From positions 186,001-250,000 of the IMG/VR virus record IMGVR_UViG_3300044796_000662: a stretch of 64,000 nt of DNA, one strand, 5' to 3'. Both the position numbers and the translations under genes were made by a program. Below, piece by piece: positions 1-64,000 of the stretch (within the stretch, counting starts at the first letter, position 1; every line of letters starts with the position of its first letter). The notes under the pieces were generated by a model. It had not been told where the DNA came from. It ran no database searches and saw only the letters and a list, made by a program, of their open reading frames with translations.

Positions 1-690
1 CGCCATGACCACACCGGGCAGTGTCTTGAAGTCCGAGACGTTCCAAAAGAACGGGATCGGACCAAGGGACGGGACCGAGTAGCGGTACTCCGCCATGACC
101 CTCGCCCCGGGCTTGAAGCGGGTCTTGAAGACAATCGCTCCGGTCGAGTAGTTGACAACGTAGTCAGTACCCTCCGTGAGCAGCCAGTTGCCGTTCTCGT
201 AGATCCGGAGCGTGCCCTTCGAAGGAGGGTTCTGAAGCTGACCCTCAGTCTCGATGCCGGTCTGAAAGAAGAGCAGAGGTTCTTGGGGGACCGTGATGAG
301 GGGGTCAATCGTGTACATGCCAGGCTCGGAGGCGTTCTTGGGCACGGACAAGATCTCGATGTAGTAGACCCCAGGCAGGATCGGCATCTGCTCTTGGTTG
401 TTCGCGAGGACAGCCTGATCCTCGCGAACCCACTCGATAGGATGCGCGGGCGTACCAAAGTAGAAGAGACCCACGTGGCTCTCGACCGTCCCCATGAAGT
501 TGTCGCCAGCTAGGGAGATCTTGTTGGCACTCGATCCCTTGACGATGATCCCGTACTGCGGACGCTCGTTGAAGCTGTACTTGTTCTGGATGTACGGAAC
601 GATCTTGCTGTAGATGGGGTGGCGCGAGAACGAGTCTTTCAACTCGTTGATGATGCGCCGCTTGAGAGCCCCAATGATGTAGTAGTACAC
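1..690 (-). CDS. Virion structural protein, 3'-truncated by window edge (possibly tail-completion/neck-associated)
   Basis: Not in the ORF track. Manual translation from GTG at 690: MYYYIIGALKRRIINELKDSFSRHPIYSKIVPYIQNKYSFNERPQYGIIVKG...GTDYVVNYSTGAIVF...; open to position 1. DYxVNYxxGxIxF is typical of virion beta-domains. Confidence 0.65.
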   Translation of the reverse strand, partial: MYYYIIGALKRRIINELKDSFSRHPIYSKIVPYIQNKYSFNERPQYGIIVKGSSANKISLAGDNFMGTVESHVGLFYFGTPAHPIEWVREDQAVLANNQEQMPILPGVYYIEILSVPKNASEPGMYTIDPLITVPQEPLLFFQTGIETEGQLQNPPSKGTLRIYENGNWLLTEGTDYVVNYSTGAIVFKTRFKPGARVMAEYRYSVPSLGPIPFFWNVSDFKTLPGVVMA

Positions 691-697
691 GTGGGCC

Positions 698-1711
698 TCA
701 GGCGTGTTCCTCCATCGCCAGGACCAGGAGGCCCTCTGCGACAGCGGTCATGGGGTCCTTCGCCATCCGGATCTCGCTGATCTCGATGGGGAAGCCCTTC
801 TTCTTGATCTCGGAGAACTCCGACTTGAAGACCTCCTCGAAACCGATGGCCTTGCACGTGCCGCCGGAAACGACGAACGGGATCGGCCCTGGCAGCTCAA
901 TGCTCGACTGCGCCTTGCGGAACTGGATGGCGATGTTCTCCAGGCAATGGCGGATGAGCGCGCGGATGTAGAGAGAGATCGCTTCGGCGTCCCGATCATC
1001 ATCCTTGTGGTTGATGAGGTCCACGCCCTTCTCCTTGATGGTGCACATGCGCGAGGCCGTAGACCCGGTCGCCTTGGCTGCGTGGGAGTCGATCCAGTCG
1101 CCGCCACGTGCAAGAGAAAACTCCAGACCCTTGATGGTCTGATAGGAGAGCGCCACGTTGCACATGCCCGAACCGAATGACACGGACAGGCCCGAGAATG
1201 TCTCGTCGGCGCACTGGCTGTAGATGATCGCCATCGCCTCGTTCATCGGGTGCGCCGTGAACCCGTGCTCGGTGATGATCTTGCGGAAGATCTCCGTGTG
1301 GTAGACGACGTCCTGGTCCGGCATGTCCACGGGCGCCGCGGGGACGCTGTAGAAGCAGTGCTCGTCCTTGCAAGACGGCTCTTCGAGTACACTCTTGACG
1401 AGGAGACTCAGGATCTGCTGCGCCTTGAGTTCCCCGGCCGCGATGACGCCGTTGCTCAGGGGACGACGCACTTCCCTCTTGAAGAGGTTGGCCATCGTCA
1501 GAGCTGAATCGCCGATGACGACGAGCTGGCCGTCGCCCATCTCGATGTAATCGACCTTCGAGAGCCGGAGCTGCTTCTTGGCCTCCGATTCGAGGTCGAT
1601 GAATGCGTCGCGGATGCGGTTGGTCGAGACCTTGTCGCCGACCTGGCGTGCCGAGACGATGTTCATGGTCCCAATGTCGAGACCAATGCCCTTCCTCTTG
1701 TCCGTGCTCAT
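698..1711 (-). CDS. Actin-fold ATPase (MreB/MamK/FtsA superfamily)
   Basis: Phosphate-1 GLDIGTMN, connect-1 NEAMA, phosphate-2 SFGSGMCN, GGDWID, adenosine VSGGT, connect-2 DPMTAVAEG. Confidence 0.9.
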   Translation of the reverse strand: MSTDKRKGIGLDIGTMNIVSARQVGDKVSTNRIRDAFIDLESEAKKQLRLSKVDYIEMGDGQLVVIGDSALTMANLFKREVRRPLSNGVIAAGELKAQQILSLLVKSVLEEPSCKDEHCFYSVPAAPVDMPDQDVVYHTEIFRKIITEHGFTAHPMNEAMAIIYSQCADETFSGLSVSFGSGMCNVALSYQTIKGLEFSLARGGDWIDSHAAKATGSTASRMCTIKEKGVDLINHKDDDRDAEAISLYIRALIRHCLENIAIQFRKAQSSIELPGPIPFVVSGGTCKAIGFEEVFKSEFSEIKKKGFPIEISEIRMAKDPMTAVAEGLLVLAMEEHA

Positions 1712-1754
1712 CTGGGTCCTCTTTCATCTGACCGGGCAACGTGCCCGGTGAACT

Positions 1755-2534
1755 TCATTTGATCTTCCAGTCGGAAGCAGTCTTCACGCTCTTCGAAGCA
1801 ACCCGGCCGCCCGCACGCTGCTTGAGCAGGTACACGAACGACTCGTTCACGTCAGCGATGCCCTGGAGAAGGTTGTCAATGCCGTGCGAGAGCATCCCCT
1901 TCTTTTCCAACAGCTCGTAGCCGATACGCAGAAGCACGAGGAACCGGAGCACACCCTTGAGCGAGATGAGAACGCACTGCTCGGGCGCGGCCTGCATAGG
2001 GGCGGCGTTGTACAGATCCTTGACGATGAGGAGCTGGTGCGTGCTCTGGATGACCGGGTTCACGAGCACGGGAGTGCCGGCGCCCACTGCGCGCTCTCCA
2101 AGGCTGTCGATGAGCGGCTGCGTCTCGTTGTAGAGGCGTTCGAAGAGCAGGTGATCGGCGTAGAAGGCCGTGCCCTGCGTCTGCCAGTGATGCGTCTGGT
2201 GGATGAAGGAGAGCGCGCGAAGGTAGGTGAGCAGTGCCGCAAGCTCCGCCATCGACTGCTCGCCGTAGTCGAGCAAGAAGTGCGCGAGCACGTTGGCCAC
2301 GTCCTCGTTCGCGGCTTCTTTGGCCACCATCGCGCGGACCTCGGCCAGAGAGTCCTTGTCGGGAATCGACGAGGCACCCTTCGGACGACCCACTGCCTTC
2401 GAACACGAGGCATCCGGAAGATAGGGGGGACCCATCTTCAGGTGGTCGTATGTCGTGGGGTCGTGCCAGACTGCGTAGATCGAGTCGGCGTGTTCCCCAG
2501 AGTACGGGTCGATGACGGCGCGTTTGCCGCTCAC
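1755..2534 (-). CDS. Ferritin-like / Dps-like protein
   Basis: HQTHHWQTQGTAFYADHLLFERLY...IDSLGER matches the Dps ferroxidase signature HWxxxGxxFxxxHxLFExxY...DxxxER. Confidence 0.8.
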   Translation of the reverse strand: MSGKRAVIDPYSGEHADSIYAVWHDPTTYDHLKMGPPYLPDASCSKAVGRPKGASSIPDKDSLAEVRAMVAKEAANEDVANVLAHFLLDYGEQSMAELAALLTYLRALSFIHQTHHWQTQGTAFYADHLLFERLYNETQPLIDSLGERAVGAGTPVLVNPVIQSTHQLLIVKDLYNAAPMQAAPEQCVLISLKGVLRFLVLLRIGYELLEKKGMLSHGIDNLLQGIADVNESFVYLLKQRAGGRVASKSVKTASDWKIK

Positions 2535-2539
2535 AGCGC

Positions 2540-3055
2540 TCAGCCCTTCTTCTTGTGGATGCCGTGCGTGAATTCGAGGCTGCCCATACCGCCCGCCGAG
2601 GTGGACTTGATGCGGTGCTCCAGCTCATAGGGGCCCATGCCCTCCTCGTTGAGCTTCTTGGCGTCCTTGGGGTCGTAGCCGTGGGCTTCGAGGATGGCCT
2701 CAAGCTCCTTGAGTTCCCCAGGATGCGCTGCGCCTTCCGCCTGCCAGTCGGCCTTCTTGCGCTTGTTTTGTGTCTTGCCGCCAGGCCCAGCACCCCCGGG
2801 GAGCGCCGCCTTGGCCTCCTCACGCAGGTCTTGACCGACACCCGAGGGCGTCTCGCGCTCCGGCTTGGCGGTGAACGTCTTGCCCGTGTACGGAGAGCGG
2901 ACGGTCAGCTTCTTCTCCTTGAGCCAGAACTCGTTGCCCGTGGGATCCACGTACTTCCAAAGCATGCCGCCCTGGCCCTGCTTCTTGTCACCCTTGGCGA
3001 GCTTCTCGGTAAGCTCACTGGCCTGCTTCTTGAGCTGCTCTTGGATGGGGTGCAT
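2540..3055 (-). CDS. Hypothetical protein (probably virion-associated)
   Basis: Clean ORF with SD (AAGGAAG) and an upstream TTATC motif. Confidence 0.7.
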   Translation of the reverse strand: MHPIQEQLKKQASELTEKLAKGDKKQGQGGMLWKYVDPTGNEFWLKEKKLTVRSPYTGKTFTAKPERETPSGVGQDLREEAKAALPGGAGPGGKTQNKRKKADWQAEGAAHPGELKELEAILEAHGYDPKDAKKLNEEGMGPYELEHRIKSTSAGGMGSLEFTHGIHKKKG

Positions 3056-3094
3056 GGTCTTCCTTCTGTAACGGCCGAGGGGATAAGAGGAAGT

Positions 3095-3700
3095 TCAGGG
3101 CTTGGCCTTGCGCCGAAGCTCCCGAAGCTTGTCCGAAGCGCCCGAAAGGGTGCTATCCGACTCGGTTTTCTTGGCCTCGATGCGACTCTCGGTGTTTTCG
3201 GGCCTGATCGTCGCTGGGATGAACGTCGGAGTGTTGTCCTCGGGCACCGCCGCACGCACCAGCGGGCCGCCGTTGCCCTGGACCTGGACGATGGTCGTCG
3301 TCGAGGGACCCTGCGTGCGAAGAAGCTCCAAGATCGTGTCCAGCTTGACCGTGGCCCGCTGTTCAGCCGCCAGAGCGTCCTGGCGTTGCTTCTCAAGAGC
3401 TTCCCGCAGACGCTTGTTCTCTTCTTCGAGGGCCTGCTGGCGAGCCGCAAGCGAAGGGTCCGGAGCCGCTGCAACGGGCTCGGTTGAGCCCGGGGGGATG
3501 ATGACGTTTCGCTGGACGTAGGGACCCGACTGGATGAGGCAGATGTACTTCTGCCCGATAGCCCGCCAGAGATCCTTGGACTTGTTCGCTTTGTCCGCCG
3601 GGATCGTGACCGTATGGCCGTGGGGAACACCCACCCCCAAGTCCGTGATGAAGTGGATCCCGGCGACGAGGCCGAAGACGGTGACATCGCTCACGGCCAT
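3095..3700 (-). CDS. Hypothetical protein with central coiled coil
   Basis: ORF abuts neighbours; heptad segment LAARQQALEEENKRLREALEKQRQ. Confidence 0.7.
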   Translation of the reverse strand: MAVSDVTVFGLVAGIHFITDLGVGVPHGHTVTIPADKANKSKDLWRAIGQKYICLIQSGPYVQRNVIIPPGSTEPVAAAPDPSLAARQQALEEENKRLREALEKQRQDALAAEQRATVKLDTILELLRTQGPSTTTIVQVQGNGGPLVRAAVPEDNTPTFIPATIRPENTESRIEAKKTESDSTLSGASDKLRELRRKAKP

Positions 3701-3701
3701 G

Positions 3702-4211
3702 TCAACGACCCTTCTTGTTGTGGAGGGTCTGTCGGAGCTGGAGCATCACCTCACGGGTCATGCGCTCCTTGATGAACTTCTTGGCCTCTTGCTTGGCCTT
3801 CGTGATGAAGTCCACACGACCGCGGCCGGGGTGCCACCAGCTCCCGTTCTCCATCGAACGAGGCGTCGCCCAGCGGAAGATCATCTCGCCCGAGTCGAGG
3901 ACGATGGGGATCGGGACCTTCGCCTTCGTGAGCCACTTCATCTGCCTCTTCTCCTGTCCGAAGACGAGAGGCTTGAAACCGGGGTGACTGGTCGTGATGA
4001 CGAGGCTGTTCGGGAAGATCTTGATCCGGAGCGACTTCGACAGCGACTTGCGGGCGCGGTCCGAAAAGGTGGGAATGTTCTGGAACTTGGCCTTGAGGCG
4101 CCGGTTCAGCTCGGCCTTGAGCTTGCGCAGCACCCCTTCTGGGTTGACGTTGAGGTTCTCGCCGATGAGGGGTTTGGCGTAGACACCGCTGACACGCGTG
4201 GGGGCGCCCAT
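3702..4211 (-). CDS. Basic neck-region protein (possibly HK97 gp10/Ne1-like)
   Basis: ATG at 4211 coupled to upstream stop (TGATG); basic, WWHPG..DFITKA motif; follows adaptor/closure genes. Confidence 0.5.
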   Translation of the reverse strand: MGAPTRVSGVYAKPLIGENLNVNPEGVLRKLKAELNRRLKAKFQNIPTFSDRARKSLSKSLRIKIFPNSLVITTSHPGFKPLVFGQEKRQMKWLTKAKVPIPIVLDSGEMIFRWATPRSMENGSWWHPGRGRVDFITKAKQEAKKFIKERMTREVMLQLRQTLHNKKGR

Positions 4212-5575
4212 CAGTATTCCGTGTTCTCCCAAGCGTCGGTCTCTCCACGGAGCTGGCGCTCTGCGGGGATGTTGGGCTTGTTCGTGATCTCCGAGCTGGC
4301 TTCCTGGTCAGGGCCCATCGGAGCGAACTCGACGGCCGGGAACCTGACAGGATTGTCCACGGGCACCTTGTTGCGGATGTCCTTCTCGTCGAAGTGACCC
4401 ACCGTGAAGTGCTGTTGCAGGATCATGCCTCGGCTTGTAGGCATCCGAACGGCGCCGATCGAGTATCGTTCACCGTTGATCTTCACGAAGAAGTCACGGT
4501 GTGCAAGGAGCGGCGTCGGTCCCGTCCAGGACTCGTACGTGTGCTCGACCGTGCGACCGCGATCCTTCTGTGTGATGCGCTTCTCAGAGTCATCCGGCGC
4601 GATGATGATGTCGTACGGTCCGTCGTAGCCGCCGATGATCCCCGTACCGAAGCAGAGGGGATCGTCATTGATTGGTTGCTTGTGGATGTCGTCCTGGAAA
4701 CAAGGGCACGGCGTGCCCACCTGCTTGCGCAAGAAGACCTTCACGCGCTCGCCCGCCTGCTCAAGCAGCCAGCGGTTTCGGCGTGCGGCCTCCTTCCAGA
4801 TGTAGTCGATCTTCTCCATCTCGTAGGAGTTCGTGGCCGTCGCGTACTCCAGCGGCGTCTCCATGACCTTCTGGGACTGGACAACGCTCGTGGCGTGGTT
4901 GACGGGGATGCCCACGGTCGTGACGAGATAGAAGACCCTCTGAACGAGGTCCGTGCGCACGAGCTGCTTCGTGTACCTGTACGAGCAGGTCACGACGCTC
5001 GTTGAAGAAGGGACCACCGTGGGCAAGTAGTTCTGCGTGCCCGTGTCGGGGTAGCGCCGGACGTCGATCTCGATCTCGCCCGTCTGACCATCGACACGCA
5101 GGACCGGAACGATCTGGCCATCGACGATGACCTGCACGTCCTCGGCAGAGTTGGCGTAGACCTCCTGCGAGGCTTCCTTGACGATGGGCCGAAGCAGCGT
5201 GCGGAAGACGTAACGAGGACCATAGCCGGCCATGCCCGTGCTCTGCTCGCCGAAGATGACCCACTGTTGAGGGGTGATCTGCTCGTCGGTAACGAGGACG
5301 TTGTTGGTCTGATCGCGCCAGTAGCGAGACCCGATGGGCAGGCTGTTCACGCGCTCGAACGGTCCGAACTCCGAGTCGAACGCACGGTAGATGTTGACCC
5401 CCAAGATGGAGAACCGACCGTTGAGGGTCAGGATCCCGGGGCTGTCCCACGTGAGGTCGAACACACCAGGCCGGTACCCACTCCTCACGAAGAAGTTGAG
5501 GGGTGAGACCGGCCACGGAGCCCGGACGTACTCCAGCTCACTGGGGTTCCGGTCGCGATTACTTGCATAAGGCAT
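4211..5575 (-). CDS. Head-closure/neck protein with N-terminal Fn3-like region and Cys motif
   Basis: GERVKVFLRK...CPC...CFGTGIIGGYDGP motif; LTWDSP...GVNIYRA Fn3-like start; directly after adaptor. Confidence 0.55.
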   Translation of the reverse strand: MPYASNRDRNPSELEYVRAPWPVSPLNFFVRSGYRPGVFDLTWDSPGILTLNGRFSILGVNIYRAFDSEFGPFERVNSLPIGSRYWRDQTNNVLVTDEQITPQQWVIFGEQSTGMAGYGPRYVFRTLLRPIVKEASQEVYANSAEDVQVIVDGQIVPVLRVDGQTGEIEIDVRRYPDTGTQNYLPTVVPSSTSVVTCSYRYTKQLVRTDLVQRVFYLVTTVGIPVNHATSVVQSQKVMETPLEYATATNSYEMEKIDYIWKEAARRNRWLLEQAGERVKVFLRKQVGTPCPCFQDDIHKQPINDDPLCFGTGIIGGYDGPYDIIIAPDDSEKRITQKDRGRTVEHTYESWTGPTPLLAHRDFFVKINGERYSIGAVRMPTSRGMILQQHFTVGHFDEKDIRNKVPVDNPVRFPAVEFAPMGPDQEASSEITNKPNIPAERQLRGETDAWENTEY

Positions 5576-5612
5576 GGAGGCTCCCCCAGATCAGCCCCCA
5601 TAAAGGGAAGAA

Positions 5613-5930
5613 TCACTGCGGTGCTTGCGCACCTTCACCCTGGGCGTTGACGAAGCTGATCTGCCCTGTCTTGGCGTCCACCTCGACAGGTGTACCCGGG
5701 TTGAGCCCACGGTCGGTCAACTCCTTGGCGAAGAGACGCTGCTTCTCCTCGTCGAGCTGCCTGGCCGAGACGAGGATCTTGATCTTCTCGTGCTCCAAGT
5801 CGAGGAGCTGGTCGCCAAGCTGAGACCTGGCAGCCGAGACCTGTGCCATTCTTTTCAGCACATCTGGCGAGATCGGGTCGTTCGGGGTCAGCTTCTTCTC
5901 GGTGCTCATCTTCATCCTCCGGTGGCGCAC
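5613..5930 (-). CDS. Small coiled-coil hypothetical protein
   Basis: ORF fills the gap; heptads; start may be a downstream ATG. Confidence 0.65.
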   Translation of the reverse strand: MRHRRMKMSTEKKLTPNDPISPDVLKRMAQVSAARSQLGDQLLDLEHEKIKILVSARQLDEEKQRLFAKELTDRGLNPGTPVEVDAKTGQISFVNAQGEGAQAPQ

Positions 5931-5985
5931 AAACGCGCGCCCGTCCTACAGGAGGGGATGGCATAAGAGGACTAGACAGCTTGGG

Positions 5986-6903
5986 TCAGAAGCCGACGAA
6001 CTTGCGAGGAGAGAGCACACCTCGGCCGGCGTACGGACCGAATGCCGAACGGATGCCGGTACCAAACTTGGGCTGCTGGACGCCCTTGATGTAGTTGACG
6101 GTCGCCTTGCCCTTTTCGAGCTGCGTCTGGAAGTGCTCACTGGCGGCTTGCTGAGCGCCTTCGTACTTGGCGGCCTTCTCCAGGTTGAGCGAGACACCGC
6201 CGATGCTGTAGTCGAACTCGTCGGCGATCCAGTTGATGCGCATGGCCTGGAGCGCGTAGTACGTCGCGCCCGTCAAGAGCATCGTCCTCCACTCGGGATG
6301 GAGCTGCACCATCTGAGCGATGTTGGCGAAGGGAGTCTTGGGGGGCGCCGCGATGATGTCGTCGAGCGCGTTGTACATGTACTCGACCAGCTCGTGGTCC
6401 TCCCAGATGAAGCCGAAGACCTTGCTGAACTGCGTAACCGTCTCTTCGTGGGCCGGCGGACGGAAGTGGTAGTTGCGGTCGGGGTTGTTGTCGCGGAGCA
6501 GGTTGCGCAAGCGGCGCATGAGTTCCCGCTCGTGGTGGTCCATCTCGCCACCCTCACCCCCACCGGGGCCGAACCCACCCGGTTGGACCCGGTCGATGAC
6601 CGCGAAGTTCATGACGACCTGTTGCAGCGGCCCTCCGACGACCTCACGGAAGGTCCAGCGGATGCGGTAGGCACCGATGTTGGCGTCAAGCGGGATGAGC
6701 AGGCTCGCGTAGTATTCCCCGACAGACGGGTTCACGGGCACACGCATGCTCGGACCGACGAGGACTTCGCTGCCGGTCGTGAAGTCGTAGAGGGCGTAGC
6801 TGATCTCGGCGGCGTTGACGGGCGTGCCGTTGACGTTCGTCAGGTAGATGTTGAGGTCGTTCCTGCCGAGGAGCTGACCCTTGTAGAATGCGGTGGTTGC
6901 CAT
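5986..6903 (-). CDS. Head-tail adaptor/neck protein with N-terminal Ig-like domain
   Basis: LRNLLRD...IWEDHELVEY..ALDDI...DYSIGGVSL resembles adaptor (Ad1/gp6-like) pattern; N-terminal beta-sandwich. Confidence 0.55.
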   Translation of the reverse strand: MATTAFYKGQLLGRNDLNIYLTNVNGTPVNAAEISYALYDFTTGSEVLVGPSMRVPVNPSVGEYYASLLIPLDANIGAYRIRWTFREVVGGPLQQVVMNFAVIDRVQPGGFGPGGGEGGEMDHHERELMRRLRNLLRDNNPDRNYHFRPPAHEETVTQFSKVFGFIWEDHELVEYMYNALDDIIAAPPKTPFANIAQMVQLHPEWRTMLLTGATYYALQAMRINWIADEFDYSIGGVSLNLEKAAKYEGAQQAASEHFQTQLEKGKATVNYIKGVQQPKFGTGIRSAFGPYAGRGVLSPRKFVGF

Positions 6904-6906
6904 GCT

Positions 6907-9900
6907 TCAGTCCCATCCGCGCTTGCGGCCTCGTGGCGTCTTGTCGTCGGGGAAGTGCGCCGAGACGGCGTCGAGCACCTCGAAGTAGTAGTCCTTCGTG
7001 AAGGACTGGCTAAAGAAGGTTTCTTGAACGGTCCAGCGGACCATCCAGATGCCCGGCTGGCCACCTTCGCCAACGACACCCGTGACGTAGAAGTGTCCCA
7101 CACCGGGGCCGTGCGCCGGCTCGCGAGCGTCGGGCCCGACCGGCATGAGGAACATGTCCTTCACCTGGTAGAGGGCGAACGTGACCTTGTAGGGTTCGAC
7201 CGGGTGACGGCGCTTGTCGTCGTCCTTCTCGTAGACGTAGAGCGGCAGATGGTGCGGCTCGAAGAACGTGGCCCAGTACGGGAACGCGACGAGCCGCGAG
7301 GTCGTGCGAGTCCTGAGGATGGGCGGCAGAACCGGGGCTTGGTAGTTGTAGCCCGCGATGATCGCGCTGATCGGCGGTAGCGAGACGTACTGCGCCGGCG
7401 GCTGGACGTAGATGAAGGCGTTCTGCGAGGGAACACCGTAGCCCGCGAAGATCGAATCTTGGGGCGGGAGGTCTGCAACCGGGGGGAGAGCCGCAGGAAT
7501 GATCTGCGCGTTCTGTGGTGGGAACCCGAAGCCCGCGAAGAGGTACTGCGGGGGCGGGAGGTCCGGAACGAGCGGGGCCGGGATCGTCGGGATGATCTGC
7601 GGTGCTTGCGCCGCCTGGCCGTAGCCGACCACCAGCTCCGGGATCACAGTGGGGTACGGAGCGCGAGCGTCGTACGCCTGGAAGAGCTGTGCGACCTGTG
7701 CAGGGAAGCCGAACCCAGGGATGACGTACTGAGGCGGCGGAAGATCCGGTACGAGCGGGGGCGGTACCGCAGGGATGATCTGAGCAACCTGTGCTGCCTG
7801 CCCGTAGCCTGCCAGCACGTAGTCCGTAGGCGGCAAGAGCGCAGCGGGGGCGGGCACGCCGATGTAGATGGCGGGGTTCTGCGCGGCCTGTCCGAAGCCT
7901 GCGAAGAGGCTGTCGAGCGGGGGCAGAGGGACGTAGTCTGCGGGGGCTGCCTTCGAGATGAAGGGCGCCTGAGCGGCCTGCCCGTAGCCCGCGAACAGGT
8001 AGTCCGTGGGCGGGAGCTGCACGTAGGGGGACGGCGGGGGCAGCGAGAAGACCACTGCGGACTGCGCGGCCGTTCCAGCACCACCCGTGAGAGCACCACC
8101 GGACGTCGCATAGAAGGCCGGCGGCGGATCACCCGAGCTGAGGAGCAGCGGCGGCGGGATGAGGTAGTACGCGTGCGGGGCGACGGGCGGAGCGATGATG
8201 ATCTGCGCGTTCTGCGCGGCCTGACCGTAGCCCTTGAGGACGTAGTCCTGAGGGGGGAGCTGAGCACTCGGCGGGAGAACGAAAGGTTGGAACAGCTCGG
8301 GGCTCTGCGCTGCCTGGCCGTGTCCTGCGAAGACTGCGTCCTCCGGAGGGAGCTGGGTGAACGGTGGCACGAGTGGCTGCGTGTAGACCACGGCCTTCTG
8401 AGGCGGGAACCCGAAGCCAGCGAAGATGGAGTCCAGCGGAGGCAGTGCAGCGCTCGGCGGGAGAACGAACGGCTGGTAGAGAGCGGCGTTCTGAGCCGGA
8501 CGTCCAAAGCCCGCGTAGATGCTCTGTGGGGGCGGCAGCACCTCGGTTGGAGGCAGCACGAACGGCTGGACGAGGGTCGGTGCCTGCGCCGCCTGACCGA
8601 AGCCCTTGAGGATGTAGTCGGTCGGAGGCAGTGCAGCGAACGGCGGGACGAGCGGCTGCGTGTAGATTGCCGGGTTCTGTGGCGGGTAGCCGAAGCCCGC
8701 GAAGATCGAGTCCTCGGGCGGCAGGACAGCCGAGGGCGGCAGCAACGTGGGCTGCACGAAGAACGGCGCTTCGGCGGGCTTGCCGTACCCCGCATAGATG
8801 TAGTCCTGCGGCGGGAGTACCTCGGTCGGAGGCAGGATCGTCGCCTGAACATGGAAGGGTGCTTCCGCGGCCTGGCCGTACCCGGCGAACACGTAGTCCT
8901 GCGGAGGCAGATTGGCGCTTGGGGGAAGCAACGTGGGCTGCACGAAAAAGGGCACTTCGGCGGCCTGCCCGTAGCCTGCAAAGATCGAATCCAGCGGGGG
9001 AAGAGCAGCCGAGGGCGGAAGAACGAACGGCTGGAACAGCGCTGCGACCTGTGCAGGCTTGCCGTAACCGGCGTAGATGCTCTGCGGCGGAGGCAGGGCA
9101 GCCGAGGGCGGTAGGACGAACGGCTGTACGAAGAACGGTGCCTGAGCAGCCTGACCATACCCAGCGTAGACGTAGTCTTGCGGAGGCAGGTTCGCAGCGG
9201 GCGGCGGAACCCCAATGATCTGGACCGCCACTTGTGCAGGCTTGCCGAAGCCTGCGAAGATCGAATCCTCGGGCGGCAGGGCCACGTACGGGGGCTGCGG
9301 TTGCAAAGTGAAGGGGATGTTCGAGAGGCTGGGGGTTCCGTAGCCCGCGAAGATCGAGTCCTCCGGGGGCAAGATCGCGCTGGGGGCCGGGAAGAGCGAA
9401 GGGTAGAAGACCTCGGCGATCTGCGCAGCTTGACCGTAGCCGGTGACCACGTAGTCCTGCGGAGGCAGCGTCGCGCTCGGAGCAACGAGCGGTTGGGAGA
9501 TGGTGAACGCGTTGAGCGAAGGCTTGCCGTACCCTGCAACGAGGAAGGTGGGAGGGGGCAGGAGTGCAGACGGCGGCAGGACAAACGGCTGGAAGAGCGC
9601 TGCGTTCTGTGCCGGTTGACCGAACCCGGCGAAGATGCTTTGGGGTGGGGGCAGATCCGGAACCCTGGGCGGCGGGATCGCAGGGAGGATCTGTGCGACT
9701 TGAGCCGGCTGACCATACCCAATGAAGATCGAGTCCTCCGGGGGCAGAACCGCGAAGGGTGGGATCTGCGCCGGAACAACGGACGGGGCTTGTGTTGCCT
9801 GACCGAAGCCCTTGAGGATGTAGTCTTGCGGCGGAAGCTGAACGTAGGGGGCGGGGGGCTGTACCAGGAGTTGGGCGACCTGCGAGGGTTGACCGTATCC

Positions 9901-12900
9901 AGCGAAGATCGAGTCGAGCGGCGGGAGCGTTGCCGAAGGTGGGATCTGCGCCGGGACGATGAACGGCACTTGTGCCGCCTGTCCGAAGCCCGTGTAGATG
10001 TAGTCGGTAGGCGGGAGGATCGCGCTCGGAGCAGGAACCCCAATGAACGTGGCCGCTGCCTGTGCAGCTTGACCAAAGCCAGCGTACACGGACGTGGGAG
10101 GGGGCAGAGCAGGAACAACTGGCGGCGGAATCGCAGGAATGATCTGCGCGGCCTGCGTCGGGAAGCCGAATCCCGCGAAGACGTAATCGGTCGGCGGGAG
10201 CTGTGCGCTCGGCGGGAGGATCGTCGGCTGGACGAAGAACGGTGCCTGCGAAGGCTGGCCGTACCCCGCATAGACAGAGTCGAGAGGAGGCAGGCTCGCA
10301 TTCGGCGGGAGTACGAAGGGCTGAACGAGCTGTGCGTTCTGAGCAGGCTGGCCGTACCCAGCGTACACGTAGTCCGTGGGAGGGAGCAGAGGTACGAATG
10401 GCGGCGGTGTTCCAACGAAGGTCGCTGGGGCCTGAGCTGCCTGACCGAAGCCCGCGTACACGTAGTCCGTGGGCGGAAGCAGCGGCACGAAGGGGGGCGG
10501 AACCGCAGGGATGATCTGCGCCGTCTGCGAAGGTTGGCCGTATCCCTTGAGGACGTAGTCAGTTGGCGGAAGCAGCGCGAGTTGAGGGAGGTTGAACGGC
10601 TGGTACAGCGCTGCGTTCTGCGGGGGTTGGCCGTATCCTGCCAACACATAGTCGGTGGGCGGTAGCTGCGCGTTCGGCGGAAGCACAAACGGTTGAACGA
10701 AGAACGGCGCTTCTGCGGGTTGACCGTACCCGGCCAGCACGTAGTCGGTCGGAGGAAGCACCGCGGACGGCGGCAAGACCACCGGCTGGACGAGAGATGC
10801 ATTCTGGGAGGGTTGGCCGTATCCCGTAAGAACCGCGTCAAGCGGAGGCAGGATCGCGCTCGGCGGGATCACGAACGGCTGCACGAGCTGCGCGTTTTGC
10901 GAGGGTTGGCCAGCACCCGTGTTGGTCTGCCCGCCGAACGCGCCCGTGATGCCGATGGGCTCCCCGTTCTCAATCGCCTGGAAGAGCGGCAAGTCCGCTA
11001 CTAGGGGCGGGAGGAACGAGTTGCCATAGACGTACCCCACGAGCGGATTGGCGCCCTGTCCGAGAGCGCCGCCCGAAGTGGCGTTGAACGTACCACCATC
11101 CGAGATGTACACGGTAGGCGGTTTGGTACGGTAACGCTCTGCCGGAGCCTCGATGTCGAACTCCGTGAAGGTGATGACAGGAGGTTGTGCGGCTTGGCCG
11201 GCACCTTGACCAAGAGCACCGCCTGAGGTGGGGTTGAAGGACCCACCGTCCGAGATGTACACGTGCGGCGGCTTCCCACGGCCACGCAGCGCCTCCGCGT
11301 CGATGTCCAACTCACTGTAGAGGGTAATGGGCGAAGGAGGCGGCCCCGGCTGGCCGTACCCAGTGTTGGTCTGCCCTCCGAACGCACCCGTGATGCCGTT
11401 GGGTTCACCGTTCTCAAGAGCCTGGAACGGAGGCAGGTCGGCACGGATCTGATTGAAGATCTGCTCCTGCGCGTTGAGGTTGATGGTCGTCGCAAGCCCC
11501 AGGGGCTTGAATGCGGCAACCGCAGCGCTCCAGTTGTAGCTCGACGTGAACGTACAGCCTGGCGAGTAGGTGCCAGGGGCGCCCGCGAGCTGGTCTTGCT
11601 CCATCGCTGCGCCGGAGTTGAAGTTGTACCTGGTGATCGCACCGCCCGTGGGCACGTAGCCGGTGCTAGACCCGTTCGTCTCGATGACCGTGAACAGGAG
11701 GTCCGTGCCTACCGTTGTCGTGATCGGCACTGACACGGAGGTGCTTGCAGTGGTGCCGATCGCGGTCGCCACATCAAGGGGATCCGACGTGTTCTGGACA
11801 CCGGAGTATTCCACCACACTGAGTTCGTAGTAGTTGGATCCACCCCAAGTCGCGGTGACGGCGTTGCTAGCGTGGGCAGCGATGTTCCAAGCGTAGTAGA
11901 TAGCGACGATACCCCCAGGACTGACCACTGCCGAGTGGTACACGTTGCCAGCGGTATCAGTGACCGAGATGGGACCACCAGTGGGCGAGAACACCGCCGC
12001 CACAAGCAGGTTGCCCGCTGTGTTCGAGCCGGTGAACGTAGCCGTGACGCTGGTACCTGGGGCGACGTTGTTGCTCGCCACCTGGACGTACGTGGGAGCC
12101 GTGATGCCGGGGTTTCCCGCGATGCTCAACGAACCAAACTGACCACTGATGTTGAGGTACCCCGTAAGGGTAACAACATCGAGTCCCTTCAAGATCGTTT
12201 GCTGCGTTGGGGGAAGCCCCCACGGCTGCATCGCGGGGGACAGGACATCCAAGGGGCTCGCGTAGATGGTCCCCTTCGCCGGCACGATAGAACCGGCCCC
12301 TGCGTGGAGAGCTATGCTGTAGGGCAGCACCTCGGGAGCCTTGAAGGGCGATGAGTGCGAGACGTACGCGACGCCTGGCGATTGACCGTACCCGGCCTTG
12401 ACGCCTGTTGTCGCCGGAAGCTGTGGCGACTCGCTAACCGAGGGTCTGGTGATTGTGTTGATGTTCGACAGACCCGCAAAGCTCTGTGCCTTGAAGGTCA
12501 CAATGCAAGAGACAACCGAACCGCCCGACGACGCGATCGTGGAAGTGCTGCTGTAGGCCCCGGTCGATGTGACTACACGATCGGCCACACCATTCCACGG
12601 ACCGTTGCCACCGAGACCTCTGGAAGTCCAAGTGGGGTCCAACGCTGAAAGGTTGTTACCCGCCCAAGCGAGCCAGTTGAACAGAAGCTCGGTGGCTTGG
12701 GTTGTTGTGGGGGTAGGACCCGTTGTGAAGCTCGTACCAGACGAACCCGTGTAGGTATCGACAGAAACGTCTGGACCAGCAAGCCCGCTGTACTCCAAGG
12801 CCCACACGTAGAAGCTCTGCATGCCTCCCGTGGTGTACGTGACCGTGATGTGCGTGGCGCCCGCGATCGTGATCTTCGAGTAGTAGACCCCCGTCTCGTA

Positions 12901-15186
12901 CGTGCTCGCGTCGTCGAACGTGGTGAGGGCCGGATAGTACGAGTTGCCCTTGTCGTCGGTAACCGAGACGAAGCTTGAAGGGTACTGCCCGCTCCAGGCG
13001 ACGATCACGGTGTTGCCCACCGTGGCCGCCACGGGGAGGATGGCCGTAACGGAGGTGACCGCGGTGTAAGCCACACCCGCTACAGGGGCCTTTTGAATGA
13101 ACGTTGGGTTCGCGTACCCCAAGCCCAGTTGCTGTGTGAGTGTGCCAACAGCACCCGTGACGTTAAGGCCACCGTAGATCGGTTGGAACGAGCCACCGCT
13201 TAGCGCGCCACCTGTCGTTGGCTCGAAGGTCCCGCCGTCTGCGAGCTGCACCGCGGTCAACGAAGGCAGATCAGCGGGAGCAGGTCGCAGACGGTTGTAG
13301 ACCGAGGACTGGATAGCCGAAGGGTTGTTCCAGTAGAAGTTCGCCGCGATCATACCCCAAGAGGCGTTGCCAGCGAGCGTAACTCCCGCGCTGTTGGTAC
13401 CGATCGTCGCACCGATGTCATCTTCAATGATCTGGTCGAAAATAGAAGTGACCAGGCGTTGCGTGTACCCAGAACCGGGCGTCGTCGTCGGTTGCGAGCC
13501 GCTCCACCCGGTAGCGATGATGGCGCCGAGCTTGCTGGTCGTGAAGTTGCCCGTGGATGGCGTGGAGGTGAACAACGAGTTCGTGCTCGTGTCCATCGCC
13601 GCGCCCGTATCGTAGGCGTTGATGCCCGAATACTCGGCCGCGATCACGGTCATCGCGTTGACGTTGGTCGTGGTGAAAGCGACGCTGACCTGATTGCCCG
13701 AGCCGCCCGTGATGCCGAAGGCAACGTAGACGGCCATCGACACGGCGCTGTAGCCGCTGCTCGCCGTGCCCGCCCAGCTCAAGACCTGTGTGTAGGAGTT
13801 CCCTTGGGTATCGGTCACGCCCGTGCCCGGGAAGCCGTTGGCCGGATAGACCATGCCGCACATGACGAAGACCACGATGGCGTTACCCGCGGTGTTCGCC
13901 GATCCGAAGGCTGCCGTCGTCGCTGGGCTTGCAACGCTACCGCCGGGCTCTTCGAGATACGCTCCCTGTTTGAACGTGACGGCCGGAACCGACACGGGAG
14001 TGCCCGACAGGACCATGGTCCCGAGGTTGCCCGTGACATTCAGGAGGCTGAATATGTTGGACGGAACGCCAAGCGTCGTCTGGCCACCAAAAGCACCCGT
14101 GATGCCCGTTTGATTGGCGTGCTGAAGGGTTTGGAACGGAGGCAGGTCCGGAACCACCGGAGGCAAGAAGATGTTGTCGATCTCGTATCCGATGGTGAGC
14201 GGAGGCGGCGGGGTAAACGGACCCGGCGCGACTTGACCGCCAAAGGCGCCCGTGATCCCGTTGTTGTGGCCCGTAGGGATCGCCTGAAACGGCGGCAACA
14301 ACATCACATCGGTCGTAGGCGCGGCCGAAGCTTCCAGGGCGTTGATGACCGATTCGTCCTGTGCTGCGTAGAACCCCGCCGCGACGATCCCCCAGGTCTG
14401 AGCGGTCATGGTCGCAATGGCCGTCACGGACCCCGCAGCACCAAAGACCGCGTACTCCAGAATGTCTGCGTATCCGCTCGTCTTCTGAATGAGCCTGAAC
14501 CCACCACCAGCTCCCGTCGCCGAACCAGTGTTGATCGTCGCTGCGAAGACAATGCACTGGCGGTGAGCGAGGTTGAAGGGCCCAGTGGTGGCGTTTGCCG
14601 TCGTACCCGTAGCCCCAGCGCCGTTGTCGTAAGCAGTGATACCCGCGACCTCGAAGCAGTAGATGGCGGGCGAGGTCATGCTGCCCGTAGCCGTAAAAGA
14701 CACCGCGTTGGAAGCCCCGCCCACCACATTGAAGGCCACGTAAACGGCCATCTGCGTGCTGTTGGGTGTGCTCGATACGGAGGCACCCGGGCAGGCGACG
14801 TATGTGTTGCCTTGAGTGTCCGTGACCGTGTTAAACGTGACGCCCGTGGAGTTCTGGTTGGCGAGGATAACGACGATCGCTCGTCCCGGCTTGACGGTGG
14901 CTCCGAATGTTGCTGTCTGCGTAGACTCCCCGACCGCCACCTGAATGTACTGCGGCGCTTGCGCCATCGAGTTGCTGAACAGCGTCCCGATCCTGCCAGA
15001 CACGTTCAGACCCGCGAGCACCCCTAGATTGGCACCCGTGTTGACCTGGCCACCAAAGGCGCCCGTGATGCCGTTGGACTCGCCGTTATCGATCATCTGA
15101 AGCGGCGGCAAGTCCGCCGTCAAAGGAGGCAGCGAGTGCGTGTGGAACAAAGAGGTGGGCCGCAACGGCGGCGCACCGAAGCCCAC
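6907..15186 (-). CDS. Giant repetitive virion fibre/appendage-like protein (~2759 aa)
   Basis: Open frame 6907-15228; probable start GTG 15186 (GGAG 7 nt upstream). Four Thr/Ser/Gly/Ala-rich beta domains, ~38 Pro-rich repeats, C-terminal Ig-like domain. Confidence 0.8.
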   Translation of the reverse strand: MGFGAPPLRPTSLFHTHSLPPLTADLPPLQMIDNGESNGITGAFGGQVNTGANLGVLAGLNVSGRIGTLFSNSMAQAPQYIQVAVGESTQTATFGATVKPGRAIVVILANQNSTGVTFNTVTDTQGNTYVACPGASVSSTPNSTQMAVYVAFNVVGGASNAVSFTATGSMTSPAIYCFEVAGITAYDNGAGATGTTANATTGPFNLAHRQCIVFAATINTGSATGAGGGFRLIQKTSGYADILEYAVFGAAGSVTAIATMTAQTWGIVAAGFYAAQDESVINALEASAAPTTDVMLLPPFQAIPTGHNNGITGAFGGQVAPGPFTPPPPLTIGYEIDNIFLPPVVPDLPPFQTLQHANQTGITGAFGGQTTLGVPSNIFSLLNVTGNLGTMVLSGTPVSVPAVTFKQGAYLEEPGGSVASPATTAAFGSANTAGNAIVVFVMCGMVYPANGFPGTGVTDTQGNSYTQVLSWAGTASSGYSAVSMAVYVAFGITGGSGNQVSVAFTTTNVNAMTVIAAEYSGINAYDTGAAMDTSTNSLFTSTPSTGNFTTSKLGAIIATGWSGSQPTTTPGSGYTQRLVTSIFDQIIEDDIGATIGTNSAGVTLAGNASWGMIAANFYWNNPSAIQSSVYNRLRPAPADLPSLTAVQLADGGTFEPTTGGALSGGSFQPIYGGLNVTGAVGTLTQQLGLGYANPTFIQKAPVAGVAYTAVTSVTAILPVAATVGNTVIVAWSGQYPSSFVSVTDDKGNSYYPALTTFDDASTYETGVYYSKITIAGATHITVTYTTGGMQSFYVWALEYSGLAGPDVSVDTYTGSSGTSFTTGPTPTTTQATELLFNWLAWAGNNLSALDPTWTSRGLGGNGPWNGVADRVVTSTGAYSSTSTIASSGGSVVSCIVTFKAQSFAGLSNINTITRPSVSESPQLPATTGVKAGYGQSPGVAYVSHSSPFKAPEVLPYSIALHAGAGSIVPAKGTIYASPLDVLSPAMQPWGLPPTQQTILKGLDVVTLTGYLNISGQFGSLSIAGNPGITAPTYVQVASNNVAPGTSVTATFTGSNTAGNLLVAAVFSPTGGPISVTDTAGNVYHSAVVSPGGIVAIYYAWNIAAHASNAVTATWGGSNYYELSVVEYSGVQNTSDPLDVATAIGTTASTSVSVPITTTVGTDLLFTVIETNGSSTGYVPTGGAITRYNFNSGAAMEQDQLAGAPGTYSPGCTFTSSYNWSAAVAAFKPLGLATTINLNAQEQIFNQIRADLPPFQALENGEPNGITGAFGGQTNTGYGQPGPPPSPITLYSELDIDAEALRGRGKPPHVYISDGGSFNPTSGGALGQGAGQAAQPPVITFTEFDIEAPAERYRTKPPTVYISDGGTFNATSGGALGQGANPLVGYVYGNSFLPPLVADLPLFQAIENGEPIGITGAFGGQTNTGAGQPSQNAQLVQPFVIPPSAILPPLDAVLTGYGQPSQNASLVQPVVLPPSAVLPPTDYVLAGYGQPAEAPFFVQPFVLPPNAQLPPTDYVLAGYGQPPQNAALYQPFNLPQLALLPPTDYVLKGYGQPSQTAQIIPAVPPPFVPLLPPTDYVYAGFGQAAQAPATFVGTPPPFVPLLPPTDYVYAGYGQPAQNAQLVQPFVLPPNASLPPLDSVYAGYGQPSQAPFFVQPTILPPSAQLPPTDYVFAGFGFPTQAAQIIPAIPPPVVPALPPPTSVYAGFGQAAQAAATFIGVPAPSAILPPTDYIYTGFGQAAQVPFIVPAQIPPSATLPPLDSIFAGYGQPSQVAQLLVQPPAPYVQLPPQDYILKGFGQATQAPSVVPAQIPPFAVLPPEDSIFIGYGQPAQVAQILPAIPPPRVPDLPPPQSIFAGFGQPAQNAALFQPFVLPPSALLPPPTFLVAGYGKPSLNAFTISQPLVAPSATLPPQDYVVTGYGQAAQIAEVFYPSLFPAPSAILPPEDSIFAGYGTPSLSNIPFTLQPQPPYVALPPEDSIFAGFGKPAQVAVQIIGVPPPAANLPPQDYVYAGYGQAAQAPFFVQPFVLPPSAALPPPQSIYAGYGKPAQVAALFQPFVLPPSAALPPLDSIFAGYGQAAEVPFFVQPTLLPPSANLPPQDYVFAGYGQAAEAPFHVQATILPPTEVLPPQDYIYAGYGKPAEAPFFVQPTLLPPSAVLPPEDSIFAGFGYPPQNPAIYTQPLVPPFAALPPTDYILKGFGQAAQAPTLVQPFVLPPTEVLPPPQSIYAGFGRPAQNAALYQPFVLPPSAALPPLDSIFAGFGFPPQKAVVYTQPLVPPFTQLPPEDAVFAGHGQAAQSPELFQPFVLPPSAQLPPQDYVLKGYGQAAQNAQIIIAPPVAPHAYYLIPPPLLLSSGDPPPAFYATSGGALTGGAGTAAQSAVVFSLPPPSPYVQLPPTDYLFAGYGQAAQAPFISKAAPADYVPLPPLDSLFAGFGQAAQNPAIYIGVPAPAALLPPTDYVLAGYGQAAQVAQIIPAVPPPLVPDLPPPQYVIPGFGFPAQVAQLFQAYDARAPYPTVIPELVVGYGQAAQAPQIIPTIPAPLVPDLPPPQYLFAGFGFPPQNAQIIPAALPPVADLPPQDSIFAGYGVPSQNAFIYVQPPAQYVSLPPISAIIAGYNYQAPVLPPILRTRTTSRLVAFPYWATFFEPHHLPLYVYEKDDDKRRHPVEPYKVTFALYQVKDMFLMPVGPDAREPAHGPGVGHFYVTGVVGEGGQPGIWMVRWTVQETFFSQSFTKDYYFEVLDAVSAHFPDDKTPRGRKRGWD
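7354..10917 (-). repeat. Coding tandem repeat, ~38 units of 30-32 aa (~93 bp): G[YF]GQ[PA][AS]Q-x10-PP-x3-LPPxD[YS][IV][FY]A
   Basis: Units counted by hand in the translated ORF. Confidence 0.9.
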
Positions 15187-15514
15187 GCCCGGACTCCGCG
15201 ATCGTCTCGAACGATACTTCGAACGCATGACGAGCGTGGACGGCCTTGTCGTAGGCTTCCTTCGCCATGTTGAGGGCGATCTCGACGTCCTGGAAGAGCG
15301 AGCGTCGGTTGGCTTCGGCCTTCGCTGCCGAGAAGTCTTCGTTGTTCCAGGTGTTGTCCGCCTGGCGCTGCACCGTCTCGACGAGGGCCTTGTCGAACTC
15401 GGGCACTTCCCCCTTCATGTACTGGAGGTAGTTGTGCAGGAGTCCGAGCACCTCAAGGGAAACACTCGGAGGGTCCTCGGGAGGACGATTGACGAGGTTG
15501 CTCATGGTGACCAT
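15086..15514 (-). CDS. Hypothetical protein (accessory, probably leaderless)
   Basis: CGGTGTAG motif 9 nt upstream of ATG; 3' end overlaps start of the giant gene. Confidence 0.6.
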   Translation of the reverse strand: MVTMSNLVNRPPEDPPSVSLEVLGLLHNYLQYMKGEVPEFDKALVETVQRQADNTWNNEDFSAAKAEANRRSLFQDVEIALNMAKEAYDKAVHARHAFEVSFETIAESGRGLRCAAVAAHLFVPHALAASFDGGLAAASDDR

Positions 15515-15523
15515 GCCCGCCTT

Positions 15524-15531
15524 CTACACCG
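15524..15531 (-). promoter_or_regulatory. CGGTGTAG candidate promoter element
   Basis: Intergenic, 9 nt before ATG 15514; same motif at 26035, 26796, 28027, 55880. Confidence 0.65.
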
Positions 15532-15548
15532 CGATGGGCCCAAGCGGC

Positions 15549-15878
15549 TCAAGTTTTCTTCGCCTGGGACAGCGCCTCGAACTCGCTCATGGGCCGCTCG
15601 AAGAAGCAGAGCCGTTTGGCCCCGCTCTCGTCCGCGAGGGAGACGCCGCGGATGTAGTGCTGGACGCCCTTGTCATCGGGCCACAGGGGAAGAGGGCACT
15701 CGTCTACCCAGAAGAGCGCTCCTGAGGCCAGAACGATGAGGTATTCCTCAGGCTCCGCCCCAACCGCCGTCGTCGTCGCCTTCGTCACGGTCTTGACCGG
15801 GATAGCGTCGGTGATGCCCTGGTCCGGAGTCGTGCCATTCGTCATCGTGCCGTTCGTCGTCTTCATCTTGGTGCTCAT
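15549..15878 (-). CDS. Hypothetical protein
   Basis: Typical codon usage; overlaps 3' end of upstream ORF by 131 bp. Confidence 0.6.
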   Translation of the reverse strand: MSTKMKTTNGTMTNGTTPDQGITDAIPVKTVTKATTTAVGAEPEEYLIVLASGALFWVDECPLPLWPDDKGVQHYIRGVSLADESGAKRLCFFERPMSEFEALSQAKKT

Positions 15879-16350
15879 TTTCGAACTGCTCGTATTGCTC
15901 TCGACGGTAGATCTCGTCGAATCGAACCCAGACCCTCATCCACGGTTCCCGAGGGTTGTAGCGTAGGTAGCGCAGCCGTACCCCGCCACCACGGTACCCA
16001 TCATGGCAGTGACAGCCGCACTCGTGATGGCAGTGCGGCCGACAGATGGGACAGGGTACATGGACAAGATCTGCGAAGCCCGCAAGGATGCCTACACCAA
16101 TCGCTGGGAGCGGGACTGAAGCGATCAAGTCGCCGTGCCCCGAAACCCGGCTTCCAAGGAGGTGTATCTCCTTGACGACCTGCCCGTAGAAGGTCGCCGC
16201 TCCCGCAGCCGTGCCCCCAGCGAGAAACTGGTAGTCATAGGCAAGGGTTCCCACGCCGGCTGCGCGGCCGGTCATGAGGACCACATTTTGCGTGGAGCCC
16301 GTCAGGGTACCAACGCCACTGGCCTTGCCGGAGACGTTGAGGGTCGCCAT
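15748..16350 (-). CDS. Gly/Ala-rich virion accessory protein with Cys/His cluster
   Basis: GxAxGxGTL repeats, then CPICRPHCHHECGCHCHD. Confidence 0.6.
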   Translation of the reverse strand: MATLNVSGKASGVGTLTGSTQNVVLMTGRAAGVGTLAYDYQFLAGGTAAGAATFYGQVVKEIHLLGSRVSGHGDLIASVPLPAIGVGILAGFADLVHVPCPICRPHCHHECGCHCHDGYRGGGVRLRYLRYNPREPWMRVWVRFDEIYRREQYEQFENEHQDEDDERHDDEWHDSGPGHHRRYPGQDRDEGDDDGGWGGA

Positions 16351-16361
16351 CCGCTACCCCG

Positions 16362-16745
16362 TCAGGTTTCGGTGACGATGAGCTGTCCCGTGGGGAACAC
16401 GATCTGGTCGTTGACAAGAACGACGCGAGACGAACTCAGGGAGCTGAAGTAGAGAAGGTTGCCGCCCGACACGGAGTCAAGGAGGCCGAACGCTACAATC
16501 GTACCCCAAGAGCTGCTAGCGATGGGGAAAGAGACCGTCGTAGCGTTGTTCGTCTGCCCGTTGGTGGGAGAGACGAAGGTCACGGTCTGACGAGCGTAGC
16601 TGCCGCCCGTGACCTCAGTGCCCGAGGTGGTCGGTGTGGGGGACACCGTGTAGAGGGCCACGTAGATGGTCGTGGGCGCGACGAATACGCCGTTGAGCAG
16701 CACGTAGTTGAGGACGTTGTTGTCGAGGTACGTGCTCTTCGGCAT
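16362..16745 (-). CDS. Small virion/tail-fibre-associated beta protein (paralogue of 17641-18051)
   Basis: YVALYT..PT...GTEVTGGSYARQ.VTF...FP.A...WGTIVAFGL.D...GGNLLYF, a common phage structural family. Confidence 0.75.
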   Translation of the reverse strand: MPKSTYLDNNVLNYVLLNGVFVAPTTIYVALYTVSPTPTTSGTEVTGGSYARQTVTFVSPTNGQTNNATTVSFPIASSSWGTIVAFGLLDSVSGGNLLYFSSLSSSRVVLVNDQIVFPTGQLIVTET

Positions 16746-16749
16746 GGTC

Positions 16750-17145
16750 TTACCGAGGGGGCTTCATAAACGAAGCAACGAGGCCCGGAGTGGGCGTGGA
16801 GAGATTGTTGACCACGTCGTAGTCCTGCGCCTGAATCTGCGGGACTGACGTGTACGTGAGAATCACCCGCCAGTACCCCACGCCGATCGGCCGAAACCGA
16901 ACATTGTAGAACCCAGCGCTGCCCGGGATCTCGTTGAAGTACACGTTGCCAGACGCGACCTGCGCGTCAGGGACAGTCGTGCCATCCACAAGGCCCCACG
17001 GCTGGATAGCGTTGTTGAAGAAGAGCTGAAGGGTGAGCTGGCTTGGCGTCAGACCCGAAAGGCGTGTGAAGCCGTCCGACTGGAAGAAGTCGGGCTGGTC
17101 GATCACCGTCGCGTTGTTCTGAACGATCCTGCCACGCGTGCTCAT
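16750..17145 (-). CDS. Ig-like virion accessory protein
   Basis: EIPGSAGFYNVRFRPIGVGYWRVILTY beta-sandwich pattern. Confidence 0.6.
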   Translation of the reverse strand: MSTRGRIVQNNATVIDQPDFFQSDGFTRLSGLTPSQLTLQLFFNNAIQPWGLVDGTTVPDAQVASGNVYFNEIPGSAGFYNVRFRPIGVGYWRVILTYTSVPQIQAQDYDVVNNLSTPTPGLVASFMKPPR

Positions 17146-17148
17146 GGC

Positions 17149-17322
17149 TCACGGCCTCCGCATAGGGCGGAACACAACGACTTCCTCGGGCGCCGGCTGG
17201 TTGGCCAGCTCGGGCGGCGGATGCTTGCGCTTGATGTTGGCCCCAAGAGAGAAGGCCATCGACGCCCGGGTGTCCGTGGAAGCAGTCGCGATGAGGTTGG
17301 CCGAGAGCTGAATCTCGGCCAT
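17149..17322 (-). CDS. Small hypothetical protein (57 aa)
   Basis: Below ORF-track cutoff; MAEIQLSANLIATASTDTRASMAFSLGANIKRKHPP...RPMRRP* exactly fills the gap. Confidence 0.65.
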   Translation of the reverse strand: MAEIQLSANLIATASTDTRASMAFSLGANIKRKHPPPELANQPAPEEVVVFRPMRRP

Positions 17323-17323
17323 C

Positions 17324-17623
17324 TCAGGTCTTCCGGGTCGGGATGCTGAGCTGCTGCGGGAAGGTGGGCTGGGCGATGACCCGAAGAGGGGTCGCCGTAA
17401 GCACCACAGGCGGAAGCGGAGTCACGTGGTGCGCAACCGACATGAACACCGGCCCAAAGTAGGCTTCTGCCGAGATGTGTGCGATCTCCCCTGCCTTGTC
17501 GGAGAGAGACGCGCCCACGCTGGCGCTCGCAGAAACGGTGGAGTGGAGCGCGAAGTGCTCCGTGGCCCCCGCCGTAACGGTGGCCCCGGCGATGATGGTC
17601 GAGGCGATGAAGTAGGCGGTCAC
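17324..17623 (-). CDS. Ala/Ser-rich virion accessory protein
   Basis: Repetitive A/S/T pattern; between structural genes. Confidence 0.6.
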   Translation of the reverse strand: MTAYFIASTIIAGATVTAGATEHFALHSTVSASASVGASLSDKAGEIAHISAEAYFGPVFMSVAHHVTPLPPVVLTATPLRVIAQPTFPQQLSIPTRKT

Positions 17624-17640
17624 GTGCAGCCCTTACCCGG

Positions 17641-18051
17641 TCACTGCTCAGTGACGGAGAGCGAGGTACCCGCGAAGGAGACCGTGTCTCCGGAGCCGAC
17701 CGTCTTCGAAGACGTCAGGTTGCCGAAGTAGAGGATCGTCGAGTCAGGCGAGCCCGAGGCCGTCGCAGCGTTGCAGATGGCGCACGCCACGATGGTGCCC
17801 CATCCCGCGCCCGTCGCGGTCGGGAACGTGACCGTACCCGAGTTCGAGGTGCTGCCTCCCGAGGGAGCCGAGAACGTCACGGCCGTGCGGGCGTAGCCCG
17901 TACCCGAAGACGTGACCTCAGTGCCCGAGGTGGTCGGCGTCGGAGCGACCGTGTAGAGGGCCACGTAGACCGTCGAGGTGGACGTGTACGTACCGTTGGT
18001 CAGAAGCAACGCGAGCATCGCGTTGTCGAGGATCTGGGACTTGGCGGCCAT
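17641..18051 (-). CDS. Small virion/tail-fibre-associated beta protein (paralogue of 16362-16745)
   Basis: YVALYTVAPTPTTSGTEVT..GYARTAVTF...FPTAT..WGTIVA; SD and TTTATG upstream. Confidence 0.75.
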   Translation of the reverse strand: MAAKSQILDNAMLALLLTNGTYTSTSTVYVALYTVAPTPTTSGTEVTSSGTGYARTAVTFSAPSGGSTSNSGTVTFPTATGAGWGTIVACAICNAATASGSPDSTILYFGNLTSSKTVGSGDTVSFAGTSLSVTEQ

Positions 18052-18164
18052 GGTGGTTCCTTCTCTGAGCCAGCGAGCGGCATAAAAGAAAGCGGGCGCT
18101 GCCCAACGTCAGTGGTTGCGAAACTTCGACAGAAGAGCGAGGGTCTGGAGGAGCGACTTGGCGC

Positions 18165-18449
18165 TCAACTCATGTGACAGACCGACTTCAATGACTTAAT
18201 AGCGTTTGCGTAGGGCAGCGCTGCGACTTTTCCCTGGTTGTTGAACCAGGCGGTCTTCAGCTCTTCGATGTTGGAGACCGAAGTGTCGAAGACGAAGAAG
18301 ACGCGCCCGTTTTCTCTGTCCGTGCGCTTCATCTCCACCCCTGCGGTCTGGAGATACGCTGCGAAGTAGAGGTCCGGCGTGCGGAACGTGTTGTCCTCGC
18401 CGGGGGCGAACTTGTGGCCTGGTCTCTGCTGGCTCATCTGATTCCTCAT
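18165..18449 (-). CDS. DUF5659-like small protein
   Basis: TPDLYFAAYL..G...RVFFVF...V....Y..AIK.LK pattern. Confidence 0.6.
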   Translation of the reverse strand: MRNQMSQQRPGHKFAPGEDNTFRTPDLYFAAYLQTAGVEMKRTDRENGRVFFVFDTSVSNIEELKTAWFNNQGKVAALPYANAIKSLKSVCHMS

Positions 18450-18533
18450 CTTGGCTCCCCCAAGATCTGGGGGAGCCAGGAAACGTCTTTCCGATCCGAA
18501 TCTGGGTATGAATCTTTGCGGCCCTGCGGCCGA

Positions 18534-20054
18534 TCAGGTGACGGTGAACGCGATCGGGGCCGACAGGCTCCAAACGAGCGAACCGCTGCTCGTGTCAGGC
18601 AGGAGCGCGTTGGGGTTGAGGATCTTGACGCTCGACGACGAGATGTACGACGTCACGAGGAAGGATCCGTTGTTGCGGGTCGGGTACTCCGAGCCGTTGA
18701 TCGTCAACTGCGAACCGACCGCAGCGGACGTCATGTTCGTGAGGCCCGTCACGGTGACGTAGGTCCCGTCGAAGGACGAGAGCGTCGCCGCCGCACCGTA
18801 GACGGTGTTTGCCAGCGTGGTGAACCGCAGCTCCACCGTGGAGCCCGCGACGCCGAGCGCCGTGCCCGCGGAAGCAGGAACCGCAGGGAACGGGTGACCG
18901 GGCGGGTTCACCAGGAGCAGCGAAGCCGGGATGACGATCGAGGTCGGGGTGACCGAACCCTGAGTGCCGCCCGTCAACGTGTGGTTGATGAGCTTCTGCG
19001 ACAGCGTGACGGACGGAGCCTTGAGGCCGGGTCCGGGGCTCACGCCGGTCACGATGACCTTCGTGGAGTCGAAGTACTCGGTGACGCCGAGACCGACGCC
19101 CGTGATGGTGATGTCACCCGCGTTCGGCGTGTTGTGCACGGCGCCCGTGATCTCGGGGAACGCGAACGTGTAGGCCGTGTGGCCGTCGTTCTGCACCACC
19201 TGGATCGCCGGACCGTAGGCCGGAAGCGGGATGAGACGCGGGTTGGGGTTGAAGGACGAGCGCAGGAAGCCCGCGAGGTTGCCGATCGCGAAGCTCTTCT
19301 GGGCCACGTCCGTCTCGTTGAACTGCGGCGCGATGAGGTTCGCGATGTTCTGAGCGGCCGGAGCAGCTCCGAGGGTCGAAGTGATGGTCGCGGCGCGAAC
19401 GTCGATCGCACCCGTTGCCGGGGGGACCTGAACAGGGTTCAGGGCCGTGATGATGGCCGTCGCCGAGGGCATCGTGAAGTTCGCACCGCTCGTAGAGAAG
19501 CCGAGCGTAGCGTTGGCCGTCGAACCGTTGCCGTTCGTGTCCAGCCCGATGTACGACCCTACGCCAGGGACAGTGCTCTGAAGAACGAGCAGGGTGCCCG
19601 TGCTGTCCTGAGTCGCCGTGACCCCGACCCCCGCCGTCTTGAGGGCTGCGTTCACAGCCGCCAGAAGCGTGGTCATGGTGGCGTAGACGCCGTTGGCAAT
19701 CGTGGCCGCCACGAACGACCCCGTGGAGGTGTTCTTGACGCGGAGCACGTTGTTCGGGCTGCCGCTGCTCACGATGGTGACAGAGAAGGACACCGCCGTG
19801 CCTTCGATGCCTGCCGGCACGCCACCCGCGCCGAACTTTCCGGCCGGGATGGGGATCGTGATCGCCGGAGCCCCGTCAGGGGTGTCCGACGAGTACACGC
19901 CGGCGAGGAAGTTGGTGATCGCCGTGGCGTTCGGACGCGAGATGTAGCGCGTCTGAGTGACGGGATCGACCGGGAAGTTGGACTGGCTGGTGGGCTCCAG
20001 GTCGGACAAAAAGACCGGACCCGGCAGATCTCCGCGAATGACTCCGACGCGCAT
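18534..20054 (-). CDS. Virion structural protein (Thr/Gly/Ala-rich, IPT/Ig-like segments)
   Basis: Composition and beta-strand pattern; partial similarity to 20445-21062. Confidence 0.65.
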   Translation of the reverse strand: MRVGVIRGDLPGPVFLSDLEPTSQSNFPVDPVTQTRYISRPNATAITNFLAGVYSSDTPDGAPAITIPIPAGKFGAGGVPAGIEGTAVSFSVTIVSSGSPNNVLRVKNTSTGSFVAATIANGVYATMTTLLAAVNAALKTAGVGVTATQDSTGTLLVLQSTVPGVGSYIGLDTNGNGSTANATLGFSTSGANFTMPSATAIITALNPVQVPPATGAIDVRAATITSTLGAAPAAQNIANLIAPQFNETDVAQKSFAIGNLAGFLRSSFNPNPRLIPLPAYGPAIQVVQNDGHTAYTFAFPEITGAVHNTPNAGDITITGVGLGVTEYFDSTKVIVTGVSPGPGLKAPSVTLSQKLINHTLTGGTQGSVTPTSIVIPASLLLVNPPGHPFPAVPASAGTALGVAGSTVELRFTTLANTVYGAAATLSSFDGTYVTVTGLTNMTSAAVGSQLTINGSEYPTRNNGSFLVTSYISSSSVKILNPNALLPDTSSGSLVWSLSAPIAFTVT

Positions 20055-20071
20055 GTCAGGCTCCGTTTTCC

Positions 20072-20437
20072 TCAGGTGGTTGAACCAAGCTGACCCCGAA
20101 GGAGATCGAACTTGAGAAGTCGAAGGATCGCCCCGTAGTCCGAGTAGAACTGCGTGACCGCTTGGATGAACCGAAGCTGATCCGCCTTCCAGGTGAAGGT
20201 TGCCGTGCGCAAGTCGAGGCGCATGCGGCGAAGAAACTTGATGTATCGGTCACGACGATCGAGCTTGTCCAGCTCCGGCTCTGCTTCTGAGAGATGCTCG
20301 AAACGATGTTCGAGGTCGTGGATGAGCACCCGCACCTGCGCGCCCATGAGGAGGTTCCTTGGGCGCCAGCGGTTCTCGATCTGCATGAAGGCATCGCCTT
20401 CACGATCGATGAGCTGTCGGAGGAGCGGGAAGTCCAC
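20072..20437 (-). CDS. Hypothetical helical protein
   Basis: Fills gap between structural genes. Confidence 0.6.
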   Translation of the reverse strand: MDFPLLRQLIDREGDAFMQIENRWRPRNLLMGAQVRVLIHDLEHRFEHLSEAEPELDKLDRRDRYIKFLRRMRLDLRTATFTWKADQLRFIQAVTQFYSDYGAILRLLKFDLLRGQLGSTT

Positions 20438-20444
20438 GTCATCA

Positions 20445-21062
20445 TCAGGTCAGGGTGAAGGTGTTGCTGTTCTGCTCGTTGGCGTTGACGACCACGGTGT
20501 TGCCGGCAACCGTTGCCTGCCCCGTGAAGAGGGCAGCGGGGATGGTGATGGAGGTAGCCGTCACCGTGCCGCCTCCCCCGATGATCGCGGCCTGCGTGAA
20601 GACAGCCGGCGAAGGGGTGGTGCCCGCCGAACCCTTGGCGAAGGTCACGGTCGTGGTGTCCGGAGAGACCGAAGTGAGGGTCGTCCCAGTGACCGTGACC
20701 GGGCTCGCGCCGTGGACACAGGCCGTGACCACCGGAGCCGCGATCGATGCGGACGTGATGGTCGTCACCGTGATCAGCCCCGCCTGCTGGAGCTTGTAGA
20801 TCTTGCCGGTGCCCGCAGACATCGTGATGCGGGGGGTCTGGTTGACGTTGATGTACCCCTGCGTGCCCGAGTACCCGTACGCCTTGCGGGTGTACGGGAC
20901 GTAGCAGGACTGCTTGTCAGCGCCCGCAGCGCCGTTGCGCTTGAATGCCTTCTTGTCGGCCTGGGACCCGAGGCGATAGACTTCCTTGTTGGGAAGCCCG
21001 TCGTCGATGTCATCGACCAGCAGGGCACCTACCACGGTCTGGTTGTGAATGAGACGCAGCAT
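20445..21062 (-). CDS. Virion structural protein with C-terminal IPT/Ig-like domain
   Basis: VTVTGTTL...VTF...TATSITIP...VVVNANEQNSN.FTLT; SD GGGAG and TTATG upstream. Confidence 0.65.
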   Translation of the reverse strand: MLRLIHNQTVVGALLVDDIDDGLPNKEVYRLGSQADKKAFKRNGAAGADKQSCYVPYTRKAYGYSGTQGYINVNQTPRITMSAGTGKIYKLQQAGLITVTTITSASIAAPVVTACVHGASPVTVTGTTLTSVSPDTTTVTFAKGSAGTTPSPAVFTQAAIIGGGGTVTATSITIPAALFTGQATVAGNTVVVNANEQNSNTFTLT

Positions 21063-21158
21063 TGTCGCTCCCTACGGTGGTCCGTTCGATCTTGATCGAC
21101 GCATAAGAAGGAAAACGAGAGGAACCCGGTGAGTTTGGATTACTACCGGGTGCGAGCT

Positions 21159-21821
21159 TTACCTCGGGTTGGCCAGTGTGCAGGTCGCCGAGAAGTTCAC
21201 CGCACCACCCCCGCCACGAACCCAGAGGCTCCCCTGGACGCCCCAGAGCGTCTGATAGCCCGCGAACCCGAGCTTCGGGCCGACTTCCACTTCGGGTCCA
21301 CCCGCCTCGGTCGAGACGTAGAGGGTGTTGGTCCCGTCGTTGTTGGTGATCTGGAAGTTCTGCATCAAGCGAGGCAGATCGATCTGAAGCGAGTTCGCCG
21401 AGGCCGCTCCGCTCGGGGCGTTGCCCTGGATGGTCACGATCCCGATGCCGTGGTTGGCGCTGTCGGGAAGTACGAGCGTGGGGGCGCCCACGAGCGTCTC
21501 GGACCCTCCGGTGACCTGCGCAAACTGGAGCCAGAACGAGCTGGTATCCGTGATGCCGAAGGTCGCCGGGTTGAACACGATGCGGATGTTCCGGCCGCCA
21601 TTGCTCGCCGTGCCGCCCATAGGCTGCGCATCCACCACATTGGGGTTGATGCCGGGGTCAAGGTAGCCGACATTCGAGGACGTCAGGAACGTCGTGAACG
21701 ATCCCGAGTCGAAGTTGGCCGCCCACTTGAGGCGATAGCCGGTGACGCCATATGCGAACGGCGTCTGGATGTCCACGTAGTTTGGACGCCTGCGGATCAT
21801 ACCGAAGAGCCGGTTCATCAC
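21159..21821 (-). CDS. Probable virion structural protein
   Basis: Beta-rich; ITNNDGTNTLYVS..GGPE motif typical of small capsid accessory domains. Confidence 0.6.
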   Translation of the reverse strand: MMNRLFGMIRRRPNYVDIQTPFAYGVTGYRLKWAANFDSGSFTTFLTSSNVGYLDPGINPNVVDAQPMGGTASNGGRNIRIVFNPATFGITDTSSFWLQFAQVTGGSETLVGAPTLVLPDSANHGIGIVTIQGNAPSGAASANSLQIDLPRLMQNFQITNNDGTNTLYVSTEAGGPEVEVGPKLGFAGYQTLWGVQGSLWVRGGGGAVNFSATCTLANPR

Positions 21822-22246
21822 TTGGTCCCTTCTACAAGCGGATCATACGTTTGAGCGACCAGCTTCGCGGCGCTCTCCCCCAGGGTCTTTGAGGTCTCCA
21901 CCCGGGCGAACTCCCGGGCGTCCTTCCAGGTCCCAGTCTCGATGCCCTGGTAGTTGGCCTGGAGCTTGGGCTTGAACACATGGTCCCGCTCCCGACGCGC
22001 CATGACCTCACGGTGACGTGCGCGCCAAGCGTTCTCCTTCATGGCCTTGCTCTGCCAACCGCCAGACTCCCCGTCCTTCATGACGAACTGCACGCTGCTC
22101 GGATCGAAGAGGATCTGGCAGTGGGCGTCGCACTTGTTGCAGACGAGGTTCTTGGCACCCTTCTGGATGTCGTCGTAGTCGGCAAACGAGAGGCGAAGGT
22201 CGCCCGCGTCACCGCAGCCCAGGCATTGTGTCGTATAGACCGGCAT
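21818..22246 (-). CDS. FmdB-like zinc-ribbon protein
   Basis: MPVYTTQCLGCG...CNKC...F...GW. Confidence 0.75.
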   Translation of the reverse strand: MPVYTTQCLGCGDAGDLRLSFADYDDIQKGAKNLVCNKCDAHCQILFDPSSVQFVMKDGESGGWQSKAMKENAWRARHREVMARRERDHVFKPKLQANYQGIETGTWKDAREFARVETSKTLGESAAKLVAQTYDPLVEGTK

Positions 22247-22249
22247 CGT

Positions 22250-23143
22250 TCATTCCTTCGATTTGGGTTTGGATTTCGGGAGCTGCCACTTCTGAATCGT
22301 CCGTAGAACGGCCGCCACGTGCTTGCAGACGCGGTTCTGACCCTCAGGGTCCCGAATGACGGGCTCAGAGGCCGTTCCGCGGGGCTTGCCGTTGATGTAC
22401 CCCTCGCCCTTCGACCAGTGCTCCGGACCGAGCCACCGCCAGGCTGGGCACGAGCAGGCGAGGTGCAGGTCCATCTTCGTGACCTTCACGGCCTTGCCGC
22501 GCTCCGCCATGAGCTTGACGGCTCGGGGTCCGTTGCCGCAGTTCACGGCGAAGATCCAGCGCATGTTCGGGATGTCAGCGCGCTTGAGGTCCACGCTGCA
22601 CGAGTGCGAACGCTCGATGAACTTGGGGTTCAACCCCTCCTCGATGGCGTCCATCCGGGTTGCCACTCGGATGCCATGGCCGGTCTCTGCGGGAACAACC
22701 AGCTCGTGAGCTGTTCGGAGCAGATGAGCTTCGACCACATAAGCGACTGAGGCGTAGTGCTTGTGCTTCCGGTCATCACGGTAGGGGTAGTCCGTGACCG
22801 TGGGGTCGCCTTTCGGACGGCCGCCAGGACCCGTGTACGTGGGCTTGAAGTCCTCGTGATGCGGCCGATCCCCCTCGGGGTCATCCTGGGGCTTGGCCAG
22901 GTCGTCCGGACCGTCCTTGCGGTAGATGGACCCCGGCTCGGCCTTGTCGAACTCCCGGATGTCACCCTCAGGCTTGTTGAAGGTGCTCGTGCCCGGGATG
23001 TCCTTGTCCAGCGAGCGCCCCTTGTCAGAGGGACCGCCGCCTGGAAGACCCGACTCCGCCACGGACGGGGGCATCCGCTTCTGACCGTAGGCTGGTCGAG
23101 AAACGAGAGGCTGCGTCAACGTAGCGGAGCGGTCCTCTCCCAT
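22250..23143 (-). CDS. SWIM-type zinc-finger protein with disordered N-terminus
   Basis: ACSCPAWRW...RVCKHVAAVL (CxC...CxH). Confidence 0.75.
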   Translation of the reverse strand: MGEDRSATLTQPLVSRPAYGQKRMPPSVAESGLPGGGPSDKGRSLDKDIPGTSTFNKPEGDIREFDKAEPGSIYRKDGPDDLAKPQDDPEGDRPHHEDFKPTYTGPGGRPKGDPTVTDYPYRDDRKHKHYASVAYVVEAHLLRTAHELVVPAETGHGIRVATRMDAIEEGLNPKFIERSHSCSVDLKRADIPNMRWIFAVNCGNGPRAVKLMAERGKAVKVTKMDLHLACSCPAWRWLGPEHWSKGEGYINGKPRGTASEPVIRDPEGQNRVCKHVAAVLRTIQKWQLPKSKPKSKE

Positions 23144-23146
23144 ACG

Positions 23147-24196
23147 TCACTTGTGCTGGTTCTTGACGACGTCCTTGTTCTTCTCCCAGTGATCCGCCGC
23201 CTCTTCGAGCTGCGCGTCCGTCATGGCAGGGTTCGCGTCCTTGAAACCCTTCATGACGTCCTCACGGGACGAAGCCTGCTGGTAGATGGCCGCCGCCACC
23301 TGAGCGCCGACTTGCTGCATCTGCTGCTGCGACTGTTGCTGCATCGGCTGGATCTGGTCCGCGATGACGTTGCGGAGCATGTTCGCGAGCGCGAGACGGC
23401 TCGGAGCCTTGCCCTCTTGGGGGTTGAGCAGGCCGGCAGCGACCTCACGAAAAACCGCAGCGGCCTTTGCTGCCGGAACCGAGGCGCGCTTGGTGTTGCC
23501 TTCGAGGGCGCCAAGCAGGGCCACGACGCGGTTCATCGGAACCTTGCCCGTACCTTCGGTCTGCGCCGCGAGGGCGAGGAACTGTTCAGCAGCTTGCTTC
23601 GGAGTCATCATCGGAGTGCCCTTTCCAGTTGAAATAGGGGTGTCACCCCCAGCGGTTTTCGCAGCACCAACATCGGTGCCCTCACTCATGTCCTTCGGCT
23701 CGCCCTCGACGAGGCGGCGAACCCCCACGGTCGGCTCCGTGCCGGCCCACTCCGAAGAGCGGCGCTTCAAATAGCGAAGGCGAACGTCCTGGAGCGCATC
23801 CTCCAGCTCGTCCGCCTTCTCCGGCTTGAGCGTGTCCTTGATCTCTTCGTAGTCGAGACGGGCGGCAGCGAGCGCGGATGCGTCGAGCGCCTTCTCCATC
23901 TTGAAGAGGGCATCGGGGATGCCGTGGATCAGGTGGGCGGCAACCTCGAAGAAGTGGTCCCGTTGAGGGGACTTCTCGATGAGATCGGTCGCCTCCTTGA
24001 CGTACTTCTTGAGCTGGGCGCAGCGCAAACGCGCATCCCCCAACTCCTCCAAGAGGTAGACCGTGATTCCGGCCGCGACCTTGTCAGCGGCGGCCTTGTC
24101 CACCCCGTGGGCGACGAGGTACGAGGCAAGACGGGCAGGCAACGTGGTGCTGCCTGCCGCTGTCTTGTTCATGCAACGCTCGATGTCGTAGGGCAC
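23147..24196 (-). CDS. Hypothetical helical protein (putative internal head protein)
   Basis: SD GGGAGAGG and TTATC upstream; several K-x-A motifs. Confidence 0.65.
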   Translation of the reverse strand: MPYDIERCMNKTAAGSTTLPARLASYLVAHGVDKAAADKVAAGITVYLLEELGDARLRCAQLKKYVKEATDLIEKSPQRDHFFEVAAHLIHGIPDALFKMEKALDASALAAARLDYEEIKDTLKPEKADELEDALQDVRLRYLKRRSSEWAGTEPTVGVRRLVEGEPKDMSEGTDVGAAKTAGGDTPISTGKGTPMMTPKQAAEQFLALAAQTEGTGKVPMNRVVALLGALEGNTKRASVPAAKAAAVFREVAAGLLNPQEGKAPSRLALANMLRNVIADQIQPMQQQSQQQMQQVGAQVAAAIYQQASSREDVMKGFKDANPAMTDAQLEEAADHWEKNKDVVKNQHK

Positions 24197-24239
24197 CGCA
24201 GACCTCTCCCGTTCACGGAGAGGGAGCTGATAAGGTGTT

Positions 24240-25520
24240 TTACGATGCGGAAGCTTCGAACGCCTTCGGGAACTCCTGAAGCAGGAGCGCCTTCATGTCG
24301 TCCGTCTCGGCCGCGTAGACGGCCTTGAGGACGTCGTAGCGATCCTCGTAGTCCGCCTGGAGCCGCGCCAACTTCTTCTTGGGCGACAGGGTGAAGTCGT
24401 AGTTCTCCGGGAACTCCGGGCAGACCATCTTCGCGATGGCCCGGCGGGTGTCCAGATTGGCCGGGACGGGCGGGGGCGCTTCAGCCGAGGCCACGACAGC
24501 CTGCGGAGCCTGAGGCGCTGCCTGGCGCTGGTTCTGAGGCCGGCGCGGGCCGTTGGTCGTGGTGAAGCGCATCCCCTCCTGCTCGAAGGTCTCGACGCGA
24601 TCCTCCTGAACGTGACCGACCACGATGCCGTCCGACTCGTCGCCGATGGCCGTTCCGCCGCCGACGCTGTTCGTGAACTGCATCCCCTCGCCGTGCCCGT
24701 GGCGGTTGGACTGCACGCGGGCGACCACCTGACGGTGGGGCGGGCGAGGCTGCGACTGCATCGGAGGCGCCTCGCTCACGTACTGAGCGCGGAGGGCCTC
24801 CTTCTTGGCGATGTACTCCTCTTGCTGCTCGGGAGACATCCGCTGCATCATGTCTTCCTCGGTCTGGCCCACTCCGGGCACCACCTTGGCGTCACGTGCA
24901 ACACGAAGCGCGCGGGCGGCCTTCTCGCTCGTGAGGTCGAGCCGCTCCTTGGACTTCTCGCCGGCGGGCGTCGAGAGCTGGCGATCGAGTTCGATGCCGT
25001 CCTGGACCTCGACCTCCATGACCCCGCGTTGGGTCATGACCTTCGTCCCAGGCTGGACCACGTTCACGGGCGTCTGCCCGCGGACGAAGTTGCGGTTCTG
25101 CGTCTGCGTCTGCTGCGAGTGCGCCCGAACCTGCGTCACCTCACGCTCATCGGACACCGTGGTCGCAATGGCCATCCGCTGCTGAGGCTGGAGCGGGTTG
25201 CCGCCGTCACGGGGACGGACCTGGATGTTGGCCGACGTGCGGCGCTGGTAGTTCGGGTCGTTCGGGTCGTACTCCTCCGCGAGGACCATCCAGCCGGCCT
25301 TCACGGCTCCGCGAAGGAAGGGGAGAACGTACTCGGATCCTTCGACCTCGGCATGCGTGCCATCGAAGAGGATCTCCGTGCCCGACCGGACCTGCACCCC
25401 GGTCTGACCGAGAGTGAAAGGCCGCGTCGTCACGAAGAGCATCATCTGCCCGGCGCGGAACTGAAGGGCTCCTGGCTGCGGGGCGCCACGGTACTGATTG
25501 GGGTACGGGTTCGGGTTCAT
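24240..25520 (-). CDS. Hypothetical protein (Gln/Pro-rich)
   Basis: Long ORF, SD AGGAG. Confidence 0.75.
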   Translation of the reverse strand: MNPNPYPNQYRGAPQPGALQFRAGQMMLFVTTRPFTLGQTGVQVRSGTEILFDGTHAEVEGSEYVLPFLRGAVKAGWMVLAEEYDPNDPNYQRRTSANIQVRPRDGGNPLQPQQRMAIATTVSDEREVTQVRAHSQQTQTQNRNFVRGQTPVNVVQPGTKVMTQRGVMEVEVQDGIELDRQLSTPAGEKSKERLDLTSEKAARALRVARDAKVVPGVGQTEEDMMQRMSPEQQEEYIAKKEALRAQYVSEAPPMQSQPRPPHRQVVARVQSNRHGHGEGMQFTNSVGGGTAIGDESDGIVVGHVQEDRVETFEQEGMRFTTTNGPRRPQNQRQAAPQAPQAVVASAEAPPPVPANLDTRRAIAKMVCPEFPENYDFTLSPKKKLARLQADYEDRYDVLKAVYAAETDDMKALLLQEFPKAFEASAS

Positions 25521-25522
25521 AT

Positions 25523-25560
25523 CTGCTCCTACGGGACGAAGAGGTCCCCGTATGGAGCAG
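25523..25560 (-). promoter_or_regulatory. Hairpin occluding the SD of gene 24240-25520
   Basis: CTGCTCCATACGGGGAC-CTCTTC-GTCCCGTAGGAGCAG; AGGAG lies in the 3' arm. Confidence 0.5.
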
Positions 25561-25575
25561 TCAAAAAGTAGATCC

Positions 25576-26025
25576 TCAGTTCTGCGGGCTGTCCGGAACG
25601 TCTTCCTCGGCAGGAGGGACCTCTTTGGCCATCTCCTCCATGGTCTTTTCCCCTGACTCGAAGGCCAGCGGGGGCAGGTTGAGGATAGCCAGGGTGCTCT
25701 CCAGCGCGTTGACCTGGAACTTCGTGCTCTCGAACTCCGCCTGGAGGTGCTCCCCGATCACCTTGAGGGCCGCAGCGGCGCAGATCTCGGGAGTGGCGGC
25801 CGCCACCTCCCAGATCTTCTCCCGAGTCGGGACCACGTTGCCTTCGGTGTCGTGCTTGTCGAAGTCGTCGAAGGACATGAGCTTGACGGTCAAGCTCCAC
25901 TGATCGACCCCAGGAACGTCCGAGGGATCGTGCTCGAAGTGGATGTGGACCTTGGGGATCGCTCCCGTCGTGTCGCTGTTGGCGTAGCTCGTGAGGACGT
26001 GAGCGAGCTTGGAGAGCACCTTCAT
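25576..26025 (-). CDS. Hypothetical acidic protein (accessory, probably leaderless)
   Basis: CGGTGTAG 9 nt upstream of ATG. Confidence 0.75.
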   Translation of the reverse strand: MKVLSKLAHVLTSYANSDTTGAIPKVHIHFEHDPSDVPGVDQWSLTVKLMSFDDFDKHDTEGNVVPTREKIWEVAAATPEICAAAALKVIGEHLQAEFESTKFQVNALESTLAILNLPPLAFESGEKTMEEMAKEVPPAEEDVPDSPQN

Positions 26026-26034
26026 GGCCCTCTT

Positions 26035-26042
26035 CTACACCG
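26035..26042 (-). promoter_or_regulatory. CGGTGTAG candidate promoter element
   Basis: 9 nt before ATG 26025. Confidence 0.65.
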
Positions 26043-26049
26043 GGTCCGT

Positions 26050-26412
26050 CTACTTTTTCTTCGCCCGCTCGGTCATTTCCTTGACGGTGCGGACGACCAT
26101 CGCGATGCGGCCCGCTGCCATCCGGGGAGTGTTCTCGATCTCGTGCTGCCAGATGCGGACTACAGCCCAGCCCTCTTTGCGCAGCTTGGCGTCCCTATCG
26201 TTGAGCCTCTTCCATAGAGCCGCAGTGGACTTCCTCTTGGGACCGTGCCACGGACAGTGCGACTCTTCGCAACCGTCCACGAAGACCGCGATCTTGCAGC
26301 TCGCGATGACGAACGAAGGCGTGGAGTTGAGGACGCGTTCGTTCGCACGAAAGCGGACACCGAACTCCCAGAGGGTCGCTCGGAGCAGCTTCTCCGCAGA
26401 CGTTGCCGACAT
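26050..26412 (-). CDS. vsr: Vsr-family endonuclease-like protein, degenerate active site
   Basis: T..EKLLR..LW..GVRFR.N...P.FV....KIAVFVDGC...L...GW.VVRIW.HEI. Confidence 0.75.
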   Translation of the reverse strand: MSATSAEKLLRATLWEFGVRFRANERVLNSTPSFVIASCKIAVFVDGCEESHCPWHGPKRKSTAALWKRLNDRDAKLRKEGWAVVRIWQHEIENTPRMAAGRIAMVVRTVKEMTERAKKK

Positions 26413-26486
26413 CTTGCACTACGTTTTTCGATAAGAAAAACGCGAGGCTATGGCGTACACGTAGCGAATGTGTGCGGTCGTCGCGC

Positions 26487-26786
26487 TCACTCGATGCAAG
26501 GTAGGGTCAGCTCGAATTGGCTCCCGCTCTGGTAGCCGATGTCCGTCCGCGTGTAGCACTCGATGAACTTGAGCTGGTAGAGCAGCTCGCCAAAATGCCC
26601 CACATCCAGGTGGACCCTCTCGGTCTGCCAGATGGCCGGCTTCGGGTCGTCCAGCGGACGGAACCAGTTGGTCCAGAGGAGCTTCTCCTCTTCGAACATG
26701 AAGAGCTGGAATCCGACAGGCTTGAGCCAGACCTTGGGCCTCAACTCGTGGTAGCCCATCGCGGCGAGCGCCTCAGGGAGCGTCAT
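26487..26786 (-). CDS. Hypothetical protein (accessory, probably leaderless)
   Basis: CGGTGTAG 9 nt upstream of ATG. Confidence 0.7.
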   Translation of the reverse strand: MTLPEALAAMGYHELRPKVWLKPVGFQLFMFEEEKLLWTNWFRPLDDPKPAIWQTERVHLDVGHFGELLYQLKFIECYTRTDIGYQSGSQFELTLPCIE

Positions 26787-26795
26787 GCCCAGGCA

Positions 26796-26803
26796 CTACA
26801 CCG
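26796..26803 (-). promoter_or_regulatory. CGGTGTAG candidate promoter element
   Basis: 9 nt before ATG 26786. Confidence 0.65.
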
Positions 26804-26804
26804 T

Positions 26805-27059
26805 CTACGCGCTACCCGTGATCGCGAGGCTGAAGATCATCCCGTCCTTGACCCGCACACTTTCGCTCGGAGCGAGGCAGCCATCCTGCTTGGGGCAGTG
26901 CCCGTGCTGGTAGACAATCGTGATGACCGCCCCAGGCAGCTTGGACCAGGCGATCATCTTCGGTCTGTCCTCGTAGGCGATCTCCACGACGTCCGCGTAG
27001 GACAACTCGGCAGCCGCGGTCTCCACCTTGCGCGTGTTCACAGTGATGATCGCCATCAT
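26805..27059 (-). CDS. Ubiquitin-like (multiubiquitin-domain, beta-grasp) protein
   Basis: IITVNTRKVE....LSYADVVEIAY...ITIVY..G.....G.L.P.ESVRVKDGMIFSL..T matches the bacterial multiubiquitin-domain pattern. Confidence 0.75.
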   Translation of the reverse strand: MMAIITVNTRKVETAAAELSYADVVEIAYEDRPKMIAWSKLPGAVITIVYQHGHCPKQDGCLAPSESVRVKDGMIFSLAITGSA

Positions 27060-28018
27060 CCGGACCCTCCCACAAAAGCCTTCGGGCGACCCACTGTGCG
27101 TGGATGCTCGATGCCGAACTCCTTGAGATAGCGGCTGACGGTGTTGTATCCGACGTTCAAACGTCGCCCGATCTCCCGAAGAGGCACTCCTTCGGTTGCT
27201 AGCTCTTGGAGTGCCTCTCTGGTGAGGGTCTTCCGGACCTGGTAATGCGGCCCCTGGAAGCCAAACGTCAACTTCTTAGACGTCATGCACTCCGGCATGT
27301 GCGGCTTGACAAGGGAGATGAAGAGGTGGGCCTGCTCCTCCCCGTCGAAAATGAAGTCGCCAGTAGTCTCTGTGTGCCACTCCCACCTGGGATACAGGCT
27401 GAACTTCGCGAAGATGTCGAACGCGATCTGACGGCTCTCAGGAGACAAGCCAAACGTGATGCGAGGCCACCAGCCGATGGACCCATCGTCCATGTACCAG
27501 ATAGCCAGGGCGAACGCGTCCACGTACTGGATGACCTCAGGGCGGAGTCTCTTCACGGTGCTAGTGCCGTAGAACAGATCGAACCACTGGTTGAGGAGCC
27601 GATGAGCAGCCGTCTCGAAACGCCACCCCTGAAAGTCCTTCCCCTTGAGAGTCCAGGTGACCGACTTCACTCCAGACTTCACCCAGGTACCCCACTCGGA
27701 GACCTTCCACTGAAGGTACTCCTTCTGATCGTTGCCATGGTTTTCGCGGAAACGGGTCGAGTGCGTCAGTCGTTGTAGACTACCATCGCCCAACATCGAG
27801 CCCACGAGAAACGATCGAAGGCGGCCTTCAATGGGTACCACCTCATGACGCTCGGTTCTCTGGACCGTCTCGATACAGAACCTCTTCCTCCAGGAACGAA
27901 CCCTCTTGAGAGTCACGTCAAGCCCGAGACGATCAACGATCTCGGCGTCAGTCAGTTTCTCTTCTCGATAGAGCCGGTGCAGTTCCTCTGCGGTAACAGG
28001 GCAAGGTATAGGTCGCAT
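27056..28018 (-). mobile_element. Free-standing LAGLIDADG homing endonuclease with terminal HTH domains
   Basis: Motif 1 FLVGSMLGDGSL, motif 2 LAIWYMDDGS; HTH LREIGRRLNVGYNTVSRYL; more AT-rich than flanks. Confidence 0.85.
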
Positions 28019-28026
28019 GTTGGTAC

Positions 28027-28034
28027 CTACACCG
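28027..28034 (-). promoter_or_regulatory. CGGTGTAG candidate promoter element
   Basis: 8 nt before ATG 28018, just downstream of the capsid terminator. Confidence 0.65.
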
Positions 28035-28063
28035 ATCAGATAGGGACATTATGCAGAAAGCAC

Positions 28064-28103
28064 AAAAGCGAAAGGGCCACCTCTTTCGAGGTAGCCCTTT
28101 CGC
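28064..28103 (-). terminator. Rho-independent terminator after major capsid gene
   Basis: GCGAAAGGGCTACCTC-GAAA-GAGGTGGCCCTTTCGC-TTTT. Confidence 0.9.
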
Positions 28104-28133
28104 CTGGTTAGCTGCTTTTACAGCTAGTTACGC

Positions 28134-29015
28134 TTAGAAGCGTGTGACAACGAGGCGGGTCAACCCACGTGGGTTGAAGGCACCGATGCCCACATTTTCA
28201 AAGCACGAGAAGCCGATGGTGCGGGCCTTGGGGTCGTCGGCGCTGAGAACCGTCAGCTCCGTACGGACGGGGAAGCGTCCGAAGTTTTCCGGCTCGGCGC
28301 ACACGTAGACGAAGCCCACGGGCACGAGGCGGGAGATGATGATCTGAGCGCCCCAGAGGACCGCTTGCAGACCCGTCTTGAGCAGCGTCGCCTGGCTCTC
28401 GATGTCCAGGATGTCGCGGCCGAACTTGCGGATGTCCGCGTAGTCAACCGCGTTCATGTAGATACGGGCAACCCGGAGGTCGTTCCGCTCCACCTCTGCG
28501 AACGCGTCAGCGAGGACGCTCGGGCTGATCGGAGCAACCACCGACACGTCGGGGTTGGTCTGACCGGGGAGGGTGTCGAAGCCCGAGACAGCGATGCTGT
28601 CCAGAACCGCGAACACGCGCTCGTCCTCGGCGGCCTGAATCTGCGCCTTCGCGAGATCCTGGGCGCGCTCGATCAGGTCGAAGCGACGCTCCTTGATCTG
28701 CGTGAGCGGGATTTCCGGGTTCGAGGCGACCTCGAACAGCGGGAAGATCACGCGGCGCGGCTTCTGGATCGCGAGGATGTTCTCGCCTTCCTCGCCGACG
28801 ACGAAGGCCGTGACTTCCGGGTCCTTGTCGTAGATGGGGAGAGCGCCGTCAGGAAGCTGCTCGACCAGGAAGGTCTTGCGGCCGACTGCGGTGTAGTCGC
28901 GACGCAGCCGAAGCGGCTGGATCATCGACGCGGCCAGCTTGGAGCGACCGGCAGCGGTCTTGATGTACTCCGAGATGATCGCCTGCTTGGTCTCGTTGGA
29001 AACGGTGGGCATCAT
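28134..29015 (-). CDS. Major capsid protein (HK97 fold)
   Basis: E-loop LPIYDKDPEVTAFVVGEEGE, FDLIERAQDLAKAQIQAAEDERVF helix, LWGAQIIISRLVP, FENVGIG..NPRG; follows protease-scaffold-decoration genes; strong terminator; highly biased codons. Confidence 0.88.
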   Translation of the reverse strand: MMPTVSNETKQAIISEYIKTAAGRSKLAASMIQPLRLRRDYTAVGRKTFLVEQLPDGALPIYDKDPEVTAFVVGEEGENILAIQKPRRVIFPLFEVASNPEIPLTQIKERRFDLIERAQDLAKAQIQAAEDERVFAVLDSIAVSGFDTLPGQTNPDVSVVAPISPSVLADAFAEVERNDLRVARIYMNAVDYADIRKFGRDILDIESQATLLKTGLQAVLWGAQIIISRLVPVGFVYVCAEPENFGRFPVRTELTVLSADDPKARTIGFSCFENVGIGAFNPRGLTRLVVTRF

Positions 29016-29055
29016 GGCTTTTCTGGGCTCCTCTTCTTGTCCTTGGGGATCTTCT

Positions 29056-29682
29056 TCAGATCCTCATGTCGATCACGAGGAGCGACGAGTTGGCGTCCGG
29101 GGCGACCTTGACGACGCCGATGAGCGTCGGAGCGGGGTTGCCGGACACGTTGTACTCATACGCGTCCGTGCTCAGGTTCGTGATGAGCCCGTTGACGGAA
29201 GCGTAAACCTTGTCACCGGGGTTGTAGGTGACGGCCTGGCCAGCGGTGACGCTGCCCTGGGTGATCTGACCCTTGGTCTCGTAGACCGAGAGGGCGACGC
29301 ACGAGCCCGTGCCGCAGACGTACGGACCACGGCCGCTGGCGACGCCAGGGGTGTTCTCGTACGCGTTGCCGATGGCGTCGTTCAGGAAGATGCCGAGAGG
29401 CTGGCAACCCGACGCGTAGGACGTCGTGTTGGGGCCCCCGTGGTAGCCGTTGCCGTAGTCGGGGCGCGTCATGGCGACGGTGCCGCCGAGGACGCCGACC
29501 TTGGTGATGGATGCGAGGGTGGAGGAGACCTGGCTGGTGACCTTGCAGGGGTTCGCTTGCGTGAACGCGTCCGGCGTCAGGAGGCCCAGGGAGTTCCTGG
29601 TCACGACGTGGAGGAGTTGAACGCGAGCCGAAGTCTCCTTGAAGTCACCCGAGCCCTGGCCGCCGATTGCGAAGGTCGTCAT
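29056..29682 (-). CDS. Capsid decoration/cement protein
   Basis: Immediately upstream of MCP; PLGIFLND...YET...YNPGDKVYASVNGLIT...IGVV. Confidence 0.7.
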   Translation of the reverse strand: MTTFAIGGQGSGDFKETSARVQLLHVVTRNSLGLLTPDAFTQANPCKVTSQVSSTLASITKVGVLGGTVAMTRPDYGNGYHGGPNTTSYASGCQPLGIFLNDAIGNAYENTPGVASGRGPYVCGTGSCVALSVYETKGQITQGSVTAGQAVTYNPGDKVYASVNGLITNLSTDAYEYNVSGNPAPTLIGVVKVAPDANSSLLVIDMRI

Positions 29683-29746
29683 GTCGATCTCCTAGATGCG
29701 AACAGGCGTTGAGGTTGGGTGATCTGATTCGATCTTCATCTACTGA

Positions 29747-29779
29747 GTTGGGCCCAAGTAGTAAACTATTGGGCCCAAC
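29747..29779. repeat. Intergenic inverted repeat made of two TTGGGCCCAA palindromes
   Basis: GTTGGGCCCAA-GTAGTAAACTA-TTGGGCCCAAC. Confidence 0.8.
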
Positions 29780-29791
29780 CAGGGAGTTGCT

Positions 29792-31153
29792 TCACTTGAT
29801 GCCGAAGTGCTCGCGGACGTCGGGAGCCGACGACCAGAGGTTCGACAGCTTGTCGATGTCCGAGGAGGCCGTCTTCACTGCCGGGGCGCTGGCGCCACCG
29901 ACCTTGGAGACACCCTGCGAGGGACGCGTGCCGACCGTGCGAGCGGCGGGCTGTGCGACCATGGATGCCTGCTTCTCCTGGCCCTGGCTCATCTGCTGAG
30001 CCTTCTCGGCGTCCTGCGACTCCTGAGTGGCGAAGAGCGTCTTGAGGACGTCGTCATCCGGTCCGAGCTGAACCTCGCCCATGTCCATGGTCGGGGGTTC
30101 GAGTTCGATGTCGCCGATGCCGGGACCCATGTCACCACCGGGGGCGGGGGCGAGCATCTGGTCGAGGAGGGCGTCATCGCCCGCCTGCACCTGGATCTGC
30201 TCCTGCTCCTGGATGGGGGCCTGCTCCTGTTGCTGGCCCTGACCCTGTTGCTGCATGAGGGCCTGGATTTGTTGCTGGACGGCTTGCTGCACCATCTGCT
30301 GCATCGACTGTTGGTCCATGCCCGCTTGTTGGACCTGGTCCTGTTGCTGCGCGACGGGTGCCGGCGCTGCCGCTTGCTGTTGCTGCGGCTGACCACCCTG
30401 GCCCTGGCCGCCCTGCTCCTGACCCTGGTCCTGAGCCTTCTTGCTCGCGACCGGGTTGTTCTTGCCCCACTGGCCGCCGGGGAAGTCGGCCTGCGAGCCC
30501 TGTTGCTGCTTCATGGCCTCTTGGACCATCTGCTGCACGGCGCCCATCATGGCCTGTTGGTCACCTTGCTGCATGGCCTGCATGCACTGCTCGGCAGCCG
30601 ACTGGTAGCTCGACGCTTGCTGTTGCTGGTCCTGCGCCTGAGCGACGGGAGCCGGCGCGGCAGCCTGTTGCTGCTGCGGCTGGCCCTGTCCACCCTGGCC
30701 CTGACCCTGCTCCTGATCCTGAGCGAGACGCTGGAAGGTCTCGATGAGGTCAGCGTCGGGGAGCGCCATGAGCGAGACCGCCTGGTCCTCGACCACGTTC
30801 TCGGCGACCTTGGGGCCGAGCATCTGGCGAGCGACCTTCACGCAGAGGTCGGCCTTCTTGACGAGAAGCTGCGTAGAGGCAGCCTTCGCAAGCTCCGGGT
30901 GGTTGAAGGTCTCGGGGCGGAAGTCGGCAAGACCGACCTCGTCGCGCTTGGTAGCGCCGCCCGAGTATTCCTTCTCCCACTCGTTGGGGGAGTGGACGTC
31001 CTCAGCCCAGCTCGACGGAGTACCGTTCATGTACTTGTCGGCGCGGGGGTTCTGGGACACGTGGTCCTGGTTCATGAGATAGGGGTCAGCGGTCTTGCCC
31101 ATGGCAGCCGTCCGCTGGATCTCGTTCCGGTTCCAAGTGGTGCGTTCACGCAT
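29792..31153 (-). CDS. Gln-rich scaffolding/core protein
   Basis: Between protease and decoration/MCP; low complexity; ATG 31153 has GGAG SD. Confidence 0.65.
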   Translation of the reverse strand: MRERTTWNRNEIQRTAAMGKTADPYLMNQDHVSQNPRADKYMNGTPSSWAEDVHSPNEWEKEYSGGATKRDEVGLADFRPETFNHPELAKAASTQLLVKKADLCVKVARQMLGPKVAENVVEDQAVSLMALPDADLIETFQRLAQDQEQGQGQGGQGQPQQQQAAAPAPVAQAQDQQQQASSYQSAAEQCMQAMQQGDQQAMMGAVQQMVQEAMKQQQGSQADFPGGQWGKNNPVASKKAQDQGQEQGGQGQGGQPQQQQAAAPAPVAQQQDQVQQAGMDQQSMQQMVQQAVQQQIQALMQQQGQGQQQEQAPIQEQEQIQVQAGDDALLDQMLAPAPGGDMGPGIGDIELEPPTMDMGEVQLGPDDDVLKTLFATQESQDAEKAQQMSQGQEKQASMVAQPAARTVGTRPSQGVSKVGGASAPAVKTASSDIDKLSNLWSSAPDVREHFGIK

Positions 31154-31199
31154 GGGAGGCTCCAACCTTTTCTCGAACACTCAGGGTTTATAGATAGAT

Positions 31200-32711
31200 T
31201 CACGACCCCAAAGCGAAGAGGCGGCCCTTGTCGATCAGGGCAGACGCTTCATCTGGGCTGAGGTCACGGCCCACGAACTGACGGCAAGCCGCCAAATACG
31301 ATGCGATGTCGTTGTACGCGCCCATCCCGTTAACCGCCAAAACAGCGCGGTAAATGCGGGATTCTCCCGCCATAGAGGAGCGCTTCATCATGTCCATCAT
31401 CCGAGATACGGCGAGAAGCTCACGCCCAGAGAAGCTGCCGGTCTTCACCAGCGAACTCCACCCGCCGCTCTTGTACAGCACAAGTCCCAAAAGGATTTTC
31501 TTGGCTGCCTTTGGATTCTTCACAGTCGCGATCACACCACGAGCGATTCCATTCCACTCGGGGGTCTTGAGCGCGGACTTGATGATGGACTCGTTCTCGC
31601 GGTTCTCGTTGAGGTCAGCGGCGTTGCCGGACTCACTCTTCGAGATCTCACTGCGGACCTTCTTGATGGCCTCTTCGCGCACCGCGTCCGCGAGATCTTC
31701 AATCGCCTTTTGAATGGGCGTCTTCTCGCTCTTGCCGGCGTCAGCCTTGGGGGTCTCTTCCTTGGGGTCGTCCATCCCAAAGTCCTGCGCGAGGATCTTG
31801 CGAACCGCGGGCGGGATAGCGACCTTGAGCTGACCCTGGCTGCGAGCTGCCTTCTGGATTCCAACACCCGGCTGCGCGACGCGAGCGGGCTGCGAGAAGG
31901 CCACCTGCATCTTGCCGTTGATGTTCTCGATGTCCTCGGCAGAGAGGATGTTGCGGAGCACCGCGCCCGTGAAGGCGGGGTTGGCTACCCAGCTCGCCTC
32001 GATGAAGCGAACGGAGCCCGGCTCCTCATCCACGTGACCGCACAGCTCGGCGACCTTGCGCTTCTTGCCGAACGAATCGTAGAAGTCCGAGCCCTTGAAG
32101 TATTTGACGTGGGGGCAGAGCTGCGTCTCGTCGTAGGCGACGTTGCCGCACTTGGTGCAGAGCGTGAAGCCGACCTGGCAGCCCATCGAAAGCGTCGAGA
32201 GCTGGCCGCTGGAGATGGCCTCGATGAGGGGCTTGTGCTTCCGATCCGTCGCGACGAGGATGTCCACGTAGATCGAGTCACCGATGTCACGCGCAGCGCT
32301 GTCGATGATCTTGCCCTTCGACAGCTCGGGGATCTGGATGTGCTCGACGTAGTTCTCTCCGCCCGTGAAGGTGCGGAACGACGAGAGCAGGAGCTTCTTC
32401 TCCCAGCAGTCGTTGTTGTTGTTGATGTACTTGAGTGTGTTGGGGGTGACCTGCCAGTCGGCGAACTTGCGCTCGATCTGGAAGCCGTCCACGACCATAC
32501 GGCCAAGCGGCTGATCAACCTTCTCGGTCTCGACCGAGGCGATGATCGTGCAGTGCGAGAGGAGGTAGCGCTTCGGGTCGTACTTCTCCAGAACGACCTT
32601 GGCGGCGTTGCGGCTGTTGAACCCCGTGGCCTTCGCGCACACCGCGTCCCATCCAGCGAAGGTGATCGCGGGCTTGACGAGATTGGCGTTTGCGTACTTG
32701 TTGAAGGCCAT
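31200..32711 (-). CDS. Prohead maturation protease (HK97/assemblin-type Ser protease with Zn insert)
   Basis: NNNNDCW, YVEH (His), KGKIIDS, LSMGC (Ser), CTKC...CPH insert, FIEASWVANPAFTGA. Confidence 0.8.
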   Translation of the reverse strand: MAFNKYANANLVKPAITFAGWDAVCAKATGFNSRNAAKVVLEKYDPKRYLLSHCTIIASVETEKVDQPLGRMVVDGFQIERKFADWQVTPNTLKYINNNNDCWEKKLLLSSFRTFTGGENYVEHIQIPELSKGKIIDSAARDIGDSIYVDILVATDRKHKPLIEAISSGQLSTLSMGCQVGFTLCTKCGNVAYDETQLCPHVKYFKGSDFYDSFGKKRKVAELCGHVDEEPGSVRFIEASWVANPAFTGAVLRNILSAEDIENINGKMQVAFSQPARVAQPGVGIQKAARSQGQLKVAIPPAVRKILAQDFGMDDPKEETPKADAGKSEKTPIQKAIEDLADAVREEAIKKVRSEISKSESGNAADLNENRENESIIKSALKTPEWNGIARGVIATVKNPKAAKKILLGLVLYKSGGWSSLVKTGSFSGRELLAVSRMMDMMKRSSMAGESRIYRAVLAVNGMGAYNDIASYLAACRQFVGRDLSPDEASALIDKGRLFALGS

Positions 32712-32714
32712 TGT

Positions 32715-33026
32715 TCAACCCCTGCCGAAGCGCTCCTTCATCTGGTTCGCGATGATCTCGCAGGTCTCGCCCAGGCCACGAATGGCGGGCTCCACATGCA
32801 GAAGGACCATCGTAGGATCTTCGGTCCGGCCGACTCCGATGCTCTTCATCCCCTTGGAACGCTTGTCGGCTTCCTCTATCGCCTTGAGGATGGCGTCAAA
32901 GCCCTTCTGGATAACCTTGATGGCCTCGTGCTCGGCCTTCTTCTCCAGGATCGCCGAAGCCTCTTCCCACTGCGCGGGACTGGAGGCGACCTTCATGACA
33001 GTTTGGACTGCTTCGCGGTTCTTCAT
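32715..33026 (-). CDS. Hypothetical protein (putative internal head protein)
   Basis: Tightly packed ORF; MKVAS, KKAE motifs. Confidence 0.65.
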   Translation of the reverse strand: MKNREAVQTVMKVASSPAQWEEASAILEKKAEHEAIKVIQKGFDAILKAIEEADKRSKGMKSIGVGRTEDPTMVLLHVEPAIRGLGETCEIIANQMKERFGRG

Positions 33027-33029
33027 CGC

Positions 33030-33641
33030 TCAGGTCCAGCCCATCTTCTTGAAGATCTTGCCGAGGGCGTCGTTGCCGTCTTGGACGGCCTTGTACGCTG
33101 CCTCGTAGTGCTTCTGCACCTCTTGGATCTCCGGGTGGAGTTCCTTGAGGTGGGCGTACTTGCGCAGAGTGATGTTGATCTCCTGAAGCGCCGTGAAGGC
33201 GTTCCACATCACCTTGCTCTGCATGCCGTAGAGCACGTTGGTTGCGGCACGAGCTTCCTCGCTCGCGGGTTCCTTACCCTCGGCGGCGAACCGACTGGCG
33301 ACTCGCTCTGCGATCGTCTTCTTGCTAGCTTCGCGGTCGTGCCAACCGGGCTTGATCTTGTACCCGAGAGAGGACATGTACTCGTCGTCCATGATCTTGG
33401 CGTGTGGGATCGCCAGAACACGGCGGCCTGGACCAAGCGAGCCGTCCTTCTTGACGGGGTAGTAGTAGTGCTCGTCAGGGAAGTCGTACTTGAGCCCCAC
33501 ATTCTTGTGAGGGAACTGGCTGACGGCCCTTCGCTGGTCTGTCGAGGACAGATCCTTGAACGCAACATAGGCATTCGCTCGGGCGTCACCCAGCAGCTTT
33601 GCCTCGTGAGGGCTCATGAAAGCAGAGTCCCAGTTCTTCAT
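33030..33641 (-). CDS. Hypothetical protein (putative internal head protein)
   Basis: TGATG-coupled start; AERVASRF motif. Confidence 0.7.
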   Translation of the reverse strand: MKNWDSAFMSPHEAKLLGDARANAYVAFKDLSSTDQRRAVSQFPHKNVGLKYDFPDEHYYYPVKKDGSLGPGRRVLAIPHAKIMDDEYMSSLGYKIKPGWHDREASKKTIAERVASRFAAEGKEPASEEARAATNVLYGMQSKVMWNAFTALQEINITLRKYAHLKELHPEIQEVQKHYEAAYKAVQDGNDALGKIFKKMGWT

Positions 33642-34375
33642 CACCACTCCACCGGCTCCCCGTCAGGACCAACCAGGTCAGACTGCTTGAGGAGGAAGAG
33701 GTCCTTCGGGCAAGCGAACAGACGAGCGCGAGCGCCCTTGTCCATCTTGTAGGTCGTCTTGCGCATCGCGGTGCCGCACTTGGGGCACGCCGGCTTGCGA
33801 GTGTCGAGGTCACCCGACGTTGCACGGTACTGACGGTTGGACGCAGCCCAGTACGCCGCCGTCTTCGCCGTCTTGTAGACGTGCTGTGTGATCCGGAGAT
33901 CCGCGAGGTTGTTCGCGACGAGGTAGAACTTCTGCACCTCGTCACGAACCGCCATGTCCTGCGCGCCCTGCGAGGCGTAGCGCCTCCACAGCTCGTCGTA
34001 GGCAAGCACCTCACTGGCACCCTTGGCCCAGAGAAACGCCATGTCCTGGTGGAAGCCTCGCGGCAACTCGGTCGTCTTCCAGAGCTTCTGCCCTGCCACC
34101 TTGCGGTCCTGGATGACGTCCTCGGACACGTACGTCTGATCGAGCGTCGGAGGGAACCAGCCCTGGATGCGCGAATCGACGCGGATCACGTCGTCGGGGA
34201 AGACGCGCTCGTTGCCGTACGGGAACTGCACATCAATGACCCCAAGACCACGATGGACGGCAGTCACGCGGCCCAGGAACGGGGAGAGGCCGAAACCGCC
34301 CATCCCTGGCCAGTACCGCATGACTGAGTCGCCGGTCTTGAAATCCCGGGTGAGCTTCCAGTAGTCGATCGCCAC
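33641..34375 (-). CDS. SH3-like plus zinc-ribbon protein
   Basis: FKTGDSV...GRVTAV...IDVQF; CPKC...ACPKD. Confidence 0.65.
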   Translation of the reverse strand: MAIDYWKLTRDFKTGDSVMRYWPGMGGFGLSPFLGRVTAVHRGLGVIDVQFPYGNERVFPDDVIRVDSRIQGWFPPTLDQTYVSEDVIQDRKVAGQKLWKTTELPRGFHQDMAFLWAKGASEVLAYDELWRRYASQGAQDMAVRDEVQKFYLVANNLADLRITQHVYKTAKTAAYWAASNRQYRATSGDLDTRKPACPKCGTAMRKTTYKMDKGARARLFACPKDLFLLKQSDLVGPDGEPVEW

Positions 34376-34402
34376 GGGTTCCTCGCGACGGCCTTGCCGT
34401 GA

Positions 34403-34801
34403 TCAGGTGCCGGAGGTGAACGGTCCGTGCCCCGGAGCGAGCTTGCGGCCCGTCGAGTCCATGCCGTGCTGAACGACGCTGGACTGGTCCGGCATGTTGT
34501 AGCGCTCCATGTACGGCTCATCAGCGTCACGCTGGTGAACCTCCATGGGGTTCTTGAAGGTCTGCATGTAAGGCTCGTCCGCCTCACGCTTGATGACCTC
34601 GGCCTGTCGCTTCGTGAACGACTCCTTGCCGAACGACGCGAGTTCAACCGCGTCAGCGGTCTTGTCGAGATCGTTGACGACGGCCTTCGCGACTTCGAAG
34701 GGCATCCCCCACGACTCGTAGTTGGCCTGGATGGTCTGAGCCATCTTGTCGAGGCGGGTGAGGATTGCCTCGGCATCCTGAGCTGCGAACTTGGGCATCA
34801 T
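34403..34801 (-). CDS. Hypothetical head-region protein with tandem RxADEPYM repeats
   Basis: Start MMPKFAA at 34801 (GGAG SD); upstream extension in ORF track overlaps another gene. Confidence 0.7.
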   Translation of the reverse strand: MMPKFAAQDAEAILTRLDKMAQTIQANYESWGMPFEVAKAVVNDLDKTADAVELASFGKESFTKRQAEVIKREADEPYMQTFKNPMEVHQRDADEPYMERYNMPDQSSVVQHGMDSTGRKLAPGHGPFTSGT

Positions 34802-34832
34802 GGTGCGTTCTCTCCGTGCGGTCTGAGGTGGC

Positions 34833-37800
34833 TCAGCCGAGCTTCTTGATGGTCTCCAGGAGCGGGCGGTATGCCTCGCGCAGGTGCGGGTTCGCCGCAG
34901 CCATCTTGATGACGGCGGAGCGGAGCTGGGTGTAGGACGCATCCTTCTGCTGTCCCTGACCCTGCTCATCCTTCTTCTCGCCGTCTTCCTTCTTGCCCTT
35001 CTGGTGCTCCAGGAACTCGGGCGGGAGCTGGGCCTGCTTCTGTTGCTGACCCTGCGACTCCTCTTGCTGCTCCTGCTCGGCGACCTTCATGGACAGATCG
35101 ACGAGGTCGTAGGCGACCACGGGGTTGCTGGACGCATACTTCGACGCGAACTGGCGGATGATGGCCGAGGGCTTCATGGGGTGTCCTTCTCCTGCTGTGG
35201 AGTGATAAAGAGACTCTGACGCCATCTTGGCGCCCGTATCGACTGTGATTGGACCCTTGATGTTGCTGCGGTCGGGCAGAAGAGCGTACGGATCCGACTC
35301 TCCCGTGAGCCGCGCGAGCAGCATGTTGTAGATCGGCGGCTGAAGGCCAACCGAGTACCGGCCGTTCTCGTGATCACGGATGGCCAGTTCCAGAGCCGCT
35401 CGAACCTGCGTCTCACGGTAGATGCCGTTCATCGCAGTCGAGAGGACGGGGGTCTTGAGCCACTCGCGGGCCGCCTTGACCAGGGAGTCGAAGTCCTTCT
35501 CCCCAAGGTCACGCTGGTGCACCTGAGTCCAGGGCACATACGGCGTGTTGACGGCCTTGTCCTTGGGGTACGGTTCAACGCCCCAGTAGACAGCCGCCTT
35601 TGCACGCTCCGCTACGCGGATGGAAAGCGAGTCGCCCATCGCCCAATGGGGCTTACAAGTAGAAACTCCGCTCACTCGGGCTACGACGCGCGCCAGAGTG
35701 GAGGCGGTCTTCAGGGCCGAATCCTGGTCCTTCAAGCGGTCGTAGAGCTGTTTGCGGGCGTCCTTCACATCTCCCGGCTCCCCGCGCGCCTGACCGTAGC
35801 CTGCCGGTCGTGGTGGGGGCTGGGGCAGATCCGCAGGTACGCCCTCACCCTGGCGGTAGGGGTCGCTGACGCGGTCCTTGTGCTTCTTGACGGCCTTGTC
35901 GTAGTCGTCGCCCCACTTCTTGAGCTTGTCCTCGTACTCGTCGTACTCCTTCTCCTTGATGTAGGAGTTGACGAAGGGGTACTTCTCCGGGGCCAGCGTG
36001 CGGATCTTGTCGAGGACGCGGTTGCGGAAGTTCTGCTTCGCCGGGATCTGCCCGCGCATCTCCTTCGGGTAGCGCTTGTCGGCCTTGTCGAAGAACTCGT
36101 CAATGCGCTTGAGGCCCTTGACGATCGCGCCCGGTGACTCGTGCTCCGAGATCGCGCTGGGCGAGTCATGGGAGAGGAACTCCTTCTGCGCACGAAGGTA
36201 GTCGTTGGCCTGCGCGTAGCCGACCGCAAGCCGCTGCGCTGCCGGATCGTCCTTGAGCTGATCGAGGAGCTTACCGATCTGCTTCTCGCTGATTTCCTTC
36301 GGCGCGGGGCGCTTGGGTAGCGCCTTGTCTTCGCTCTCGTCGTACTCCTCGCCGCGGTCCCTCGCCTCTTGGGTGTGCTGCTCAATCAGCATCTCCCTCT
36401 TGCGTTGCCAGCGAGCGTACTTGTCGGCGTCATCCTCCATGAGGCCACGCTCGACAGCATCCTTGAAGACGTGCTTGGCCATCGTGGTTGCGCGAGCATC
36501 ACGATCCTCAGGCGTCTCGTTCGGGTGCTTGCGAAGCATGAAGTCGGCGATGTGCCCCAGAAGCTCATCGGGGGCGTTCGTCTTCTTCCGGAGCTTGTCC
36601 ACCTGCTTCTCTCGGGCAGCAAGGCTCATCCCCAGAACGAACATGCGGTGCTTCTGCATCGCATCGGCCTTCTCGCCTTCGGACAGCTTCTCGAAAGGCA
36701 CTTCCTCGCCGTAGCGGTTCAGTCCCTTGGCGGGCGGGCGGACCTTCTCCGGATCCGTCTCGTAGTGTCCCTCGACGGCCTTGATCAGGCTGTCGCCACT
36801 CTTCTCCCCCATCGCCATCGAATGCGTTTCCACGAGGTCACGCACATCGTCCGGGTGAAGCGGGGGATCAGACTCAAGCAGGCGCTCGGCAACATCCGCC
36901 GGCATCGTCTCGATGATCTGACGCTTGGCCTTGTCCTGCTCCTCAGGGGTGACCTCACGCCGACTTGGTTGCGGAGGCAGGTGGTGCATCTCCGCGGCCG
37001 CCGCGAGCAAGTCTCCTACGGTCTTGACGCCAGGGGGAAGGTCGGCATCCCGCAGCTCGGGGATCGACTTCTTGATGCTCTGGTACTCCAGCCTGCCACC
37101 CTGCTCCTTGAGACGCTCGCGCAGGTCGCTATGGGGGTTCGCCAGATCCTTCAAGGTTCGCGAGAGTTCGGGATTCGTGACCGCCTTCTCACGCAGACCC
37201 TTGAGGTTCTCGTTGATGGCTTTGGACCGCTGGAAGCGCTCCACCCAATCGGCCTGCGCACGTGGGGGGAGGCTCTCGAAGGGAACGTGCTTCTTTTTCT
37301 TCTCGTCCGGGTAGAGCATCTCCCCGGAGTCGTCGCGGACGGTGCTGGAGTCCTCGTCCGCCCAGTCCTGAAACTCGGGCGTCTTGTGCTTCTGTCCCTT
37401 GATGAACTCGGCGGTGGCCGCCTCTTCCTCGGAAGGCTTGACCTTCGGGCGCTCGGACTTCTCGTCCTTCTTCTTGCCCTTCGGCTTCTCTTCCGGCGGA
37501 GGCTCGGCGATGGTCTTGAGACCCTCGGCAAGCTGCTCCTCCGAAGGCTTTCCAGCCGGCGCGGGCTGCTCCTTCGCTGCCGGCATCGGCTGCGTCGGCA
37601 TGGGCTGCGTCTTCGGCGTCGGGCGAGGGACAGGGGGCTTGGCAGCGGGCGGAGCCCCTGGCTTGGCACCTGGGGCCTGTCCTGCGGGAGCCTGACCGGG
37701 AGCCGCCTGAGGAGGGGCCTTGGGCGTAGGACGTGGGACAGGGGGCCGCGCCGGCTTCGCTTCTGCGGCCGGAGGCTTGCCCTCTTCCTTCTTGGGTTCC

Positions 37801-38876
37801 GCCTTCGGCTCGGAGAGCTTGAGGGCGTTCATGAAGTCGCCAACGGTCTTGACGTTCTTCGGGAAGATGCCCCGCAGATGCTTGGCGATCTCCTCGCCGG
37901 GGCTCATCTTCTGGCGCAGACGTGCGAACGAAGCAGGGTCCGCCGAGTCGAACTGGTGAATGAACGTCCCCACGGCGGGGTCGTTCTTGGCCATCTCGCG
38001 AAGCTGCTTGCCGGACTCGGCGAGTTCGCCTTCCTTGGTCGGCTCAAGAGGGGGGCCGCCTGTCGGACCCTCACCCTTCGGCGCCTCTGCCGGCTTGCCC
38101 TCACCCTTCGCGGGTTCCGGCTTTTCGTTCTTCGGCTCGGCCTCGTCCTCTTCCTTCCAGCGCGCCTTGAGCTTCTCCTCGACCTTGTCAAGCTGCTTGG
38201 TCGCATTGATGGCCTGACGAAGGTCACCCATGGTCTTGAACGGCTTGAAGGCAGGATTCTTCTCGGTGTCGATGAGGGCCTTCGGCATCCGATCGAGCGG
38301 GATCTCGTTGCCCCACCCACGCAGCTCGCTCTTCGGGTCGATGAGCGACTTCGTGAAGGACTGGAGCGCCAGGTCGTCGTCGATGGCGTCCTTCAAGCCG
38401 TGAAGCGCCTGGAGCTTCTGCTCCTCCTTCTTGCGCTTCTCGTGCTTGGGCTCCCCCGACTCGGGCTTCTTGGCACCGGGCTCCCCAGGCTTCTCGACCT
38501 TGGGCTCTTCAGGCGCACCCCCCGCATCCTCCTCGCCTTCCTTCACGGGCTCGTAGTCGCGCCCGTTCTCGCTCTGGAGGAAGTCCTTCGTGACCTCGCG
38601 GGTCTGCCCCGTCTCCCGGTGACGGACCTTGACCTTCGGAGACTCCTCGGCCCACCGAGTGAAGGCCCGGCCGAGCACACGGGCCACTATCGAGGCGGCA
38701 GCGGCGTCCTTGTCGTGCTTCTCAGGCTCGTCGTCCACTTCGATCCGCTCACGCCGCAAGTCTTTGCGCGGCGGCTTGACCTTGGGCGAGGGACGAATGA
38801 GACGCTCGGTCTCTTCCGTCTCCCGCTCGAAGTGGTCCTTTGTTGAGCGGATCTCCACGCTCAGCCCACGCCACAA
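34833..38876 (-). CDS. Large charged protein downstream of portal (putative internal head/core protein)
   Basis: 1347-aa ORF, K/E/P-rich, internal repeats; start may be GTG 38858. Confidence 0.75.
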   Translation of the reverse strand: MWRGLSVEIRSTKDHFERETEETERLIRPSPKVKPPRKDLRRERIEVDDEPEKHDKDAAAASIVARVLGRAFTRWAEESPKVKVRHRETGQTREVTKDFLQSENGRDYEPVKEGEEDAGGAPEEPKVEKPGEPGAKKPESGEPKHEKRKKEEQKLQALHGLKDAIDDDLALQSFTKSLIDPKSELRGWGNEIPLDRMPKALIDTEKNPAFKPFKTMGDLRQAINATKQLDKVEEKLKARWKEEDEAEPKNEKPEPAKGEGKPAEAPKGEGPTGGPPLEPTKEGELAESGKQLREMAKNDPAVGTFIHQFDSADPASFARLRQKMSPGEEIAKHLRGIFPKNVKTVGDFMNALKLSEPKAEPKKEEGKPPAAEAKPARPPVPRPTPKAPPQAAPGQAPAGQAPGAKPGAPPAAKPPVPRPTPKTQPMPTQPMPAAKEQPAPAGKPSEEQLAEGLKTIAEPPPEEKPKGKKKDEKSERPKVKPSEEEAATAEFIKGQKHKTPEFQDWADEDSSTVRDDSGEMLYPDEKKKKHVPFESLPPRAQADWVERFQRSKAINENLKGLREKAVTNPELSRTLKDLANPHSDLRERLKEQGGRLEYQSIKKSIPELRDADLPPGVKTVGDLLAAAAEMHHLPPQPSRREVTPEEQDKAKRQIIETMPADVAERLLESDPPLHPDDVRDLVETHSMAMGEKSGDSLIKAVEGHYETDPEKVRPPAKGLNRYGEEVPFEKLSEGEKADAMQKHRMFVLGMSLAAREKQVDKLRKKTNAPDELLGHIADFMLRKHPNETPEDRDARATTMAKHVFKDAVERGLMEDDADKYARWQRKREMLIEQHTQEARDRGEEYDESEDKALPKRPAPKEISEKQIGKLLDQLKDDPAAQRLAVGYAQANDYLRAQKEFLSHDSPSAISEHESPGAIVKGLKRIDEFFDKADKRYPKEMRGQIPAKQNFRNRVLDKIRTLAPEKYPFVNSYIKEKEYDEYEDKLKKWGDDYDKAVKKHKDRVSDPYRQGEGVPADLPQPPPRPAGYGQARGEPGDVKDARKQLYDRLKDQDSALKTASTLARVVARVSGVSTCKPHWAMGDSLSIRVAERAKAAVYWGVEPYPKDKAVNTPYVPWTQVHQRDLGEKDFDSLVKAAREWLKTPVLSTAMNGIYRETQVRAALELAIRDHENGRYSVGLQPPIYNMLLARLTGESDPYALLPDRSNIKGPITVDTGAKMASESLYHSTAGEGHPMKPSAIIRQFASKYASSNPVVAYDLVDLSMKVAEQEQQEESQGQQQKQAQLPPEFLEHQKGKKEDGEKKDEQGQGQQKDASYTQLRSAVIKMAAANPHLREAYRPLLETIKKLG

Positions 38877-38888
38877 CTAGAAAACCAC

Positions 38889-40745
38889 TTACCCGCCGCC
38901 GAAGCGGTCGTTGGCGGCGTTGGGCTCTTCCTTGATCTTGAGGCCCAGGTAGTCGGTGATCTTGTCGGACAGGTCGGACTTCTCGGCAAGCGTCTGGCCG
39001 AGCGCCGAGTAAGCCGCACGGCTCATTTCGTTGAAGAGCGCGTCGTTGACCGTCCAGAGGTCGCGCTTGATCTTCGTCGCCGTGTCGTCCGGATCGATGT
39101 TGAACATCTCCAGGATGAGGTCGATCGAGATCGAGCCCTTCTGGTACAGGTTGTAGAGCGCGTCGAACGTGTCCTGGCTGTCGCGCAGCGGCAGACGCGT
39201 GAAGGAGAGCTTGGGGTAGAGGACGACTTCCTCGCCCCACTTGTCCTTCTCGACGAAGCCCTTGCGACGCGCAACCGGCTTGAACAGGTACTCCTCGACG
39301 TACTCCTGAAGGATCTCCCGAAGGAAGAGGTAGCGCTGGTTGATGACTTCGAGCTTGAGGCGGTCGCCCGAGTAGAGCGTTTCGCCAGAGAGCAGCGACT
39401 CAGTCACGCCAAGACCAGTGCGCAGACGGCGCTCGGTCTGCTCGTACTCCGTCGAGAGATCGAGAAGGCGGTCCTTGCTGCCCATCTCCTCCCAGTGGAC
39501 CTCGTAGTTGGCTACGATGGAGTAGTCGGGATCGACAAGCGACAGGTCCACCTGCTCACGGAGGTCGTCGGCGTCCGTGTCCGAGATGTCCTCAGCCCAC
39601 ACGATACGCTTGGGGGTCATCGCGCGGCTGGCGATCTGTGTCTGCGCCTGGCGAAGCTTCTCGCGGTAGTACAGGGTCCGGAGGCACCGATCGAGGATGC
39701 TCTGCCCAAGCTCCTCGCCGGCCTGCTTACGGCCCGAAAGCATGTAGACGAACGAACCCTCATCGGGGTCCGTGCCAAGCGGGATGAGGCGTCCAGAGCC
39801 GATGAACTCCCGGACTTCCTCGGGCATCTCAGCGGCCATCTCGGCGGCCACGGGATCGCCCATGTTCGCCTGCTCGATGAGCGCGCGGTCACGGTCCGAG
39901 GGGATCAGCTCGACGCGGATCTTGTCGGTGAAGCTGAAGGTGCTGATCTGCACCTGGTCGATCGGGAAGATGATGAGCCGGTCCCACCCCTTGTAGTTCT
40001 TGCGGTAGTGCTCCAGCTCTTCTTCTTCGCGGTTGTCCTTCTCCGTGTAGCCCTTCTCTTGCTGCTCGATCGTTTCGCCGTCCTCGGTCACAACCGAGCG
40101 GGTGACGACCTGCTCCTTGTACCCAACCTCGGGCGGGATGGGGACTTCGCTGTCCTCCGCGAAGATCGCTGTAGTTCCATCCAACCAGAGGTGGTGGACG
40201 CCCATGACGAGCTTCTGGAACAGCTTGAGGCGCTTCTCCATCTTCTGGAAGAAGCTCAGGATGTACCGACCGTAGTCCTCGGGGTCGTCGAACCCCTTGG
40301 GGCACGTACGAGGCTTGGGGGCCGCGAGGCGAACCTTGGAAAGGGGCAACTCCGTGTGCAGGTCGATCGACTGCGCGACGATCTCGTCGGTGTTGTAAAA
40401 GTGCCGATAGATCTCGCGCTTCTCGCGGATCGACTGCGGCAGTTCAAGGAAGTCCGTCGAGAGCTGCGGGGAGAAGAACGAGCTGGTCCCCGACATCATC
40501 GTGTCGGCGCTGCCTACCGGATCGATGCCGTAGGCCGCGATCTTCGTGCGGTTCGACTGGATGCCGAATGGATCGGTCTTCTGCTGGAACAGCTTCGCCA
40601 GACGGCGAGCCTCACGCTCACGCTCCGTGAGCGGCGCCATCTTGCTACCCTGAGGCCCAGCCGCGTAATGCTTCGTCTTGACAGACGGGGGCATCGGCGC
40701 CGAGTTGGCACGTACGTTCGAGACGTTCGTGAACTTAACGGGCAC
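38889..40745 (-). CDS. Portal protein
   Basis: YRHFYNTDEIVAQSIDLH, GQSILDRCLRTLYYREKLRQAQ..IA.R..TP.R; between terminase and protease. Confidence 0.8.
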   Translation of the reverse strand: MPVKFTNVSNVRANSAPMPPSVKTKHYAAGPQGSKMAPLTEREREARRLAKLFQQKTDPFGIQSNRTKIAAYGIDPVGSADTMMSGTSSFFSPQLSTDFLELPQSIREKREIYRHFYNTDEIVAQSIDLHTELPLSKVRLAAPKPRTCPKGFDDPEDYGRYILSFFQKMEKRLKLFQKLVMGVHHLWLDGTTAIFAEDSEVPIPPEVGYKEQVVTRSVVTEDGETIEQQEKGYTEKDNREEEELEHYRKNYKGWDRLIIFPIDQVQISTFSFTDKIRVELIPSDRDRALIEQANMGDPVAAEMAAEMPEEVREFIGSGRLIPLGTDPDEGSFVYMLSGRKQAGEELGQSILDRCLRTLYYREKLRQAQTQIASRAMTPKRIVWAEDISDTDADDLREQVDLSLVDPDYSIVANYEVHWEEMGSKDRLLDLSTEYEQTERRLRTGLGVTESLLSGETLYSGDRLKLEVINQRYLFLREILQEYVEEYLFKPVARRKGFVEKDKWGEEVVLYPKLSFTRLPLRDSQDTFDALYNLYQKGSISIDLILEMFNIDPDDTATKIKRDLWTVNDALFNEMSRAAYSALGQTLAEKSDLSDKITDYLGLKIKEEPNAANDRFGGG

Positions 40746-41238
40746 CGCGGACGATCTCCTTCCCGTACAATTTCATAAAATCTTCAAGAGGTTTATCGTC
40801 CCCCTTGAGCGGATTTGGGTTGTGCAGCGGGTCCACACGCACGGGCCGGTCGGCCTTCGGCTGAGCTTGTGGCATGGATGGCCTGGGCTCCAACTCGGCA
40901 TGCTGGCGCTGAGCCGAGGACAGCACCCGGTCGGTTGTGCTTGTCCTTCTGAGCCCTTGCTGCACGGCAGCCGCCAGCCGAGTCCAACCGTTGGCGTACG
41001 CAAGGTACGCTGGAGTCGTACTGTTGGCTCCTCCTCGCCGCACCTGGGCATAGAGAACGCGGGACAGCTCAATGACCCGCTGAGCTGCGAGGTTCATCGT
41101 CTCGCGGAGGGATGAGATCTCCTCCACGATGTCCTCGGGGGTCATCGTCTGCGCGTTGCGCGCACCCGAGGCGACCCGAGAACGGTAGATGTCCTCAAAC
41201 TGGCCGCGTCTGATCCGATCTTCTGTGTCGTTCGGCAT
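40735..41238 (-). CDS. Hypothetical protein
   Basis: Probable start MPNDTED at 41238; longer track ORF overlaps the upstream gene. Confidence 0.65.
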   Translation of the reverse strand: MPNDTEDRIRRGQFEDIYRSRVASGARNAQTMTPEDIVEEISSLRETMNLAAQRVIELSRVLYAQVRRGGANSTTPAYLAYANGWTRLAAAVQQGLRRTSTTDRVLSSAQRQHAELEPRPSMPQAQPKADRPVRVDPLHNPNPLKGDDKPLEDFMKLYGKEIVRGAR

Positions 41239-41246
41239 GTTGCCTT

Positions 41247-41786
41247 TCAGAGCTTCGTCTGAACCCCCAAGTACGACTGGTTGTACTGGTTGGGTACCTG
41301 AGAGACGAGCCCGCAATACAACGCCGGCGCGCGAGGATCGCCGCTCAGAGTCAGCTCGTCTTCCTTGGTCCAGTACCCTCGAAGCGACATGTACAGGGGG
41401 TCGCTCGCGTTGTAGACGAGAGGGACAAGAGGACCCGAAAGCCTCGAAGCGTACGTGTACTGCTCGTAAGTGCGCGTCGAGATGATGGCCCGACCTGCCA
41501 TGAGAACGCCGTAGTCGTAGTAGAGGAACTGACCCGTCATGGCCGTAAGCTGATCGGCTGTCTCGTTCGACCCCCAGAGCATGAAACCGCCGAAAAGCCC
41601 GGAAGAATAGGTCAGAATCGGCGTGTCCGGATCCGTGTACACGTCCCACTGCACGCCCTGACCGCCAACCCAACCGCCCTCCAGCATCGCCTGAGAGACC
41701 GTCATGGCATAGGCGTCCCCCTTGGAGAACACGATGCAATCGCGGTCTCGTAGAAGGTCGATGCCTTGGAAGTCGATCTTGAGCAT
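41247..41786 (-). CDS. Decoration-like protein, paralogue 3 of tandem triplet
   Basis: GFMLWGSNETADQ...ISTRTYEQYTYASRLSGPLVPLVY...SLRGYWT. Confidence 0.7.
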   Translation of the reverse strand: MLKIDFQGIDLLRDRDCIVFSKGDAYAMTVSQAMLEGGWVGGQGVQWDVYTDPDTPILTYSSGLFGGFMLWGSNETADQLTAMTGQFLYYDYGVLMAGRAIISTRTYEQYTYASRLSGPLVPLVYNASDPLYMSLRGYWTKEDELTLSGDPRAPALYCGLVSQVPNQYNQSYLGVQTKL

Positions 41787-41787
41787 G

Positions 41788-42303
41788 TCAGGTCTGTGTG
41801 GATACGCCGAGATAGTTCAAGTTAAGACTCGGATTGGGGACCTGCATGACAGAACCCACAACGAACCCGAGGCCCGATTCATCCTGAATCGTGAAGAGCC
41901 CTCGCAGAGAGAAGAACAGGGGCGCACCTATTGTGTAGACGTTGGGGACCAGTGGCCCTGCCATGCGCGAGGCGAGGGTGTACTGCTCGTAGGTGCGGGT
42001 CGAGATGCTCCAGCCGCCGAAGCAGTAGGTAGCGAAGGAGTACATCGGCTGGTTCTCCGTGTACGAGATGTACTGGTCCGCCGACTCGTTCGAACCCCAG
42101 AGCAGGAACCCGCCTGGGAGTCCTGCGGAGAAGGTGACGGTGAACGTGTCCGCCGCGGGGTTGTCAGTCCACGTCACGCCCTGCCCGCCAGCCCACCCCT
42201 GAGTCCTGAGGTTGGAGTCGATCATGGGGGTGAACGACGGACCCTTCGCGAAGACGATGACGTCTCGGTCGCGAACATCGGGGTCGAACGGTGCGAGCGT
42301 CAT
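41788..42303 (-). CDS. Decoration-like protein, paralogue 2 of tandem triplet
   Basis: ATGA-coupled start 42303; GFLLWGSNESADQ...ISTRTYEQYTLASRMAGPLVPNVY...SLRGLFT. Confidence 0.7.
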   Translation of the reverse strand: MTLAPFDPDVRDRDVIVFAKGPSFTPMIDSNLRTQGWAGGQGVTWTDNPAADTFTVTFSAGLPGGFLLWGSNESADQYISYTENQPMYSFATYCFGGWSISTRTYEQYTLASRMAGPLVPNVYTIGAPLFFSLRGLFTIQDESGLGFVVGSVMQVPNPSLNLNYLGVSTQT

Positions 42304-42827
42304 ATGGAGACCTGGATGGTCATGTAACCGCCCGTTGATGCAGACGGGACCTGAGACACGAAGCCCGTGTACAGGAGGTTCGGAGCACGGGGATCGAGAC
42401 TGAGCGTCCACTCGTCTTCCTTGGTCCATAGACCACGGAGGGAGAACCGCAGCTTGTCGCTCGGGTTGTAGACGATGGGAACCAGTGGTCCCGACTGCCT
42501 TGAGGCATACGTGTAGACCTCGTATTGAGGCGTCACGATGATCCAGCTCCCGTAGCAGAGGACCCCGAACCTGTAGTAGGGTTGGTTCTCGGTCATCGCC
42601 GTGAACTGGTCGCTCGACTCGTTAGAGCCCCAGAGCAGGAACCCGGCCACGTAGCCGTTGGACTGCGTGACCATCAACTCGTCCTTCGAGGACGTGGTCC
42701 ACTGCGCGCCGATGCCACCCGGCCAGCCCGAGGTCACGAAGTTGTTGTCCACGGTGACCGTGATCGTTTCACCCTTGACGAGGGTGTAGCAGTCGCGAGT
42801 ACGCGGGATCTCGGTGTCCACCGCCAT
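42300..42827 (-). CDS. Decoration-like protein, paralogue 1 of tandem triplet
   Basis: GFLLWGSNESSDQ...YEVYTYASRQSGPLVPIVYNPSDKLRFSLRGLWT. Confidence 0.7.
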   Translation of the reverse strand: MAVDTEIPRTRDCYTLVKGETITVTVDNNFVTSGWPGGIGAQWTTSSKDELMVTQSNGYVAGFLLWGSNESSDQFTAMTENQPYYRFGVLCYGSWIIVTPQYEVYTYASRQSGPLVPIVYNPSDKLRFSLRGLWTKEDEWTLSLDPRAPNLLYTGFVSQVPSASTGGYMTIQVSI

Positions 42828-42828
42828 G

Positions 42829-43080
42829 TCAGATCACCCGGTCCGACTTCTTCTCGTGGGGCAGCTTCGACCAGCCGGTAACGACCTTCGTGAGCAGGTC
42901 CATTTGCTGCATCGAGCCCAGTCCTAGCTGGTCCCAGGACCCGCCAAGCGTGCGGAAGACCACCCGGATCGCCGAGTAGTCGTCAGCCTTGACCTTGAAC
43001 CCGTCTGCGAACAGGTGGTCGATGAGCTGCCGGATCACCTTGTTGGCGAAGATGCGCGGAGGCTTGGGGCGGTCGTCCAC
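42829..43080 (-). CDS. Small hypothetical protein
   Basis: Fills gap after terminase. Confidence 0.6.
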   Translation of the reverse strand: MDDRPKPPRIFANKVIRQLIDHLFADGFKVKADDYSAIRVVFRTLGGSWDQLGLGSMQQMDLLTKVVTGWSKLPHEKKSDRVI

Positions 43081-43104
43081 ACCAGGGCCTTCGCAAAAGA
43101 GCTT

Positions 43105-45129
43105 TCAGCGCACGCGACCGCGAACCCGTCCACCACCGCCGCCCCGGGGTCTCATCCGCTCTGTAAACACACCATGTTTACGGGCTCGGCCCATCTGGTA
43201 GGCCGCGAGCGTCGGTCCGACGTTCGCGTGTAGCCGGTCAGGGTGTGAGTTGTAAACATGCTTCATGTTGCCGAGGCGCTCGTGCGAGAGCCAGATGGCA
43301 CGGATGAGAGCGTCGCTCATGTCGTCGTGGTAGCCCGGGTGCTCAGGGGCGCTGACGACAGTGACGTTTCGGGAGAACTGCTCGGCCTGAAGAGTCAGAA
43401 GCTCGGCGATGAGGGGCGAGTGCTTGACCTGCGCCCCCGCCACTGCGGCAGGGTAGTCGTACAGGACCAGCTTGTGGTCCCACATGAGCGTCTTGACCGC
43501 CTGGTACATCTTCGAGGTCACGTCGCGCGTGAAGAATTCGGCCCGCATCTGCGTGAAGCCCTTCTTCATGAAGGTCTGCTCCATCGACATGCCCTGCCAC
43601 TGGTCGTAGAGCCCGTCCGTGATGTGGAATCGCTTGCTCAGCGACATGACCCAGTTGACGATCTCGTCGAAGTCCAGCCGGTCCACGTTCTGGAGCGTCC
43701 TGGCGTAGTCGGTTGGGTAGTTCGACCCGAGATGCGGGTTGCTCTCCCGCCAGTCCACGCCCGCCTGCCAATACTCGTGGTAGGCGAGAACGATCTTGTC
43801 CCCATCCGGGTATGTGATCGCGATGGCCGTACCGTCGTTGATGACACCGACGTCCATCCCGAGCTGGTGCGGGTAGCGCGGGGTGCCGATGGTCATGGGC
43901 ACGCGTCCAGGCTCGACGCAGTCCATGAGATCCTGCTCACGCTCGATCCAACCGCGAACACGGTCCGAGAAGTTCGCCCCGTGCTCTGTCGAGAAGGTGG
44001 CGGGGTCCTCGTGGTACTTGTCGCGGTAGTAGTCCGGCGAGATGGTCGGGTTGATCTCCCAGGTCGGGGCCTGGATGGCGAGCTTGTTGGCCGCAGCGTC
44101 GCCGCCGCGCATCGCCTGGTGGAACAGCTCATAGAACTTGCCCGCCTTGTTGAGCGGGGAGCTGATGCAGATGATCCGGCCCTCGTTCGGCCCGATGGGG
44201 TTCGAAGTGTTTTCCGGATCCTTCGGCGAGAAGGCCGCCTTGCTCGGCGAGATCGCGTCGTAGATCTCCTTGGCGCTCGACTGACCCTCGTCGATGAAGT
44301 GCGCCATCTCGTCGAGGATGATGACGATGTTACCGGCACCGCGGAGACCCTTGGCGACGCACGACTTGAACGTGACGCGCAGAGTGGCCTTACCGTTGAG
44401 GGACTGGAACTTACCGTCCTTGAAGCGCGTGATGACACCGAACCGCTCGATGTCGTAGGGCGTCCTGAACTTGATGTCCGAGAGGGTGCTGGACGCGATG
44501 TACGGCTTGAAGTAGTCGCAGCGCGCCAAGTGCGCGGTCACCTCGTTGAAGAGCAGTGACGCCTGGTCCTTGTCGGTAGCGACGGAGATGATCTGGATGC
44601 GGTTGCCGGGCGGCAGACCGTAGTAGCCCTGCGGGTGGTTCAGGTTGAGTAGACGGTAGACCTCGTAGCTGGCGAAGATGCCCGAGAGGGTCGTCTTGCC
44701 GCCACGGCGCCCGATCGCGAGGATCAGCTCCCGTCGCTCGTGGTCCTGCTCGCCGATGTTGCAGCGGCCTTCGTTGAAGAGGAACTGGAGGTATTCCTTC
44801 TCCGTGAAGTGGTACAGGACACGCGTCTTGAGCATGTCCGTGACTTCGATGGTCTTGTTCTTGTCGTCGAGCGGCAGATGGTAGTAGAGCTTCACGATGA
44901 AGCGCTGCACCGGATACAGGTGCATCGAGAGGCCCCAGTCGCTCTCGATGTACTCCAGAATGTTGAAGATGTGCGGCTGCTTAGCCCTCGGCTGGACAGT
45001 TTCGCCGCCGATCTCCGAGAGCAGACCAAAGGCTTGGTCGTCGAGGACTTCCTGAGCCTTGATCTTCGCCTGTTGGCCCGCAGCCCTGAGAAGAGCCGCG
45101 ATACCGCCACCGTTATTCGACGCTGCCAT
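43105..45129 (-). CDS. terL: Terminase large subunit
   Basis: Walker A GRRGGKTT, Walker B IILDE, ISSP coupling motif, RNase H-like GMDVG..DGTA and HDDMSDA. Confidence 0.92.
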   Translation of the reverse strand: MAASNNGGGIAALLRAAGQQAKIKAQEVLDDQAFGLLSEIGGETVQPRAKQPHIFNILEYIESDWGLSMHLYPVQRFIVKLYYHLPLDDKNKTIEVTDMLKTRVLYHFTEKEYLQFLFNEGRCNIGEQDHERRELILAIGRRGGKTTLSGIFASYEVYRLLNLNHPQGYYGLPPGNRIQIISVATDKDQASLLFNEVTAHLARCDYFKPYIASSTLSDIKFRTPYDIERFGVITRFKDGKFQSLNGKATLRVTFKSCVAKGLRGAGNIVIILDEMAHFIDEGQSSAKEIYDAISPSKAAFSPKDPENTSNPIGPNEGRIICISSPLNKAGKFYELFHQAMRGGDAAANKLAIQAPTWEINPTISPDYYRDKYHEDPATFSTEHGANFSDRVRGWIEREQDLMDCVEPGRVPMTIGTPRYPHQLGMDVGVINDGTAIAITYPDGDKIVLAYHEYWQAGVDWRESNPHLGSNYPTDYARTLQNVDRLDFDEIVNWVMSLSKRFHITDGLYDQWQGMSMEQTFMKKGFTQMRAEFFTRDVTSKMYQAVKTLMWDHKLVLYDYPAAVAGAQVKHSPLIAELLTLQAEQFSRNVTVVSAPEHPGYHDDMSDALIRAIWLSHERLGNMKHVYNSHPDRLHANVGPTLAAYQMGRARKHGVFTERMRPRGGGGGRVRGRVR

Positions 45130-45132
45130 AGG

Positions 45133-45813
45133 TCACCGGACCAGTTCTGCTGCGTTCTCCTCCCACCCTTCCATCGACGTGGACAGGCGGTTGAAAAGCA
45201 GGTCGATCTGTTCCGGACGCATCCCGATCTCCACGCACATCTCACGGAAGTGACCGATGAGGAGACCGAACACCTTCTGGAACTTCTCGGATTTCAGGTT
45301 GATCACGTCCGCACCCATCTTCTTGATCTCCAGCTCGATGCCGGCGATCTTCGTGAGGGCGTCGATACGACGTGTGGACACCTGGGCTGTGTCCTTGCCC
45401 AGCTTCTCGTTCTCGATTCGCTGGAAGTGCAGCGCCGCCGCCTCTTTGGCGACTTCGTGCTTGATGATGCGGAGCATGTCTACGGCGTCAGAACGGGCTC
45501 CGATAGCCTTGACGACCGGGTCACTCTCGATGAACCCGACCTTCTCCTCGGTCATCGCCTGGTGGTATTCCAGGTCCGTCTGGTTGGGCTTGCGCGTGAT
45601 CTGACGAGGACGTCCCACGCGCCGGGTGATGTTGGGGCCACCGGCTGCATGCACAGGGAGCAAGGTGATGAGCTTGGCGGTGCGCTGGCGGTCATCCACC
45701 GGCTCATCGGTCTCCTCGATCTCCTCGGCCCCAAGCAACGAGGCTTCCTCGACCTCCGATGCCTCGTCCCCCTCAACTACGTCGTTGCGCTGTCCCTTGT
45801 TGTTCTCGCTCAT
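45133..45813 (-). CDS. Putative terminase small subunit
   Basis: Directly upstream of terL; helical; VGRPR motif; positional inference. Confidence 0.45.
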   Translation of the reverse strand: MSENNKGQRNDVVEGDEASEVEEASLLGAEEIEETDEPVDDRQRTAKLITLLPVHAAGGPNITRRVGRPRQITRKPNQTDLEYHQAMTEEKVGFIESDPVVKAIGARSDAVDMLRIIKHEVAKEAAALHFQRIENEKLGKDTAQVSTRRIDALTKIAGIELEIKKMGADVINLKSEKFQKVFGLLIGHFREMCVEIGMRPEQIDLLFNRLSTSMEGWEENAAELVR

Positions 45814-46190
45814 GACTTCTTGCCTGCGGGTTTGCCGTCCCCGCCTCCTTGGGTCCGAATCAAGAACTGCGACAGGTTGTAGACCGTGTCGTAGCCCTTA
45901 TCTCTCGGGACTCCCTTGTCGATTGCGTGCTGTAGATCCTTGCCCGTCTCGACGTAGTTCAATACCCCAGCGTTATTGGGGGTCAGATTGAACACGTCAG
46001 CCGGCTGGATGTCTCGGCGGTTGATGATGGGGTGATCCATCATGTACTCGCCGTTTTCCTTGACGATCTCCTTGGAGATGCCCTTCGGGGCGTTGACGGG
46101 CTTCGTCAGACGCTTGGCGTGCTGACGCCCGCCTGGGGCTTGATCGGCCAGGCGTCGCTGAAACCTCGCCGCGACGCGAAGAGCGATCAT
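45810..46190 (-). CDS. Hypothetical protein (N-terminal RVAARF motif)
   Basis: ATGA-coupled ORF. Confidence 0.65.
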   Translation of the reverse strand: MIALRVAARFQRRLADQAPGGRQHAKRLTKPVNAPKGISKEIVKENGEYMMDHPIINRRDIQPADVFNLTPNNAGVLNYVETGKDLQHAIDKGVPRDKGYDTVYNLSQFLIRTQGGGDGKPAGKKS

Positions 46191-46432
46191 AGCCGGTTCA
46201 GGGCCTCGATTGCCTTGAGGGCATCCACGAGGATGTGCTCCTGGCGTTCCTTGACGAACACCTCGCGGGGCACCTCGTCAGCGAGGTGCCTCACGATGAT
46301 GGCGCCACCCTCAGTCTCGATCTCGATGTTCTTCTCCCAACCCTCGTCCAGATGGTGCTGCGAGAGCCACTTCGAGACCGGATGGTCCTCGTAGCTGACC
46401 TTCCACGCTGCGCTCTTGACGGAGACAGGCAT
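46187..46432 (-). CDS. Small hypothetical protein
   Basis: Tightly packed ORF. Confidence 0.6.
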   Translation of the reverse strand: MPVSVKSAAWKVSYEDHPVSKWLSQHHLDEGWEKNIEIETEGGAIIVRHLADEVPREVFVKERQEHILVDALKAIEALNRL

Positions 46433-46433
46433 G

Positions 46434-48437
46434 TCAGACCTTCACCTTCGCGCGGCCCATGACGATCTCGAACGAGGTGGCGGGCTTGGCCTCGTCAACC
46501 TCGACCGTCATGCCGCCGTTCTGGAGCTGGTACTCGGCGACCATCGAGAGCCCCGTGCCCTGCATCAGGCTGGGGAGGTTGGTCTCCGTGGCAGCGCCAG
46601 AGTTGAGCATCGCGTGCTGTTGCGCGGTCTTGTCCACGTACGGCGGCTCGTGGACGAGCGCCTTGCCGAGCTTCGAGCACGTGTTGTTCACGTTGTGGAC
46701 GCAACCCGTGCACTTGGGACCGATCTTGGCGTACTTGACCTGCTTGGACTTGTAGAGGCGCGAGACCTCTTCGCAGCCAGCGCCGTAGTCGGAGTACGGG
46801 GCCGGATCGATGTAGTAGATGCCTTGGAGACCCTGCTCGGCGAAGACCGCCTTGAGTTCCCCACGGGCAGCCTGGATCTCCTCAGCGGAGAAGGCCAGAC
46901 GCATCGTACGCACGAGATCCTCACCGTAGAGTCCCTCGTTGAGGTACTTGCGGGCGGCCGCGACGATCGGACGAACGACCGGCCTCTGAGGTTCACGGGC
47001 AGGTGCCCCGTGGAAGGCCCGGACGATGTCCAGACGACCCGATGCTTGGACGGGGGGCGCCTCACGCGCGACAGACTGGTAGATGCCCTTGAGCTGCTCG
47101 CGAGGAGTGTTGCCCCACGAAGAAGCAACCCTGCCATCGACCGGAGGCAAGCGGCCGGCGGTGCGAAGCTCCAGGATGACAGCGTTGACGGTCTGCGGCG
47201 TGTACAGGTCGCTCGCCTCGCGAATGAGGGGCTTGCCGTACAGCATGCAGCGGCCGATCTTGTTGTAGATGCACGACTCGCACTTCGAGCCCGTGACGAT
47301 GCCACGGATGCCGAGGTTGTGCTTCGCCACGAAGTCCGCGCCCTCGTGGCAGTCGTCGAACGAGTCCTGCGTCGAGTAGACTCGACCATAGAGACCCGCC
47401 TCACGGAAGTGTGGCTCCCAGACCGAACGCGTCCTCGCCAGGTCGTCCATCGAGAACCGAACTCGAAGGGACTCGCCGACTTCAGCGGACGTACGACCCT
47501 TGAGCATCTCGCGACGGATGAAGGCGACGATCGGCGTGGCCTTGTGGTCCAGCGCCATCTTCTCGTCGCGCTTGCGCGTCAAGTTGCTGGCCGCCACGAG
47601 CTGGTCACTGAGGCCCTCGGTCGAACCGCCAACAGGCTTGGGGAACTGGTTCTCGCCCACGCCACGATAGACGGCCTCACGCTTCGGAGTCTCCGCGAGC
47701 ACCGCCAGACGGATGCGCTCCTTGGGGGCTGCCGTTGAAGCCTGGATGACCTTGCCCTGCATCCGCTGGAGCTGCTCGACCTCGGCGGCGAGCTGCTCCG
47801 TGTACGGCACGTTGAGGACGACTTCCTTGTGGAAGACGGCGCAGTTGGTGGTGCTGCCGATCTTCTTCGCATGGATGCAGTTGTTGCACTGCGGCTTCGC
47901 GACGATGTACTTCGCATCAGACGCGTGCCGGCGCACGAAGAGCTGCGGCGTCTTGGGCGAGTTATGGCAGCTTGGGAAGTCCGAAGCCACGATGTAGACG
48001 CGCCCGAGAAGACCCCGCTCCTGGAGAGCCTGAGCGATGACGTCGCGGTTCGCTTGAAGCGTCTGTGCGTCGAACTTGGCGGTGAGCGTCCGACGAAGGG
48101 CGTTCAAGTCCGAAGACTGGATGAGGGCGTAGCGCGTGACCTTGGCCACGTCTTCGGCCTTCGCACGCAGGGGGCCATGCGCCATGGACAGGTCGCCCAT
48201 GGTGTGGACTTCACCCGCGCCGGGGAACGGCTTGACCGGCCCCGTGTTCGGGACGAGGTGGTTCGTCGAGGGGTCGTCCTCGTGAGCCCAGAGCGCCTGG
48301 AGGTCCGGTGCGATGTCCAAGTTCTGCTTGGGCAGCACGGACTCCTTCTGGTACTCCTTCTCGTCAACGTCGAGCCAATCGAGGTTGGCGACGCTGCCCT
48401 CCTTCAGGAAGTTGCTGAGGTCACCTAGATCAGCCAT
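46434..48437 (-). CDS. Protein with three Cys4 repeat domains
   Basis: 3x ExGLxGxxY...C...CxxC...C. Confidence 0.75.
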   Translation of the reverse strand: MADLGDLSNFLKEGSVANLDWLDVDEKEYQKESVLPKQNLDIAPDLQALWAHEDDPSTNHLVPNTGPVKPFPGAGEVHTMGDLSMAHGPLRAKAEDVAKVTRYALIQSSDLNALRRTLTAKFDAQTLQANRDVIAQALQERGLLGRVYIVASDFPSCHNSPKTPQLFVRRHASDAKYIVAKPQCNNCIHAKKIGSTTNCAVFHKEVVLNVPYTEQLAAEVEQLQRMQGKVIQASTAAPKERIRLAVLAETPKREAVYRGVGENQFPKPVGGSTEGLSDQLVAASNLTRKRDEKMALDHKATPIVAFIRREMLKGRTSAEVGESLRVRFSMDDLARTRSVWEPHFREAGLYGRVYSTQDSFDDCHEGADFVAKHNLGIRGIVTGSKCESCIYNKIGRCMLYGKPLIREASDLYTPQTVNAVILELRTAGRLPPVDGRVASSWGNTPREQLKGIYQSVAREAPPVQASGRLDIVRAFHGAPAREPQRPVVRPIVAAARKYLNEGLYGEDLVRTMRLAFSAEEIQAARGELKAVFAEQGLQGIYYIDPAPYSDYGAGCEEVSRLYKSKQVKYAKIGPKCTGCVHNVNNTCSKLGKALVHEPPYVDKTAQQHAMLNSGAATETNLPSLMQGTGLSMVAEYQLQNGGMTVEVDEAKPATSFEIVMGRAKVKV

Positions 48438-50178
48438 CGATCTCTCCGTTGGGCTTTGCGTAGGGCCCTTCGTTATCCCGCTGGCTCATCCAGTCAGGCC
48501 GCATGTTGTGGGTAGAGTCGTCCCACTTCGTGTAAGGCTCATCCATCTGCTCGTAGCGGTAAGCCGAACCTGGTTGCATGTCCTTGTCGAACTCGGTGGT
48601 TGCGGACCCACCATCGCCAGGGAGCTGCGTCGTAGCGAACTCGAACTCGCCGAAGTGGGACGGGCGAGGAATCAGCGGGCGAGGCGGAGAGGGCGGGCTG
48701 CTCTGCGGCAACTCGCTCTCAGCGACCCCTGAAAGCACCGGGTTCTCTGTCGGACCCTTGATGGTGTCGATGTCGTTGTCCTTCGGACCCGTGTAATAGT
48801 CCGAGCGGGCGACTCCCTGTTGCTCATCCCCAGGTAGGCTGGTCAGCGCGGGCGGGCCAACGAAAGTTCCGAGGATAGCTTGCAGTCGCTCTCGGGCCAT
48901 CTTGACCGACTTGTTGATGCTTTTCTCGACCGCGGGCGTCGAGTCGGGGTTCTCGTTGTCGTGAACCTTGCCGCCCGGGTCGTTGGGCAGACCGGACTCG
49001 GGGCCATAGACGCCCTTGTCGCCCATGCTGGGGCTCGACTGACCGTAGCCGCCCGCGCCCTGGCCGTGCGCATCGTTGCCGTTCCCTCGGCCGATGCCGA
49101 AGTCGTAGCCCTCAGTGCGTGTGTCGAAGCTCGTGTTCGAGTCGGGCATCGCGGACGTGCCGACAGGTGCCTGCTGCGGGGCAGCGTTGCGGCCGCCGTC
49201 GTACTGGTAGGCAGGCTGGCTTCCGTAATCCTGGCTCATGGGCTCGCCGCTGACGCCCTCATCCTTGCCCCAAGGGTCTTTCGGAAGGCCCGGCTCGCGC
49301 TGGTTGACCGCGCCGCCCCAGCCCGTTTGATCCGTGTCTGCGCGATCGAGGTGCTTGACGCGAGGGCCGCCGAGAGAATCGGGGTTCACCGAAGAGTTGG
49401 CGAGGATGTCGAAGACGATCTGAGCGGCCATGCGCTCGACCGGCGAACGGTAGTCGTAGCTCGACTGCTTGTGGTTCTTGTTCTGAGCCGGCGGCTTGGC
49501 CTTCTGCACGGTCTCAGCATCACCACCATCGGGCAGGTCGGAGGCAGGCTTGCCTTCCTCCTCGCCTTCCATCTGCTTGACCCACGAGGTGCTGGGCTTG
49601 CCCTTCTTCTCGACCTCGGCCTCGTCGTCCTCGATGTCTTCTTCGGGGTTGTCGAGGATCGATTCGGACTCGCCAATGAGGCGCTCGATGCTGACGAAGT
49701 CTTCCTTGGTCAGCTCGCCGAGCTTGGGCTTCCAGTGCGGGGCGTTGACCTCGTCGTGAATCGTGTCGGAGACAGCGGACAGTGCCTCGCAAGCGTCATA
49801 GAGGCGCTGGCGAAGGTCCGTGACCTTCATGATGTACCCACGGCCGCCGACCATACCGTCCGGAGAGACGGTGCTCGACTTGACGCGGTTGAAGAGGCGG
49901 TACGCTTGAAGTGCGTGCCCGAGGCTCACGCTCATCGCCCACAGCATCTTGGCGAGAGGCTTGAGCGCCTTGGGGTCGTACTTGTGGTCCGAGGGGATCT
50001 GGCGGTTCGCCGGTCCGTTGGGGCCTTCGATGGGCATTCCATCCGCACCGGGAGGCATCATCTGCCCCGGCTGCGCTCCGCCCTTGGGCGGCGGGGGCGG
50101 CGGTCCCTTAGCCACGCGGACGCCATCGGCCTTGGCAAGGGCCGCTCGAACGTGAGTGCGGAAGTCCTTGTCGCCCAT
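48430..50178 (-). CDS. Hypothetical protein, helical N-domain plus long disordered G/P/D-rich tail
   Basis: Long ORF in head gene block. Confidence 0.75.
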   Translation of the reverse strand: MGDKDFRTHVRAALAKADGVRVAKGPPPPPPKGGAQPGQMMPPGADGMPIEGPNGPANRQIPSDHKYDPKALKPLAKMLWAMSVSLGHALQAYRLFNRVKSSTVSPDGMVGGRGYIMKVTDLRQRLYDACEALSAVSDTIHDEVNAPHWKPKLGELTKEDFVSIERLIGESESILDNPEEDIEDDEAEVEKKGKPSTSWVKQMEGEEEGKPASDLPDGGDAETVQKAKPPAQNKNHKQSSYDYRSPVERMAAQIVFDILANSSVNPDSLGGPRVKHLDRADTDQTGWGGAVNQREPGLPKDPWGKDEGVSGEPMSQDYGSQPAYQYDGGRNAAPQQAPVGTSAMPDSNTSFDTRTEGYDFGIGRGNGNDAHGQGAGGYGQSSPSMGDKGVYGPESGLPNDPGGKVHDNENPDSTPAVEKSINKSVKMARERLQAILGTFVGPPALTSLPGDEQQGVARSDYYTGPKDNDIDTIKGPTENPVLSGVAESELPQSSPPSPPRPLIPRPSHFGEFEFATTQLPGDGGSATTEFDKDMQPGSAYRYEQMDEPYTKWDDSTHNMRPDWMSQRDNEGPYAKPNGEIDG

Positions 50179-50180
50179 GA

Positions 50181-50564
50181 TCAACCCTTGAGGGGCTCCC
50201 CGTTGTCGTCGAACAGGCGCTCGATGAAGAAGTCCCCGCCCTCGCGCTTGAGCGTCCAGAGATCCCTCTGGCTCTTGTGGATGAGCGTCTCGTTCGAGAC
50301 ACGCACGAAGTTCGACAGGTCACCGAGCGAAGCGACCTTCTTGCGGCCGGTTTTGTGGGCCGAGACGATGTGGGGTTCACGCTGGAAGAGCGCGTCGATA
50401 CCCGTGGCCTCCGAGCCCTGGATTTCCCCCAGCTCGAAGTTGGGCTTCGAACCGACCTCGATCTTCGTGAGGATGGAGCCCTTCGTGAAAGGGCCACTCT
50501 CGCTCGCGCCCGACAGGAAACCGTCGATGTCAGCACCGTTGCTCAGGTCTTCGATCTTCGCCAT
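50181..50564 (-). CDS. Hypothetical head-region protein
   Basis: TLIHKSQRDLW...IERLFDDNGEPLK C-terminal domain after KKVAS. Confidence 0.7.
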   Translation of the reverse strand: MAKIEDLSNGADIDGFLSGASESGPFTKGSILTKIEVGSKPNFELGEIQGSEATGIDALFQREPHIVSAHKTGRKKVASLGDLSNFVRVSNETLIHKSQRDLWTLKREGGDFFIERLFDDNGEPLKG

Positions 50565-50571
50565 GGGTTCC

Positions 50572-51471
50572 TCAGGTGACAGTCAGAGTGACCGACAGGT
50601 CTTGGTAGGAGTTGCTAGAGAAGCCGCTGACCCGGAGCGTCTCCGTGTACGTGCCCGGCTGAAGGTTGCAGGACGTGGACACTGCGACCGACACGTTGAC
50701 CGCACCGCTCGAAGCGATGGTGCCAGACGACGGCGTGAAGCTGGTCAGCCAGGGCGACAGCCCAATGAGCTTCTGCACCTGGAAGTTGAGGATCGAACCC
50801 GCGGGCCCCGTGTTCTGCACCTGGAAGGTCTGTGCGGGGATGGGGACAGGCGGATTGCTGAACGCGATCCCGTTGAACGAGAGCGCCGTGGGAGACAGGG
50901 TGATCGTCGCTTGCGGTAGAACCGTGATCGTGACCGGGATGGTCTGGGGGTTGTTCGTCGCGTTCACGTCTTGGATGGTGACAGTCGCCGTGTAGGGGCT
51001 GTTGAGTGCAAGCAGGTCAGTCCCATCCACGGACACGTTGGTCATGCCCGAGGCGCCGAAGGCGATACCGCCCATGTTCGCCGGCGTCGCCTGCAAGTAG
51101 TCCGCTGACGTGGTCACGGAGGGGGACAGGAGCGAGCCGTACACGCCACTGTTCGTGACCGTGATGATCTGGGGCGTTCCGAACCCCTGCCCCTGCGTCG
51201 TCGTGAACGCAAGCGAAGTCGGCGCTGCCACGATGAGCGGAGCGAACGCCGATTGCAGCTCCGTGATGCTGTTGCCCATGGCCGTGACCACCGGGCCGGG
51301 CAACGGGATGTTGTCCCGAAGCAGCCCGAACGGGCTCACGATGTCCCGGACTTGAAAGGACACCACCGCCCTCGACACGTCAACGCGTGTCGTCCACCGC
51401 CACGTCCCCTGAGGAACCTGGATGGCGTACTGGTAGTCCTGAGTCTGTAGGTTGGACGCGAGGCTCGGCAC
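50572..51471 (-). CDS. BACON/Ig-like domain virion protein
   Basis: Two repeats of PTxLxF...Q...V.N.G..GS.L...W/YL...P..G. Confidence 0.75.
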   Translation of the reverse strand: MPSLASNLQTQDYQYAIQVPQGTWRWTTRVDVSRAVVSFQVRDIVSPFGLLRDNIPLPGPVVTAMGNSITELQSAFAPLIVAAPTSLAFTTTQGQGFGTPQIITVTNSGVYGSLLSPSVTTSADYLQATPANMGGIAFGASGMTNVSVDGTDLLALNSPYTATVTIQDVNATNNPQTIPVTITVLPQATITLSPTALSFNGIAFSNPPVPIPAQTFQVQNTGPAGSILNFQVQKLIGLSPWLTSFTPSSGTIASSGAVNVSVAVSTSCNLQPGTYTETLRVSGFSSNSYQDLSVTLTVT

Positions 51472-51530
51472 TGTATGGACGCTCCGGTGCTCACGGAACG
51501 TGGCCGATAAAAGAAACCGCGCCGGTTCGG

Positions 51531-51749
51531 CTAGTTGGGCCGGGTCGGAAAGACCTGTTTGGCCACAAAACGCGACAAACCGTCGAGGCGATGCATCGCC
51601 CGAAAAAGCCGGTGACGCACGCGACCCTGCGTCAGCCCCAGGGCGGCGGCTGCCGCCTTGATGGGGTAGGGCTCGTTCCGACTTCTCATCTCATCCAGGG
51701 TCCGAAGGATCTGGACGTCCATGTCGTCGATGATGTCAGAGGACTTCAT
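51531..51749 (-). CDS. Small HTH protein (copy of second HTH of upstream gene)
   Basis: Start MKSSD 51749; DVQIL...AAALGLTQGRVRHRLFRA. Confidence 0.7.
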   Translation of the reverse strand: MKSSDIIDDMDVQILRTLDEMRSRNEPYPIKAAAAALGLTQGRVRHRLFRAMHRLDGLSRFVAKQVFPTRPN

Positions 51750-52371
51750 CACCGCCACGATTGGCCCACTGGGGGAGTTTGACCTCGCGGAGGATGTTGA
51801 AGCGCTTCGAGCTGATCGCGTTGAAGACCTTGTGGTACGGGATGAACTTCCCATCCTTGGCGGCGGCGTCCTTGAGGGTCTTGACCGCCTTGAAGAAGCG
51901 GTGTCTCACGCGCCCCTGTGTGAGCCCCAGGCGGCTGGCCACCTCACTCTGGCAGGTCGTCTGCCACATGCCGATGAGGATGTCCACGTCGATGTCCTTG
52001 AAGACTTCGGGCAGATCGCGCCGCAAGTCCTCTTCGGTCACGGGCGGGATGCTGAGCAGGAACTTGATGCGCTGCAAGCCTCGATCGAGTCGATAGCTGA
52101 TCGCAGCCTGCGTCACCCCGAAGATCTCGGCGATGTCCGCCTGACGCTTCTTCTGGATGTAGTAGAGCTGGATGAGATCCGCCTCCCTTTGGGGGATGCG
52201 ATTGAGCAGAGGCATGATGCGGTCTTCGTAGTCCCCGTCTTGGAGGATCTTCTCGACCGTATCGTCCTCGGGCTCTTGTACCGGCTCTTCGTCGCTGTAG
52301 GGATCGTCGTTGGTGGCAAAGCGGTTGGCGAGTTCGGACGGGTCAACCGGAATCACGTAGCCGATGGTCAT
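51736..52371 (-). CDS. Tandem sigma70 region-4-like HTH protein
   Basis: LNRIPQREADLIQLYY....QADIAEIFGVTQAAISYRLDRG and QSEVASRLGLTQGRVRHR; ATG 52371 with GAGGGA SD. Confidence 0.8.
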   Translation of the reverse strand: MTIGYVIPVDPSELANRFATNDDPYSDEEPVQEPEDDTVEKILQDGDYEDRIMPLLNRIPQREADLIQLYYIQKKRQADIAEIFGVTQAAISYRLDRGLQRIKFLLSIPPVTEEDLRRDLPEVFKDIDVDILIGMWQTTCQSEVASRLGLTQGRVRHRFFKAVKTLKDAAAKDGKFIPYHKVFNAISSKRFNILREVKLPQWANRGGDEVL

Positions 52372-52408
52372 GTGGGTTCCCTCACGCGCGGGCTGCGCGG
52401 TTGCGGCT

Positions 52409-54385
52409 TCACCGAGCGCGTTCGTTGAAGAACACGGCCAGGATAGGCTCGGCCTGTACATCCACATCTGTGAGTCGCTCAGCGGCGACCTTCTGATCTG
52501 GGTTTGGCACGACCTCCGTGAGGGGAACGTCCCGGAGGGTCATGATGTCGAGGTTCAAACGAACCTGTGCTTCAGCGTCCCGGAGGCACTGATAGCGGAG
52601 CTTAGTCAAGCCTGCCAGATTCGAGGCGTAGATGCCATCTATGGTTCCGTAGAGCTGGACCAACCCCAGAAGCACCTTCTGTGGAACGGTCGGAACCCCA
52701 GGCAGGTTGTCTGACGAATCCCCAAGCAGTGCGCGAAGAGTCACGATCTGTGACGGCCCCACACCCCACTCCTGCGTCAGTGCGTCGATGTCGTACAGCA
52801 CTTCCTTTCGCTTACCTTGTGCCGGCGTCAGTAGACGGTCGGTCTCTGTCACGAGCTGTAGAAGGTCACGGTCCGAGGAGAGGACCACGTTGTTCTGGCC
52901 CTTCAAGGTGCCACGCAGGAGGCTTGCGATGGCATCGTCGGCCTCCTCCCCCTCGTTGTAGAGCTGTGTAACCCCCAGAATCGGGAGCACCTCGCGCAGC
53001 CAGGCCACCTGGTCCCAGCGCACGCCCCCTGTCTCTTCTTCCGCGAAGCCGCTCGAACGGTTGGCCTTGTAATCGGCGTACTTGGCCTTGCGGGTTCGAT
53101 TCGAGCCATCCCAGACCACGTAGATGCTGGCCCCTGGGAACCGCTTGAGCAGGCTTGCGGTCGAGCGCAGAAAGCCGAAGAGCACGCCCGTGTGCCTCTG
53201 TTGCGTGTCCCGCATGTCCGACATGCCGGGCGCGTAGAAGCAGCGATAGGCGAGGTTGAAACCGTCGATGATGACGTTCTGGACTTCCACGCTGGTCTCC
53301 TCAATCTCGCGCTCGATCTCCGAGACGTCGTCTGACAGGTTGTCCAGGCTCTCTTGCAAGTCCTGCAACGTGAGCCACTTGAAGTACCGTCCCTCGATCT
53401 CCGAGAAGGGCGTCTCGACGAGGCTCTCGCGGACAAGGGGTACGAGACCGTCCCAACGCTGTGTGAGACCATCAAGCAGGATCGCTCGGTCCCCTTGCTC
53501 CTTGAGCTTGCTCGCATCGAGGGGGATGTAGAACGACCGAACGAGGTTGGAGCGATGCTCCAGCCCCTCAGCCCAGTCGTTCAGTTGCGTATAGACGTCG
53601 AGTCTCGGACGTATCCGGGTGATGAGCGTGGGCGCGGTAAGTGCTGTCTGGATGGTCGTGAAACTCTCGACCTTGGACACCCAAGACTGGAACTGGAGAT
53701 ACTCCTGGTAGTGCTTGTTCAGGCGCGCGAAGCCGACGAGCTTTGGGGCCTTGAGCAGATCGTAGAAGTCGTTGAACCAGTCACGGACGCCTGCGAAGCG
53801 GTCCATGGCCGGAGCCTTGGGCGCCTTGGAGACGAGCCGGAGGAAGCTCCGGGGCAGCGTGATGATCGAGTCCTTGGAGCGTAGAAGAACCCGTACCTGG
53901 ACCTTGTCCTCTTCGGGAATCTCCTCGATGACCTTCGCCTGGATCTGGCGATAGGCCCCTGAGGTGATGAGAACCGTGTCGTCGATACCGATCCCCTGGT
54001 CGGTCTCGACATGGATCTGCCGCTTCATCTTGTCGATGGCGGAGTTCTCGACGAAGGCTAGCTGCCGGACAGGACGCCCCCCGTTCTCGGGTCGGACGAT
54101 CTTCGTGAGCACCTTCTGGACGTACTTGGAGTTGTCCAGTCTGTTGTAAAGCGTATCGGGGTGCTTGTGCCGAATGAACGCGTAGCCATCGACGAGGTAG
54201 TGCACTACCCGGTCCTCACCGATCTGCGTGACCGCAGCCGGAATGAACACTTCGGCGCCCTTCACTGCGTAGGTGATGGAACGCCGGACGATGTCCGGGT
54301 CCTCCCCTTCGGCCTTGGAACTCAGTTCCAAGATGACCCACTGGTTGGGATCGCTCGTCACAACGACTACGCCCTCCTGGGCCAT
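52409..54385 (-). CDS. NusG (NGN+KOW) fused to Pol I-type 5'-3' exonuclease/flap endonuclease
   Basis: N-term WVIL...EVFIP...LVDGYAFI...V.ITSGAY....AKV.E; C-term IIDGFNLAYR, VVWDG, YKANR, EADD, SSDRDLLQL, GDSSDNLPGV. Confidence 0.85.
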   Translation of the reverse strand: MAQEGVVVVTSDPNQWVILELSSKAEGEDPDIVRRSITYAVKGAEVFIPAAVTQIGEDRVVHYLVDGYAFIRHKHPDTLYNRLDNSKYVQKVLTKIVRPENGGRPVRQLAFVENSAIDKMKRQIHVETDQGIGIDDTVLITSGAYRQIQAKVIEEIPEEDKVQVRVLLRSKDSIITLPRSFLRLVSKAPKAPAMDRFAGVRDWFNDFYDLLKAPKLVGFARLNKHYQEYLQFQSWVSKVESFTTIQTALTAPTLITRIRPRLDVYTQLNDWAEGLEHRSNLVRSFYIPLDASKLKEQGDRAILLDGLTQRWDGLVPLVRESLVETPFSEIEGRYFKWLTLQDLQESLDNLSDDVSEIEREIEETSVEVQNVIIDGFNLAYRCFYAPGMSDMRDTQQRHTGVLFGFLRSTASLLKRFPGASIYVVWDGSNRTRKAKYADYKANRSSGFAEEETGGVRWDQVAWLREVLPILGVTQLYNEGEEADDAIASLLRGTLKGQNNVVLSSDRDLLQLVTETDRLLTPAQGKRKEVLYDIDALTQEWGVGPSQIVTLRALLGDSSDNLPGVPTVPQKVLLGLVQLYGTIDGIYASNLAGLTKLRYQCLRDAEAQVRLNLDIMTLRDVPLTEVVPNPDQKVAAERLTDVDVQAEPILAVFFNERAR

Positions 54386-55860
54386 GTGCGCTCGAATTCC
54401 CGTCGCCAGTCTTCCGGCGTCAGAATGCGATTCATCTCGTCCTCTGTTCCTTGATGGAAGGACAGCGGAACGTCAATGTTGCCTGGGTTGGAACGGCTCC
54501 GAGGCCGCCCCAACGGCACAGCCTTGTGGTCTTCGGAGGTGAGAGCGTAAGGGTCCCCTGAGCCGATAGCTCCGATGCCGTCCGCCCGCATCTTGCCGTT
54601 GCCCCCATTGGTTGCCGCGTGGACGATGGGGACTTGGGGTGCCGGAGAGGGGGAGGGTGGCGCCGCCGTTGTCACGGGAGACGGTGCAGACACCGGCTGT
54701 GACACCGCAGGAGGCGTTGAGGGGGTAGCTTGAACCGCTGCGGTCTGAACAGGGACCGAAGCGACGGCCATGGGTGCAGACACGGACAGCACAAGAGGCT
54801 GCGCCCCCATCTGTTGGGGAACGGCGCCGTTGGACTGCGCGAGGCTCACGATGTCGCAGACAAGGCTGATCCGCGACACTGCCCGATGCCGAAGGAAGTA
54901 TTCGGCCAGCTTGGTGCACCCCGTGGTGAACCGCTGGTAGACCTGCTCGGCCAGTTGCCGGTCCACGTACACGAAGTCGGCCGCCATGTTGTTGGCAAGC
55001 CGGAACGAGTTCATGGCCGCCTCGGCAAGACCTGCGGCCACCTGGTCAGCGGGCACTCGCTCGCATGCCTGGTCCACGAGTTCGAGAGCCTGCTTGGGGT
55101 TCCCGAGCGCAAGGAGGATCTGGTAGTACGTCGAGACGACACTGAGGTGTAGGTACTCTCGAACAGACTCGACCGTGACCGACCCCATCTGGGCGATCAT
55201 CTCCAGCTTGTTCAAGATGTCCCGGACGTGCCCGCCCGAGTGATCGATCACGATCAACACCGCGTCGTCTTGGTACTCGACCTTCTCGGTTTCGAGCACC
55301 ATTCGCATCCGCCCGAGCACGTCCTCACGAGTGACCTTACGGATCGGGTACGTCTCGCAGCGGCTCTGGATGGTCCCGCGGATGTTCTGAGGCTCGGTCG
55401 TACAGAAGATACCGAGGAGCTTCTTCTCCTCGATGGGCTTGAGCAGGACGTCCTGAGCCTCCTTGCTCATCCGGTGCGCCTCGTCGAAGAGGTAGATGCG
55501 GATGGGCGCCCCCATGGGCGGCATGTACGGGAGGTCTTCGAGCAGGTCACGGACGTTGGCAACGCCGCCGTTACTAGCCGCGTCGCGCTCCGTGAAGGCA
55601 CTGGGCTGGTCCTCCAGAATCGCGAGGCACTGCTCGCAGACGTTGCAGGGCTCCCACTCCTCACGGTTCAAGTTCTGACAGAGGGCCGCCCTCGCCAGCA
55701 CACGGGCAAGGGTGGTCTTGCCCTGCCCGTGACCGCCCGCGAAGATGTAGGACGTGTTCAGGATGGTCCCGTTCCTCAAGCGAGCCTTGATGAGCTGGAC
55801 GGATCCCTCCTGACCGAGCACCTCGGAGAACTTGCGCGGGCGGTACTTAGTGTCCCACAT
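54367..55860 (-). CDS. dnaX: DNA polymerase III gamma/tau-like clamp loader subunit
   Basis: KYRPRKFSEVLGQ, GGHGQGKTT, C..PCNVCEQC Zn module, DEAH, SRC, Pro-rich C-terminal linker. Confidence 0.92.
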   Translation of the reverse strand: MWDTKYRPRKFSEVLGQEGSVQLIKARLRNGTILNTSYIFAGGHGQGKTTLARVLARAALCQNLNREEWEPCNVCEQCLAILEDQPSAFTERDAASNGGVANVRDLLEDLPYMPPMGAPIRIYLFDEAHRMSKEAQDVLLKPIEEKKLLGIFCTTEPQNIRGTIQSRCETYPIRKVTREDVLGRMRMVLETEKVEYQDDAVLIVIDHSGGHVRDILNKLEMIAQMGSVTVESVREYLHLSVVSTYYQILLALGNPKQALELVDQACERVPADQVAAGLAEAAMNSFRLANNMAADFVYVDRQLAEQVYQRFTTGCTKLAEYFLRHRAVSRISLVCDIVSLAQSNGAVPQQMGAQPLVLSVSAPMAVASVPVQTAAVQATPSTPPAVSQPVSAPSPVTTAAPPSPSPAPQVPIVHAATNGGNGKMRADGIGAIGSGDPYALTSEDHKAVPLGRPRSRSNPGNIDVPLSFHQGTEDEMNRILTPEDWRREFERTWPRRA

Positions 55861-55879
55861 GGTGCTTGGTTCGTGTCAG

Positions 55880-55905
55880 CTACACCGTTCAGGAATCCTG
55901 AACGG
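55880..55905 (-). promoter_or_regulatory. CGGTGTAG motif overlapped by a 21-bp palindrome
   Basis: Motif 55880-55887; CCGTTCAGGA-A-TCCTGAACGG at 55885-55905. Confidence 0.55.
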
Positions 55906-56380
55906 TTTCCTCTGCGATGCTGGCGCTGACGACGTCGTTGACCAAGTCCTCGATCTTGACGTCCTTGGCGATCGAAACGAAGCCGTTCAGCTCCTCATTC
56001 CAGGCGCCGTGACGCTGAAGGATGGACGAGAACTCCTGGACGTCCGGCTTGCGGATCTTCCAGGACATCTCCCCCGACTTCTCGTCTTCCTCGCCGTAGC
56101 AGCGCTCCAGGAGGTGGTCGATGAGAGCCGTCCTCTGTTCGACGCCCAGCTCGTTGAACTCGTCCAGAGCGACTTCGATCAGGAAGTCCACCTCCAGAAG
56201 GAACTGAAGAACGCCAGAGATCTTGCGGACCTTGCCCAGGACAGGGCGACCGGACTCCTTGGAGGCCGTGTCCACGTAGATGTACTTGACGCGGGCCGTG
56301 GCCAGCTCGGGGTGGTAGCTCGGGATGAGCTTCAACGCGATCTGCTCCACCGTGTCGGCAATTCCGTAAACCTTAGCCAT
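55889..56380 (-). CDS. Phage metallopeptidase-like protein (HExxH degenerate)
   Basis: VLGKVRK...DFLIEV....F..L..EQR.ALIDHLLER...IRKPDVQEF..I..RHG.W. Confidence 0.75.
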   Translation of the reverse strand: MAKVYGIADTVEQIALKLIPSYHPELATARVKYIYVDTASKESGRPVLGKVRKISGVLQFLLEVDFLIEVALDEFNELGVEQRTALIDHLLERCYGEEDEKSGEMSWKIRKPDVQEFSSILQRHGAWNEELNGFVSIAKDVKIEDLVNDVVSASIAEETVQDS

Positions 56381-57101
56381 CGTTTCTCTCCATCAGGCGG
56401 TTGAAGGGCTCTACACCCTCCCGAATGAATTTGCCGAGATACTCTTCACCCCGAAGCTCCCAGAGGTCCCCTGGGTCCTTCGTCATCTTGCCGTTGGGCA
56501 TGGGCAACTTGGCCCAACGGATGCCCTCGATCTGGTACTCACGCCCATGCTCCTTGTAGAAGCTGGCGGCGGCCTTTTGGCCAGTGGTGTCATTATCATA
56601 CGCAAGCACGATACGCTTGCATGTTCTCCGCAGCGTGGCGAGAAAGGGCCCAACGACACGTGCGGTCATGGTCGCGACCACCGCTGGGGAATGCCTCTGG
56701 ACCGGGAACAGGTCGTTGGCCCCCTCAACGAGGGTCACCGATTCCGTGGCCCAAATGTGCGGCATCGCCTGCCCGAGTCCGAAGAGGATCGGCTCCCCGG
56801 TATCGAGCATGAAGTTCGAGTTGAACTTGCGGCTCCTGTCCACGGGGCGGAACTGCACCCCACGGATCTCCCCGAGCGCGTTGGTCAACGGATAGACGAA
56901 CACGTCGTCAAGAACCGTCCCCGAACCGTACTGTTTGAGGAACTTCGGATCGTAGTCCAACGGCGGAAGCGTCCGCTTCAAGTAGCCGATGTTGTACTCC
57001 CTGATCTGCTCGTCGGAACAGCCGCGGACGTTGAGCGCCTCGACCACCCGCTCTGTCATGAGCGAGCGGGCGTACTCGACTAGTTGATCAAGCCACGCCA
57101 T
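56373..57101 (-). CDS. dnaG: DnaG-type DNA primase catalytic core (TOPRIM), no Zn-binding domain
   Basis: LFGL, LVEGANDL, LAYDNDTTGQKA, KDPGD. Confidence 0.85.
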   Translation of the reverse strand: MAWLDQLVEYARSLMTERVVEALNVRGCSDEQIREYNIGYLKRTLPPLDYDPKFLKQYGSGTVLDDVFVYPLTNALGEIRGVQFRPVDRSRKFNSNFMLDTGEPILFGLGQAMPHIWATESVTLVEGANDLFPVQRHSPAVVATMTARVVGPFLATLRRTCKRIVLAYDNDTTGQKAAASFYKEHGREYQIEGIRWAKLPMPNGKMTKDPGDLWELRGEEYLGKFIREGVEPFNRLMERNDG

Positions 57102-57723
57102 CGCCGACCACCATGATTGCCCGATCCGCCCTCTGGATCATGAGCCCCAGGTAATCGCCCACGCGCGTATACAGGCCCGCGAACTCCGGGTGTGTCGAGA
57201 CCAACGCTGCCCCGGGGGGGAGGTCGGCCGTCATCACCTGCATGTCGTCCACGGTTGCCACGTATCCTTGCGCCTTCATCATCTGGGAGGCCCACTTGGG
57301 ATCGAAGTCTGGACCGCAGATGTCCGGGAGAACGCTCTCTGGGACAACCAGAAGAGCCGGTTCAAGACCCAACCCTCGTAGGCGGGTGACCGCCTCTGTT
57401 ACGCTGTTACACCGATTGCCCCACTGATTTTTCAGGGAAAAATCGAGCAGTGACATGTACAGCTCGATGACGAGCTGCTCCTCTTCGTCCACTGGAACCT
57501 CGGAGAAACCGTACCGAGCCGTCCCGCGAACAGAGCTTCGTCGCGTCTGTACGAACTGACGCGCTGCGTTCGTGGACAGAAGCGGCTCTACGTCATCGGG
57601 GACCTCAAGCTCATTCAGTGCCGGGCGCGAGGAGACCCCCGACCGGATGGAGGCTTGAAGTTTCTCCGGCATCCGCATGTTGCGCCGCTCGGGCACGAAG
57701 AGGCGCCCCAACACCGTTGCCAC
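57088..57723 (-). CDS. Hypothetical protein; C-terminal half resembles part of the capsid (HK97) fold
   Basis: By-eye alignment to this window's MCP (see findings). Confidence 0.55.
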   Translation of the reverse strand: MATVLGRLFVPERRNMRMPEKLQASIRSGVSSRPALNELEVPDDVEPLLSTNAARQFVQTRRSSVRGTARYGFSEVPVDEEEQLVIELYMSLLDFSLKNQWGNRCNSVTEAVTRLRGLGLEPALLVVPESVLPDICGPDFDPKWASQMMKAQGYVATVDDMQVMTADLPPGAALVSTHPEFAGLYTRVGDYLGLMIQRADRAIMVVGDGVA

Positions 57724-57726
57724 GGG

Positions 57727-58293
57727 TCACTCCTCGACGATGGGCAGCGACGGCTTGGACTGAACAGGCTCCCACGGAGGTAGAAGCTTCTCCGGGTCCT
57801 CCGGCTGGCTCAAGGGTTCGACCTGGATGCGCAGGAGCTTGTACCAGAGGCGCTTCCACCAGGGGATGTCCGGCACCTGCATCTTGTTGATCGCCCATAG
57901 CAACCCGTAGACCTCGGGCATGTTGACCCTGAGCCAGTCCGGATCCTTGAGCTGTTGCGCGAAGTCGTTCCAGATCGTCTTCTTGTTGGCCTTGGGGTTG
58001 AAGTACGGGCAGCGCTGAGCGTCGATGGGCTCCTCGCAAATCGTACCCGGCCAGTCCTCGACGCTTGAGGCGCCGAGCATGCAAAGACCCATCGACGGCG
58101 TTCCAGGGGACGTCCCGATGCGGTTGTAGTTCTCGTTGACCTCGCCCGCGATGCGCTTGCGCACGTCCAGCGGGTGCCGATAGTTGTGCGTACAGAGGTG
58201 CGGGAGCCGGTGCTCCGCGAGCTTCACTCTGGCGGTCAGCTCTTCTACGAGCAGAAACCTGATCCGCGCTTCGATCTCGGTTGCATCTCTCAT
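57727..58293 (-). CDS. Cys-rich hypothetical protein
   Basis: CTHN...C...C...CPYF; ATGA-coupled. Confidence 0.7.
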   Translation of the reverse strand: MRDATEIEARIRFLLVEELTARVKLAEHRLPHLCTHNYRHPLDVRKRIAGEVNENYNRIGTSPGTPSMGLCMLGASSVEDWPGTICEEPIDAQRCPYFNPKANKKTIWNDFAQQLKDPDWLRVNMPEVYGLLWAINKMQVPDIPWWKRLWYKLLRIQVEPLSQPEDPEKLLPPWEPVQSKPSLPIVEE

Positions 58294-58952
58294 TTGGGTC
58301 CTCGGAGCCGTTTCAGGCCCAGTGACCAGGTTGTATCAGAAGATTGCTCTTCGAAGCCCTGGTAGGCAGACTTCGCGTGGTCCAAGAACGCCTGGTTGTG
58401 CGTGACGAGAAGGATCGGGATGTTCGTCGTTTCCGACAACTTCCTGAGGAACTGGCCGGTCTGATCCACGTAGTAGTCACTGACGGCCGACAGAGTCTCA
58501 TCCAGGAACAGGACAGGGAACTTCTTGAGGCGCATGAGCGCCAAGAGCCGCAGCGTCAAAGACGCGATGCTCGACACACCACCGCCCGTTGTTTCTAGCG
58601 GCGGTCCGACGATCTCGATGTCGTTCTGCGTGCGCTTGACGAGCAGGTCGATGGAGACCTTCCCTCGGGACTGACCGACCTCAGCCTGAAAGGAGAGGTC
58701 GATGTCGAAGAAGATGGACTTGAGCCCCTCGGTCACGATGGACTCGATGGCCTTCACCTGGTCCATGACCAGCTTGTCCATGAGCAGGCGAAGAAGCTCC
58801 CCTGTTTTGGAGAGCTTCTCCACCCGCTCGGACAACACCGTGATCTCCCTCGCCGTCTTGTCCCGCTGCTGGACAAGGGAGTCCCTCCGCGTCTGAACAC
58901 GGGTCGCGGAGGTCTTGAGTGCTTCAACCCTGGTCTTCCAGGCGTCGGTCAC
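58290..58952 (-). CDS. sbcC: SbcC/Rad50 C-terminal half
   Basis: GTGA-coupled start 58952; coiled coil, signature-like TGGG, Walker B LFLDE, H-loop LVTH. Confidence 0.85.
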   Translation of the reverse strand: MTDAWKTRVEALKTSATRVQTRRDSLVQQRDKTAREITVLSERVEKLSKTGELLRLLMDKLVMDQVKAIESIVTEGLKSIFFDIDLSFQAEVGQSRGKVSIDLLVKRTQNDIEIVGPPLETTGGGVSSIASLTLRLLALMRLKKFPVLFLDETLSAVSDYYVDQTGQFLRKLSETTNIPILLVTHNQAFLDHAKSAYQGFEEQSSDTTWSLGLKRLRGPK

Positions 58953-60259
58953 TCGTACGACGGCATGAACCGAGTCACCGTGCATGAGATTGCTCCTGCC
59001 GGAACCTGCCCTCCCTCGGGCAGTTCACCGGCCACCGTCTTGCCCTCGGCATCGAGGTAGAACCTGTCGATGGTCCGGAGGTAGGCGCCACCCTTGGGGC
59101 GCTTCTCGCTCGGGTCGATCGGGTAGACCCGAAGCTCGACGGTGCCACCCTCGGCGTCCTTGAACAGCGAGAGGAGCTGCTTGCGGTTGATGAACGGCTC
59201 CAGGGTACGGTCGGGCTCCGCCAGCGACGAGTCCTTGCCGACGCTGATGAACATGCTCTTGATGCCCTTGGCGTTACCCTCGGCCGCCTCCAACTGAAGA
59301 GTGTTGGAGTCCTTGTTCCAGAGGAGCCGCACCTTGTCGTGCTTGTCCCCCAGCTCCTCGCCCATGTAGCCGAGCGCGTCGATCATCTCGGCCTTGGGGA
59401 TCTTGAAGACGAACTTGTCGCCGCCGAGCCCGTAGTACGAGTGCTTGGCGTGCAGCTTCGTGGTGTGCGTCCAGCCGAAGACCCGGCTTTCCGACTCGTC
59501 GCAGACGAAGGTCTTCGTGTCCGTAGACTTGATGACCGCCGTCCCCTCGATCTTGCCGAGGAAGCTGAGAAGCAGACCGAGATGCTCGGCCTTGAGCGCG
59601 AAGCTCTTGCCCTTGAACGCCTCGCAGTCGAAGTAGAACGCCTGCGAACCGTTGGCAGCGTAGAGCACGCCGTCACCCTTCTCGTAGGGCTTGATCATCT
59701 GACCCTTGTTCTTCGGGTCCTCGACCTCCGCGTCCTTGTCGAACATCTGGATGGTCTTGTGCTGATCCTCGGCACGGGGATTGTTCTCCCCGTGGAAGTC
59801 CTTGGACAGACTGAGAGCCTTGCGAAGGACGGCGGCGGGGAACTTGCCGGTCTCCTTGGCGGCCTTCAGCTCCTTGTCGAAGGTAGCCAGCCACTTCGGG
59901 TCGAAGGCGGGGCGGGTGCCGCCGGCCCCACGCCCGGGGTCGTAGCTGACGCTGAACTGGTCGCCATCCCTCTTGGACTCGAAGCTGATCGGGCCCGAGA
60001 AATACTTGAACGCCCCGATCGATTCGTACGGGTAGGCGAAGACGCCCTCACCATCCGCGTCGAAGATGTCCATGCGTGCCCGAGCGACATGGTTCGCGTC
60101 GGCCGAGTACATGTACCCCTCGGTCGAGTTGCGGATGTAGAAGAGGAAGCCCGTGTCCCTCTCCTTGTTGCACGCCCTGGGGACCACCGTCTGAACGGCG
60201 TCGATCGCGGCGTTCAGGTGGGCGGCTTGCACTGAGAACTTGATCATGTTCATCCTCAT
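58949..60259 (-). CDS. dnaN: DNA polymerase III beta sliding clamp-like protein
   Basis: IKFSV....L..AI..V..VVP start, three-domain periodicity (LYAANG, FINRKQLLSL), size and context near DnaX. Confidence 0.65.
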   Translation of the reverse strand: MRMNMIKFSVQAAHLNAAIDAVQTVVPRACNKERDTGFLFYIRNSTEGYMYSADANHVARARMDIFDADGEGVFAYPYESIGAFKYFSGPISFESKRDGDQFSVSYDPGRGAGGTRPAFDPKWLATFDKELKAAKETGKFPAAVLRKALSLSKDFHGENNPRAEDQHKTIQMFDKDAEVEDPKNKGQMIKPYEKGDGVLYAANGSQAFYFDCEAFKGKSFALKAEHLGLLLSFLGKIEGTAVIKSTDTKTFVCDESESRVFGWTHTTKLHAKHSYYGLGGDKFVFKIPKAEMIDALGYMGEELGDKHDKVRLLWNKDSNTLQLEAAEGNAKGIKSMFISVGKDSSLAEPDRTLEPFINRKQLLSLFKDAEGGTVELRVYPIDPSEKRPKGGAYLRTIDRFYLDAEGKTVAGELPEGGQVPAGAISCTVTRFMPSYE

Positions 60260-60528
60260 TTCTTCTCGTAGGCCGAGAAGGCTGACTCGGTCTTCGTCAA
60301 GTCGGACTCGTACTCACCGAGCATCTGTTCGAGTTCCGCTTTGGCCTTGTCCCGCTCCCCCACGAGAGTCTTCGGGTCGTAGCCGGCGGCCTTGATCTCC
60401 TTGATCAGAGCCGCCAGTTCCTCTTTCTTGGCCTGAAGCTGGCCGCCGAACTGGGCCTTTTTGGTAGCCACAGCGTCCGTTCGCTTCTGAAGGTCGTCGA
60501 TCTTCTTCTTGATCTCGTCGGGCGTCAT
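60256..60528 (-). CDS. Small coiled-coil protein (possible middle piece of split Rad50)
   Basis: Helical hairpin with central GYDP turn. Confidence 0.65.
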   Translation of the reverse strand: MTPDEIKKKIDDLQKRTDAVATKKAQFGGQLQAKKEELAALIKEIKAAGYDPKTLVGERDKAKAELEQMLGEYESDLTKTESAFSAYEKK

Positions 60529-60546
60529 GTGTCTTCCTCTGTCGGC

Positions 60547-61434
60547 TTATTCGTCGATAGCGACATCCTCTACACCTGACGCTGGGGAAATCTGAGGACG
60601 ATTTTCAGAGGTCATTACCTGGCCTTCCGGGCACGCGAAGACGAACGGGCAGAAGCCGCAGGCACCCTTCTTCGCCCTGGCGGGGAACGCCTGTGCGGCA
60701 ATCGGCAGCCTCTTTCGCTGTTCGATCTCCTCGATGGTACGTATGACCGTCTCTTGCAGCTCGTCTACGGCGTCCCGCGTGGGGACTGACCAGTCCACAG
60801 CCTCGTCGGGCGGGAAGCGCCAGAAAACGAACGCCACCTGGTCGGGGAGCGACCCTGTCTTGCGGCGGTGAAGCATCGAGTACCAGTGGAGCTGCTCGAT
60901 GTCCACGTACTTGTCCCGGTGCCTTGAGCCCTTACCATCGAGGATGATGAGGTCCCCGAGGGGGTGCAGACGTCGCATCCGGAAGTCACAGCGTCCCCCG
61001 AGCATGTGCCCGCTGATCTCGGAGTCCAGCTTCACCTCTGCGGCCGCATCCGTACCGAGCAGCTTGAACTTGCGGATGATGGCAAGGCTGTTCGGGATCG
61101 CCTCTCGGATCTCCTGTATGACCTGGTCCAGAGAGTGCGGGCCGTTCTTCTTGAGCTTGGGATCCTTCCAGTTGAAGATCCCGCCGCCCTTGATCTCGTT
61201 ACGCATCGTCTCGGCAACGACAGAGGACACCCGACTGAGCATCTCTTTGGCGGGATCGGGGAGCTTCCACATCTTGTCGCGGTAGAAGTGCTCGACGATG
61301 ATGCCGATGCAAGACCCGTAGAGCATGTTCACCCGGTTCTCGGGCGTCGGCACCTTGGTCTTGTTGACGTACGAGTGCCAATACTGCCTGGGGCACTCCC
61401 TGTACTTCTTGAACCCGGAGTAGGAGAGGTACAT
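60547..61434 (-). CDS. PD-(D/E)XK RecB/Cas4-like nuclease with Fe-S cysteines
   Basis: LSYS....Y.ECPRQY, GRCD, IILDGK, QLHWY, CGFCPF...C. Confidence 0.88.
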   Translation of the reverse strand: MYLSYSGFKKYRECPRQYWHSYVNKTKVPTPENRVNMLYGSCIGIIVEHFYRDKMWKLPDPAKEMLSRVSSVVAETMRNEIKGGGIFNWKDPKLKKNGPHSLDQVIQEIREAIPNSLAIIRKFKLLGTDAAAEVKLDSEISGHMLGGRCDFRMRRLHPLGDLIILDGKGSRHRDKYVDIEQLHWYSMLHRRKTGSLPDQVAFVFWRFPPDEAVDWSVPTRDAVDELQETVIRTIEEIEQRKRLPIAAQAFPARAKKGACGFCPFVFACPEGQVMTSENRPQISPASGVEDVAIDE

Positions 61435-62420
61435 TAGCCCACGCCCGTTTCTGCTCTTGCGCGTTCCAGGTAGTCGATGGCGAGCTGCTTGACGTCGGAA
61501 GCGAACGAGAGCCCCTGGATGTTGGCCTCGATGGTCTGCGACACGTCAAAGGACGCCTCGCTCTGCAACCGCTCAATGAACTGGTCGATGTTCTCGTGCT
61601 CGCGCTCTGCGCGTTCCTTGCGTTCGAGGTCGAACACTTCGGACGCCGGCGCGACGGACAGCAACAGAGGAGTAATCTCGGCACGCCCCGGCTCGAAGCC
61701 CAAGAGTGCCACCTTTGGGGATCGCTGAAGGTTCTCGTTGATGAGAGCCCCGCGGCTGACAGCACCGAGATTGACGAACTGCTTGCCCCCGAGCTGAACG
61801 ATCCCCTGATCCTTGTGCCAGTGCCCGAAGCACCACACATCTGGACCGTCCTTCGTGACAAGCTGGTCGTACCGGAAGACAGGCTCGTTGAAGAATTCGC
61901 GCACGTTCGGGGGCGGTTCCTCTCCTGCCAGCGAGTGCACGATGGCCACGAGGAAGTCATCACCCGGCTGCTTCTGAATGGCCCTCAGGTCGTCAGCGGT
62001 ACGGTTCGCACTGTAAGGCACCCCGACCACTCGCACGCGCATCCCGCCGTCCTCGAAGACCGTGCTCCGCAAGTGCCGAAAGACCCCCGTCTCGTAGAGA
62101 ACACCCAGAGGTTGACCGGCCACGCTGTCGAGTCGGTTGTAGGCGATGTCGTGGTTGCCCTCGACGCAATACGTGGGCACCCCATACGTGTTGTGCACGC
62201 TAGCCGTTTCCACAACGATCGCGTGGGGGTTGCGACTGGCAGCCTTGATGTGGAAGTAGTCGCCCCCATCGAGGACGGCCTTGACCTCATGCTCCTTGGA
62301 GAAAGCCCCGATCTGCCGGAGGTTGGACCAGATCTCCGCGGGGTAGTCCGCCTTCCAGGAGGAAGGGCTACGGTCGCAGAGATGGGTGTCTGTCCGGTAG
62401 AGCAGAGAGACGCGCGGCAT
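61434..62420 (-). CDS. sbcD: SbcD/Mre11 metallophosphoesterase nuclease
   Basis: DTH, GGDYFH, GNHD, GHWH, NLGA. Confidence 0.9.
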   Translation of the reverse strand: MPRVSLLYRTDTHLCDRSPSSWKADYPAEIWSNLRQIGAFSKEHEVKAVLDGGDYFHIKAASRNPHAIVVETASVHNTYGVPTYCVEGNHDIAYNRLDSVAGQPLGVLYETGVFRHLRSTVFEDGGMRVRVVGVPYSANRTADDLRAIQKQPGDDFLVAIVHSLAGEEPPPNVREFFNEPVFRYDQLVTKDGPDVWCFGHWHKDQGIVQLGGKQFVNLGAVSRGALINENLQRSPKVALLGFEPGRAEITPLLLSVAPASEVFDLERKERAEREHENIDQFIERLQSEASFDVSQTIEANIQGLSFASDVKQLAIDYLERARAETGVG

Positions 62421-62421
62421 A

Positions 62422-63666
62422 TCAGGCCAGCTTCCTCTCCTCGTGGCTGTGCCCGATCTTGACGGGCTGTGCGCACGAAGGACAGAAAGGCAGGGACTTG
62501 ATCTCTCCTACCAGTACCTTCTCGTCAGCGAGAGTCTTGTCGTAGTTGTTCTCCAGGTTCGAGATGGTCTCTTCGAGCGAGGCCATTCTCGACGCGAACG
62601 ACGAGAGCTGGAGGAGTCGATCCCTGGCCACCTTGAGGCCCGTGGGGTCCGGCGTCGTGACGTTCTCGACCCCCTTGAACTTGACCCACTGATCCTGCAA
62701 GCTCTGGAGCTTGTTCGTCCAGGTCGAGAGCTTCTCGAACTTGTCCGCGGCAGCGACGACAGGAGCGGCGATCGGCGTCGGGATGGTCTCGACACCCATG
62801 AGCGACTTCACAGCCGTCGCGCGATCGATCACATCGGACTGGTAGCGGGAGAGCTTCTCGAACTCACTGCGCTTGGCCAGCACTGCGTCGATGGTGGGGA
62901 CTGGCGTTTCGACAGCCTTCTTCAGGGTATCGACGCGGAAGCCGATCGCTCGCAGTTCCTCGATGTAGGAGTCGAGAGACTCGACTGCCTCCTGAACGAC
63001 GGTGATCTGCCCGAGCTTCTTCTCGACCGCGACGACTCCCGCCACGGCCTCGTCGAGGCCCTCGTACTCGTTGATCTGATGCGTTAGCTCGGTCATGTCC
63101 TTCTCCCGGACCTTCCTTGTGGAGACGGCCTCTTTGCGGTCCTTCTCGACGAACCTCATCGCGACGTTGATGCGGTCAAGATGGGCAACGTCGGAGAACA
63201 CGTCAGCGACAACTCCGCCCGACTGGTCGAGCAAGAAGATGTTGTCGAACTGGTCAGCGATCTGGAGCAGCTTGGCGTTGGGCCCGATCTGCACCATCCC
63301 GAAGTCCTTGGCGAGCTTGGGCCTCTCCAAGAAGTCCGGGGTCCCTCTGTTGGGGACCCCGTAGTCCTGACCGTTGAACGTGTAGCTGTTGCGCTTGTCC
63401 CCCTTCTCCCACTTGAGGTCGAAGCCCTCCGTGCGGAGGTGCACCGAGCAGTAGCATTCGCAGGTCTTGGACCCGCGCAGACGCCTATGACAGGCGACAC
63501 CATGACGGACGAACGAGGTCCCAGTCGCGCCCGTGAGGGCCGCGCGAACGGCCCTCACGATGGCGCTCTTGCCGATGTCGGACTTCCCGACGAGGGCGGT
63601 GAACCCGTCGATGTTGATCGAGACGTGCTCGATCGATTGGAAGTTCCGGACCTCTACGTCGATCAT
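62422..63666 (-). CDS. sbcC: SbcC/Rad50 N-terminal half
   Basis: VRNFQS, Walker A GKSDIGKS, Q-loop, coiled coil ending in CPSC hook. Confidence 0.88.
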   Translation of the reverse strand: MIDVEVRNFQSIEHVSINIDGFTALVGKSDIGKSAIVRAVRAALTGATGTSFVRHGVACHRRLRGSKTCECYCSVHLRTEGFDLKWEKGDKRNSYTFNGQDYGVPNRGTPDFLERPKLAKDFGMVQIGPNAKLLQIADQFDNIFLLDQSGGVVADVFSDVAHLDRINVAMRFVEKDRKEAVSTRKVREKDMTELTHQINEYEGLDEAVAGVVAVEKKLGQITVVQEAVESLDSYIEELRAIGFRVDTLKKAVETPVPTIDAVLAKRSEFEKLSRYQSDVIDRATAVKSLMGVETIPTPIAAPVVAAADKFEKLSTWTNKLQSLQDQWVKFKGVENVTTPDPTGLKVARDRLLQLSSFASRMASLEETISNLENNYDKTLADEKVLVGEIKSLPFCPSCAQPVKIGHSHEERKLA

Positions 63667-63668
63667 GA

Positions 63669-64000
63669 TCAGGACTCGCCGGTTCCGCCGTCGATGTCCT
63701 CCGAACCGGGCACCTCATCGTCGCTGTCGAAGGCAGCGTCGTCGCCGAGGTCGGACTCGATCTCCGCGATGAGGGCGTCGTCCTCGCTCTGCTGCTCGGC
63801 AGGGTTGACCGCGGTCGCCGTCGAGAACATGGCCGCCGTGACCTTCGCTTGCAGCTCGGCCAGCAGCTTGGGGTTCTCCGTGAGAACCTTCTGGAAGGTC
63901 TCCTGACCGTGGTAGCGCTGACCGTCGTAGATCAACCAGCCAGCGGCCTCCTTCTTGATCTGCTTGAACCGGATGCCGTTCTCGATGATCGAGTACGTGT
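63669..64000 (-). CDS. recA: RecA recombinase C-terminal domain (5'-truncated by window edge)
   Basis: Manual translation TYSIIENGIRFKQIKKEAAGWLIYDGQRYHGQETFQKVLTENPKLLAEL plus acidic tail. Confidence 0.75.
   Translation of the reverse strand, partial: TYSIIENGIRFKQIKKEAAGWLIYDGQRYHGQETFQKVLTENPKLLAELQAKVTAAMFSTATAVNPAEQQSEDDALIAEIESDLGDDAAFDSDDEVPGSEDIDGGTGES

What the first reader, a model, noticed from the sequence alone, without database searches (positions are those of the whole stretch)
7354..10917. ~38 copies of an unfamiliar 31-aa Pro-rich G[YF]G repeat
Seen: about 1190 aa of G[YF]GQxAQ...PP...LPPxDxxxA units, almost free of Lys/Arg, with sub-types (VQPFVLPPSA; IIPAxPPPxVP; YTQPLVPPF) interleaved as if shuffled by recombination. 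Not collagen (no Gly-X-Y) and not coiled coil. I do not recognise the family. Inference: a new fibrous fold (polyproline-II/beta-turn shaft) or an elastomeric, sticker-spacer polymer forming a long whisker or coat.
Basis: partly seen in the sequence, partly recalled or inferred. Interest (0 to 1): 0.65.

Follow-up and report, generated by a model that had tools for sequence, protein, structure and literature searches.

The report
Giant proline-rich phage fibre protein
A huge soil or peat phage encodes a 2,729-residue virion fibre protein whose 1,190-residue middle is about 38 copies of a previously undescribed 31-residue proline-rich unit, which may be a "rope" that strings small fibre subunits into a roughly 100-nm appendage.

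Summary
Window 7354-10917 (- strand) encodes about 38 tandem units of 30-32 aa, G[YF]GQ...LPP.D. They lie inside one ORF (6907-15228; the likely start is M45 at 15096, giving 2,729 aa).

The array is not an assembly artefact:
- The units are only 56% alike as DNA.
- Independent records and contigs from other runs agree, with no indels.

No Pfam, NCBIfam, PHROGs or PDB family matches. A unit profile found only 13 true relatives among 1.84 billion representative proteins. All the relatives whose contigs I looked up lie on phage-like contigs.

The record is a phage of at least 363 kb, distantly related to the Acidobacteriota jumbo phage Tunturi 5.

The protein has three parts:
- Four CBM-like double beta-sandwich modules at the N-terminus.
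- The repeat stalk.
- A C-terminal domain homologous to the N-terminus of the next gene, a homologue of a "head-tail connector" protein.

In two distant relatives the C-terminus is instead a GP4 gp77 fibre-tail adaptor domain. The record's only two Gp80 genes (chain-like-fibre subunits) lie 1-3 kb upstream.

Best reading (confidence 0.4): a virion fibre anchored by its C-terminus, in which the 31-aa units are serial docking sites for Gp80 dimers. The fold itself remains unresolved, because the AF2 monomer model had low confidence and the trimer job gave no answer.

The parts
6907..15096 (-). Giant fibre gene of 2,729 aa, counted from M45. The ORF stays open upstream to 15228 (P0001, 2,773 aa).
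   Evidence: P0002, from a 570-kb contig, equals P0001 from residue 45. The upstream ORF 15086-15514 ends 9 nt before M45.
7354..10917 (-). Array of about 38 units of 30-32 aa, G[YF]GQ(A/P)AQ..hydrophobic..PP.A.LPP.D(Y/S)hhA (aa 1438-2625).
   Evidence: TRF finds a 93-bp period.
7990..8232 (-). Interruption of the array (aa 2333-2413): a truncated unit plus a long-form unit containing 'FYATSGGALTGGAGTAAQ'.
6910..7353 (-). C-terminal non-repeat region (aa 2626-2773). The core beta domain spans about aa 2645-2765 and is the putative virion anchor.
   Evidence: It is 58% identical to the C-terminus of P0003. It is homologous to the N-terminal ~105 aa of the next gene, P0041 (BLASTP E 4e-8; alignment A6). 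AF2 predicts 5 beta strands at pLDDT 50-70. No fold match was found.
10918..11442 (-). Long-form units and linkers (aa 1263-1437): 'DLPPFQ..NGITGAFGGQ' and 'DGG[ST]FN.TSGGALGQGAGQ'.
   Evidence: The same motifs separate the N-terminal modules and form the 44-46-aa units of P0003 and P0004.
11443..12156 (-). Beta-sandwich module 4 (aa 1025-1262).
   Evidence: AF2 model with pLDDT 90.8, all-beta, two sandwiches. The same fold recurs (TM 0.74-0.82) as an accessory domain of secreted bacterial enzymes and as stand-alone viral proteins. PDB matches are generic only, Z <= 6.9.
12454..13167 (-). Beta-sandwich module 3 (aa 688-925).
   Evidence: Paralogue of module 4. It is 34% identical to the single module of P0003.
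13309..14043 (-). Beta-sandwich module 2 (aa 396-640).
   Evidence: Modules 1-2 are 51% identical to the P0004 modules.
14329..15009 (-). Beta-sandwich module 1 (aa 74-300).
5986..6903 (-). Next gene downstream (P0041, 305 aa): homologue of the Tunturi 5 gp319 'head-tail connector protein'. Its N-terminal domain is a paralogue of the fibre's C-terminal domain.
   Evidence: It is 81% identical to its counterpart in L003.
4211..5575 (-). Homologue of the Tunturi 5 gp322 'minor tail protein' (454 aa).
   Evidence: It is 80% identical to its counterpart in L003.
16362..16745 (-). Gp80-type chain-like-fibre subunit, paralogue 1 (127 aa).
   Evidence: Pfam PF23140, E 5.8e-39. PDB 8JOU chain a, E 6e-11.
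17641..18051 (-). Gp80-type chain-like-fibre subunit, paralogue 2 (136 aa).
   Evidence: Pfam PF23140, E 8.9e-30. These are the only two Gp80 matches in the 363-kb record.

Best explanation
The ORF encodes a giant fibre (whisker) of the virion of a huge soil or peat myovirus-like phage.

Inferred orientation:
- The C-terminal beta domain anchors the protein at the neck or tail junction.
- The four N-terminal CBM-like beta-sandwich modules are the distal, glycan-binding end.

Inferred role of the array: the 38 x 31-aa units are not a self-folding shaft. They act as a 'rope', in which each unit is a docking site that folds only when a dimer of the Gp80-type subunits encoded just upstream binds it by beta-sheet augmentation. 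This is how the chain-like fibres of podophages GP4 and A1002 are built. At about 27 A per site the array would give a beaded fibre of roughly 100 nm.

What is shown: the repeat, its conservation, the domain architecture, the gene context and the homologies.

What is inferred: virion location, orientation, and above all the docking of Gp80 on the units.
For: Phage and structural context:
- The record is a phage of at least 363 kb.
- The window carries the major capsid protein, protease, portal and large terminase genes.
- The next genes downstream are homologues of the Tunturi 5 'head-tail connector' and 'minor tail protein'. In Tunturi 5 these sit beside the tail terminator and sheath genes.

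C-terminus as anchor:
- The C-terminal domain is homologous to the N-terminal domain of that connector homologue.
- It is conserved at 58% with P0003, whereas the array is 37% identical and the N-terminal part is rearranged.
- Family members P0039 and P0040 carry the GP4 gp77 fibre-tail adaptor domain in the same position, above Pfam's cut-off.

Distal binding end:
- The module fold recurs in secreted carbohydrate-active enzymes.
- Homologues are fused to fn3 and Ig domains.
- In relatives, a glycosidase or beta-propeller gene abuts the 5' end.
- The gene is a mosaic that evolves fast beside neighbours that are 80% identical.

Rope reading:
- The only two Gp80 genes of the record lie 1.1-2.8 kb upstream on the same strand. 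L003 also has two.
- In A1002, 11 dimers sit on about 331 rope residues. That is about 30 aa and about 27 A per dimer, and each dimer augments a beta-sheet with the rope (PMC13730344).
- Unit length is quantised here at 31 aa, or at 44-46 aa in relatives.
- The array is hydrophobic and nearly uncharged, yet it has no predicted fold in isolation.
- Proteins encoded next to Gp80 genes in GP4 and SP-15 are also periodic, with z of 5.1 and 3.0.
Against: - No direct evidence places the protein in the virion.
- No Gp80 homologue was found within +-10 kb of the family members in L004-L009, and none is listed at L013-L016. Co-occurrence therefore holds only for the two closest relatives.
- The unit profile matches no PDB chain, which should include the GP4 (8JOU) entry. 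I do not know whether A1002's entries are in that copy, or whether the GP4 rope was deposited with its sequence.
- GP4's probable rope, gp79, is Gly/Ala-rich with a 20-aa period, not Pro-rich. Its identity as the rope is my inference.
- 'Head-tail connector' in Tunturi 5 is an automatic, structure-based (Phold) annotation.
- The baseplate J gene lies 47 kb away.
Confidence: 0.4

Rival explanations
1. The array is a self-standing shaft. It folds by itself, probably as a homotrimer, into a new beta/PPII fibrous fold. This would be analogous in principle to the adenovirus triple beta-spiral or to phage fibre shafts, and would hold the binding modules away from the virion.
For: - Strict length quantisation and invariant G1, G3 and L23-P24-P25 across proteins only 34-37% identical.
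- Two Pro-free hydrophobic segments per unit that could form beta strands.
- The composition falls on the 'folded' side of the charge-hydropathy plot.
- Most family members have no Gp80 gene nearby.
- Phage fibres are typically trimeric (general knowledge).
Against: - AF2 with a 24-row alignment gives pLDDT of about 30 and no secondary structure for 7 units.
- No structural support of any kind was obtained.
- Pro occurs every 3-10 residues.
Confidence: 0.25
2. The array is a flexible tether. It is intrinsically disordered or elastomeric (PPII-rich, with G[YF]G 'stickers') and acts as a long entropic leash or fuzzy coat for the binding modules.
For: - Very low AF2 confidence and no secondary structure.
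- 21% Pro and low sequence complexity.
- G[YF]GQ resembles motifs of low-complexity and elastomeric proteins (own knowledge).
Against: - 33% L/V/I/F/Y and about 5% charged residues, which is unlike typical disordered linkers.
- 2P+G = 0.48, below the ~0.6 line that I recall for elastomers (the threshold is from memory of Rauscher et al. 2006).
- Unit lengths fall in discrete classes and indels are rare, which would be unexpected for a disordered spacer.
Confidence: 0.2
3. The protein is not a virion component. It is an intracellular scaffold or condensate former, for example one linked to the nearby actin-like (Volactin) gene.
For: - A Volactin-family gene lies 5 kb downstream in both the window and L003.
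- Aromatic G[YF]G motifs are present.
Against: - The flanking genes are neck, tail and fibre homologues.
- Relatives carry Gp77 adaptor domains.
- The modules resemble extracellular carbohydrate-binding accessory domains.
Confidence: 0.07
4. The array is an assembly artefact or a wrong reading frame.
For: - High G+C and repetitive DNA give long alternative ORFs here.
- The Logan contigs break once inside the array, at 10165-10194.
Against: - Units are only 56% alike as DNA, and the longest exact repeat is 29 nt.
- Several records and runs agree without indels.
- Homologues conserve this frame from end to end.
Confidence: 0.02

Closest known systems
Rope or fibre-dock component of chain-like tail fibres (podophage GP4 rope protein; A1002 nozzle-rope gp39; PMC13730344)
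   Same: - An extended, periodic polypeptide.
- About 30 residues per docked dimer in A1002, against 31-aa units here.
- Gp80-type subunit genes (two paralogues, as in A1002) lie next to it.
- A globular beta domain is inserted in or ends the rope.
- The Gp77 adaptor domain is fused to the same repeats in relatives P0039 and P0040.
   Different: - No detectable sequence similarity.
- 38 sites instead of 5-11.
- Pro-rich rather than Gly/Ala-rich.
- The host virus is a huge, Tunturi-5-like (myovirus-like) phage, not a podophage.
- Most relatives lack a nearby Gp80 gene.
- Docking has not been tested.
Neck whiskers and collar fibres (T4 fibritin Wac; lactococcal phage neck passage structure)
   Same: - A long appendage encoded beside neck genes.
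- It carries carbohydrate-binding modules, as the NPS does.
- Its probable role is reversible first contact with the host.
(The comparison rests on general knowledge of these systems.)
   Different: - Fibritin is an alpha-helical coiled coil anchored by its N-terminus.
- The stalk here is Pro-rich, cannot be helical, and the anchor appears to be C-terminal.
Adenovirus, reovirus and PRD1 triple beta-spiral fibre shafts
   Same: Short sequence repeats with conserved Gly/Pro turns and alternating hydrophobic residues.
   Different: - The period is about 15 residues, not 31.
- No sequence or predicted structural match.
- The oligomeric state here is unknown.
Hair-like appendages of jumbo phages (Erwinia phage Y3, Pectobacterium phage CBB, Tenacibaculum phage PTm1; PMC13282480, PMC5259590)
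   Same: Huge phages decorated with long extra fibres on the head or tail. This protein could be the gene product behind such a structure.
   Different: No sequence link was found: tblastn against 50,697 phage records gave no match.

Membership tests
Collagen-like triple helix | Gly at every third residue (Gly-X-Y). | tested here: not met
   Gly is 7.1% of the array and occupies unit positions 1 and 3 only.
Coiled-coil whisker (fibritin-like) | Long Pro-free heptad-repeat helices. | tested here: not met
   The longest Pro-free stretch per unit is about 10 residues, and AF2 predicts no helix.
Any curated family (Pfam, NCBIfam, PHROGs) or solved chain | A significant profile match to the repeat. 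| tested here: not met
   No families matched. The PDB gave E 0.44 at best with the whole protein, and nothing with the unit profile.
Chain-like-fibre rope (GP4 / A1002 type) | A periodic extended segment with one docking site per roughly 20-40 residues. | tested here: met
   The period is 31 aa. A1002 has about 331 rope residues for 11 dimers, computed from the residue ranges in PMC13730344.
Chain-like-fibre rope (GP4 / A1002 type) | Co-encoded Gp80-type fibre subunits. | tested here: inconclusive
   Two Gp80 genes lie 1-3 kb upstream here and two in L003. None lies within +-10 kb in L004-L009, and none is listed at L013-L016.
Chain-like-fibre rope (GP4 / A1002 type) | Subunit dimers dock on the rope by beta-sheet augmentation. 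| not testable with these tools
The one complex job tested a homotrimer and gave no answer.
Chain-like-fibre rope (GP4 / A1002 type) | Attachment to the tail through an adaptor or nozzle domain. | tested here: inconclusive
   P0039 and P0040 end in the Gp77 adaptor domain. P0001 ends in a domain shared with a connector homologue. G000 has no Gp77.
Chain-like-fibre rope (GP4 / A1002 type) | Sequence similarity to known rope proteins. | tested here: not met
   The unit profile gave no hit against the PDB. GP4 gp79, my candidate for its rope, has a different composition and period.
Triple beta-spiral shaft | A ~15-residue repeat forming a trimeric beta-spiral. | tested here: not met
   The period is 31 aa with no internal half-repeat. 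Trimer formation could not be established (no answer).
Elastin-like elastomer | Combined Pro and Gly content above about 2P+G = 0.6 (threshold recalled from Rauscher et al. 2006). | tested here: not met
   2P+G is 0.48 here and 0.46-0.47 in P0003 and P0004.

The most novel reading that the evidence does not exclude
The 31-aa units form a 38-site molecular rope that templates a beaded, chain-like fibre of about 100 nm from two Gp80 paralogues on a huge myovirus-like phage. This would be several times longer than the 5- and 11-dimer fibres solved in podophages. It would also represent a rope family with no sequence relation to the known ones. Alternatively, the units form a genuinely new self-standing Pro-rich fibrous fold.
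Probability: 0.4. Interest if true: 0.75.

Novelty: new variant of a known kind. Interest (0 to 1): 0.6.

Why it matters
- The genes behind the long 'hairs' and extra fibres seen on many jumbo phages are mostly unknown. This result points to a concrete and very rare protein family: 13 relatives in 1.84 billion representative proteins.
- The family has a clear modular logic. A variable anchor sits at the C-terminus, a repeat stalk of variable copy number (6 to about 47 units) in the middle, and swappable glycan-binding modules or adjacent glycosidases at the N-terminus.
- If the units are docking sites for Gp80 dimers, chain-like fibres are not a peculiarity of podophages. They would be a scalable building principle, and fibre length would be set simply by unit number.
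- If the units fold alone, they are a new fibrous fold.
- Either way the family gives a handle on host recognition by uncultivated soil phages that are probably Acidobacteriota-associated.

Tried and rejected
**Structure**
- AF2 monomer of 7 units plus the C-terminal domain: the repeats were unstructured (pLDDT ~30), so nothing is learned about their fold.
- Homotrimer job on 6 units: 'no answer' (ipSAE 0.00). This is not evidence for or against binding.
- Fold search with the low-confidence C-terminal model: only generic beta-sheet rows, Z <= 5.2, disregarded.
- Foldseek against the PDB with the N-terminal module: no clear match, TM <= 0.3.
- The wider structural search of the PDB (VIA-align) with the same module: only generic beta-sandwiches, Z <= 6.9.

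**Sequence searches with no result**
- tblastn of the whole protein against 50,697 phage records.
- Word search with the C-terminal domain among proteins of 330-1,050 aa.
- Profile of the C-terminal domains against the PDB and Pfam.
- A degenerate GFGQAAQPPVI DNA pattern found nothing in 185,579 species genomes. It found two viral contigs: L008, a further relative with the same C-terminal domain, and L009, which is P0037.

**Leads dropped**
- P0035 in the profile search is an unrelated Gram-positive-type surface repeat protein.
- The conserved 145-aa and ~150-aa proteins upstream of the gene in relatives are not detectably Gp80-like by hhalign. The 145-aa one is absent from this record; the ~150-aa one was not searched for there.
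- GP4 gp79 is not in the PDB by sequence, so its identity as the rope stays unverified. The GP4 structural paper is not held.
- The sheath family PF04984 was not found in the record.

Full report
**1. The observation**

The window holds one very long ORF on the - strand, 6907..15228 (2,773 aa, P0001).
- An identical protein called on a 569,965-bp contig starts at M45 (P0002, 2,729 aa).
- The upstream ORF ends 9 nt before that codon, so the gene is most likely 6907..15096.
- Cutting at the G-x-G marks gives 26 units of 31 aa, 9 of 30 and 1 of 32. An 81-aa stretch holds a truncated unit and a long-form unit. The total is about 38.
- Residue identity at lag 31 is 0.377, against at most 0.143 in 200 shuffles.
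- G1, G3, L23, P24 and P25 are invariant. Positions 10-12, 15-17 and 28-30 are hydrophobic.
- Composition is P 20.7%, A 14.5%, Q 9.6%, K+R 1.1% and D+E 4.1%.

**2. Not an artefact**

- As DNA the units are only 56% identical on average, 75% at most. The longest exact repeated word is 29 nt, so a k-mer assembler can resolve the array.
- A second IMG/VR record (L002) carries the gene with 31 mismatches in 8,322 nt and no length change.
- Logan contigs of a peat run cover 6907-11500 with no differences, in two contigs that meet at 10165-10194. That run may be the source sample.
- Short contigs from another peat study and from a lake study match at 99-100%. A soil run holds a diverged strain. No insertions or deletions were reported.
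- The frame is validated by homologues that keep it continuous with conserved N- and C-terminal domains.

**3. The genome**

- The window is bases 186,001-250,000 of a 362,937-bp IMG/VR record.
- It carries an HK97-type major capsid protein, a protease, a portal and a large terminase.
- It also carries a clamp loader, a 5'-3' exonuclease, a toprim protein and SbcCD-like genes.
- It is therefore a huge phage. The runs that hold it are peat, soil and lake metagenomes.
- The closest cultured relative found is the 309-kb myovirus Tunturi 5 of the acidobacterium Tunturiibacter (PMC11924767).

**4. How rare the repeat is**

- Pfam, NCBIfam, PHROGs and the PDB give nothing for the protein.
- The word search found two full-length relatives: P0003 (2,817 aa, 37% identical) and P0004 (2,398 aa, 34%).
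- A 31-column profile of 69 units (A1) was scored against 1.84 billion representative proteins. It found 14 proteins, of which 13 are convincing.
- The relatives whose contigs I looked up (P0003, P0004, P0030, P0034, P0036, P0039, P0040) lie on phage-like contigs.
- A degenerate DNA pattern of the motif hit none of 185,579 species genomes, and hit two further viral contigs.
- Unit number ranges from about 6 to about 47.
- In relatives the units are 31 aa, or 44-46 aa with a 14-aa insert at a fixed place. Length comes in discrete classes.
- Units are more alike within a protein than between proteins: 24 of 26, 14 of 14 and 13 of 15 have their best partner in the same protein. Multi-unit blocks are duplicated.

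**5. Architecture**

*N-terminal half.*
- It holds four paralogous modules of about 235 aa, each with the motifs 'LN[VI][ST]G..G[ST]L', 'TDT.GN.Y' and 'EYSG'.
- The modules are separated by long-form units such as 'DLPPFQ..NGITGAFGGQ'.
- AF2 folds module 4 confidently (pLDDT 90.8) as two beta-sandwiches.
- Solved structures give only generic sandwich matches, Z <= 6.9. These include CBMs and phage receptor-binding heads.
- In the ESM Atlas the same fold (TM 0.74-0.82 over more than 200 residues) recurs as an accessory domain of secreted bacterial enzymes. Examples are Kelch/glyoxal oxidase, purple acid phosphatase with fn3, TIG, Pel9A-like beta-helix and GH99 proteins, mostly from Acidobacteriota and Actinomycetota. 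It also occurs as stand-alone viral proteins.
- Sequence homologues are fused to fn3 and Ig domains.
- I read the modules as carbohydrate-binding-type adhesion modules. That is an inference.

*C-terminal part.*
- The last ~130 aa form a beta domain (low confidence).
- It is 58% identical to the end of P0003.
- It is homologous to the N-terminal ~105 aa of the very next gene, P0041 (E 4e-8; alignment A6).

**6. Context**

- P0041 matches the Tunturi 5 gp319 'head-tail connector protein' at 93% coverage, E 3e-16. That name comes from Phold, an automatic structure-based annotation. P0041 also matches phage G gp165.
- The 454-aa gene after it matches the Tunturi 5 'minor tail protein'. In Tunturi 5 these genes sit beside the tail terminator and sheath genes.
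- These neighbours are 80% identical between the window and L003. The fibre is 37% identical, and its N-terminal part is rearranged. Modules 1-2 are closest to P0004 (51%), while the C-terminus is closest to P0003. This is the mosaic, fast evolution typical of host-recognition proteins.
- P0004 has a different C-terminus and is not followed by a P0041 homologue.
- P0039 and P0040 end in Pfam PF23148, the gp77 fibre-tail adaptor of podophage GP4, above the curated cut-off.
- The C-terminus therefore looks like the exchangeable virion anchor, and the N-terminus like the distal end.
- In relatives, a glycan enzyme or binder gene abuts the 5' end:
  - an apiosidase-like protein in L005;
  - a GH16 protein in L013;
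  - a Kelch propeller in L007;
  - a pectin-lyase-like fragment in L006.

**7. The rope idea**

- Two ORFs upstream on the same strand, 16362-16745 and 17641-18051, are strong matches to Pfam PF23140, 'GP4 fiber I protein gp80' (E 5.8e-39 and 8.9e-30). They also match PDB 8JOU chain a at E 6e-11.
- They are the only two such genes in the 363-kb record. L003 also has two.
- According to PMC13730344, Gp80-type proteins form dimers that are strung on an extended 'rope' to give chain-like fibres:
  - five dimers on a separately encoded rope in GP4;
  - eleven dimers, of two paralogous subunits, on the fibre-dock domain of A1002 gp39;
  - each dimer forms an augmented beta-sheet with the rope.
- From the residue ranges given there (3-107 and 243-468) the A1002 rope has about 331 residues and is about 300 A long. 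That is about 30 residues and about 27 A per dimer, close to the 31-aa unit here.
- A rope would explain four things:
  - why the units are hydrophobic and nearly uncharged yet have no predicted fold alone;
  - why their length is quantised;
  - why a Gp77 adaptor domain is fused to the same repeats in P0039 and P0040;
  - why globular beta domains interrupt or end the repeats, as the Ig-like domain does in A1002.
- The protein encoded next to gp80 in GP4 (gp79) has a 20-aa period (z 5.1). The one next to the SP-15 homologue has a 40-aa period (z 3.0).
- Thirty-eight sites at about 27 A would make a fibre of roughly 100 nm.

**8. Weaknesses of the rope idea**

- No Gp80 homologue lies within +-10 kb of the other family members. 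None is listed for L013-L016.
- A conserved 145-aa protein recurs upstream in those loci, but it is not detectably Gp80-like and is absent from this record.
- The unit profile matches no solved chain.
- That gp79 is GP4's rope is my inference. It is not in the PDB by sequence, and the GP4 paper is not held.
The complex job, a homotrimer of six units, returned 'no answer' and counts for nothing either way.

**9. Rivals**

- *Self-standing oligomeric shaft with a new fold (0.25).* It is favoured by the positional conservation and by relatives without Gp80. It has no structural support.
- *Disordered or elastomeric tether (0.2).* It fits the AF2 result. It fits poorly with 33% bulky hydrophobic residues, with 2P+G = 0.48, and with discrete unit lengths.
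- *Intracellular role near the Volactin-like gene (0.07).*
- *Artefact (0.02).*

**10. Verdict**

- The repeat is real and conserved.
- It belongs to no described family, and the family it defines is very rare.
- It sits in a giant, modular phage fibre gene.
- That the protein is a virion appendage anchored by its C-terminus is well supported by context, at about 0.8.
- That the units are docking sites for Gp80 dimers is the best single mechanism I can offer, at about 0.4, and it is directly testable.
- Novelty: a new variant of a known kind (phage fibres, possibly chain-like fibres).
- Interest: 0.6.

Noticed in passing
window 698-1711 (-): A 337-aa protein matches Pfam PF25216 Volactin over its full length (E 2.5e-74). 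Volactin is an actin homologue so far described in haloarchaea (PMC10869688). Here it sits in a huge peat or soil phage, and the relative L003 has it too (L003 24466-25482).
   Followed up: partly
window 27056-29015 (-): A LAGLIDADG homing-endonuclease ORF with an HTH domain (27056-28018) lies directly downstream of the major capsid protein ORF (28134-29015; phrog_2522, E 2.5e-51). This may be an intron or a mobile insertion at the capsid gene.
   Followed up: no
whole record G000 (362,937 bp); window = 186001-250000: IMG/VR labels the record 'provirus' with 76% completeness, but the identical fibre protein is also on a 569,965-bp contig. I saw no bacterial flank in the window, so the true genome may be about 570 kb.
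   Followed up: no
L003 8844-9281, L004 9069-9506, L006 1890-2327, L007 4831-5268, L013 7819-8256: A conserved 145-aa protein (55-86% identical across distant phages) recurs a few genes upstream of the repeat protein. It is absent from this record and has no family match. It may be an alternative fibre subunit.
   Followed up: partly
window 15086-18051 (-): A run of small ORFs (142, 109/200, 127, 131, 136 aa) lies between the fibre gene and the second Gp80 paralogue. Only two of them are recognisable, as Gp80.
   Followed up: partly
L012 (Ralstonia phage GP4) 10048-11025 (-), gp79: The 325-aa protein encoded between gp80 and gp78 has about 10 G-x-G-punctuated repeats of 20 aa (z 5.1). This fits a rope for five gp80 dimers. 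It is annotated only as 'virion-associated phage protein'.
   Followed up: partly
L008 (IMGVR_UViG_3300028800_000175) 2-2725 (+): A further relative, cut at its 5' end, has at least 26 units and a C-terminal domain 69% identical to that of P0001. It is followed by a 207-aa gene and then a P0041 homologue.
   Followed up: partly

What the first reader, a model, noticed from the sequence alone, without database searches (positions are those of the whole stretch)
15524..55887. Second promoter class, CGGTGTAG, apparently driving leaderless mRNAs
Seen: an exact 8-mer at 15524, 26035, 26796, 28027 and 55880, all intergenic on the coding strand. Spacing to ATG is 9, 9, 9, 8 and 19 nt; the four close cases have little room for an SD and no shared -35. 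It marks only accessory or replication genes, never structural ones. Roughly one chance hit per strand would be expected in 64 kb. Inference: an early/middle single-element promoter read by a phage-encoded or phage-modified RNA polymerase, with the TSS at or near the ATG.
Basis: partly seen in the sequence, partly recalled or inferred. Interest (0 to 1): 0.65.

Follow-up and report, generated by a model that had tools for sequence, protein, structure and literature searches.

The report
Conserved promoter-like motif hugging start codons
A seven-base signal, CGGTGTA, sits 9-11 bases in front of about sixty early, replication and accessory genes of a giant peat-soil phage and of its relatives; it is most likely a phage-specific promoter that makes messenger RNAs with almost no leader, but no transcription start has been measured.

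Summary
CGGTGTAG occurs 6 times in the window against 1.3 expected. Five copies lie on the coding (minus) strand, 8-19 nt before an ATG.

The window belongs to a 363-kb fragment of a jumbo phage from peat. Genome-wide the core is YGGTGTA. About 59 genes have a start codon 9-13 nt after it, with the peak at 10. No -35 element accompanies it.

The pattern GGTGTA-N9-11-ATG is enriched 3- to 30-fold over a reversed control in all ten related 240-530 kb phage records tested (48-64% GC). Orthologous genes keep it.

It also precedes tmRNA and tRNA genes, and it sits back to back in 35-38-nt divergent gaps. It differs by one or two bases from the -10 part of a second, clearly bipartite promoter class in the same genomes.

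I read it as a -35-less promoter with a start 6-11 nt downstream, giving leaders of 0-5 nt.

No RNA polymerase gene was found. A divergent sigma and a near-invariant protein with two sigma-region-4 domains are present, so redirected host polymerase is favoured over a phage polymerase.

No transcription-start data exist, because the one metatranscriptome is held only as contigs. This is a new variant of a known kind.

The parts
15524..15531 (-). Class-B motif CGGTGTAG, 9 nt before the ATG of the 142-aa gene 15086-15514 (no Pfam family)
   Evidence: position-weight-matrix score 15.9 bits
26035..26042 (-). Class-B motif, 9 nt before the ATG of the 149-aa gene 25576-26025 (no Pfam family). The orthologue in relative G001 also carries GGTGTA.
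   Evidence: 15.8 bits
26796..26803 (-). Class-B motif, 9 nt before the ATG of the 99-aa gene 26487-26786
   Evidence: 12.9 bits
28027..28034 (-). Class-B motif, 8 nt before the ATG of the LAGLIDADG homing-endonuclease gene 27056-28018. It lies about 30 nt after an 18-bp-stem terminator-like hairpin at 28066-28105 that follows the capsid-like gene.
   Evidence: 14.9 bits
55880..55887 (-). Class-B motif, 19 nt before the ATG of the clamp-loader-like gene 54367-55860 (DNA_pol3_delta2), with no Shine-Dalgarno in between. The G001 orthologue has GGTGTA at the canonical 10 nt before its GTG.
   Evidence: 13.9 bits
28889..28896 (+). Sixth exact copy, antisense inside the capsid-like gene, with no start codon at 9-11 nt. 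Best read as a chance occurrence.
51736..52371 (-). 211-aa protein with two sigma-region-4-like helix-turn-helix domains and no region 2. It is one of the most conserved proteins of the clade and a candidate reader or co-factor of the motif (inferred, not shown).
51531..51854 (-). 107-aa protein with one sigma-region-4-like helix-turn-helix, next to the 211-aa gene

Best explanation
YGGTGTA is the core element of a phage-specific promoter class that has no -35 element ('class B'). It drives early/middle genes: replication, repair, DNA methylation, homing endonucleases, small accessory genes, and some tRNA and tmRNA genes.

Transcription starts 6-11 nt downstream of the final A, that is, at the start codon or at most about 5 nt before it. 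The messages therefore carry no usable Shine-Dalgarno leader and are translated as leaderless or near-leaderless mRNAs.

The enzyme is most likely the host RNA polymerase redirected by a phage-encoded factor. Candidates are the divergent sigma (G000 310065-311120) and the near-invariant protein with two sigma-region-4 domains (window 51736-52371).

Shown: the motif, its spacing, its conservation across the clade and at orthologues, its presence before RNA genes, and the classes of genes it marks. Inferred: that it acts at the DNA level, where transcription starts, and which factor reads it.
For: 1. Strength of the signal. GGTGTA-N9-11-ATG occurs 51 times in the genome. The 59 other permutations of the same letters average 5.5. 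A position weight matrix at 11 bits or more gives 104 hits, 76 of them in the 11% of the genome that is intergenic.

2. Conservation across the clade. The same pattern against a reversed control gives 127 vs 6, 111 vs 5, 89 vs 3, 58 vs 8, 90 vs 9, 55 vs 8, 68 vs 10, 28 vs 10, 34 vs 6 and 38 vs 9 in ten relatives with 48-64% GC.

3. Conservation at orthologues. Orthologues of motif-marked genes keep the motif: 13 of 16 against 10 of 144 for other genes in G001, and 7 of 18 against 3 of 118 in G004.

4. It is not tied to translation. High-scoring sites (14.4-14.5 bits) lie 15 nt before the tmRNA 5' end and 19 nt before a tRNA-Pro/His pair. In G004 four tRNAs have it 9, 10, 14 and 21 nt upstream; in G006 one tRNA has it 7 nt upstream.

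5. Divergent gene pairs. Motif-marked genes are the first gene after a strand switch in 19 of 62 cases against 40 of 323 internal genes (odds ratio 3.1, p = 8e-4). Ten of 14 first genes with divergent gaps of 30-59 nt carry it, often as back-to-back TACACC..GGTGTA pairs.

6. Kinship with a bona fide promoter. The same genomes hold a bipartite class A: TTGATT, TTGAAA or TTGAAC, then 16 nt, then (C/G)GTTGTA, then 5-8 nt, then ATG. When the ATG is further away, a Shine-Dalgarno follows instead. Its -10 part differs from CGGTGTA by one base in G001 and G004 and by two in G000.

7. Position of the TA. It lies 12/11 nt before the start codon, the published signature of leaderless genes (PMC3160421).

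8. Candidate factors. All four aligned members of the sigma-like family match Sigma70_r2, and the structural neighbours of the model are almost all sigma region 2 domains, Z 5.1-6.3. The 211-aa protein is 66-97% identical among the 120 homologues listed, of 793 found. Its identity falls with the motif: 80, 77 and 67% where the motif is strong, 45% where it is weak, 27% (partial) where it is absent.
Against: - No transcription start has been measured. The only RNA library holding this phage is stored as assembled contigs, which say nothing about 5' ends.
- About half of the sites carry a G-rich run at Shine-Dalgarno distance.
- Fourteen of the 40 co-directional motif-marked genes lie only 10-29 nt behind the upstream gene, where no new promoter is strictly required.
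- Terminator-like hairpins upstream are not enriched: 5 of 17 against 18 of 90.
- A pyrimidine at -1 is not significantly enriched: 64% against 57%.
- The T expected at -7 of a sigma-70-type hexamer is not conserved.
- The two ways of placing the start, 6-7 nt or 10-11 nt after the A, cannot be told apart.
- The link to either candidate factor rests on co-conservation in a handful of related genomes.
- The record is a fragment: the same proteins lie on a 570-kb contig. Several very large ORFs have no annotation.
Confidence: 0.65

Rival explanations
1. The motif acts in the RNA. It would be a start-associated sequence that enhances or represses translation initiation, comparable to the start-associated sequences of Cluster K mycobacteriophages or to an operator for a RegA-like translational repressor. 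Transcription would start further upstream.
For: The distance to the start codon is very tight, 9-11 nt. About half of the sites have a G-rich, Shine-Dalgarno-like run between motif and ATG. Many sites lie at 10-29-nt junctions inside same-strand gene runs.
Against: The motif precedes tmRNA and tRNA genes in three genomes. GGTG ends 12 nt from the AUG, too far for pairing with the CACC of the 16S tail, and the rest of the motif is not complementary to that tail (reasoning from the standard 16S 3' end). It is nearly identical to the -10 part of a bipartite promoter class. Back-to-back copies fill divergent gaps of 35-38 nt, leaving no room for other promoters.
Confidence: 0.15
2. It is a promoter, but the unmodified host holoenzyme reads it through its housekeeping sigma, as a host-type extended -10 promoter for leaderless genes. 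No phage factor would be needed.
For: A TA 12/11 nt before the start codon is the generic bacterial signature of leaderless genes, reported among others for Acidobacteria, Actinobacteria and Deinococcus-Thermus (PMC3160421). In the 48%-GC relative G006 the bases after GGTG read TA(A/G)TA(T), which resembles a -10 hexamer. The nearest cultured relative infects an acidobacterium.
Against: The CGGTG part is invariant across phages of 48-64% GC, whereas the bipartite class-A promoters differ between the same genomes. The T at -7 is not conserved in the high-GC members. TG sits one base closer to TA than in the canonical TGnTATAAT. The host is unknown, so host promoters could not be examined.
Confidence: 0.15
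3. A phage-encoded RNA polymerase reads the motif. It could lie in the missing part of the genome or be hidden in one of the very large unannotated ORFs.
For: The record is a fragment of about 363 of 570 kb. ORFs of 2773, 1499, 1347 and 791 aa have no family match. Thermus phage P23-45 hides an RNA polymerase inside its tape-measure protein (PMC10770324).
Against: No RNA_pol_Rpb2_6 match was found in this record or in five relatives, three of them complete. No Rpb1_2 match was found in this record. Sigma-like factors are present instead, which is the usual pattern for jumbo phages without their own polymerase (PMC7824862).
Confidence: 0.07
4. The motif is an RNA-processing site. A phage or host endoribonuclease would cut long transcripts just before start codons and so create short-leader mRNAs.
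For: The distance to the AUG is fixed. Several sites lie directly after tRNA 3' ends in the tRNA region.
Against: This does not explain the back-to-back copies in divergent gaps, the copies that follow terminator-like hairpins, or the similarity to the -10 element of class A.
Confidence: 0.04

Closest known systems
T4-type late promoters (TATAAATA), read by host core polymerase with the phage sigma gp55, gp33 and the sliding clamp
   Same: One short element without a -35. It is repeated many times in the genome, conserved across a whole phage group, and read (here by inference) through a phage-encoded sigma-like factor on the host core enzyme.
   Different: The sequence is G-rich and centred near -14 relative to the ATG. 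It marks replication and accessory genes, not late structural genes. The messages have no leader. No gp55 or gp33 homologue was sought or shown. The comparison with T4 rests on textbook knowledge.
Extended -10 promoters used after remodelling of sigma region 4 (Thermus phage P23-45 gp39; T4 AsiA/MotA middle promoters; PMC4124052)
   Same: Recognition does not depend on a -35 element. It uses a TG-containing extension directly upstream of a TA-initiated -10 region, and it forms one step of a temporal switch away from -10/-35 promoters. A -10/-35 class also exists in this phage.
   Different: TG abuts TA (GGTGTA), whereas the canonical form is TGnTA. The T at -7 is not conserved. The invariant part is CGGTG. 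No gp39, AsiA or MotA homologue was identified. The start lies at or next to the start codon.
TANNNT about 12 nt before the start codon, the bioinformatic signature of leaderless genes (PMC3160421)
   Same: At the modal spacing of 10 nt, the T of TA lies 12 nt before the A of the ATG, as in leaderless genes of Actinobacteria, Deinococcus-Thermus and Acidobacteria.
   Different: The information here lies upstream of TA, in CGGTG, not in the hexamer. The signal belongs to a phage clade, not to a host genome.
Start-associated sequences of Cluster K mycobacteriophages (own knowledge: Pope et al. 2011, PLoS One; not re-read here)
   Same: A short repeat immediately upstream of the start codons of a subset of phage genes, at a near-fixed distance.
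   Different: Those sequences contain the ribosome-binding site and are thought to act in translation. This motif lacks complementarity to the 16S tail, also precedes tRNA and tmRNA genes, and resembles a -10 element.
ECF-sigma promoters (GAAC-like -35, CGT-like -10)
   Same: The sister class A in the relatives reads TTGAAC or TTGAAA, then 16 nt, then CGTTGTA. The clade encodes a sigma with only regions 2 and 4.
   Different: Class B has no -35 at all, which ECF sigmas normally require.

Membership tests
Sigma-70-family -10/-35 promoter | A -35 hexamer 16-18 bp upstream of the -10 element | tested here: not met
   The logo of 59 sites shows under 0.2 bit at every position from -45 to -2. The consensus scan of window 15000-30000 found no sigma-70-type site.
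Sigma-70-family -10/-35 promoter | A -10 hexamer TAnnnT with A at -11 and T at -7 | tested here: inconclusive
   TA is invariant and lies 12/11 nt from the ATG at the modal spacing. The position that would be -7 is G in G000 (35 of 59) and T in only 39% of sites in the 48%-GC relative.
Extended -10 promoter | TG one base upstream of the hexamer (TGnTAnnnT), with activity independent of a -35 | tested here: inconclusive
   TG is invariant but abuts TA, with no spacer base. Independence of a -35 fits the logo, but activity was not tested.
Leaderless mRNA | The primary 5' end lies at the start codon, or within 5 nt of it | not testable with these tools
   The metatranscriptome X2 holds the region only as contigs of 2.3 and 12.5 kb. 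Geometry and the distances to tRNA genes (7-21 nt) put the start within 7 nt of the final A if the closest tRNA (7 nt, G006) is a true target, otherwise within 9-11 nt.
Leaderless mRNA | No Shine-Dalgarno sequence, and a strong preference for AUG | tested here: inconclusive
   28 of 59 sites have no SD-like word and the rest have G-runs. ATG is used in 83% against 66% of other genes, but the starts of the other genes come from my own crude caller.
T4-type late promoter system | A single -10-like element, no -35, many copies | tested here: met
T4-type late promoter system | A gp55-like truncated sigma, a gp33-like co-activator and dependence on the sliding clamp | not tested
   A sigma with region 2 plus a C-terminal helix-turn-helix, and a protein with two sigma-region-4 domains, were found. 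No gp55 or gp33 profile was run and no functional link is shown.
T4-type late promoter system | Drives late structural genes | tested here: not met
   The marked genes encode helicases, ligase, methylases, clamp loader, AAA/ClpX-like ATPases and a homing endonuclease. Structural genes carry another motif, TCTTAT(G/C)C, with SD-bearing leaders.
Start-associated sequence (translation signal) | Contains the ribosome-binding site and is confined to protein-coding genes | tested here: not met
   The conserved part does not fit the anti-SD, and the motif precedes tmRNA and tRNA genes.
Promoter of a phage-encoded RNA polymerase (phiKZ/AR9, T7 or N4 type) | A phage RNA polymerase gene in the genome | tested here: inconclusive
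   No beta or beta' Pfam match in G000, and no beta match in five relatives. The T7-type search had a failed control. The large orphan ORFs remain unexplained.

The most novel reading that the evidence does not exclude
The near-invariant 211-aa protein, made of two sigma-region-4-like helix-turn-helix domains and lacking region 2, is itself the specificity factor. It would bind CGGTG at about -15 and recruit the host core or holoenzyme to promoters that have neither a -35 nor a proper -10 hexamer. That would yield leaderless messages, and even tRNAs without a 5' leader, across a whole clade of uncultivated 400-570 kb soil and freshwater phages. This would be a way of recognising promoters not described for any sigma or appropriator.
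Probability: 0.15. Interest if true: 0.8.

Novelty: new variant of a known kind. Interest (0 to 1): 0.55.

Why it matters
Huge phages of soil and freshwater are known almost only from metagenomes, and nothing is known about how they schedule gene expression.

This work gives a clade of 240-570 kb phages a readable regulatory code with three motif classes:
- a bipartite class before small early genes;
- YGGTGTA before replication and accessory genes;
- TCTTAT(G/C)C before structural genes.

It also yields a concrete and cheap hypothesis: a -35-less promoter producing near-leaderless mRNAs, read through a phage sigma-like factor on the host polymerase.

The motif can be used to correct start-codon calls, to delimit transcription units and to assign genes to temporal classes in hundreds of related contigs.

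Tried and rejected
- RNA evidence. One run search and one read-laying found a peat metatranscriptome holding 99% of the words of window 24-30 kb. It is stored as contigs only, so it gives no starts, strand or levels. It is not counted as evidence of transcription.
- Exact scan of viral contigs for the class-A promoter pattern. It gave more than 100 single-copy chance hits and was useless.
- Clamp-loader search for relatives. It gave one distant contig (L017) whose 21-kb stretch held no GGTGTA at the start-codon spacing; the terminase query worked.
- The 22-kb terminase neighbourhoods. They were uninformative because the structural module carries few class-B sites; whole-record scans were needed.
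- Host identification through the ligase in bacterial genomes. It found nothing. The host remains unknown, and Acidobacteriota is only a lead, from a 28% terminase match to Tunturiibacter phage Tunturi_5.
- Tunturi_5 sigma gp3 compared with the clade's sigma family. No significant relation.
- Terminator enrichment upstream of the motif and pyrimidine enrichment at -1. Both not significant.
- The idea that TAG or TAA at the end of the motif serves as the upstream gene's stop codon. Rejected by inspection of the window sites.
- The idea that GGTG acts as a displaced Shine-Dalgarno. Rejected on spacing.
- Foldseek on both models. No hit at E of 0.001 or better. The sigma assignment rests on Pfam plus the all-against-all structural search, with modest Z values.
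- Tools not used: the costly representative-protein search and complex prediction.
Full report
**1. The observation**

The exact 8-mer CGGTGTAG occurs six times in the window. Five copies lie on the minus strand, at 15524, 26035, 26796, 28027 and 55880. One lies on the plus strand at 28889. Dinucleotide-preserving shuffles give 1.27 matches, and none of 100 reaches six.

Nearly all genes of the window run on the minus strand. The five minus-strand copies are therefore intergenic and on the coding strand. The plus-strand copy is antisense inside the capsid-like gene and has no start codon nearby.

**2. Where the window comes from**

The window is bases 186001-250000 of a 362,937-bp IMG/VR virus record with 62.6% GC.
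- It carries 53 tRNA genes and a tmRNA.
- It holds a head module with portal, large terminase and a prohead-protease-like protein.
- Its replication genes include family-A DNA polymerase, clamp loader, primase-like Toprim, NAD ligase, helicases and ribonucleotide reductase.
- DNA runs from peat hold it.
- Identical proteins lie on a 569,965-bp contig, so the record is a fragment.
- The terminase finds 42 related loci in IMG/VR, many on contigs of 240-530 kb.
- In the phage collection the nearest records are an uncultured 485-kb phage (46% identity) and Tunturiibacter phage Tunturi_5 (28%).

**3. The real motif**

Genome-wide the exact 8-mer occurs 41 times, against 14 for the reversed control.

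I called 385 genes with a crude codon-usage caller of my own. The most enriched words in the 50 nt before genes are GGTGTA (64 genes, 3.8 expected) and CGGTGTA (48 genes, 2.1 expected).

Fifty-nine genes have a start codon 9-13 nt after GGTGTA. The spacings are 10 nt (27 genes), 11 (13), 9 (12) and 12-13 (7). The logo reads (C 44 / T 12)GGTGTA(G 31 / A 13) followed by three weakly G/purine-rich positions. There is no information anywhere from -45 to -2.

GGTGTA-N9-11-ATG occurs 51 times; the 59 other permutations of the same six letters average 5.5. A weight matrix at 11 bits or more gives 104 hits, 76 of them in the 11% of the genome that is intergenic.

**4. Two other motif classes give the context**

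Class A is a plain bipartite promoter: GGTTGATTC, 14 nt, GGGTTGTAGT. It has 16 copies in this genome, none in the window.
- In 11 copies an ATG follows 7 nt after GTTGTAG, with no Shine-Dalgarno.
- In most of the other copies that precede a gene (leaders of 13-37 nt), a GGAGG, GAGGG or GGGAG-like word lies in the leader.
- This is what a promoter with a fixed start does when the gene is either leaderless or leadered.
- In relative G004 the class reads GGTTGAAAGA, 14 nt, (A)CGTTGTAG, 4 nt, ATG, in about 30 copies. In G001 it reads GGTTGAACC...CGTTGTA.
- Its -10 part therefore differs from CGGTGTA by a single base in G001 and G004 and by two in G000.

Class C, (T)TCTTAT(G/C)C, lies 13-80 nt before genes of the structural block, with SD-bearing leaders. 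Six copies are in the window.

Genes without any of these motifs show the usual GGAG/GAGG signal 5-8 nt before the start, so the host uses Shine-Dalgarno initiation.

**5. Which genes carry class B**

All those with a family match belong to DNA metabolism or are accessory or selfish genes:
- a UvrD-like helicase and an SNF2 helicase;
- NAD-dependent ligase;
- N6/N4 and Dam methyltransferases;
- AAA and ClpX-like ATPases;
- the clamp loader;
- a LAGLIDADG endonuclease.

None is structural. Class A precedes small proteins of 54-400 aa. The three classes thus look like an early, middle and late programme.

**6. Conservation**

Whole-record scans for GGTGTA-N9-11-ATG, against the reversed pattern, give:
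- G001-G005: 127 vs 6, 111 vs 5, 89 vs 3, 58 vs 8, 90 vs 9;
- G006-G010: 55 vs 8, 68 vs 10, 28 vs 10, 34 vs 6, 38 vs 9.

These records have 48-64% GC and terminases 56-70% identical to ours. Five are complete by CheckV, four of them with terminal repeats.

The modal spacing shifts slightly between genomes: 9-10 nt in G004 and G006, 10 in G000, 10-11 in G001.

Orthologues of class-B genes keep the motif in 13 of 16 cases in G001, against 10 of 144 for other genes. In G004 the figures are 7 of 18 against 3 of 118. The proteins are only 30-70% identical.

The clamp-loader site of the window is the odd one, with 19 nt from the 8-mer. Its G001 orthologue has GGTGTA exactly 10 nt before its GTG. The G004 orthologue has no motif but has an AAGGGGG word 8 nt before the start.

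The motif is weak in the 485-kb uncultured phage (17 vs 6) and absent from Tunturi_5 (5 vs 5).

**7. DNA signal or RNA signal?**

Four observations favour a promoter.

(a) The motif precedes genes that are not translated.
- It lies 15 nt before the tmRNA 5' end (Rfam 94 bits) and 19 nt before a tRNA-Pro/His pair. Both sites score 14.4-14.5 bits.
- In G004 four tRNAs, including the CUA-anticodon tRNA, have it 10, 14, 21 and 9 nt upstream.
- In G006 a tRNA-Tyr has it 7 nt upstream.

(b) It is three times more frequent before the first gene after a strand switch: 19 of 62 against 40 of 323, p = 8e-4. Ten of 14 first genes with divergent gaps of 30-59 nt carry it. Several gaps of 35-38 nt consist of little more than two back-to-back copies, each with its 10-nt spacer.

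(c) It resembles the -10 part of class A.

(d) GGTG ends 12 nt from the AUG, too far for pairing with the 16S tail, and the rest of the motif is not complementary to that tail.

Clear single cases also exist. The homing-endonuclease gene of the window follows an 18-bp terminator-like hairpin by about 30 nt and has only this motif before it.

The counter-evidence should be weighed:
- about half of the sites have a G-run at Shine-Dalgarno distance;
- 14 sites lie 10-29 nt behind the preceding gene;
- terminators are not enriched upstream;
- no 5' end has been seen, because the one RNA library holding the phage is kept as contigs.

**8. Where transcription would start**

Two readings remain.

Reading 1: TA occupies -12/-11, as in the published TANNNT signature of leaderless genes about 12 nt before the start codon (PMC3160421). 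The start is then the A of the ATG.
- C precedes the ATG in 58-70% of sites.
- In G004 two tRNA 5' ends lie at the same 9-10 nt as the start codons.
- In the 48%-GC relative the following bases read TA(A/G)TA(T).

Reading 2: the final A corresponds to -7 and the start lies 6-7 nt further on.
- The seventh base after the final A is a purine in 73% of sites, and G in 74% of the modal-spacing subset.
- Class A in G004 is then exactly leaderless under the same geometry.
- Every RNA gene lies at least 7 nt away.

Either way the leader is 0-5 nt long and cannot hold a Shine-Dalgarno sequence.

**9. Who reads it**

No beta or beta' domain of a multisubunit polymerase was found in this record, and no beta domain in five relatives. 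The T7-type search was uninformative because its control rang nowhere. None of the large ORFs scanned matches a polymerase of transcription, but several have no match at all.

The clade does encode a divergent sigma.
- All four aligned members match Sigma70_r2 (best E = 7e-7) and have a C-terminal LuxR/region-4-like helix-turn-helix.
- The model (pLDDT 72) has as structural neighbours almost only sigma region 2 domains, at modest Z of 5.1-6.3, split by an insertion.
- This protein evolves fast, 26-33% identity between genomes, as do the class-A promoters.
- In three relatives its gene follows TTGAC(T/A/G), 13-18 nt, TA-type sequences that look like ordinary host promoters.

By contrast, the 211-aa product of window 51736-52371 has two sigma-region-4-like helix-turn-helix domains and no region 2.
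- The 120 homologues listed, of 793 found, are 66-97% identical. It is better conserved than the terminase.
- Its identity tracks the motif: 80, 77 and 67% in G001, G004 and G005; 45% in the phage with a weak motif; 27% over a part in Tunturi_5.

An invariant DNA element paired with an invariant DNA-binding protein is suggestive. But the sample is small and confounded by relatedness, so this step is inference. Jumbo phages that lack their own polymerase typically carry sigma factors (PMC7824862).

**10. Comparison with known systems, and verdict**

The logic resembles three known systems:
- T4 late promoters, with one element and a phage sigma;
- the switch to -35-independent extended -10 promoters by P23-45 gp39 or T4 AsiA (PMC4124052);
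- the leaderless-gene signature (PMC3160421).

It differs in sequence, in where the information lies (upstream of TA), in the gene class it marks and in the absence of a leader.

Full-text searches for this motif, or for promoters of huge phages, found no description. The huge-phage survey mentions phage sigma-70 and AsiA-like genes but no promoter motifs.

I therefore rate it a real, clade-wide feature and a new variant of a known kind. The phage-polymerase option is disfavoured.

Noticed in passing
outside the window: G000:C1 2488-2515(+), 51775-51802(-), 58760-58787(+), 78725-80097 (four copies, both strands), 119639-119666(+), 317055-320582 (three copies), 353230-359362 (five copies): Class-A bipartite promoter: GGTTGATTC, 14 nt, GGGTTGTAGT, with the ATG 7 nt after GTTGTAG or a longer leader that carries a Shine-Dalgarno. 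It has 16 copies, before small genes. Relatives have their own versions, TTGAAAGA...ACGTTGTAG in G004 and TTGAACC...CGTTGTA in G001, which look like ECF-type promoters.
   Followed up: partly
window, minus strand: 3081-3087, 5961-5967, 18080-18086, 21101-21107, 26429-26435, 51505-51511: Third motif class, (T)TCTTAT(G/C)C, 13-80 nt upstream of genes in and around the structural block, followed by SD-bearing leaders. It is probably the late promoter class. About 15 copies genome-wide.
   Followed up: partly
G000:C1 269102-303336 (minus strand), outside the window: 51 of the record's 53 tRNA genes, plus a one-piece tmRNA (tag ANDNGVAQARAA; Rfam 94 bits), interspersed with small ORFs. Many of those ORFs carry the class-B motif directly after the preceding tRNA.
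   Followed up: partly
G000:C1 21351-21503 (minus strand); G004:C1 35459-35532: A tRNA with anticodon CUA (amber suppressor; ARAGORN calls it tRNA-Pyl) next to an odd tRNA-like gene. In G004 its counterpart has the class-B motif 10 nt upstream. Under table 11 my gene calls cover 89% of the genome, so there is no sign of global recoding, but a late-stage reassignment of TAG was not examined.
   Followed up: no
window 27056-28018 (-) and 26050-26412 (-): A LAGLIDADG homing endonuclease with a C-terminal helix-turn-helix is inserted right behind the capsid-like gene, with its own terminator and promoter-like motif. A Vsr-like very-short-patch endonuclease gene lies 1.6 kb further on, preceded by a class-C motif.
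   Followed up: partly
window 6907-15228 (-): An ORF of 2773 aa with no Pfam or PHROG match, next to other large orphan ORFs of 1347 aa (34833-38876) and 1499 aa (G000 180373-184872). Their function is unknown. Given the P23-45 precedent of a polymerase hidden in a tape-measure protein, they deserve a structural search.
   Followed up: partly
L208:1701-1900(-), L209:1226-1425(+), L210:1687-1886(-) (upstream of the sigma-like genes of G003, G004, G005): The sigma-like genes are preceded by ordinary-looking TTGAC(T/A/G), 13-18 nt, TA(G/A)(G/A) sequences with long leaders. In G004 a class-A promoter lies there as well. This suggests that the host holoenzyme expresses the sigma first.
   Followed up: no
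window 24001-30000: A peat metatranscriptome (run X2) holds 99% of the sampled words of this stretch, as contigs of 2.3 and 12.5 kb. Soil, lake and other peat DNA runs hold fragments with a few substitutions. The phage, or close strains of it, therefore recurs across samples.
   Followed up: partly
G005:C1 54657-54680: Two divergent genes whose ATGs are only 18 nt apart. The whole gap is a palindrome of two class-B motifs (GGTGTA GAGG TACACC), so each motif lies in the other's spacer.
   Followed up: no

What the first reader, a model, noticed from the sequence alone, without database searches (positions are those of the whole stretch)
22250..50564. Recurring [K/R]-x-A(-S/A) and RVAxR[F/W] motif in head-block proteins: candidate protease/encapsidation code
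Seen: IRVATR (22250 gene); NKTAA, DKVAA, AKTAG (23147); IKTAA (MCP); RTAA, KTAD, KKAQ, KQAS, KTAS (scaffold); NKYAN, QKAA (protease); MKVAS (32715); ERVASRF (33030); RKVAG, KTAKTAA (33641); PKFAA (34403); KTAS..RVVARV, IRVAER, KMAS, KQAQ (34833); TKIAA (portal); LRVAARF (45810); GRVAS (46434); VRVAK (48430); KKVAS (50181). Many fall at boundaries between disordered and folded segments. Known: T4 and phiKZ prohead proteases process many head proteins at short motifs ending in Glu. Inference: an analogous Ala-specific system lets many cargo proteins be loaded and matured as polyproteins.
Basis: partly seen in the sequence, partly recalled or inferred. Interest (0 to 1): 0.7.

Follow-up and report, generated by a model that had tools for sequence, protein, structure and literature searches.

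The report
Head-protein cleavage/targeting motif in jumbo phage

Summary
The window is part of a 363-kb jumbo-phage record. The motif [K/R]-x-A-[S/A] is genuinely over-represented in the head block: 42 observed against about 17 expected (z about 6.5), even with 15-residue local shuffles. Fourteen permuted or related control patterns stay below z 2.7, and there is no excess outside the block.

The excess recurs in non-redundant orthologue families from about 120 related contigs (2.2-fold; controls 0.7-1.4). There x is mostly T, Q, V or L. It recurs again in two distant isolates, Tunturiibacter phage Tunturi_5 and Bacillus phage G (5- to 8-fold for [KR][TQV]A[SA]).

Sites form conserved islands in variable segments. 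They flank the protease's catalytic domain, cluster in the last 70 residues of the scaffold, and are missing from terminase and tail proteins. The protease has the T4 gp21 / herpesvirus assemblin fold.

RVAxR[F/Y] is a distinct element. It is an N-terminal tag on about 12 proteins scattered over the genome and in relatives. Internal copies usually follow a [KR]-x-A site.

Best reading (about 0.55): an Ala-type prohead-protease code, herpes-like in A-S, combined with a T4-CTS-like tag. No cleavage has been shown. This is a new variant of a known kind.

The parts
31200..32711 (-). Prohead (capsid maturation) protease, 503 aa: catalytic domain, disordered linker, C-terminal helical domain
   Evidence: phrog_18299 'head maturation protease' 1.8e-9 and phrog_2774 1.7e-22. 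AF2 model: residues 43-254 match T4 gp21 with Z 10.2 and herpesvirus proteases with Z 7-9.
31950..32585 (-). Protease catalytic domain (aa 43-254). Invariant H124 (nt 32340-32342), invariant S175 in LSMGC (nt 32187-32189), and a conserved four-Cys insert
   Evidence: 21-sequence alignment A1; coordinates checked.
32601..32612 (-). RNAA (aa 34-37): [KR]-x-A site just N-terminal of the catalytic domain
   Evidence: Kept as [KR]-x-A in nearly all orthologues, as KTAA@33 in Tunturi_5 gp331 and KTAA@43 in phage G gp19. Low-pLDDT segment.
31845..31856 (-). QKAA (aa 286-289): hydrophobic-x-[KR]-A-A island in the linker after the catalytic domain; candidate self-release site
   Evidence: A288 and A289 are invariant among 21 orthologues while the flanks vary and are gapped. 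pLDDT below 50 at 274-302. Tunturi_5 has KVAS@265/287; phage G has KVAS@248 and KIAS@274/300.
29792..31180 (-). Scaffold-like protein, 462 aa (named by gene position; no family match), with RTAA@23, KAAS@99, KQAS@403, KTAS@436
   Evidence: 4 sites against 0.75 expected. Gene lies between protease and MCP. About 70 orthologue C-termini were compared.
29864..29875 (-). KTAS (aa 436-439), 24-26 residues from the scaffold C-terminus, in front of the conserved tail LS.LW.SAPDV..F
   Evidence: Orthologues carry KQA[SAG], RTAS and KTAS/KLAS within the last 70 residues, the last one at shifting positions.
29963..29974 (-). KQAS (aa 403-406) in the scaffold, at the place where most orthologues have KQA[SAG]-x-RTAS before TRTVGTRP
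28134..29015 (-). Major capsid protein, 293 aa, with KTAA@19 (nt 28950-28961) and KLAA@26 (nt 28929-28940)
   Evidence: Pfam Phage_capsid 5.6e-5, just under the cut-off. 91-100% identical in 80 of 531 related contigs. Motifs kept in Tunturi_5 but not in phage G, so these two sites are ambiguous.
34833..38876 (-). 1347-aa protein next to the portal (candidate internal/ejection precursor), with KDAA@56 and a C-terminal cluster KTAS@1056, KMAS@1217, KYAS@1246, KDAS@1311, KMAA@1324
   Evidence: The Tunturi_5 protein annotated 'DNA ejection protein' (gp328), two genes before that phage's protease, has 11 sites; its homology to this protein was not tested.
35673..35711 (-). Composite KTAS-TLA-RVVARV (aa 1056-1068): [KR]TA site followed by an internal tag
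   Evidence: Orthologues keep KTA/RTA ... RVA.R across an indel-rich region.
33288..33335 (-). REAS-KKTIAE-RVASRF (aa 105-120 of ORF 33030-33647): site plus internal tag
46161..46190 (-). N-terminal tag MIALRVAARF of the 126-aa protein 45810-46190
   Evidence: Conserved at the N-terminus of 14 orthologues (A2).
49423..49470 (-). KQSS...ERMAA (aa 239-254 of ORF 48430-50184). Orthologues have KQAS (71% of sequences) in very variable flanks, followed by [ED]R[IV]A.R[FY]
   Evidence: Flank conservation 0.17 against 0.81 for the motif.
50328..50339 (-). KVAS (aa 76-79 of ORF 50181-50564), a conserved R.[KR]VAS island
33854..33865 (-). KTAA (aa 171-174 of ORF 33641-34375), conserved K.AAYW
   Evidence: Family ratio 5.3.
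40533..40544 (-). KIAA (aa 68-71) in the portal N-terminal region, ahead of the part shared with distant portals (from about aa 77)
   Evidence: The phage G portal has KQAA@18 and KMAS@55.
23147..24196 (-). 349-aa protein with the highest motif load in the genome (7 against 1.5 expected), including the conserved KRAS@236 (nt 23480-23491)
22655..22672 (-). IRVATR (aa 158-163 of ORF 22250-23143), conserved as [KR]VA[AST]R in orthologues
47121..47132 (-). RVAS (aa 436-439 of ORF 46434-48437). Orthologues have [KR]TA[SA]-SWG here, and the family ratio is 3.0

Best explanation
The head proteins of this jumbo phage carry two linked short linear signals. The first is the core [K/R]-[T/Q/V/L]-A-[S/A]. 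I infer it is the recognition and cleavage site of the phage's own prohead serine protease (ORF 31200-32711, T4 gp21 / herpesvirus assemblin fold). By analogy with assemblin, the cut would fall after the Ala. Under this reading the protease would free its catalytic domain from its N-terminal leader and its C-terminal helical domain. It would clip the conserved C-terminal tail off the scaffold and cut the scaffold into pieces. It would also trim the portal N-terminus and process the proteins encoded between portal and protease and upstream of terminase. The second signal, R-V-A-x-R-[F/Y] about 4-18 residues from the N-terminus, marks roughly a dozen otherwise unrelated proteins encoded all over the genome. 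I infer it is a capsid-targeting (cargo-loading) tag like the T4 CTS. In large precursors the same tag lies just downstream of a [KR]-x-A site, so cleavage would release modules that each begin with a tag. What is shown: the motifs, their head-protein specificity, their conservation and turnover, their positions, and the protease fold. What is inferred: that the protease cuts there, where the bond lies, and that tagged proteins are packaged.
For: Enrichment and specificity:
- The head block has 42 sites against about 17 expected (z about 6.5), and this survives 15-residue local shuffles. No excess appears outside the block, and 14 controls are flat.
- Out-of-sample, 26 non-redundant orthologue families give 2.23-fold against 0.70-1.41 for 16 controls, and 10 conserved aligned sites against 0-4.
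- At position x, T is 7.6-fold, Q 5.7-fold and V 3.3-fold enriched.
- In distant isolates with deposited gene calls, [KR][TQV]A[SA] is 11 against 2.2 in Tunturi_5 and 9 against 1.1 in phage G. The sites lie in the protease, the portal, the scaffold-position gene and the 'DNA ejection protein'. They are almost absent from about 4,800 aa of tail and adjacent structural proteins (one site) and from terminase.

Site context:
- Sites are conserved islands in variable, gapped flanks.
- 656 instances fall on 264 distinct alignment columns, which indicates turnover.
- The protease catalytic domain is bracketed by sites throughout the clade. The downstream one is invariant and lies in a low-confidence linker.
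- The scaffold carries 1-3 sites in its last 70 residues in about 70 orthologues.
- The protease fold matches T4 gp21 (Z 10.2) and herpes proteases (Z 7-9), whose R and M sites have Ala at P1.

The tag:
- 14-16 hits against 2.5 expected, about 12 of them N-terminal. Codons vary synonymously.
- N-terminal copies exist in relatives, with in-frame stops only 8-19 codons upstream.
- 15 of 29 internal copies have [KR].A within 14 residues upstream, against a 7.5% background.
- [KR][TQVL]A[SA] is itself biased to the first 25 residues: 21 of 70 against 6 expected.
Against: - There is no proteomic or biochemical evidence of cleavage in this phage or any relative; no cleavage data turned up, and the one phage G paper likely to report MCP termini is not held.
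- The scissile bond is unknown.
- The MCP sites lie in a conserved N-arm segment and are lost in phage G, so at least some instances may be structural.
- N-terminal tags are not followed by a consistent downstream site, so the tag need not be removed.
- The invariant protease-linker island is K-A-A followed by R, F or Y, which fits only the loose [KR]-x-A form.
- The RVAxR[FY] tag is not enriched in Tunturi_5 or phage G.
- Three tagged genes sit next to a phage clpX gene, which suggests another possible reader of the tag.
- Complex prediction gave no answer.
Confidence: 0.55

Rival explanations
1. Both motifs are docking signals only. They would be short peptides that bind the scaffold, the protease's C-terminal domain or the inner capsid surface, as encapsulin cargo-loading peptides or scaffold-coat contacts do. 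They would recruit proteins into the procapsid without being cut.
For: RVAxR[FY] carries more information than a typical cleavage site, and its spacing fits one face of a helix. N-terminal tags lack a consistent downstream site. The MCP copies lie in a conserved structural segment.
Against: Docking alone does not explain why sites bracket the protease's own catalytic domain, or why several occur per scaffold at shifting positions. It also does not explain why T, Q and V are preferred at x in what look like disordered segments. No binding partner was found.
Confidence: 0.2
2. The N-terminal RVAxR[FY] tag is a recognition signal for the phage-encoded ClpX-like unfoldase (G000 88778-90061), used for remodelling or timed degradation, and is unrelated to capsid loading.
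For: A ClpX homologue is present: zf-C4_ClpX 4.3e-11 and AAA_2 2.3e-20. Three tandem tagged genes lie directly downstream of it, and this arrangement recurs in G001 and G002. From my own knowledge, ClpX is known to read N-terminal motifs.
Against: Most tagged genes are elsewhere in the genome. Internal tags occur inside head-block proteins and follow [KR]-x-A sites. G004 and phage G have ClpX but no excess of the tag. No ClpP gene is present in this record, which is 76% complete.
Confidence: 0.1
3. The motif is a by-product of composition or secondary structure in Ala/Lys-rich helical head proteins and has no recognition function.
For: Head and scaffold proteins are Ala- and Lys-rich. Genome-wide there is a mild 1.37-fold excess. 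No exact 3-mer passes Bonferroni on its own.
Against: The excess survives 15-residue local shuffles, and 14-16 patterns of the same composition are flat. It holds in AT-rich phage G. Beta-branched T and V are preferred at x. Sites are conserved while their flanks are not. There is an N-terminal positional bias.
Confidence: 0.07
4. The sites are read by a host enzyme (a host protease or a modifying enzyme) rather than by the phage protease.
For: Precedent, from my own knowledge: staphylococcal phage 80-alpha capsid and scaffold proteins are trimmed by a host protease.
Against: The motif is shared by phages of very different hosts (Acidobacteriota and Bacillota) that share this protease family. 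The sites bracket the phage protease's own catalytic domain.
Confidence: 0.05

Closest known systems
Herpesvirus assemblin and its R (release) and M (maturational) sites
   Same: Same protease fold (Z 7-9). The likely site has Ala followed by Ser/Ala, like YLQA-T/S and VQA-S (PMC4498786). One site lies between the catalytic domain and a C-terminal non-catalytic domain. Another lies about 25 residues from the scaffold C-terminus, ahead of a conserved tail.
   Different: P3 is basic (K/R) rather than hydrophobic. The scaffold is a separate gene, not nested in the protease gene, and the two C-termini differ. The protease carries a four-Cys insert. Many more proteins bear sites. No cleavage has been demonstrated.
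T4 gp21 / phiKZ gp175 / SPN3US gp245 prohead proteases with L/I-x-E or A-x-E motifs
   Same: Best structural match is T4 gp21 (Z 10.2). A short three-position motif recurs in many head, portal, scaffold and ejection proteins and around the protease itself, as for SPN3US with 14 sites in 9 substrates and a C-terminal self-cleavage (PMC10052503).
   Different: The conserved residue is Ala, not Glu, with a basic residue two positions before it. There is no detectable sequence similarity to gp21 (hhalign probability 0.3).
T4 capsid targeting sequence (CTS) of internal proteins
   Same: A roughly 10-residue N-terminal peptide shared by unrelated proteins encoded at scattered loci. The tag itself (RVA-A/S) fits the putative protease motif, as the T4 CTS ends in its protease site.
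   Different: The sequence is different. Copies also occur internally after [KR]-x-A sites. Packaging of the tagged proteins is untested. The tag is restricted to a sub-clade and is absent from Tunturi_5 and phage G.
Encapsulin cargo-loading peptides
   Same: A short conserved peptide on diverse cargo proteins of an HK97-fold shell.
   Different: Encapsulin peptides are usually C-terminal and unrelated in sequence, and no protease is involved.

Membership tests
Prohead serine protease of the assemblin / T4 gp21 / HK97 gp4 fold | Characteristic fold of the catalytic domain | tested here: met
   AF2 model residues 43-254 (pLDDT about 80) match 5jbl with Z 10.2 and herpes proteases with Z 7-9.1. 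Foldseek's top hits are the same proteins.
Prohead serine protease of the assemblin / T4 gp21 / HK97 gp4 fold | Conserved His and Ser about 50 residues apart as the catalytic pair | tested here: inconclusive
   H124 and S175 (LSMGC) are invariant in 21 orthologues. Residue-level superposition on the gp21 catalytic residues was not obtained, and hhalign against gp21 was not significant.
Prohead serine protease of the assemblin / T4 gp21 / HK97 gp4 fold | Gene located in the head module between portal and scaffold/MCP; family-level sequence match | tested here: met
   Gene order is portal 38889-40745 ... protease ... scaffold ... MCP. phrog_18299 gives 1.8e-9.
Prohead-protease cleavage-motif systems (T4, phiKZ, SPN3US) | Short motif recurrent in head proteins but not in non-head proteins | tested here: met
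Prohead-protease cleavage-motif systems (T4, phiKZ, SPN3US) | Glu at P1 | tested here: not met
   The conserved position is Ala. [DE]-containing control patterns are not enriched.
Prohead-protease cleavage-motif systems (T4, phiKZ, SPN3US) | Mature protein termini begin right after the motif | not testable with these tools
   No peptide-level virion proteomics was available.
Herpesvirus assemblin R/M-site arrangement | Site between the catalytic domain and a C-terminal domain, and a site near the scaffold C-terminus | tested here: met
   Invariant [KR]-A-A island at aa 287-289 in a low-confidence linker. KTAS at 436 of 462, and RTAS/KTAS/KLAS within the last 70 residues of about 70 orthologues. 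This is sequence evidence only.
Herpesvirus assemblin R/M-site arrangement | Protease and scaffold are nested in-frame genes sharing a C-terminus | tested here: not met
   They are separate adjacent ORFs (31200-32711 and 29792-31180) with different C-terminal sequences.
T4-type capsid targeting sequence | Shared short N-terminal peptide on several unrelated proteins | tested here: met
   About 12 proteins in G000, with N-terminal copies in relatives G001-G003 and G005 and in LR745208.1. Codons vary synonymously.
T4-type capsid targeting sequence | Tag is necessary and sufficient for packaging into the head and is removed by the protease | not testable with these tools
   Complex prediction gave no answer. 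The functions of the tagged proteins are mostly unknown.
ClpX N-terminal recognition signals | Phage or host ClpX present; the signal is at the N-terminus of substrates | tested here: inconclusive
   A ClpX homologue is present and lies next to 3 of about 12 tagged genes. No ClpP gene was found.

The most novel reading that the evidence does not exclude
A widespread clade of soil jumbo phages, including relatives of phage G, uses a sequence-readable head code: a herpesvirus-like Ala-Ser/Ala protease site with a basic P3, plus a new N-terminal cargo tag, R-V-A-x-R-[F/Y]. The tag would address a dozen enzymes and unknown proteins to the capsid interior for injection, and the internal head proteome could then be predicted from sequence alone. 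Large precursors would be polyproteins cut into tagged modules.
Probability: 0.35. Interest if true: 0.8.

Novelty: new variant of a known kind. Interest (0 to 1): 0.62.

Why it matters
Proteolytic maturation of giant phage heads is known in detail only for T4 and the phiKZ/SPN3US group, all of which cut after Glu. A second specificity, Ala-type with a basic P3, in a protease of the same fold would link phage and herpesvirus maturation more closely. It would give a sequence rule for predicting which proteins of uncultivated jumbo phages are head-internal or ejected. The MCP family alone has over 500 relatives in IMG/VR. It would also offer a candidate tag for loading foreign proteins into large capsids. 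Two cultured relatives, Tunturi_5 and phage G, carry the core motif, so the central claim can be tested directly with virion mass spectrometry.

Tried and rejected
- Megablast of the head block against isolated phages found no match.
- Pfam on ten head proteins gave nothing above the cut-offs.
- A profile search of the protease against PDB sequences found nothing, and hhalign against T4 gp21 was not significant. The fold had to be shown through a model.
- Complex prediction with protease 40-503 and the tagged 126-aa protein returned 'no answer' (score 0.00, partner pLDDT about 31). This is not evidence either way.
- The search for related loci with ORF 24240-25520 returned only a near-identical contig.
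- A full-text search for RVAARF and variants found no paper. No cleavage-site data were found for Tunturi_5 or phage G, and the phage G capsid paper is not held.
- Function searches on tagged proteins were uninformative: one cysteine-dioxygenase-like protein where the 'tag' lies inside the fold and may be chance, one weak GNAT lead, the rest unknown.
- A Shine-Dalgarno check of tag-proximal start codons was uninformative because this phage shows few SD motifs. N-terminal placement rests on in-frame stops close upstream.
- A search for gene fission exactly at KTAS in the 1347-aa protein's orthologues found separate C-terminal-module genes in some relatives, but the break is not at the site.
- Rejected ideas: a Tat signal (no twin Arg, no hydrophobic region); a kinase site (Ala alternates with Ser); a DNA- or RNA-level motif (synonymous codons vary).

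Full report
Context. The window is bases 186001-250000 of a 362,937-bp IMG/VR virus record with 62.6% G+C. All real genes in the window lie on the minus strand, judged by third-position G+C. PHROG profiles identify the large terminase (43105-45129), the portal (38889-40745) and a head maturation protease (31200-32711, residues 95-266). ORF 28134-29015 is the major capsid protein. It gives Pfam Phage_capsid at 5.6e-5, just under the cut-off, and is 91-100% identical in the best 80 of 531 related IMG/VR stretches. The nearest deposited phages are an uncultured 485-kb genome (LR745208.1), Tunturiibacter phage Tunturi_5 (309 kb, a myovirus of Acidobacteriota) and Bacillus phage G. The protease family also occurs in large actinophages.

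Noticed in passing
G000:C1:88778-90061 (outside the window; locus L181:8778-10061) and the genes at 86699-88754: The phage encodes a ClpX homologue (zf-C4_ClpX plus AAA_2). Three tandem genes directly downstream each start with the RVAAR[FY] tag. The same clpX-then-tagged-gene order occurs in relatives G001 and G002. No ClpP gene was found in this 76%-complete record.
   Followed up: partly
G000:C1:176928-180278, 281914-282213 and 314187-314543, with a weaker copy at 109887-111146 (all outside the window): There is a third N-terminal signature, M-x(1-3)-[ST]YDRRTA[AS], on three otherwise unrelated proteins (1116, 99 and 118 aa). It ends in the core motif.
   Followed up: no
window 31200-32711, residues C185, C188, C199, C224: The prohead protease carries a conserved four-cysteine insert (CTKCGN ... 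C ... AELCGH) inside the catalytic domain. It looks like a zinc ribbon and does not appear in the short list of structural matches.
   Followed up: no
window 28134-29015 and loci L047-L126: The MCP is 91-100% identical across the best 80 of 531 related IMG/VR stretches, while the adjacent scaffold, protease and portal fall to 30-65% identity. This is unusually strong constraint on the capsid protein of a very abundant soil phage clade.
   Followed up: no
window 29056-29682: The 208-aa protein encoded just before the MCP, in the position of phage G's decoration protein gp26, is almost free of the motif: about 1 instance in 71 non-redundant orthologues against about 16 expected. This could be avoidance of the motif.
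   Followed up: partly
window 6907-15228: A 2773-aa protein has strong internal repeats: LPP 64 times against 6 expected, and GYGQ, AGYG, QAAQ and PTDY each 10-18 times. It is probably a repetitive tail or fibre protein.
   Followed up: no
window 34403-34969: The listed ORF overlaps the 3' end of ORF 34833-38876. Orthologues begin at the equivalent of M58 (MPKFAA...), so the true start is probably about nt 34798, which puts the KFAA motif at residues 3-6.
   Followed up: partly
window 1755-2534: A protein outside the head block with a weak ferritin-like/DUF5856 match ends in RVAS-KSV-KTAS-DWKIK. It has the second-highest motif excess in the genome (4 against 0.5).
   Followed up: no
whole record G000: IMG/VR labels the record 'provirus', yet G+C is uniform (0.61-0.64) over all 363 kb, and three close relatives are complete genomes with direct terminal repeats. 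The label may be wrong.
   Followed up: no
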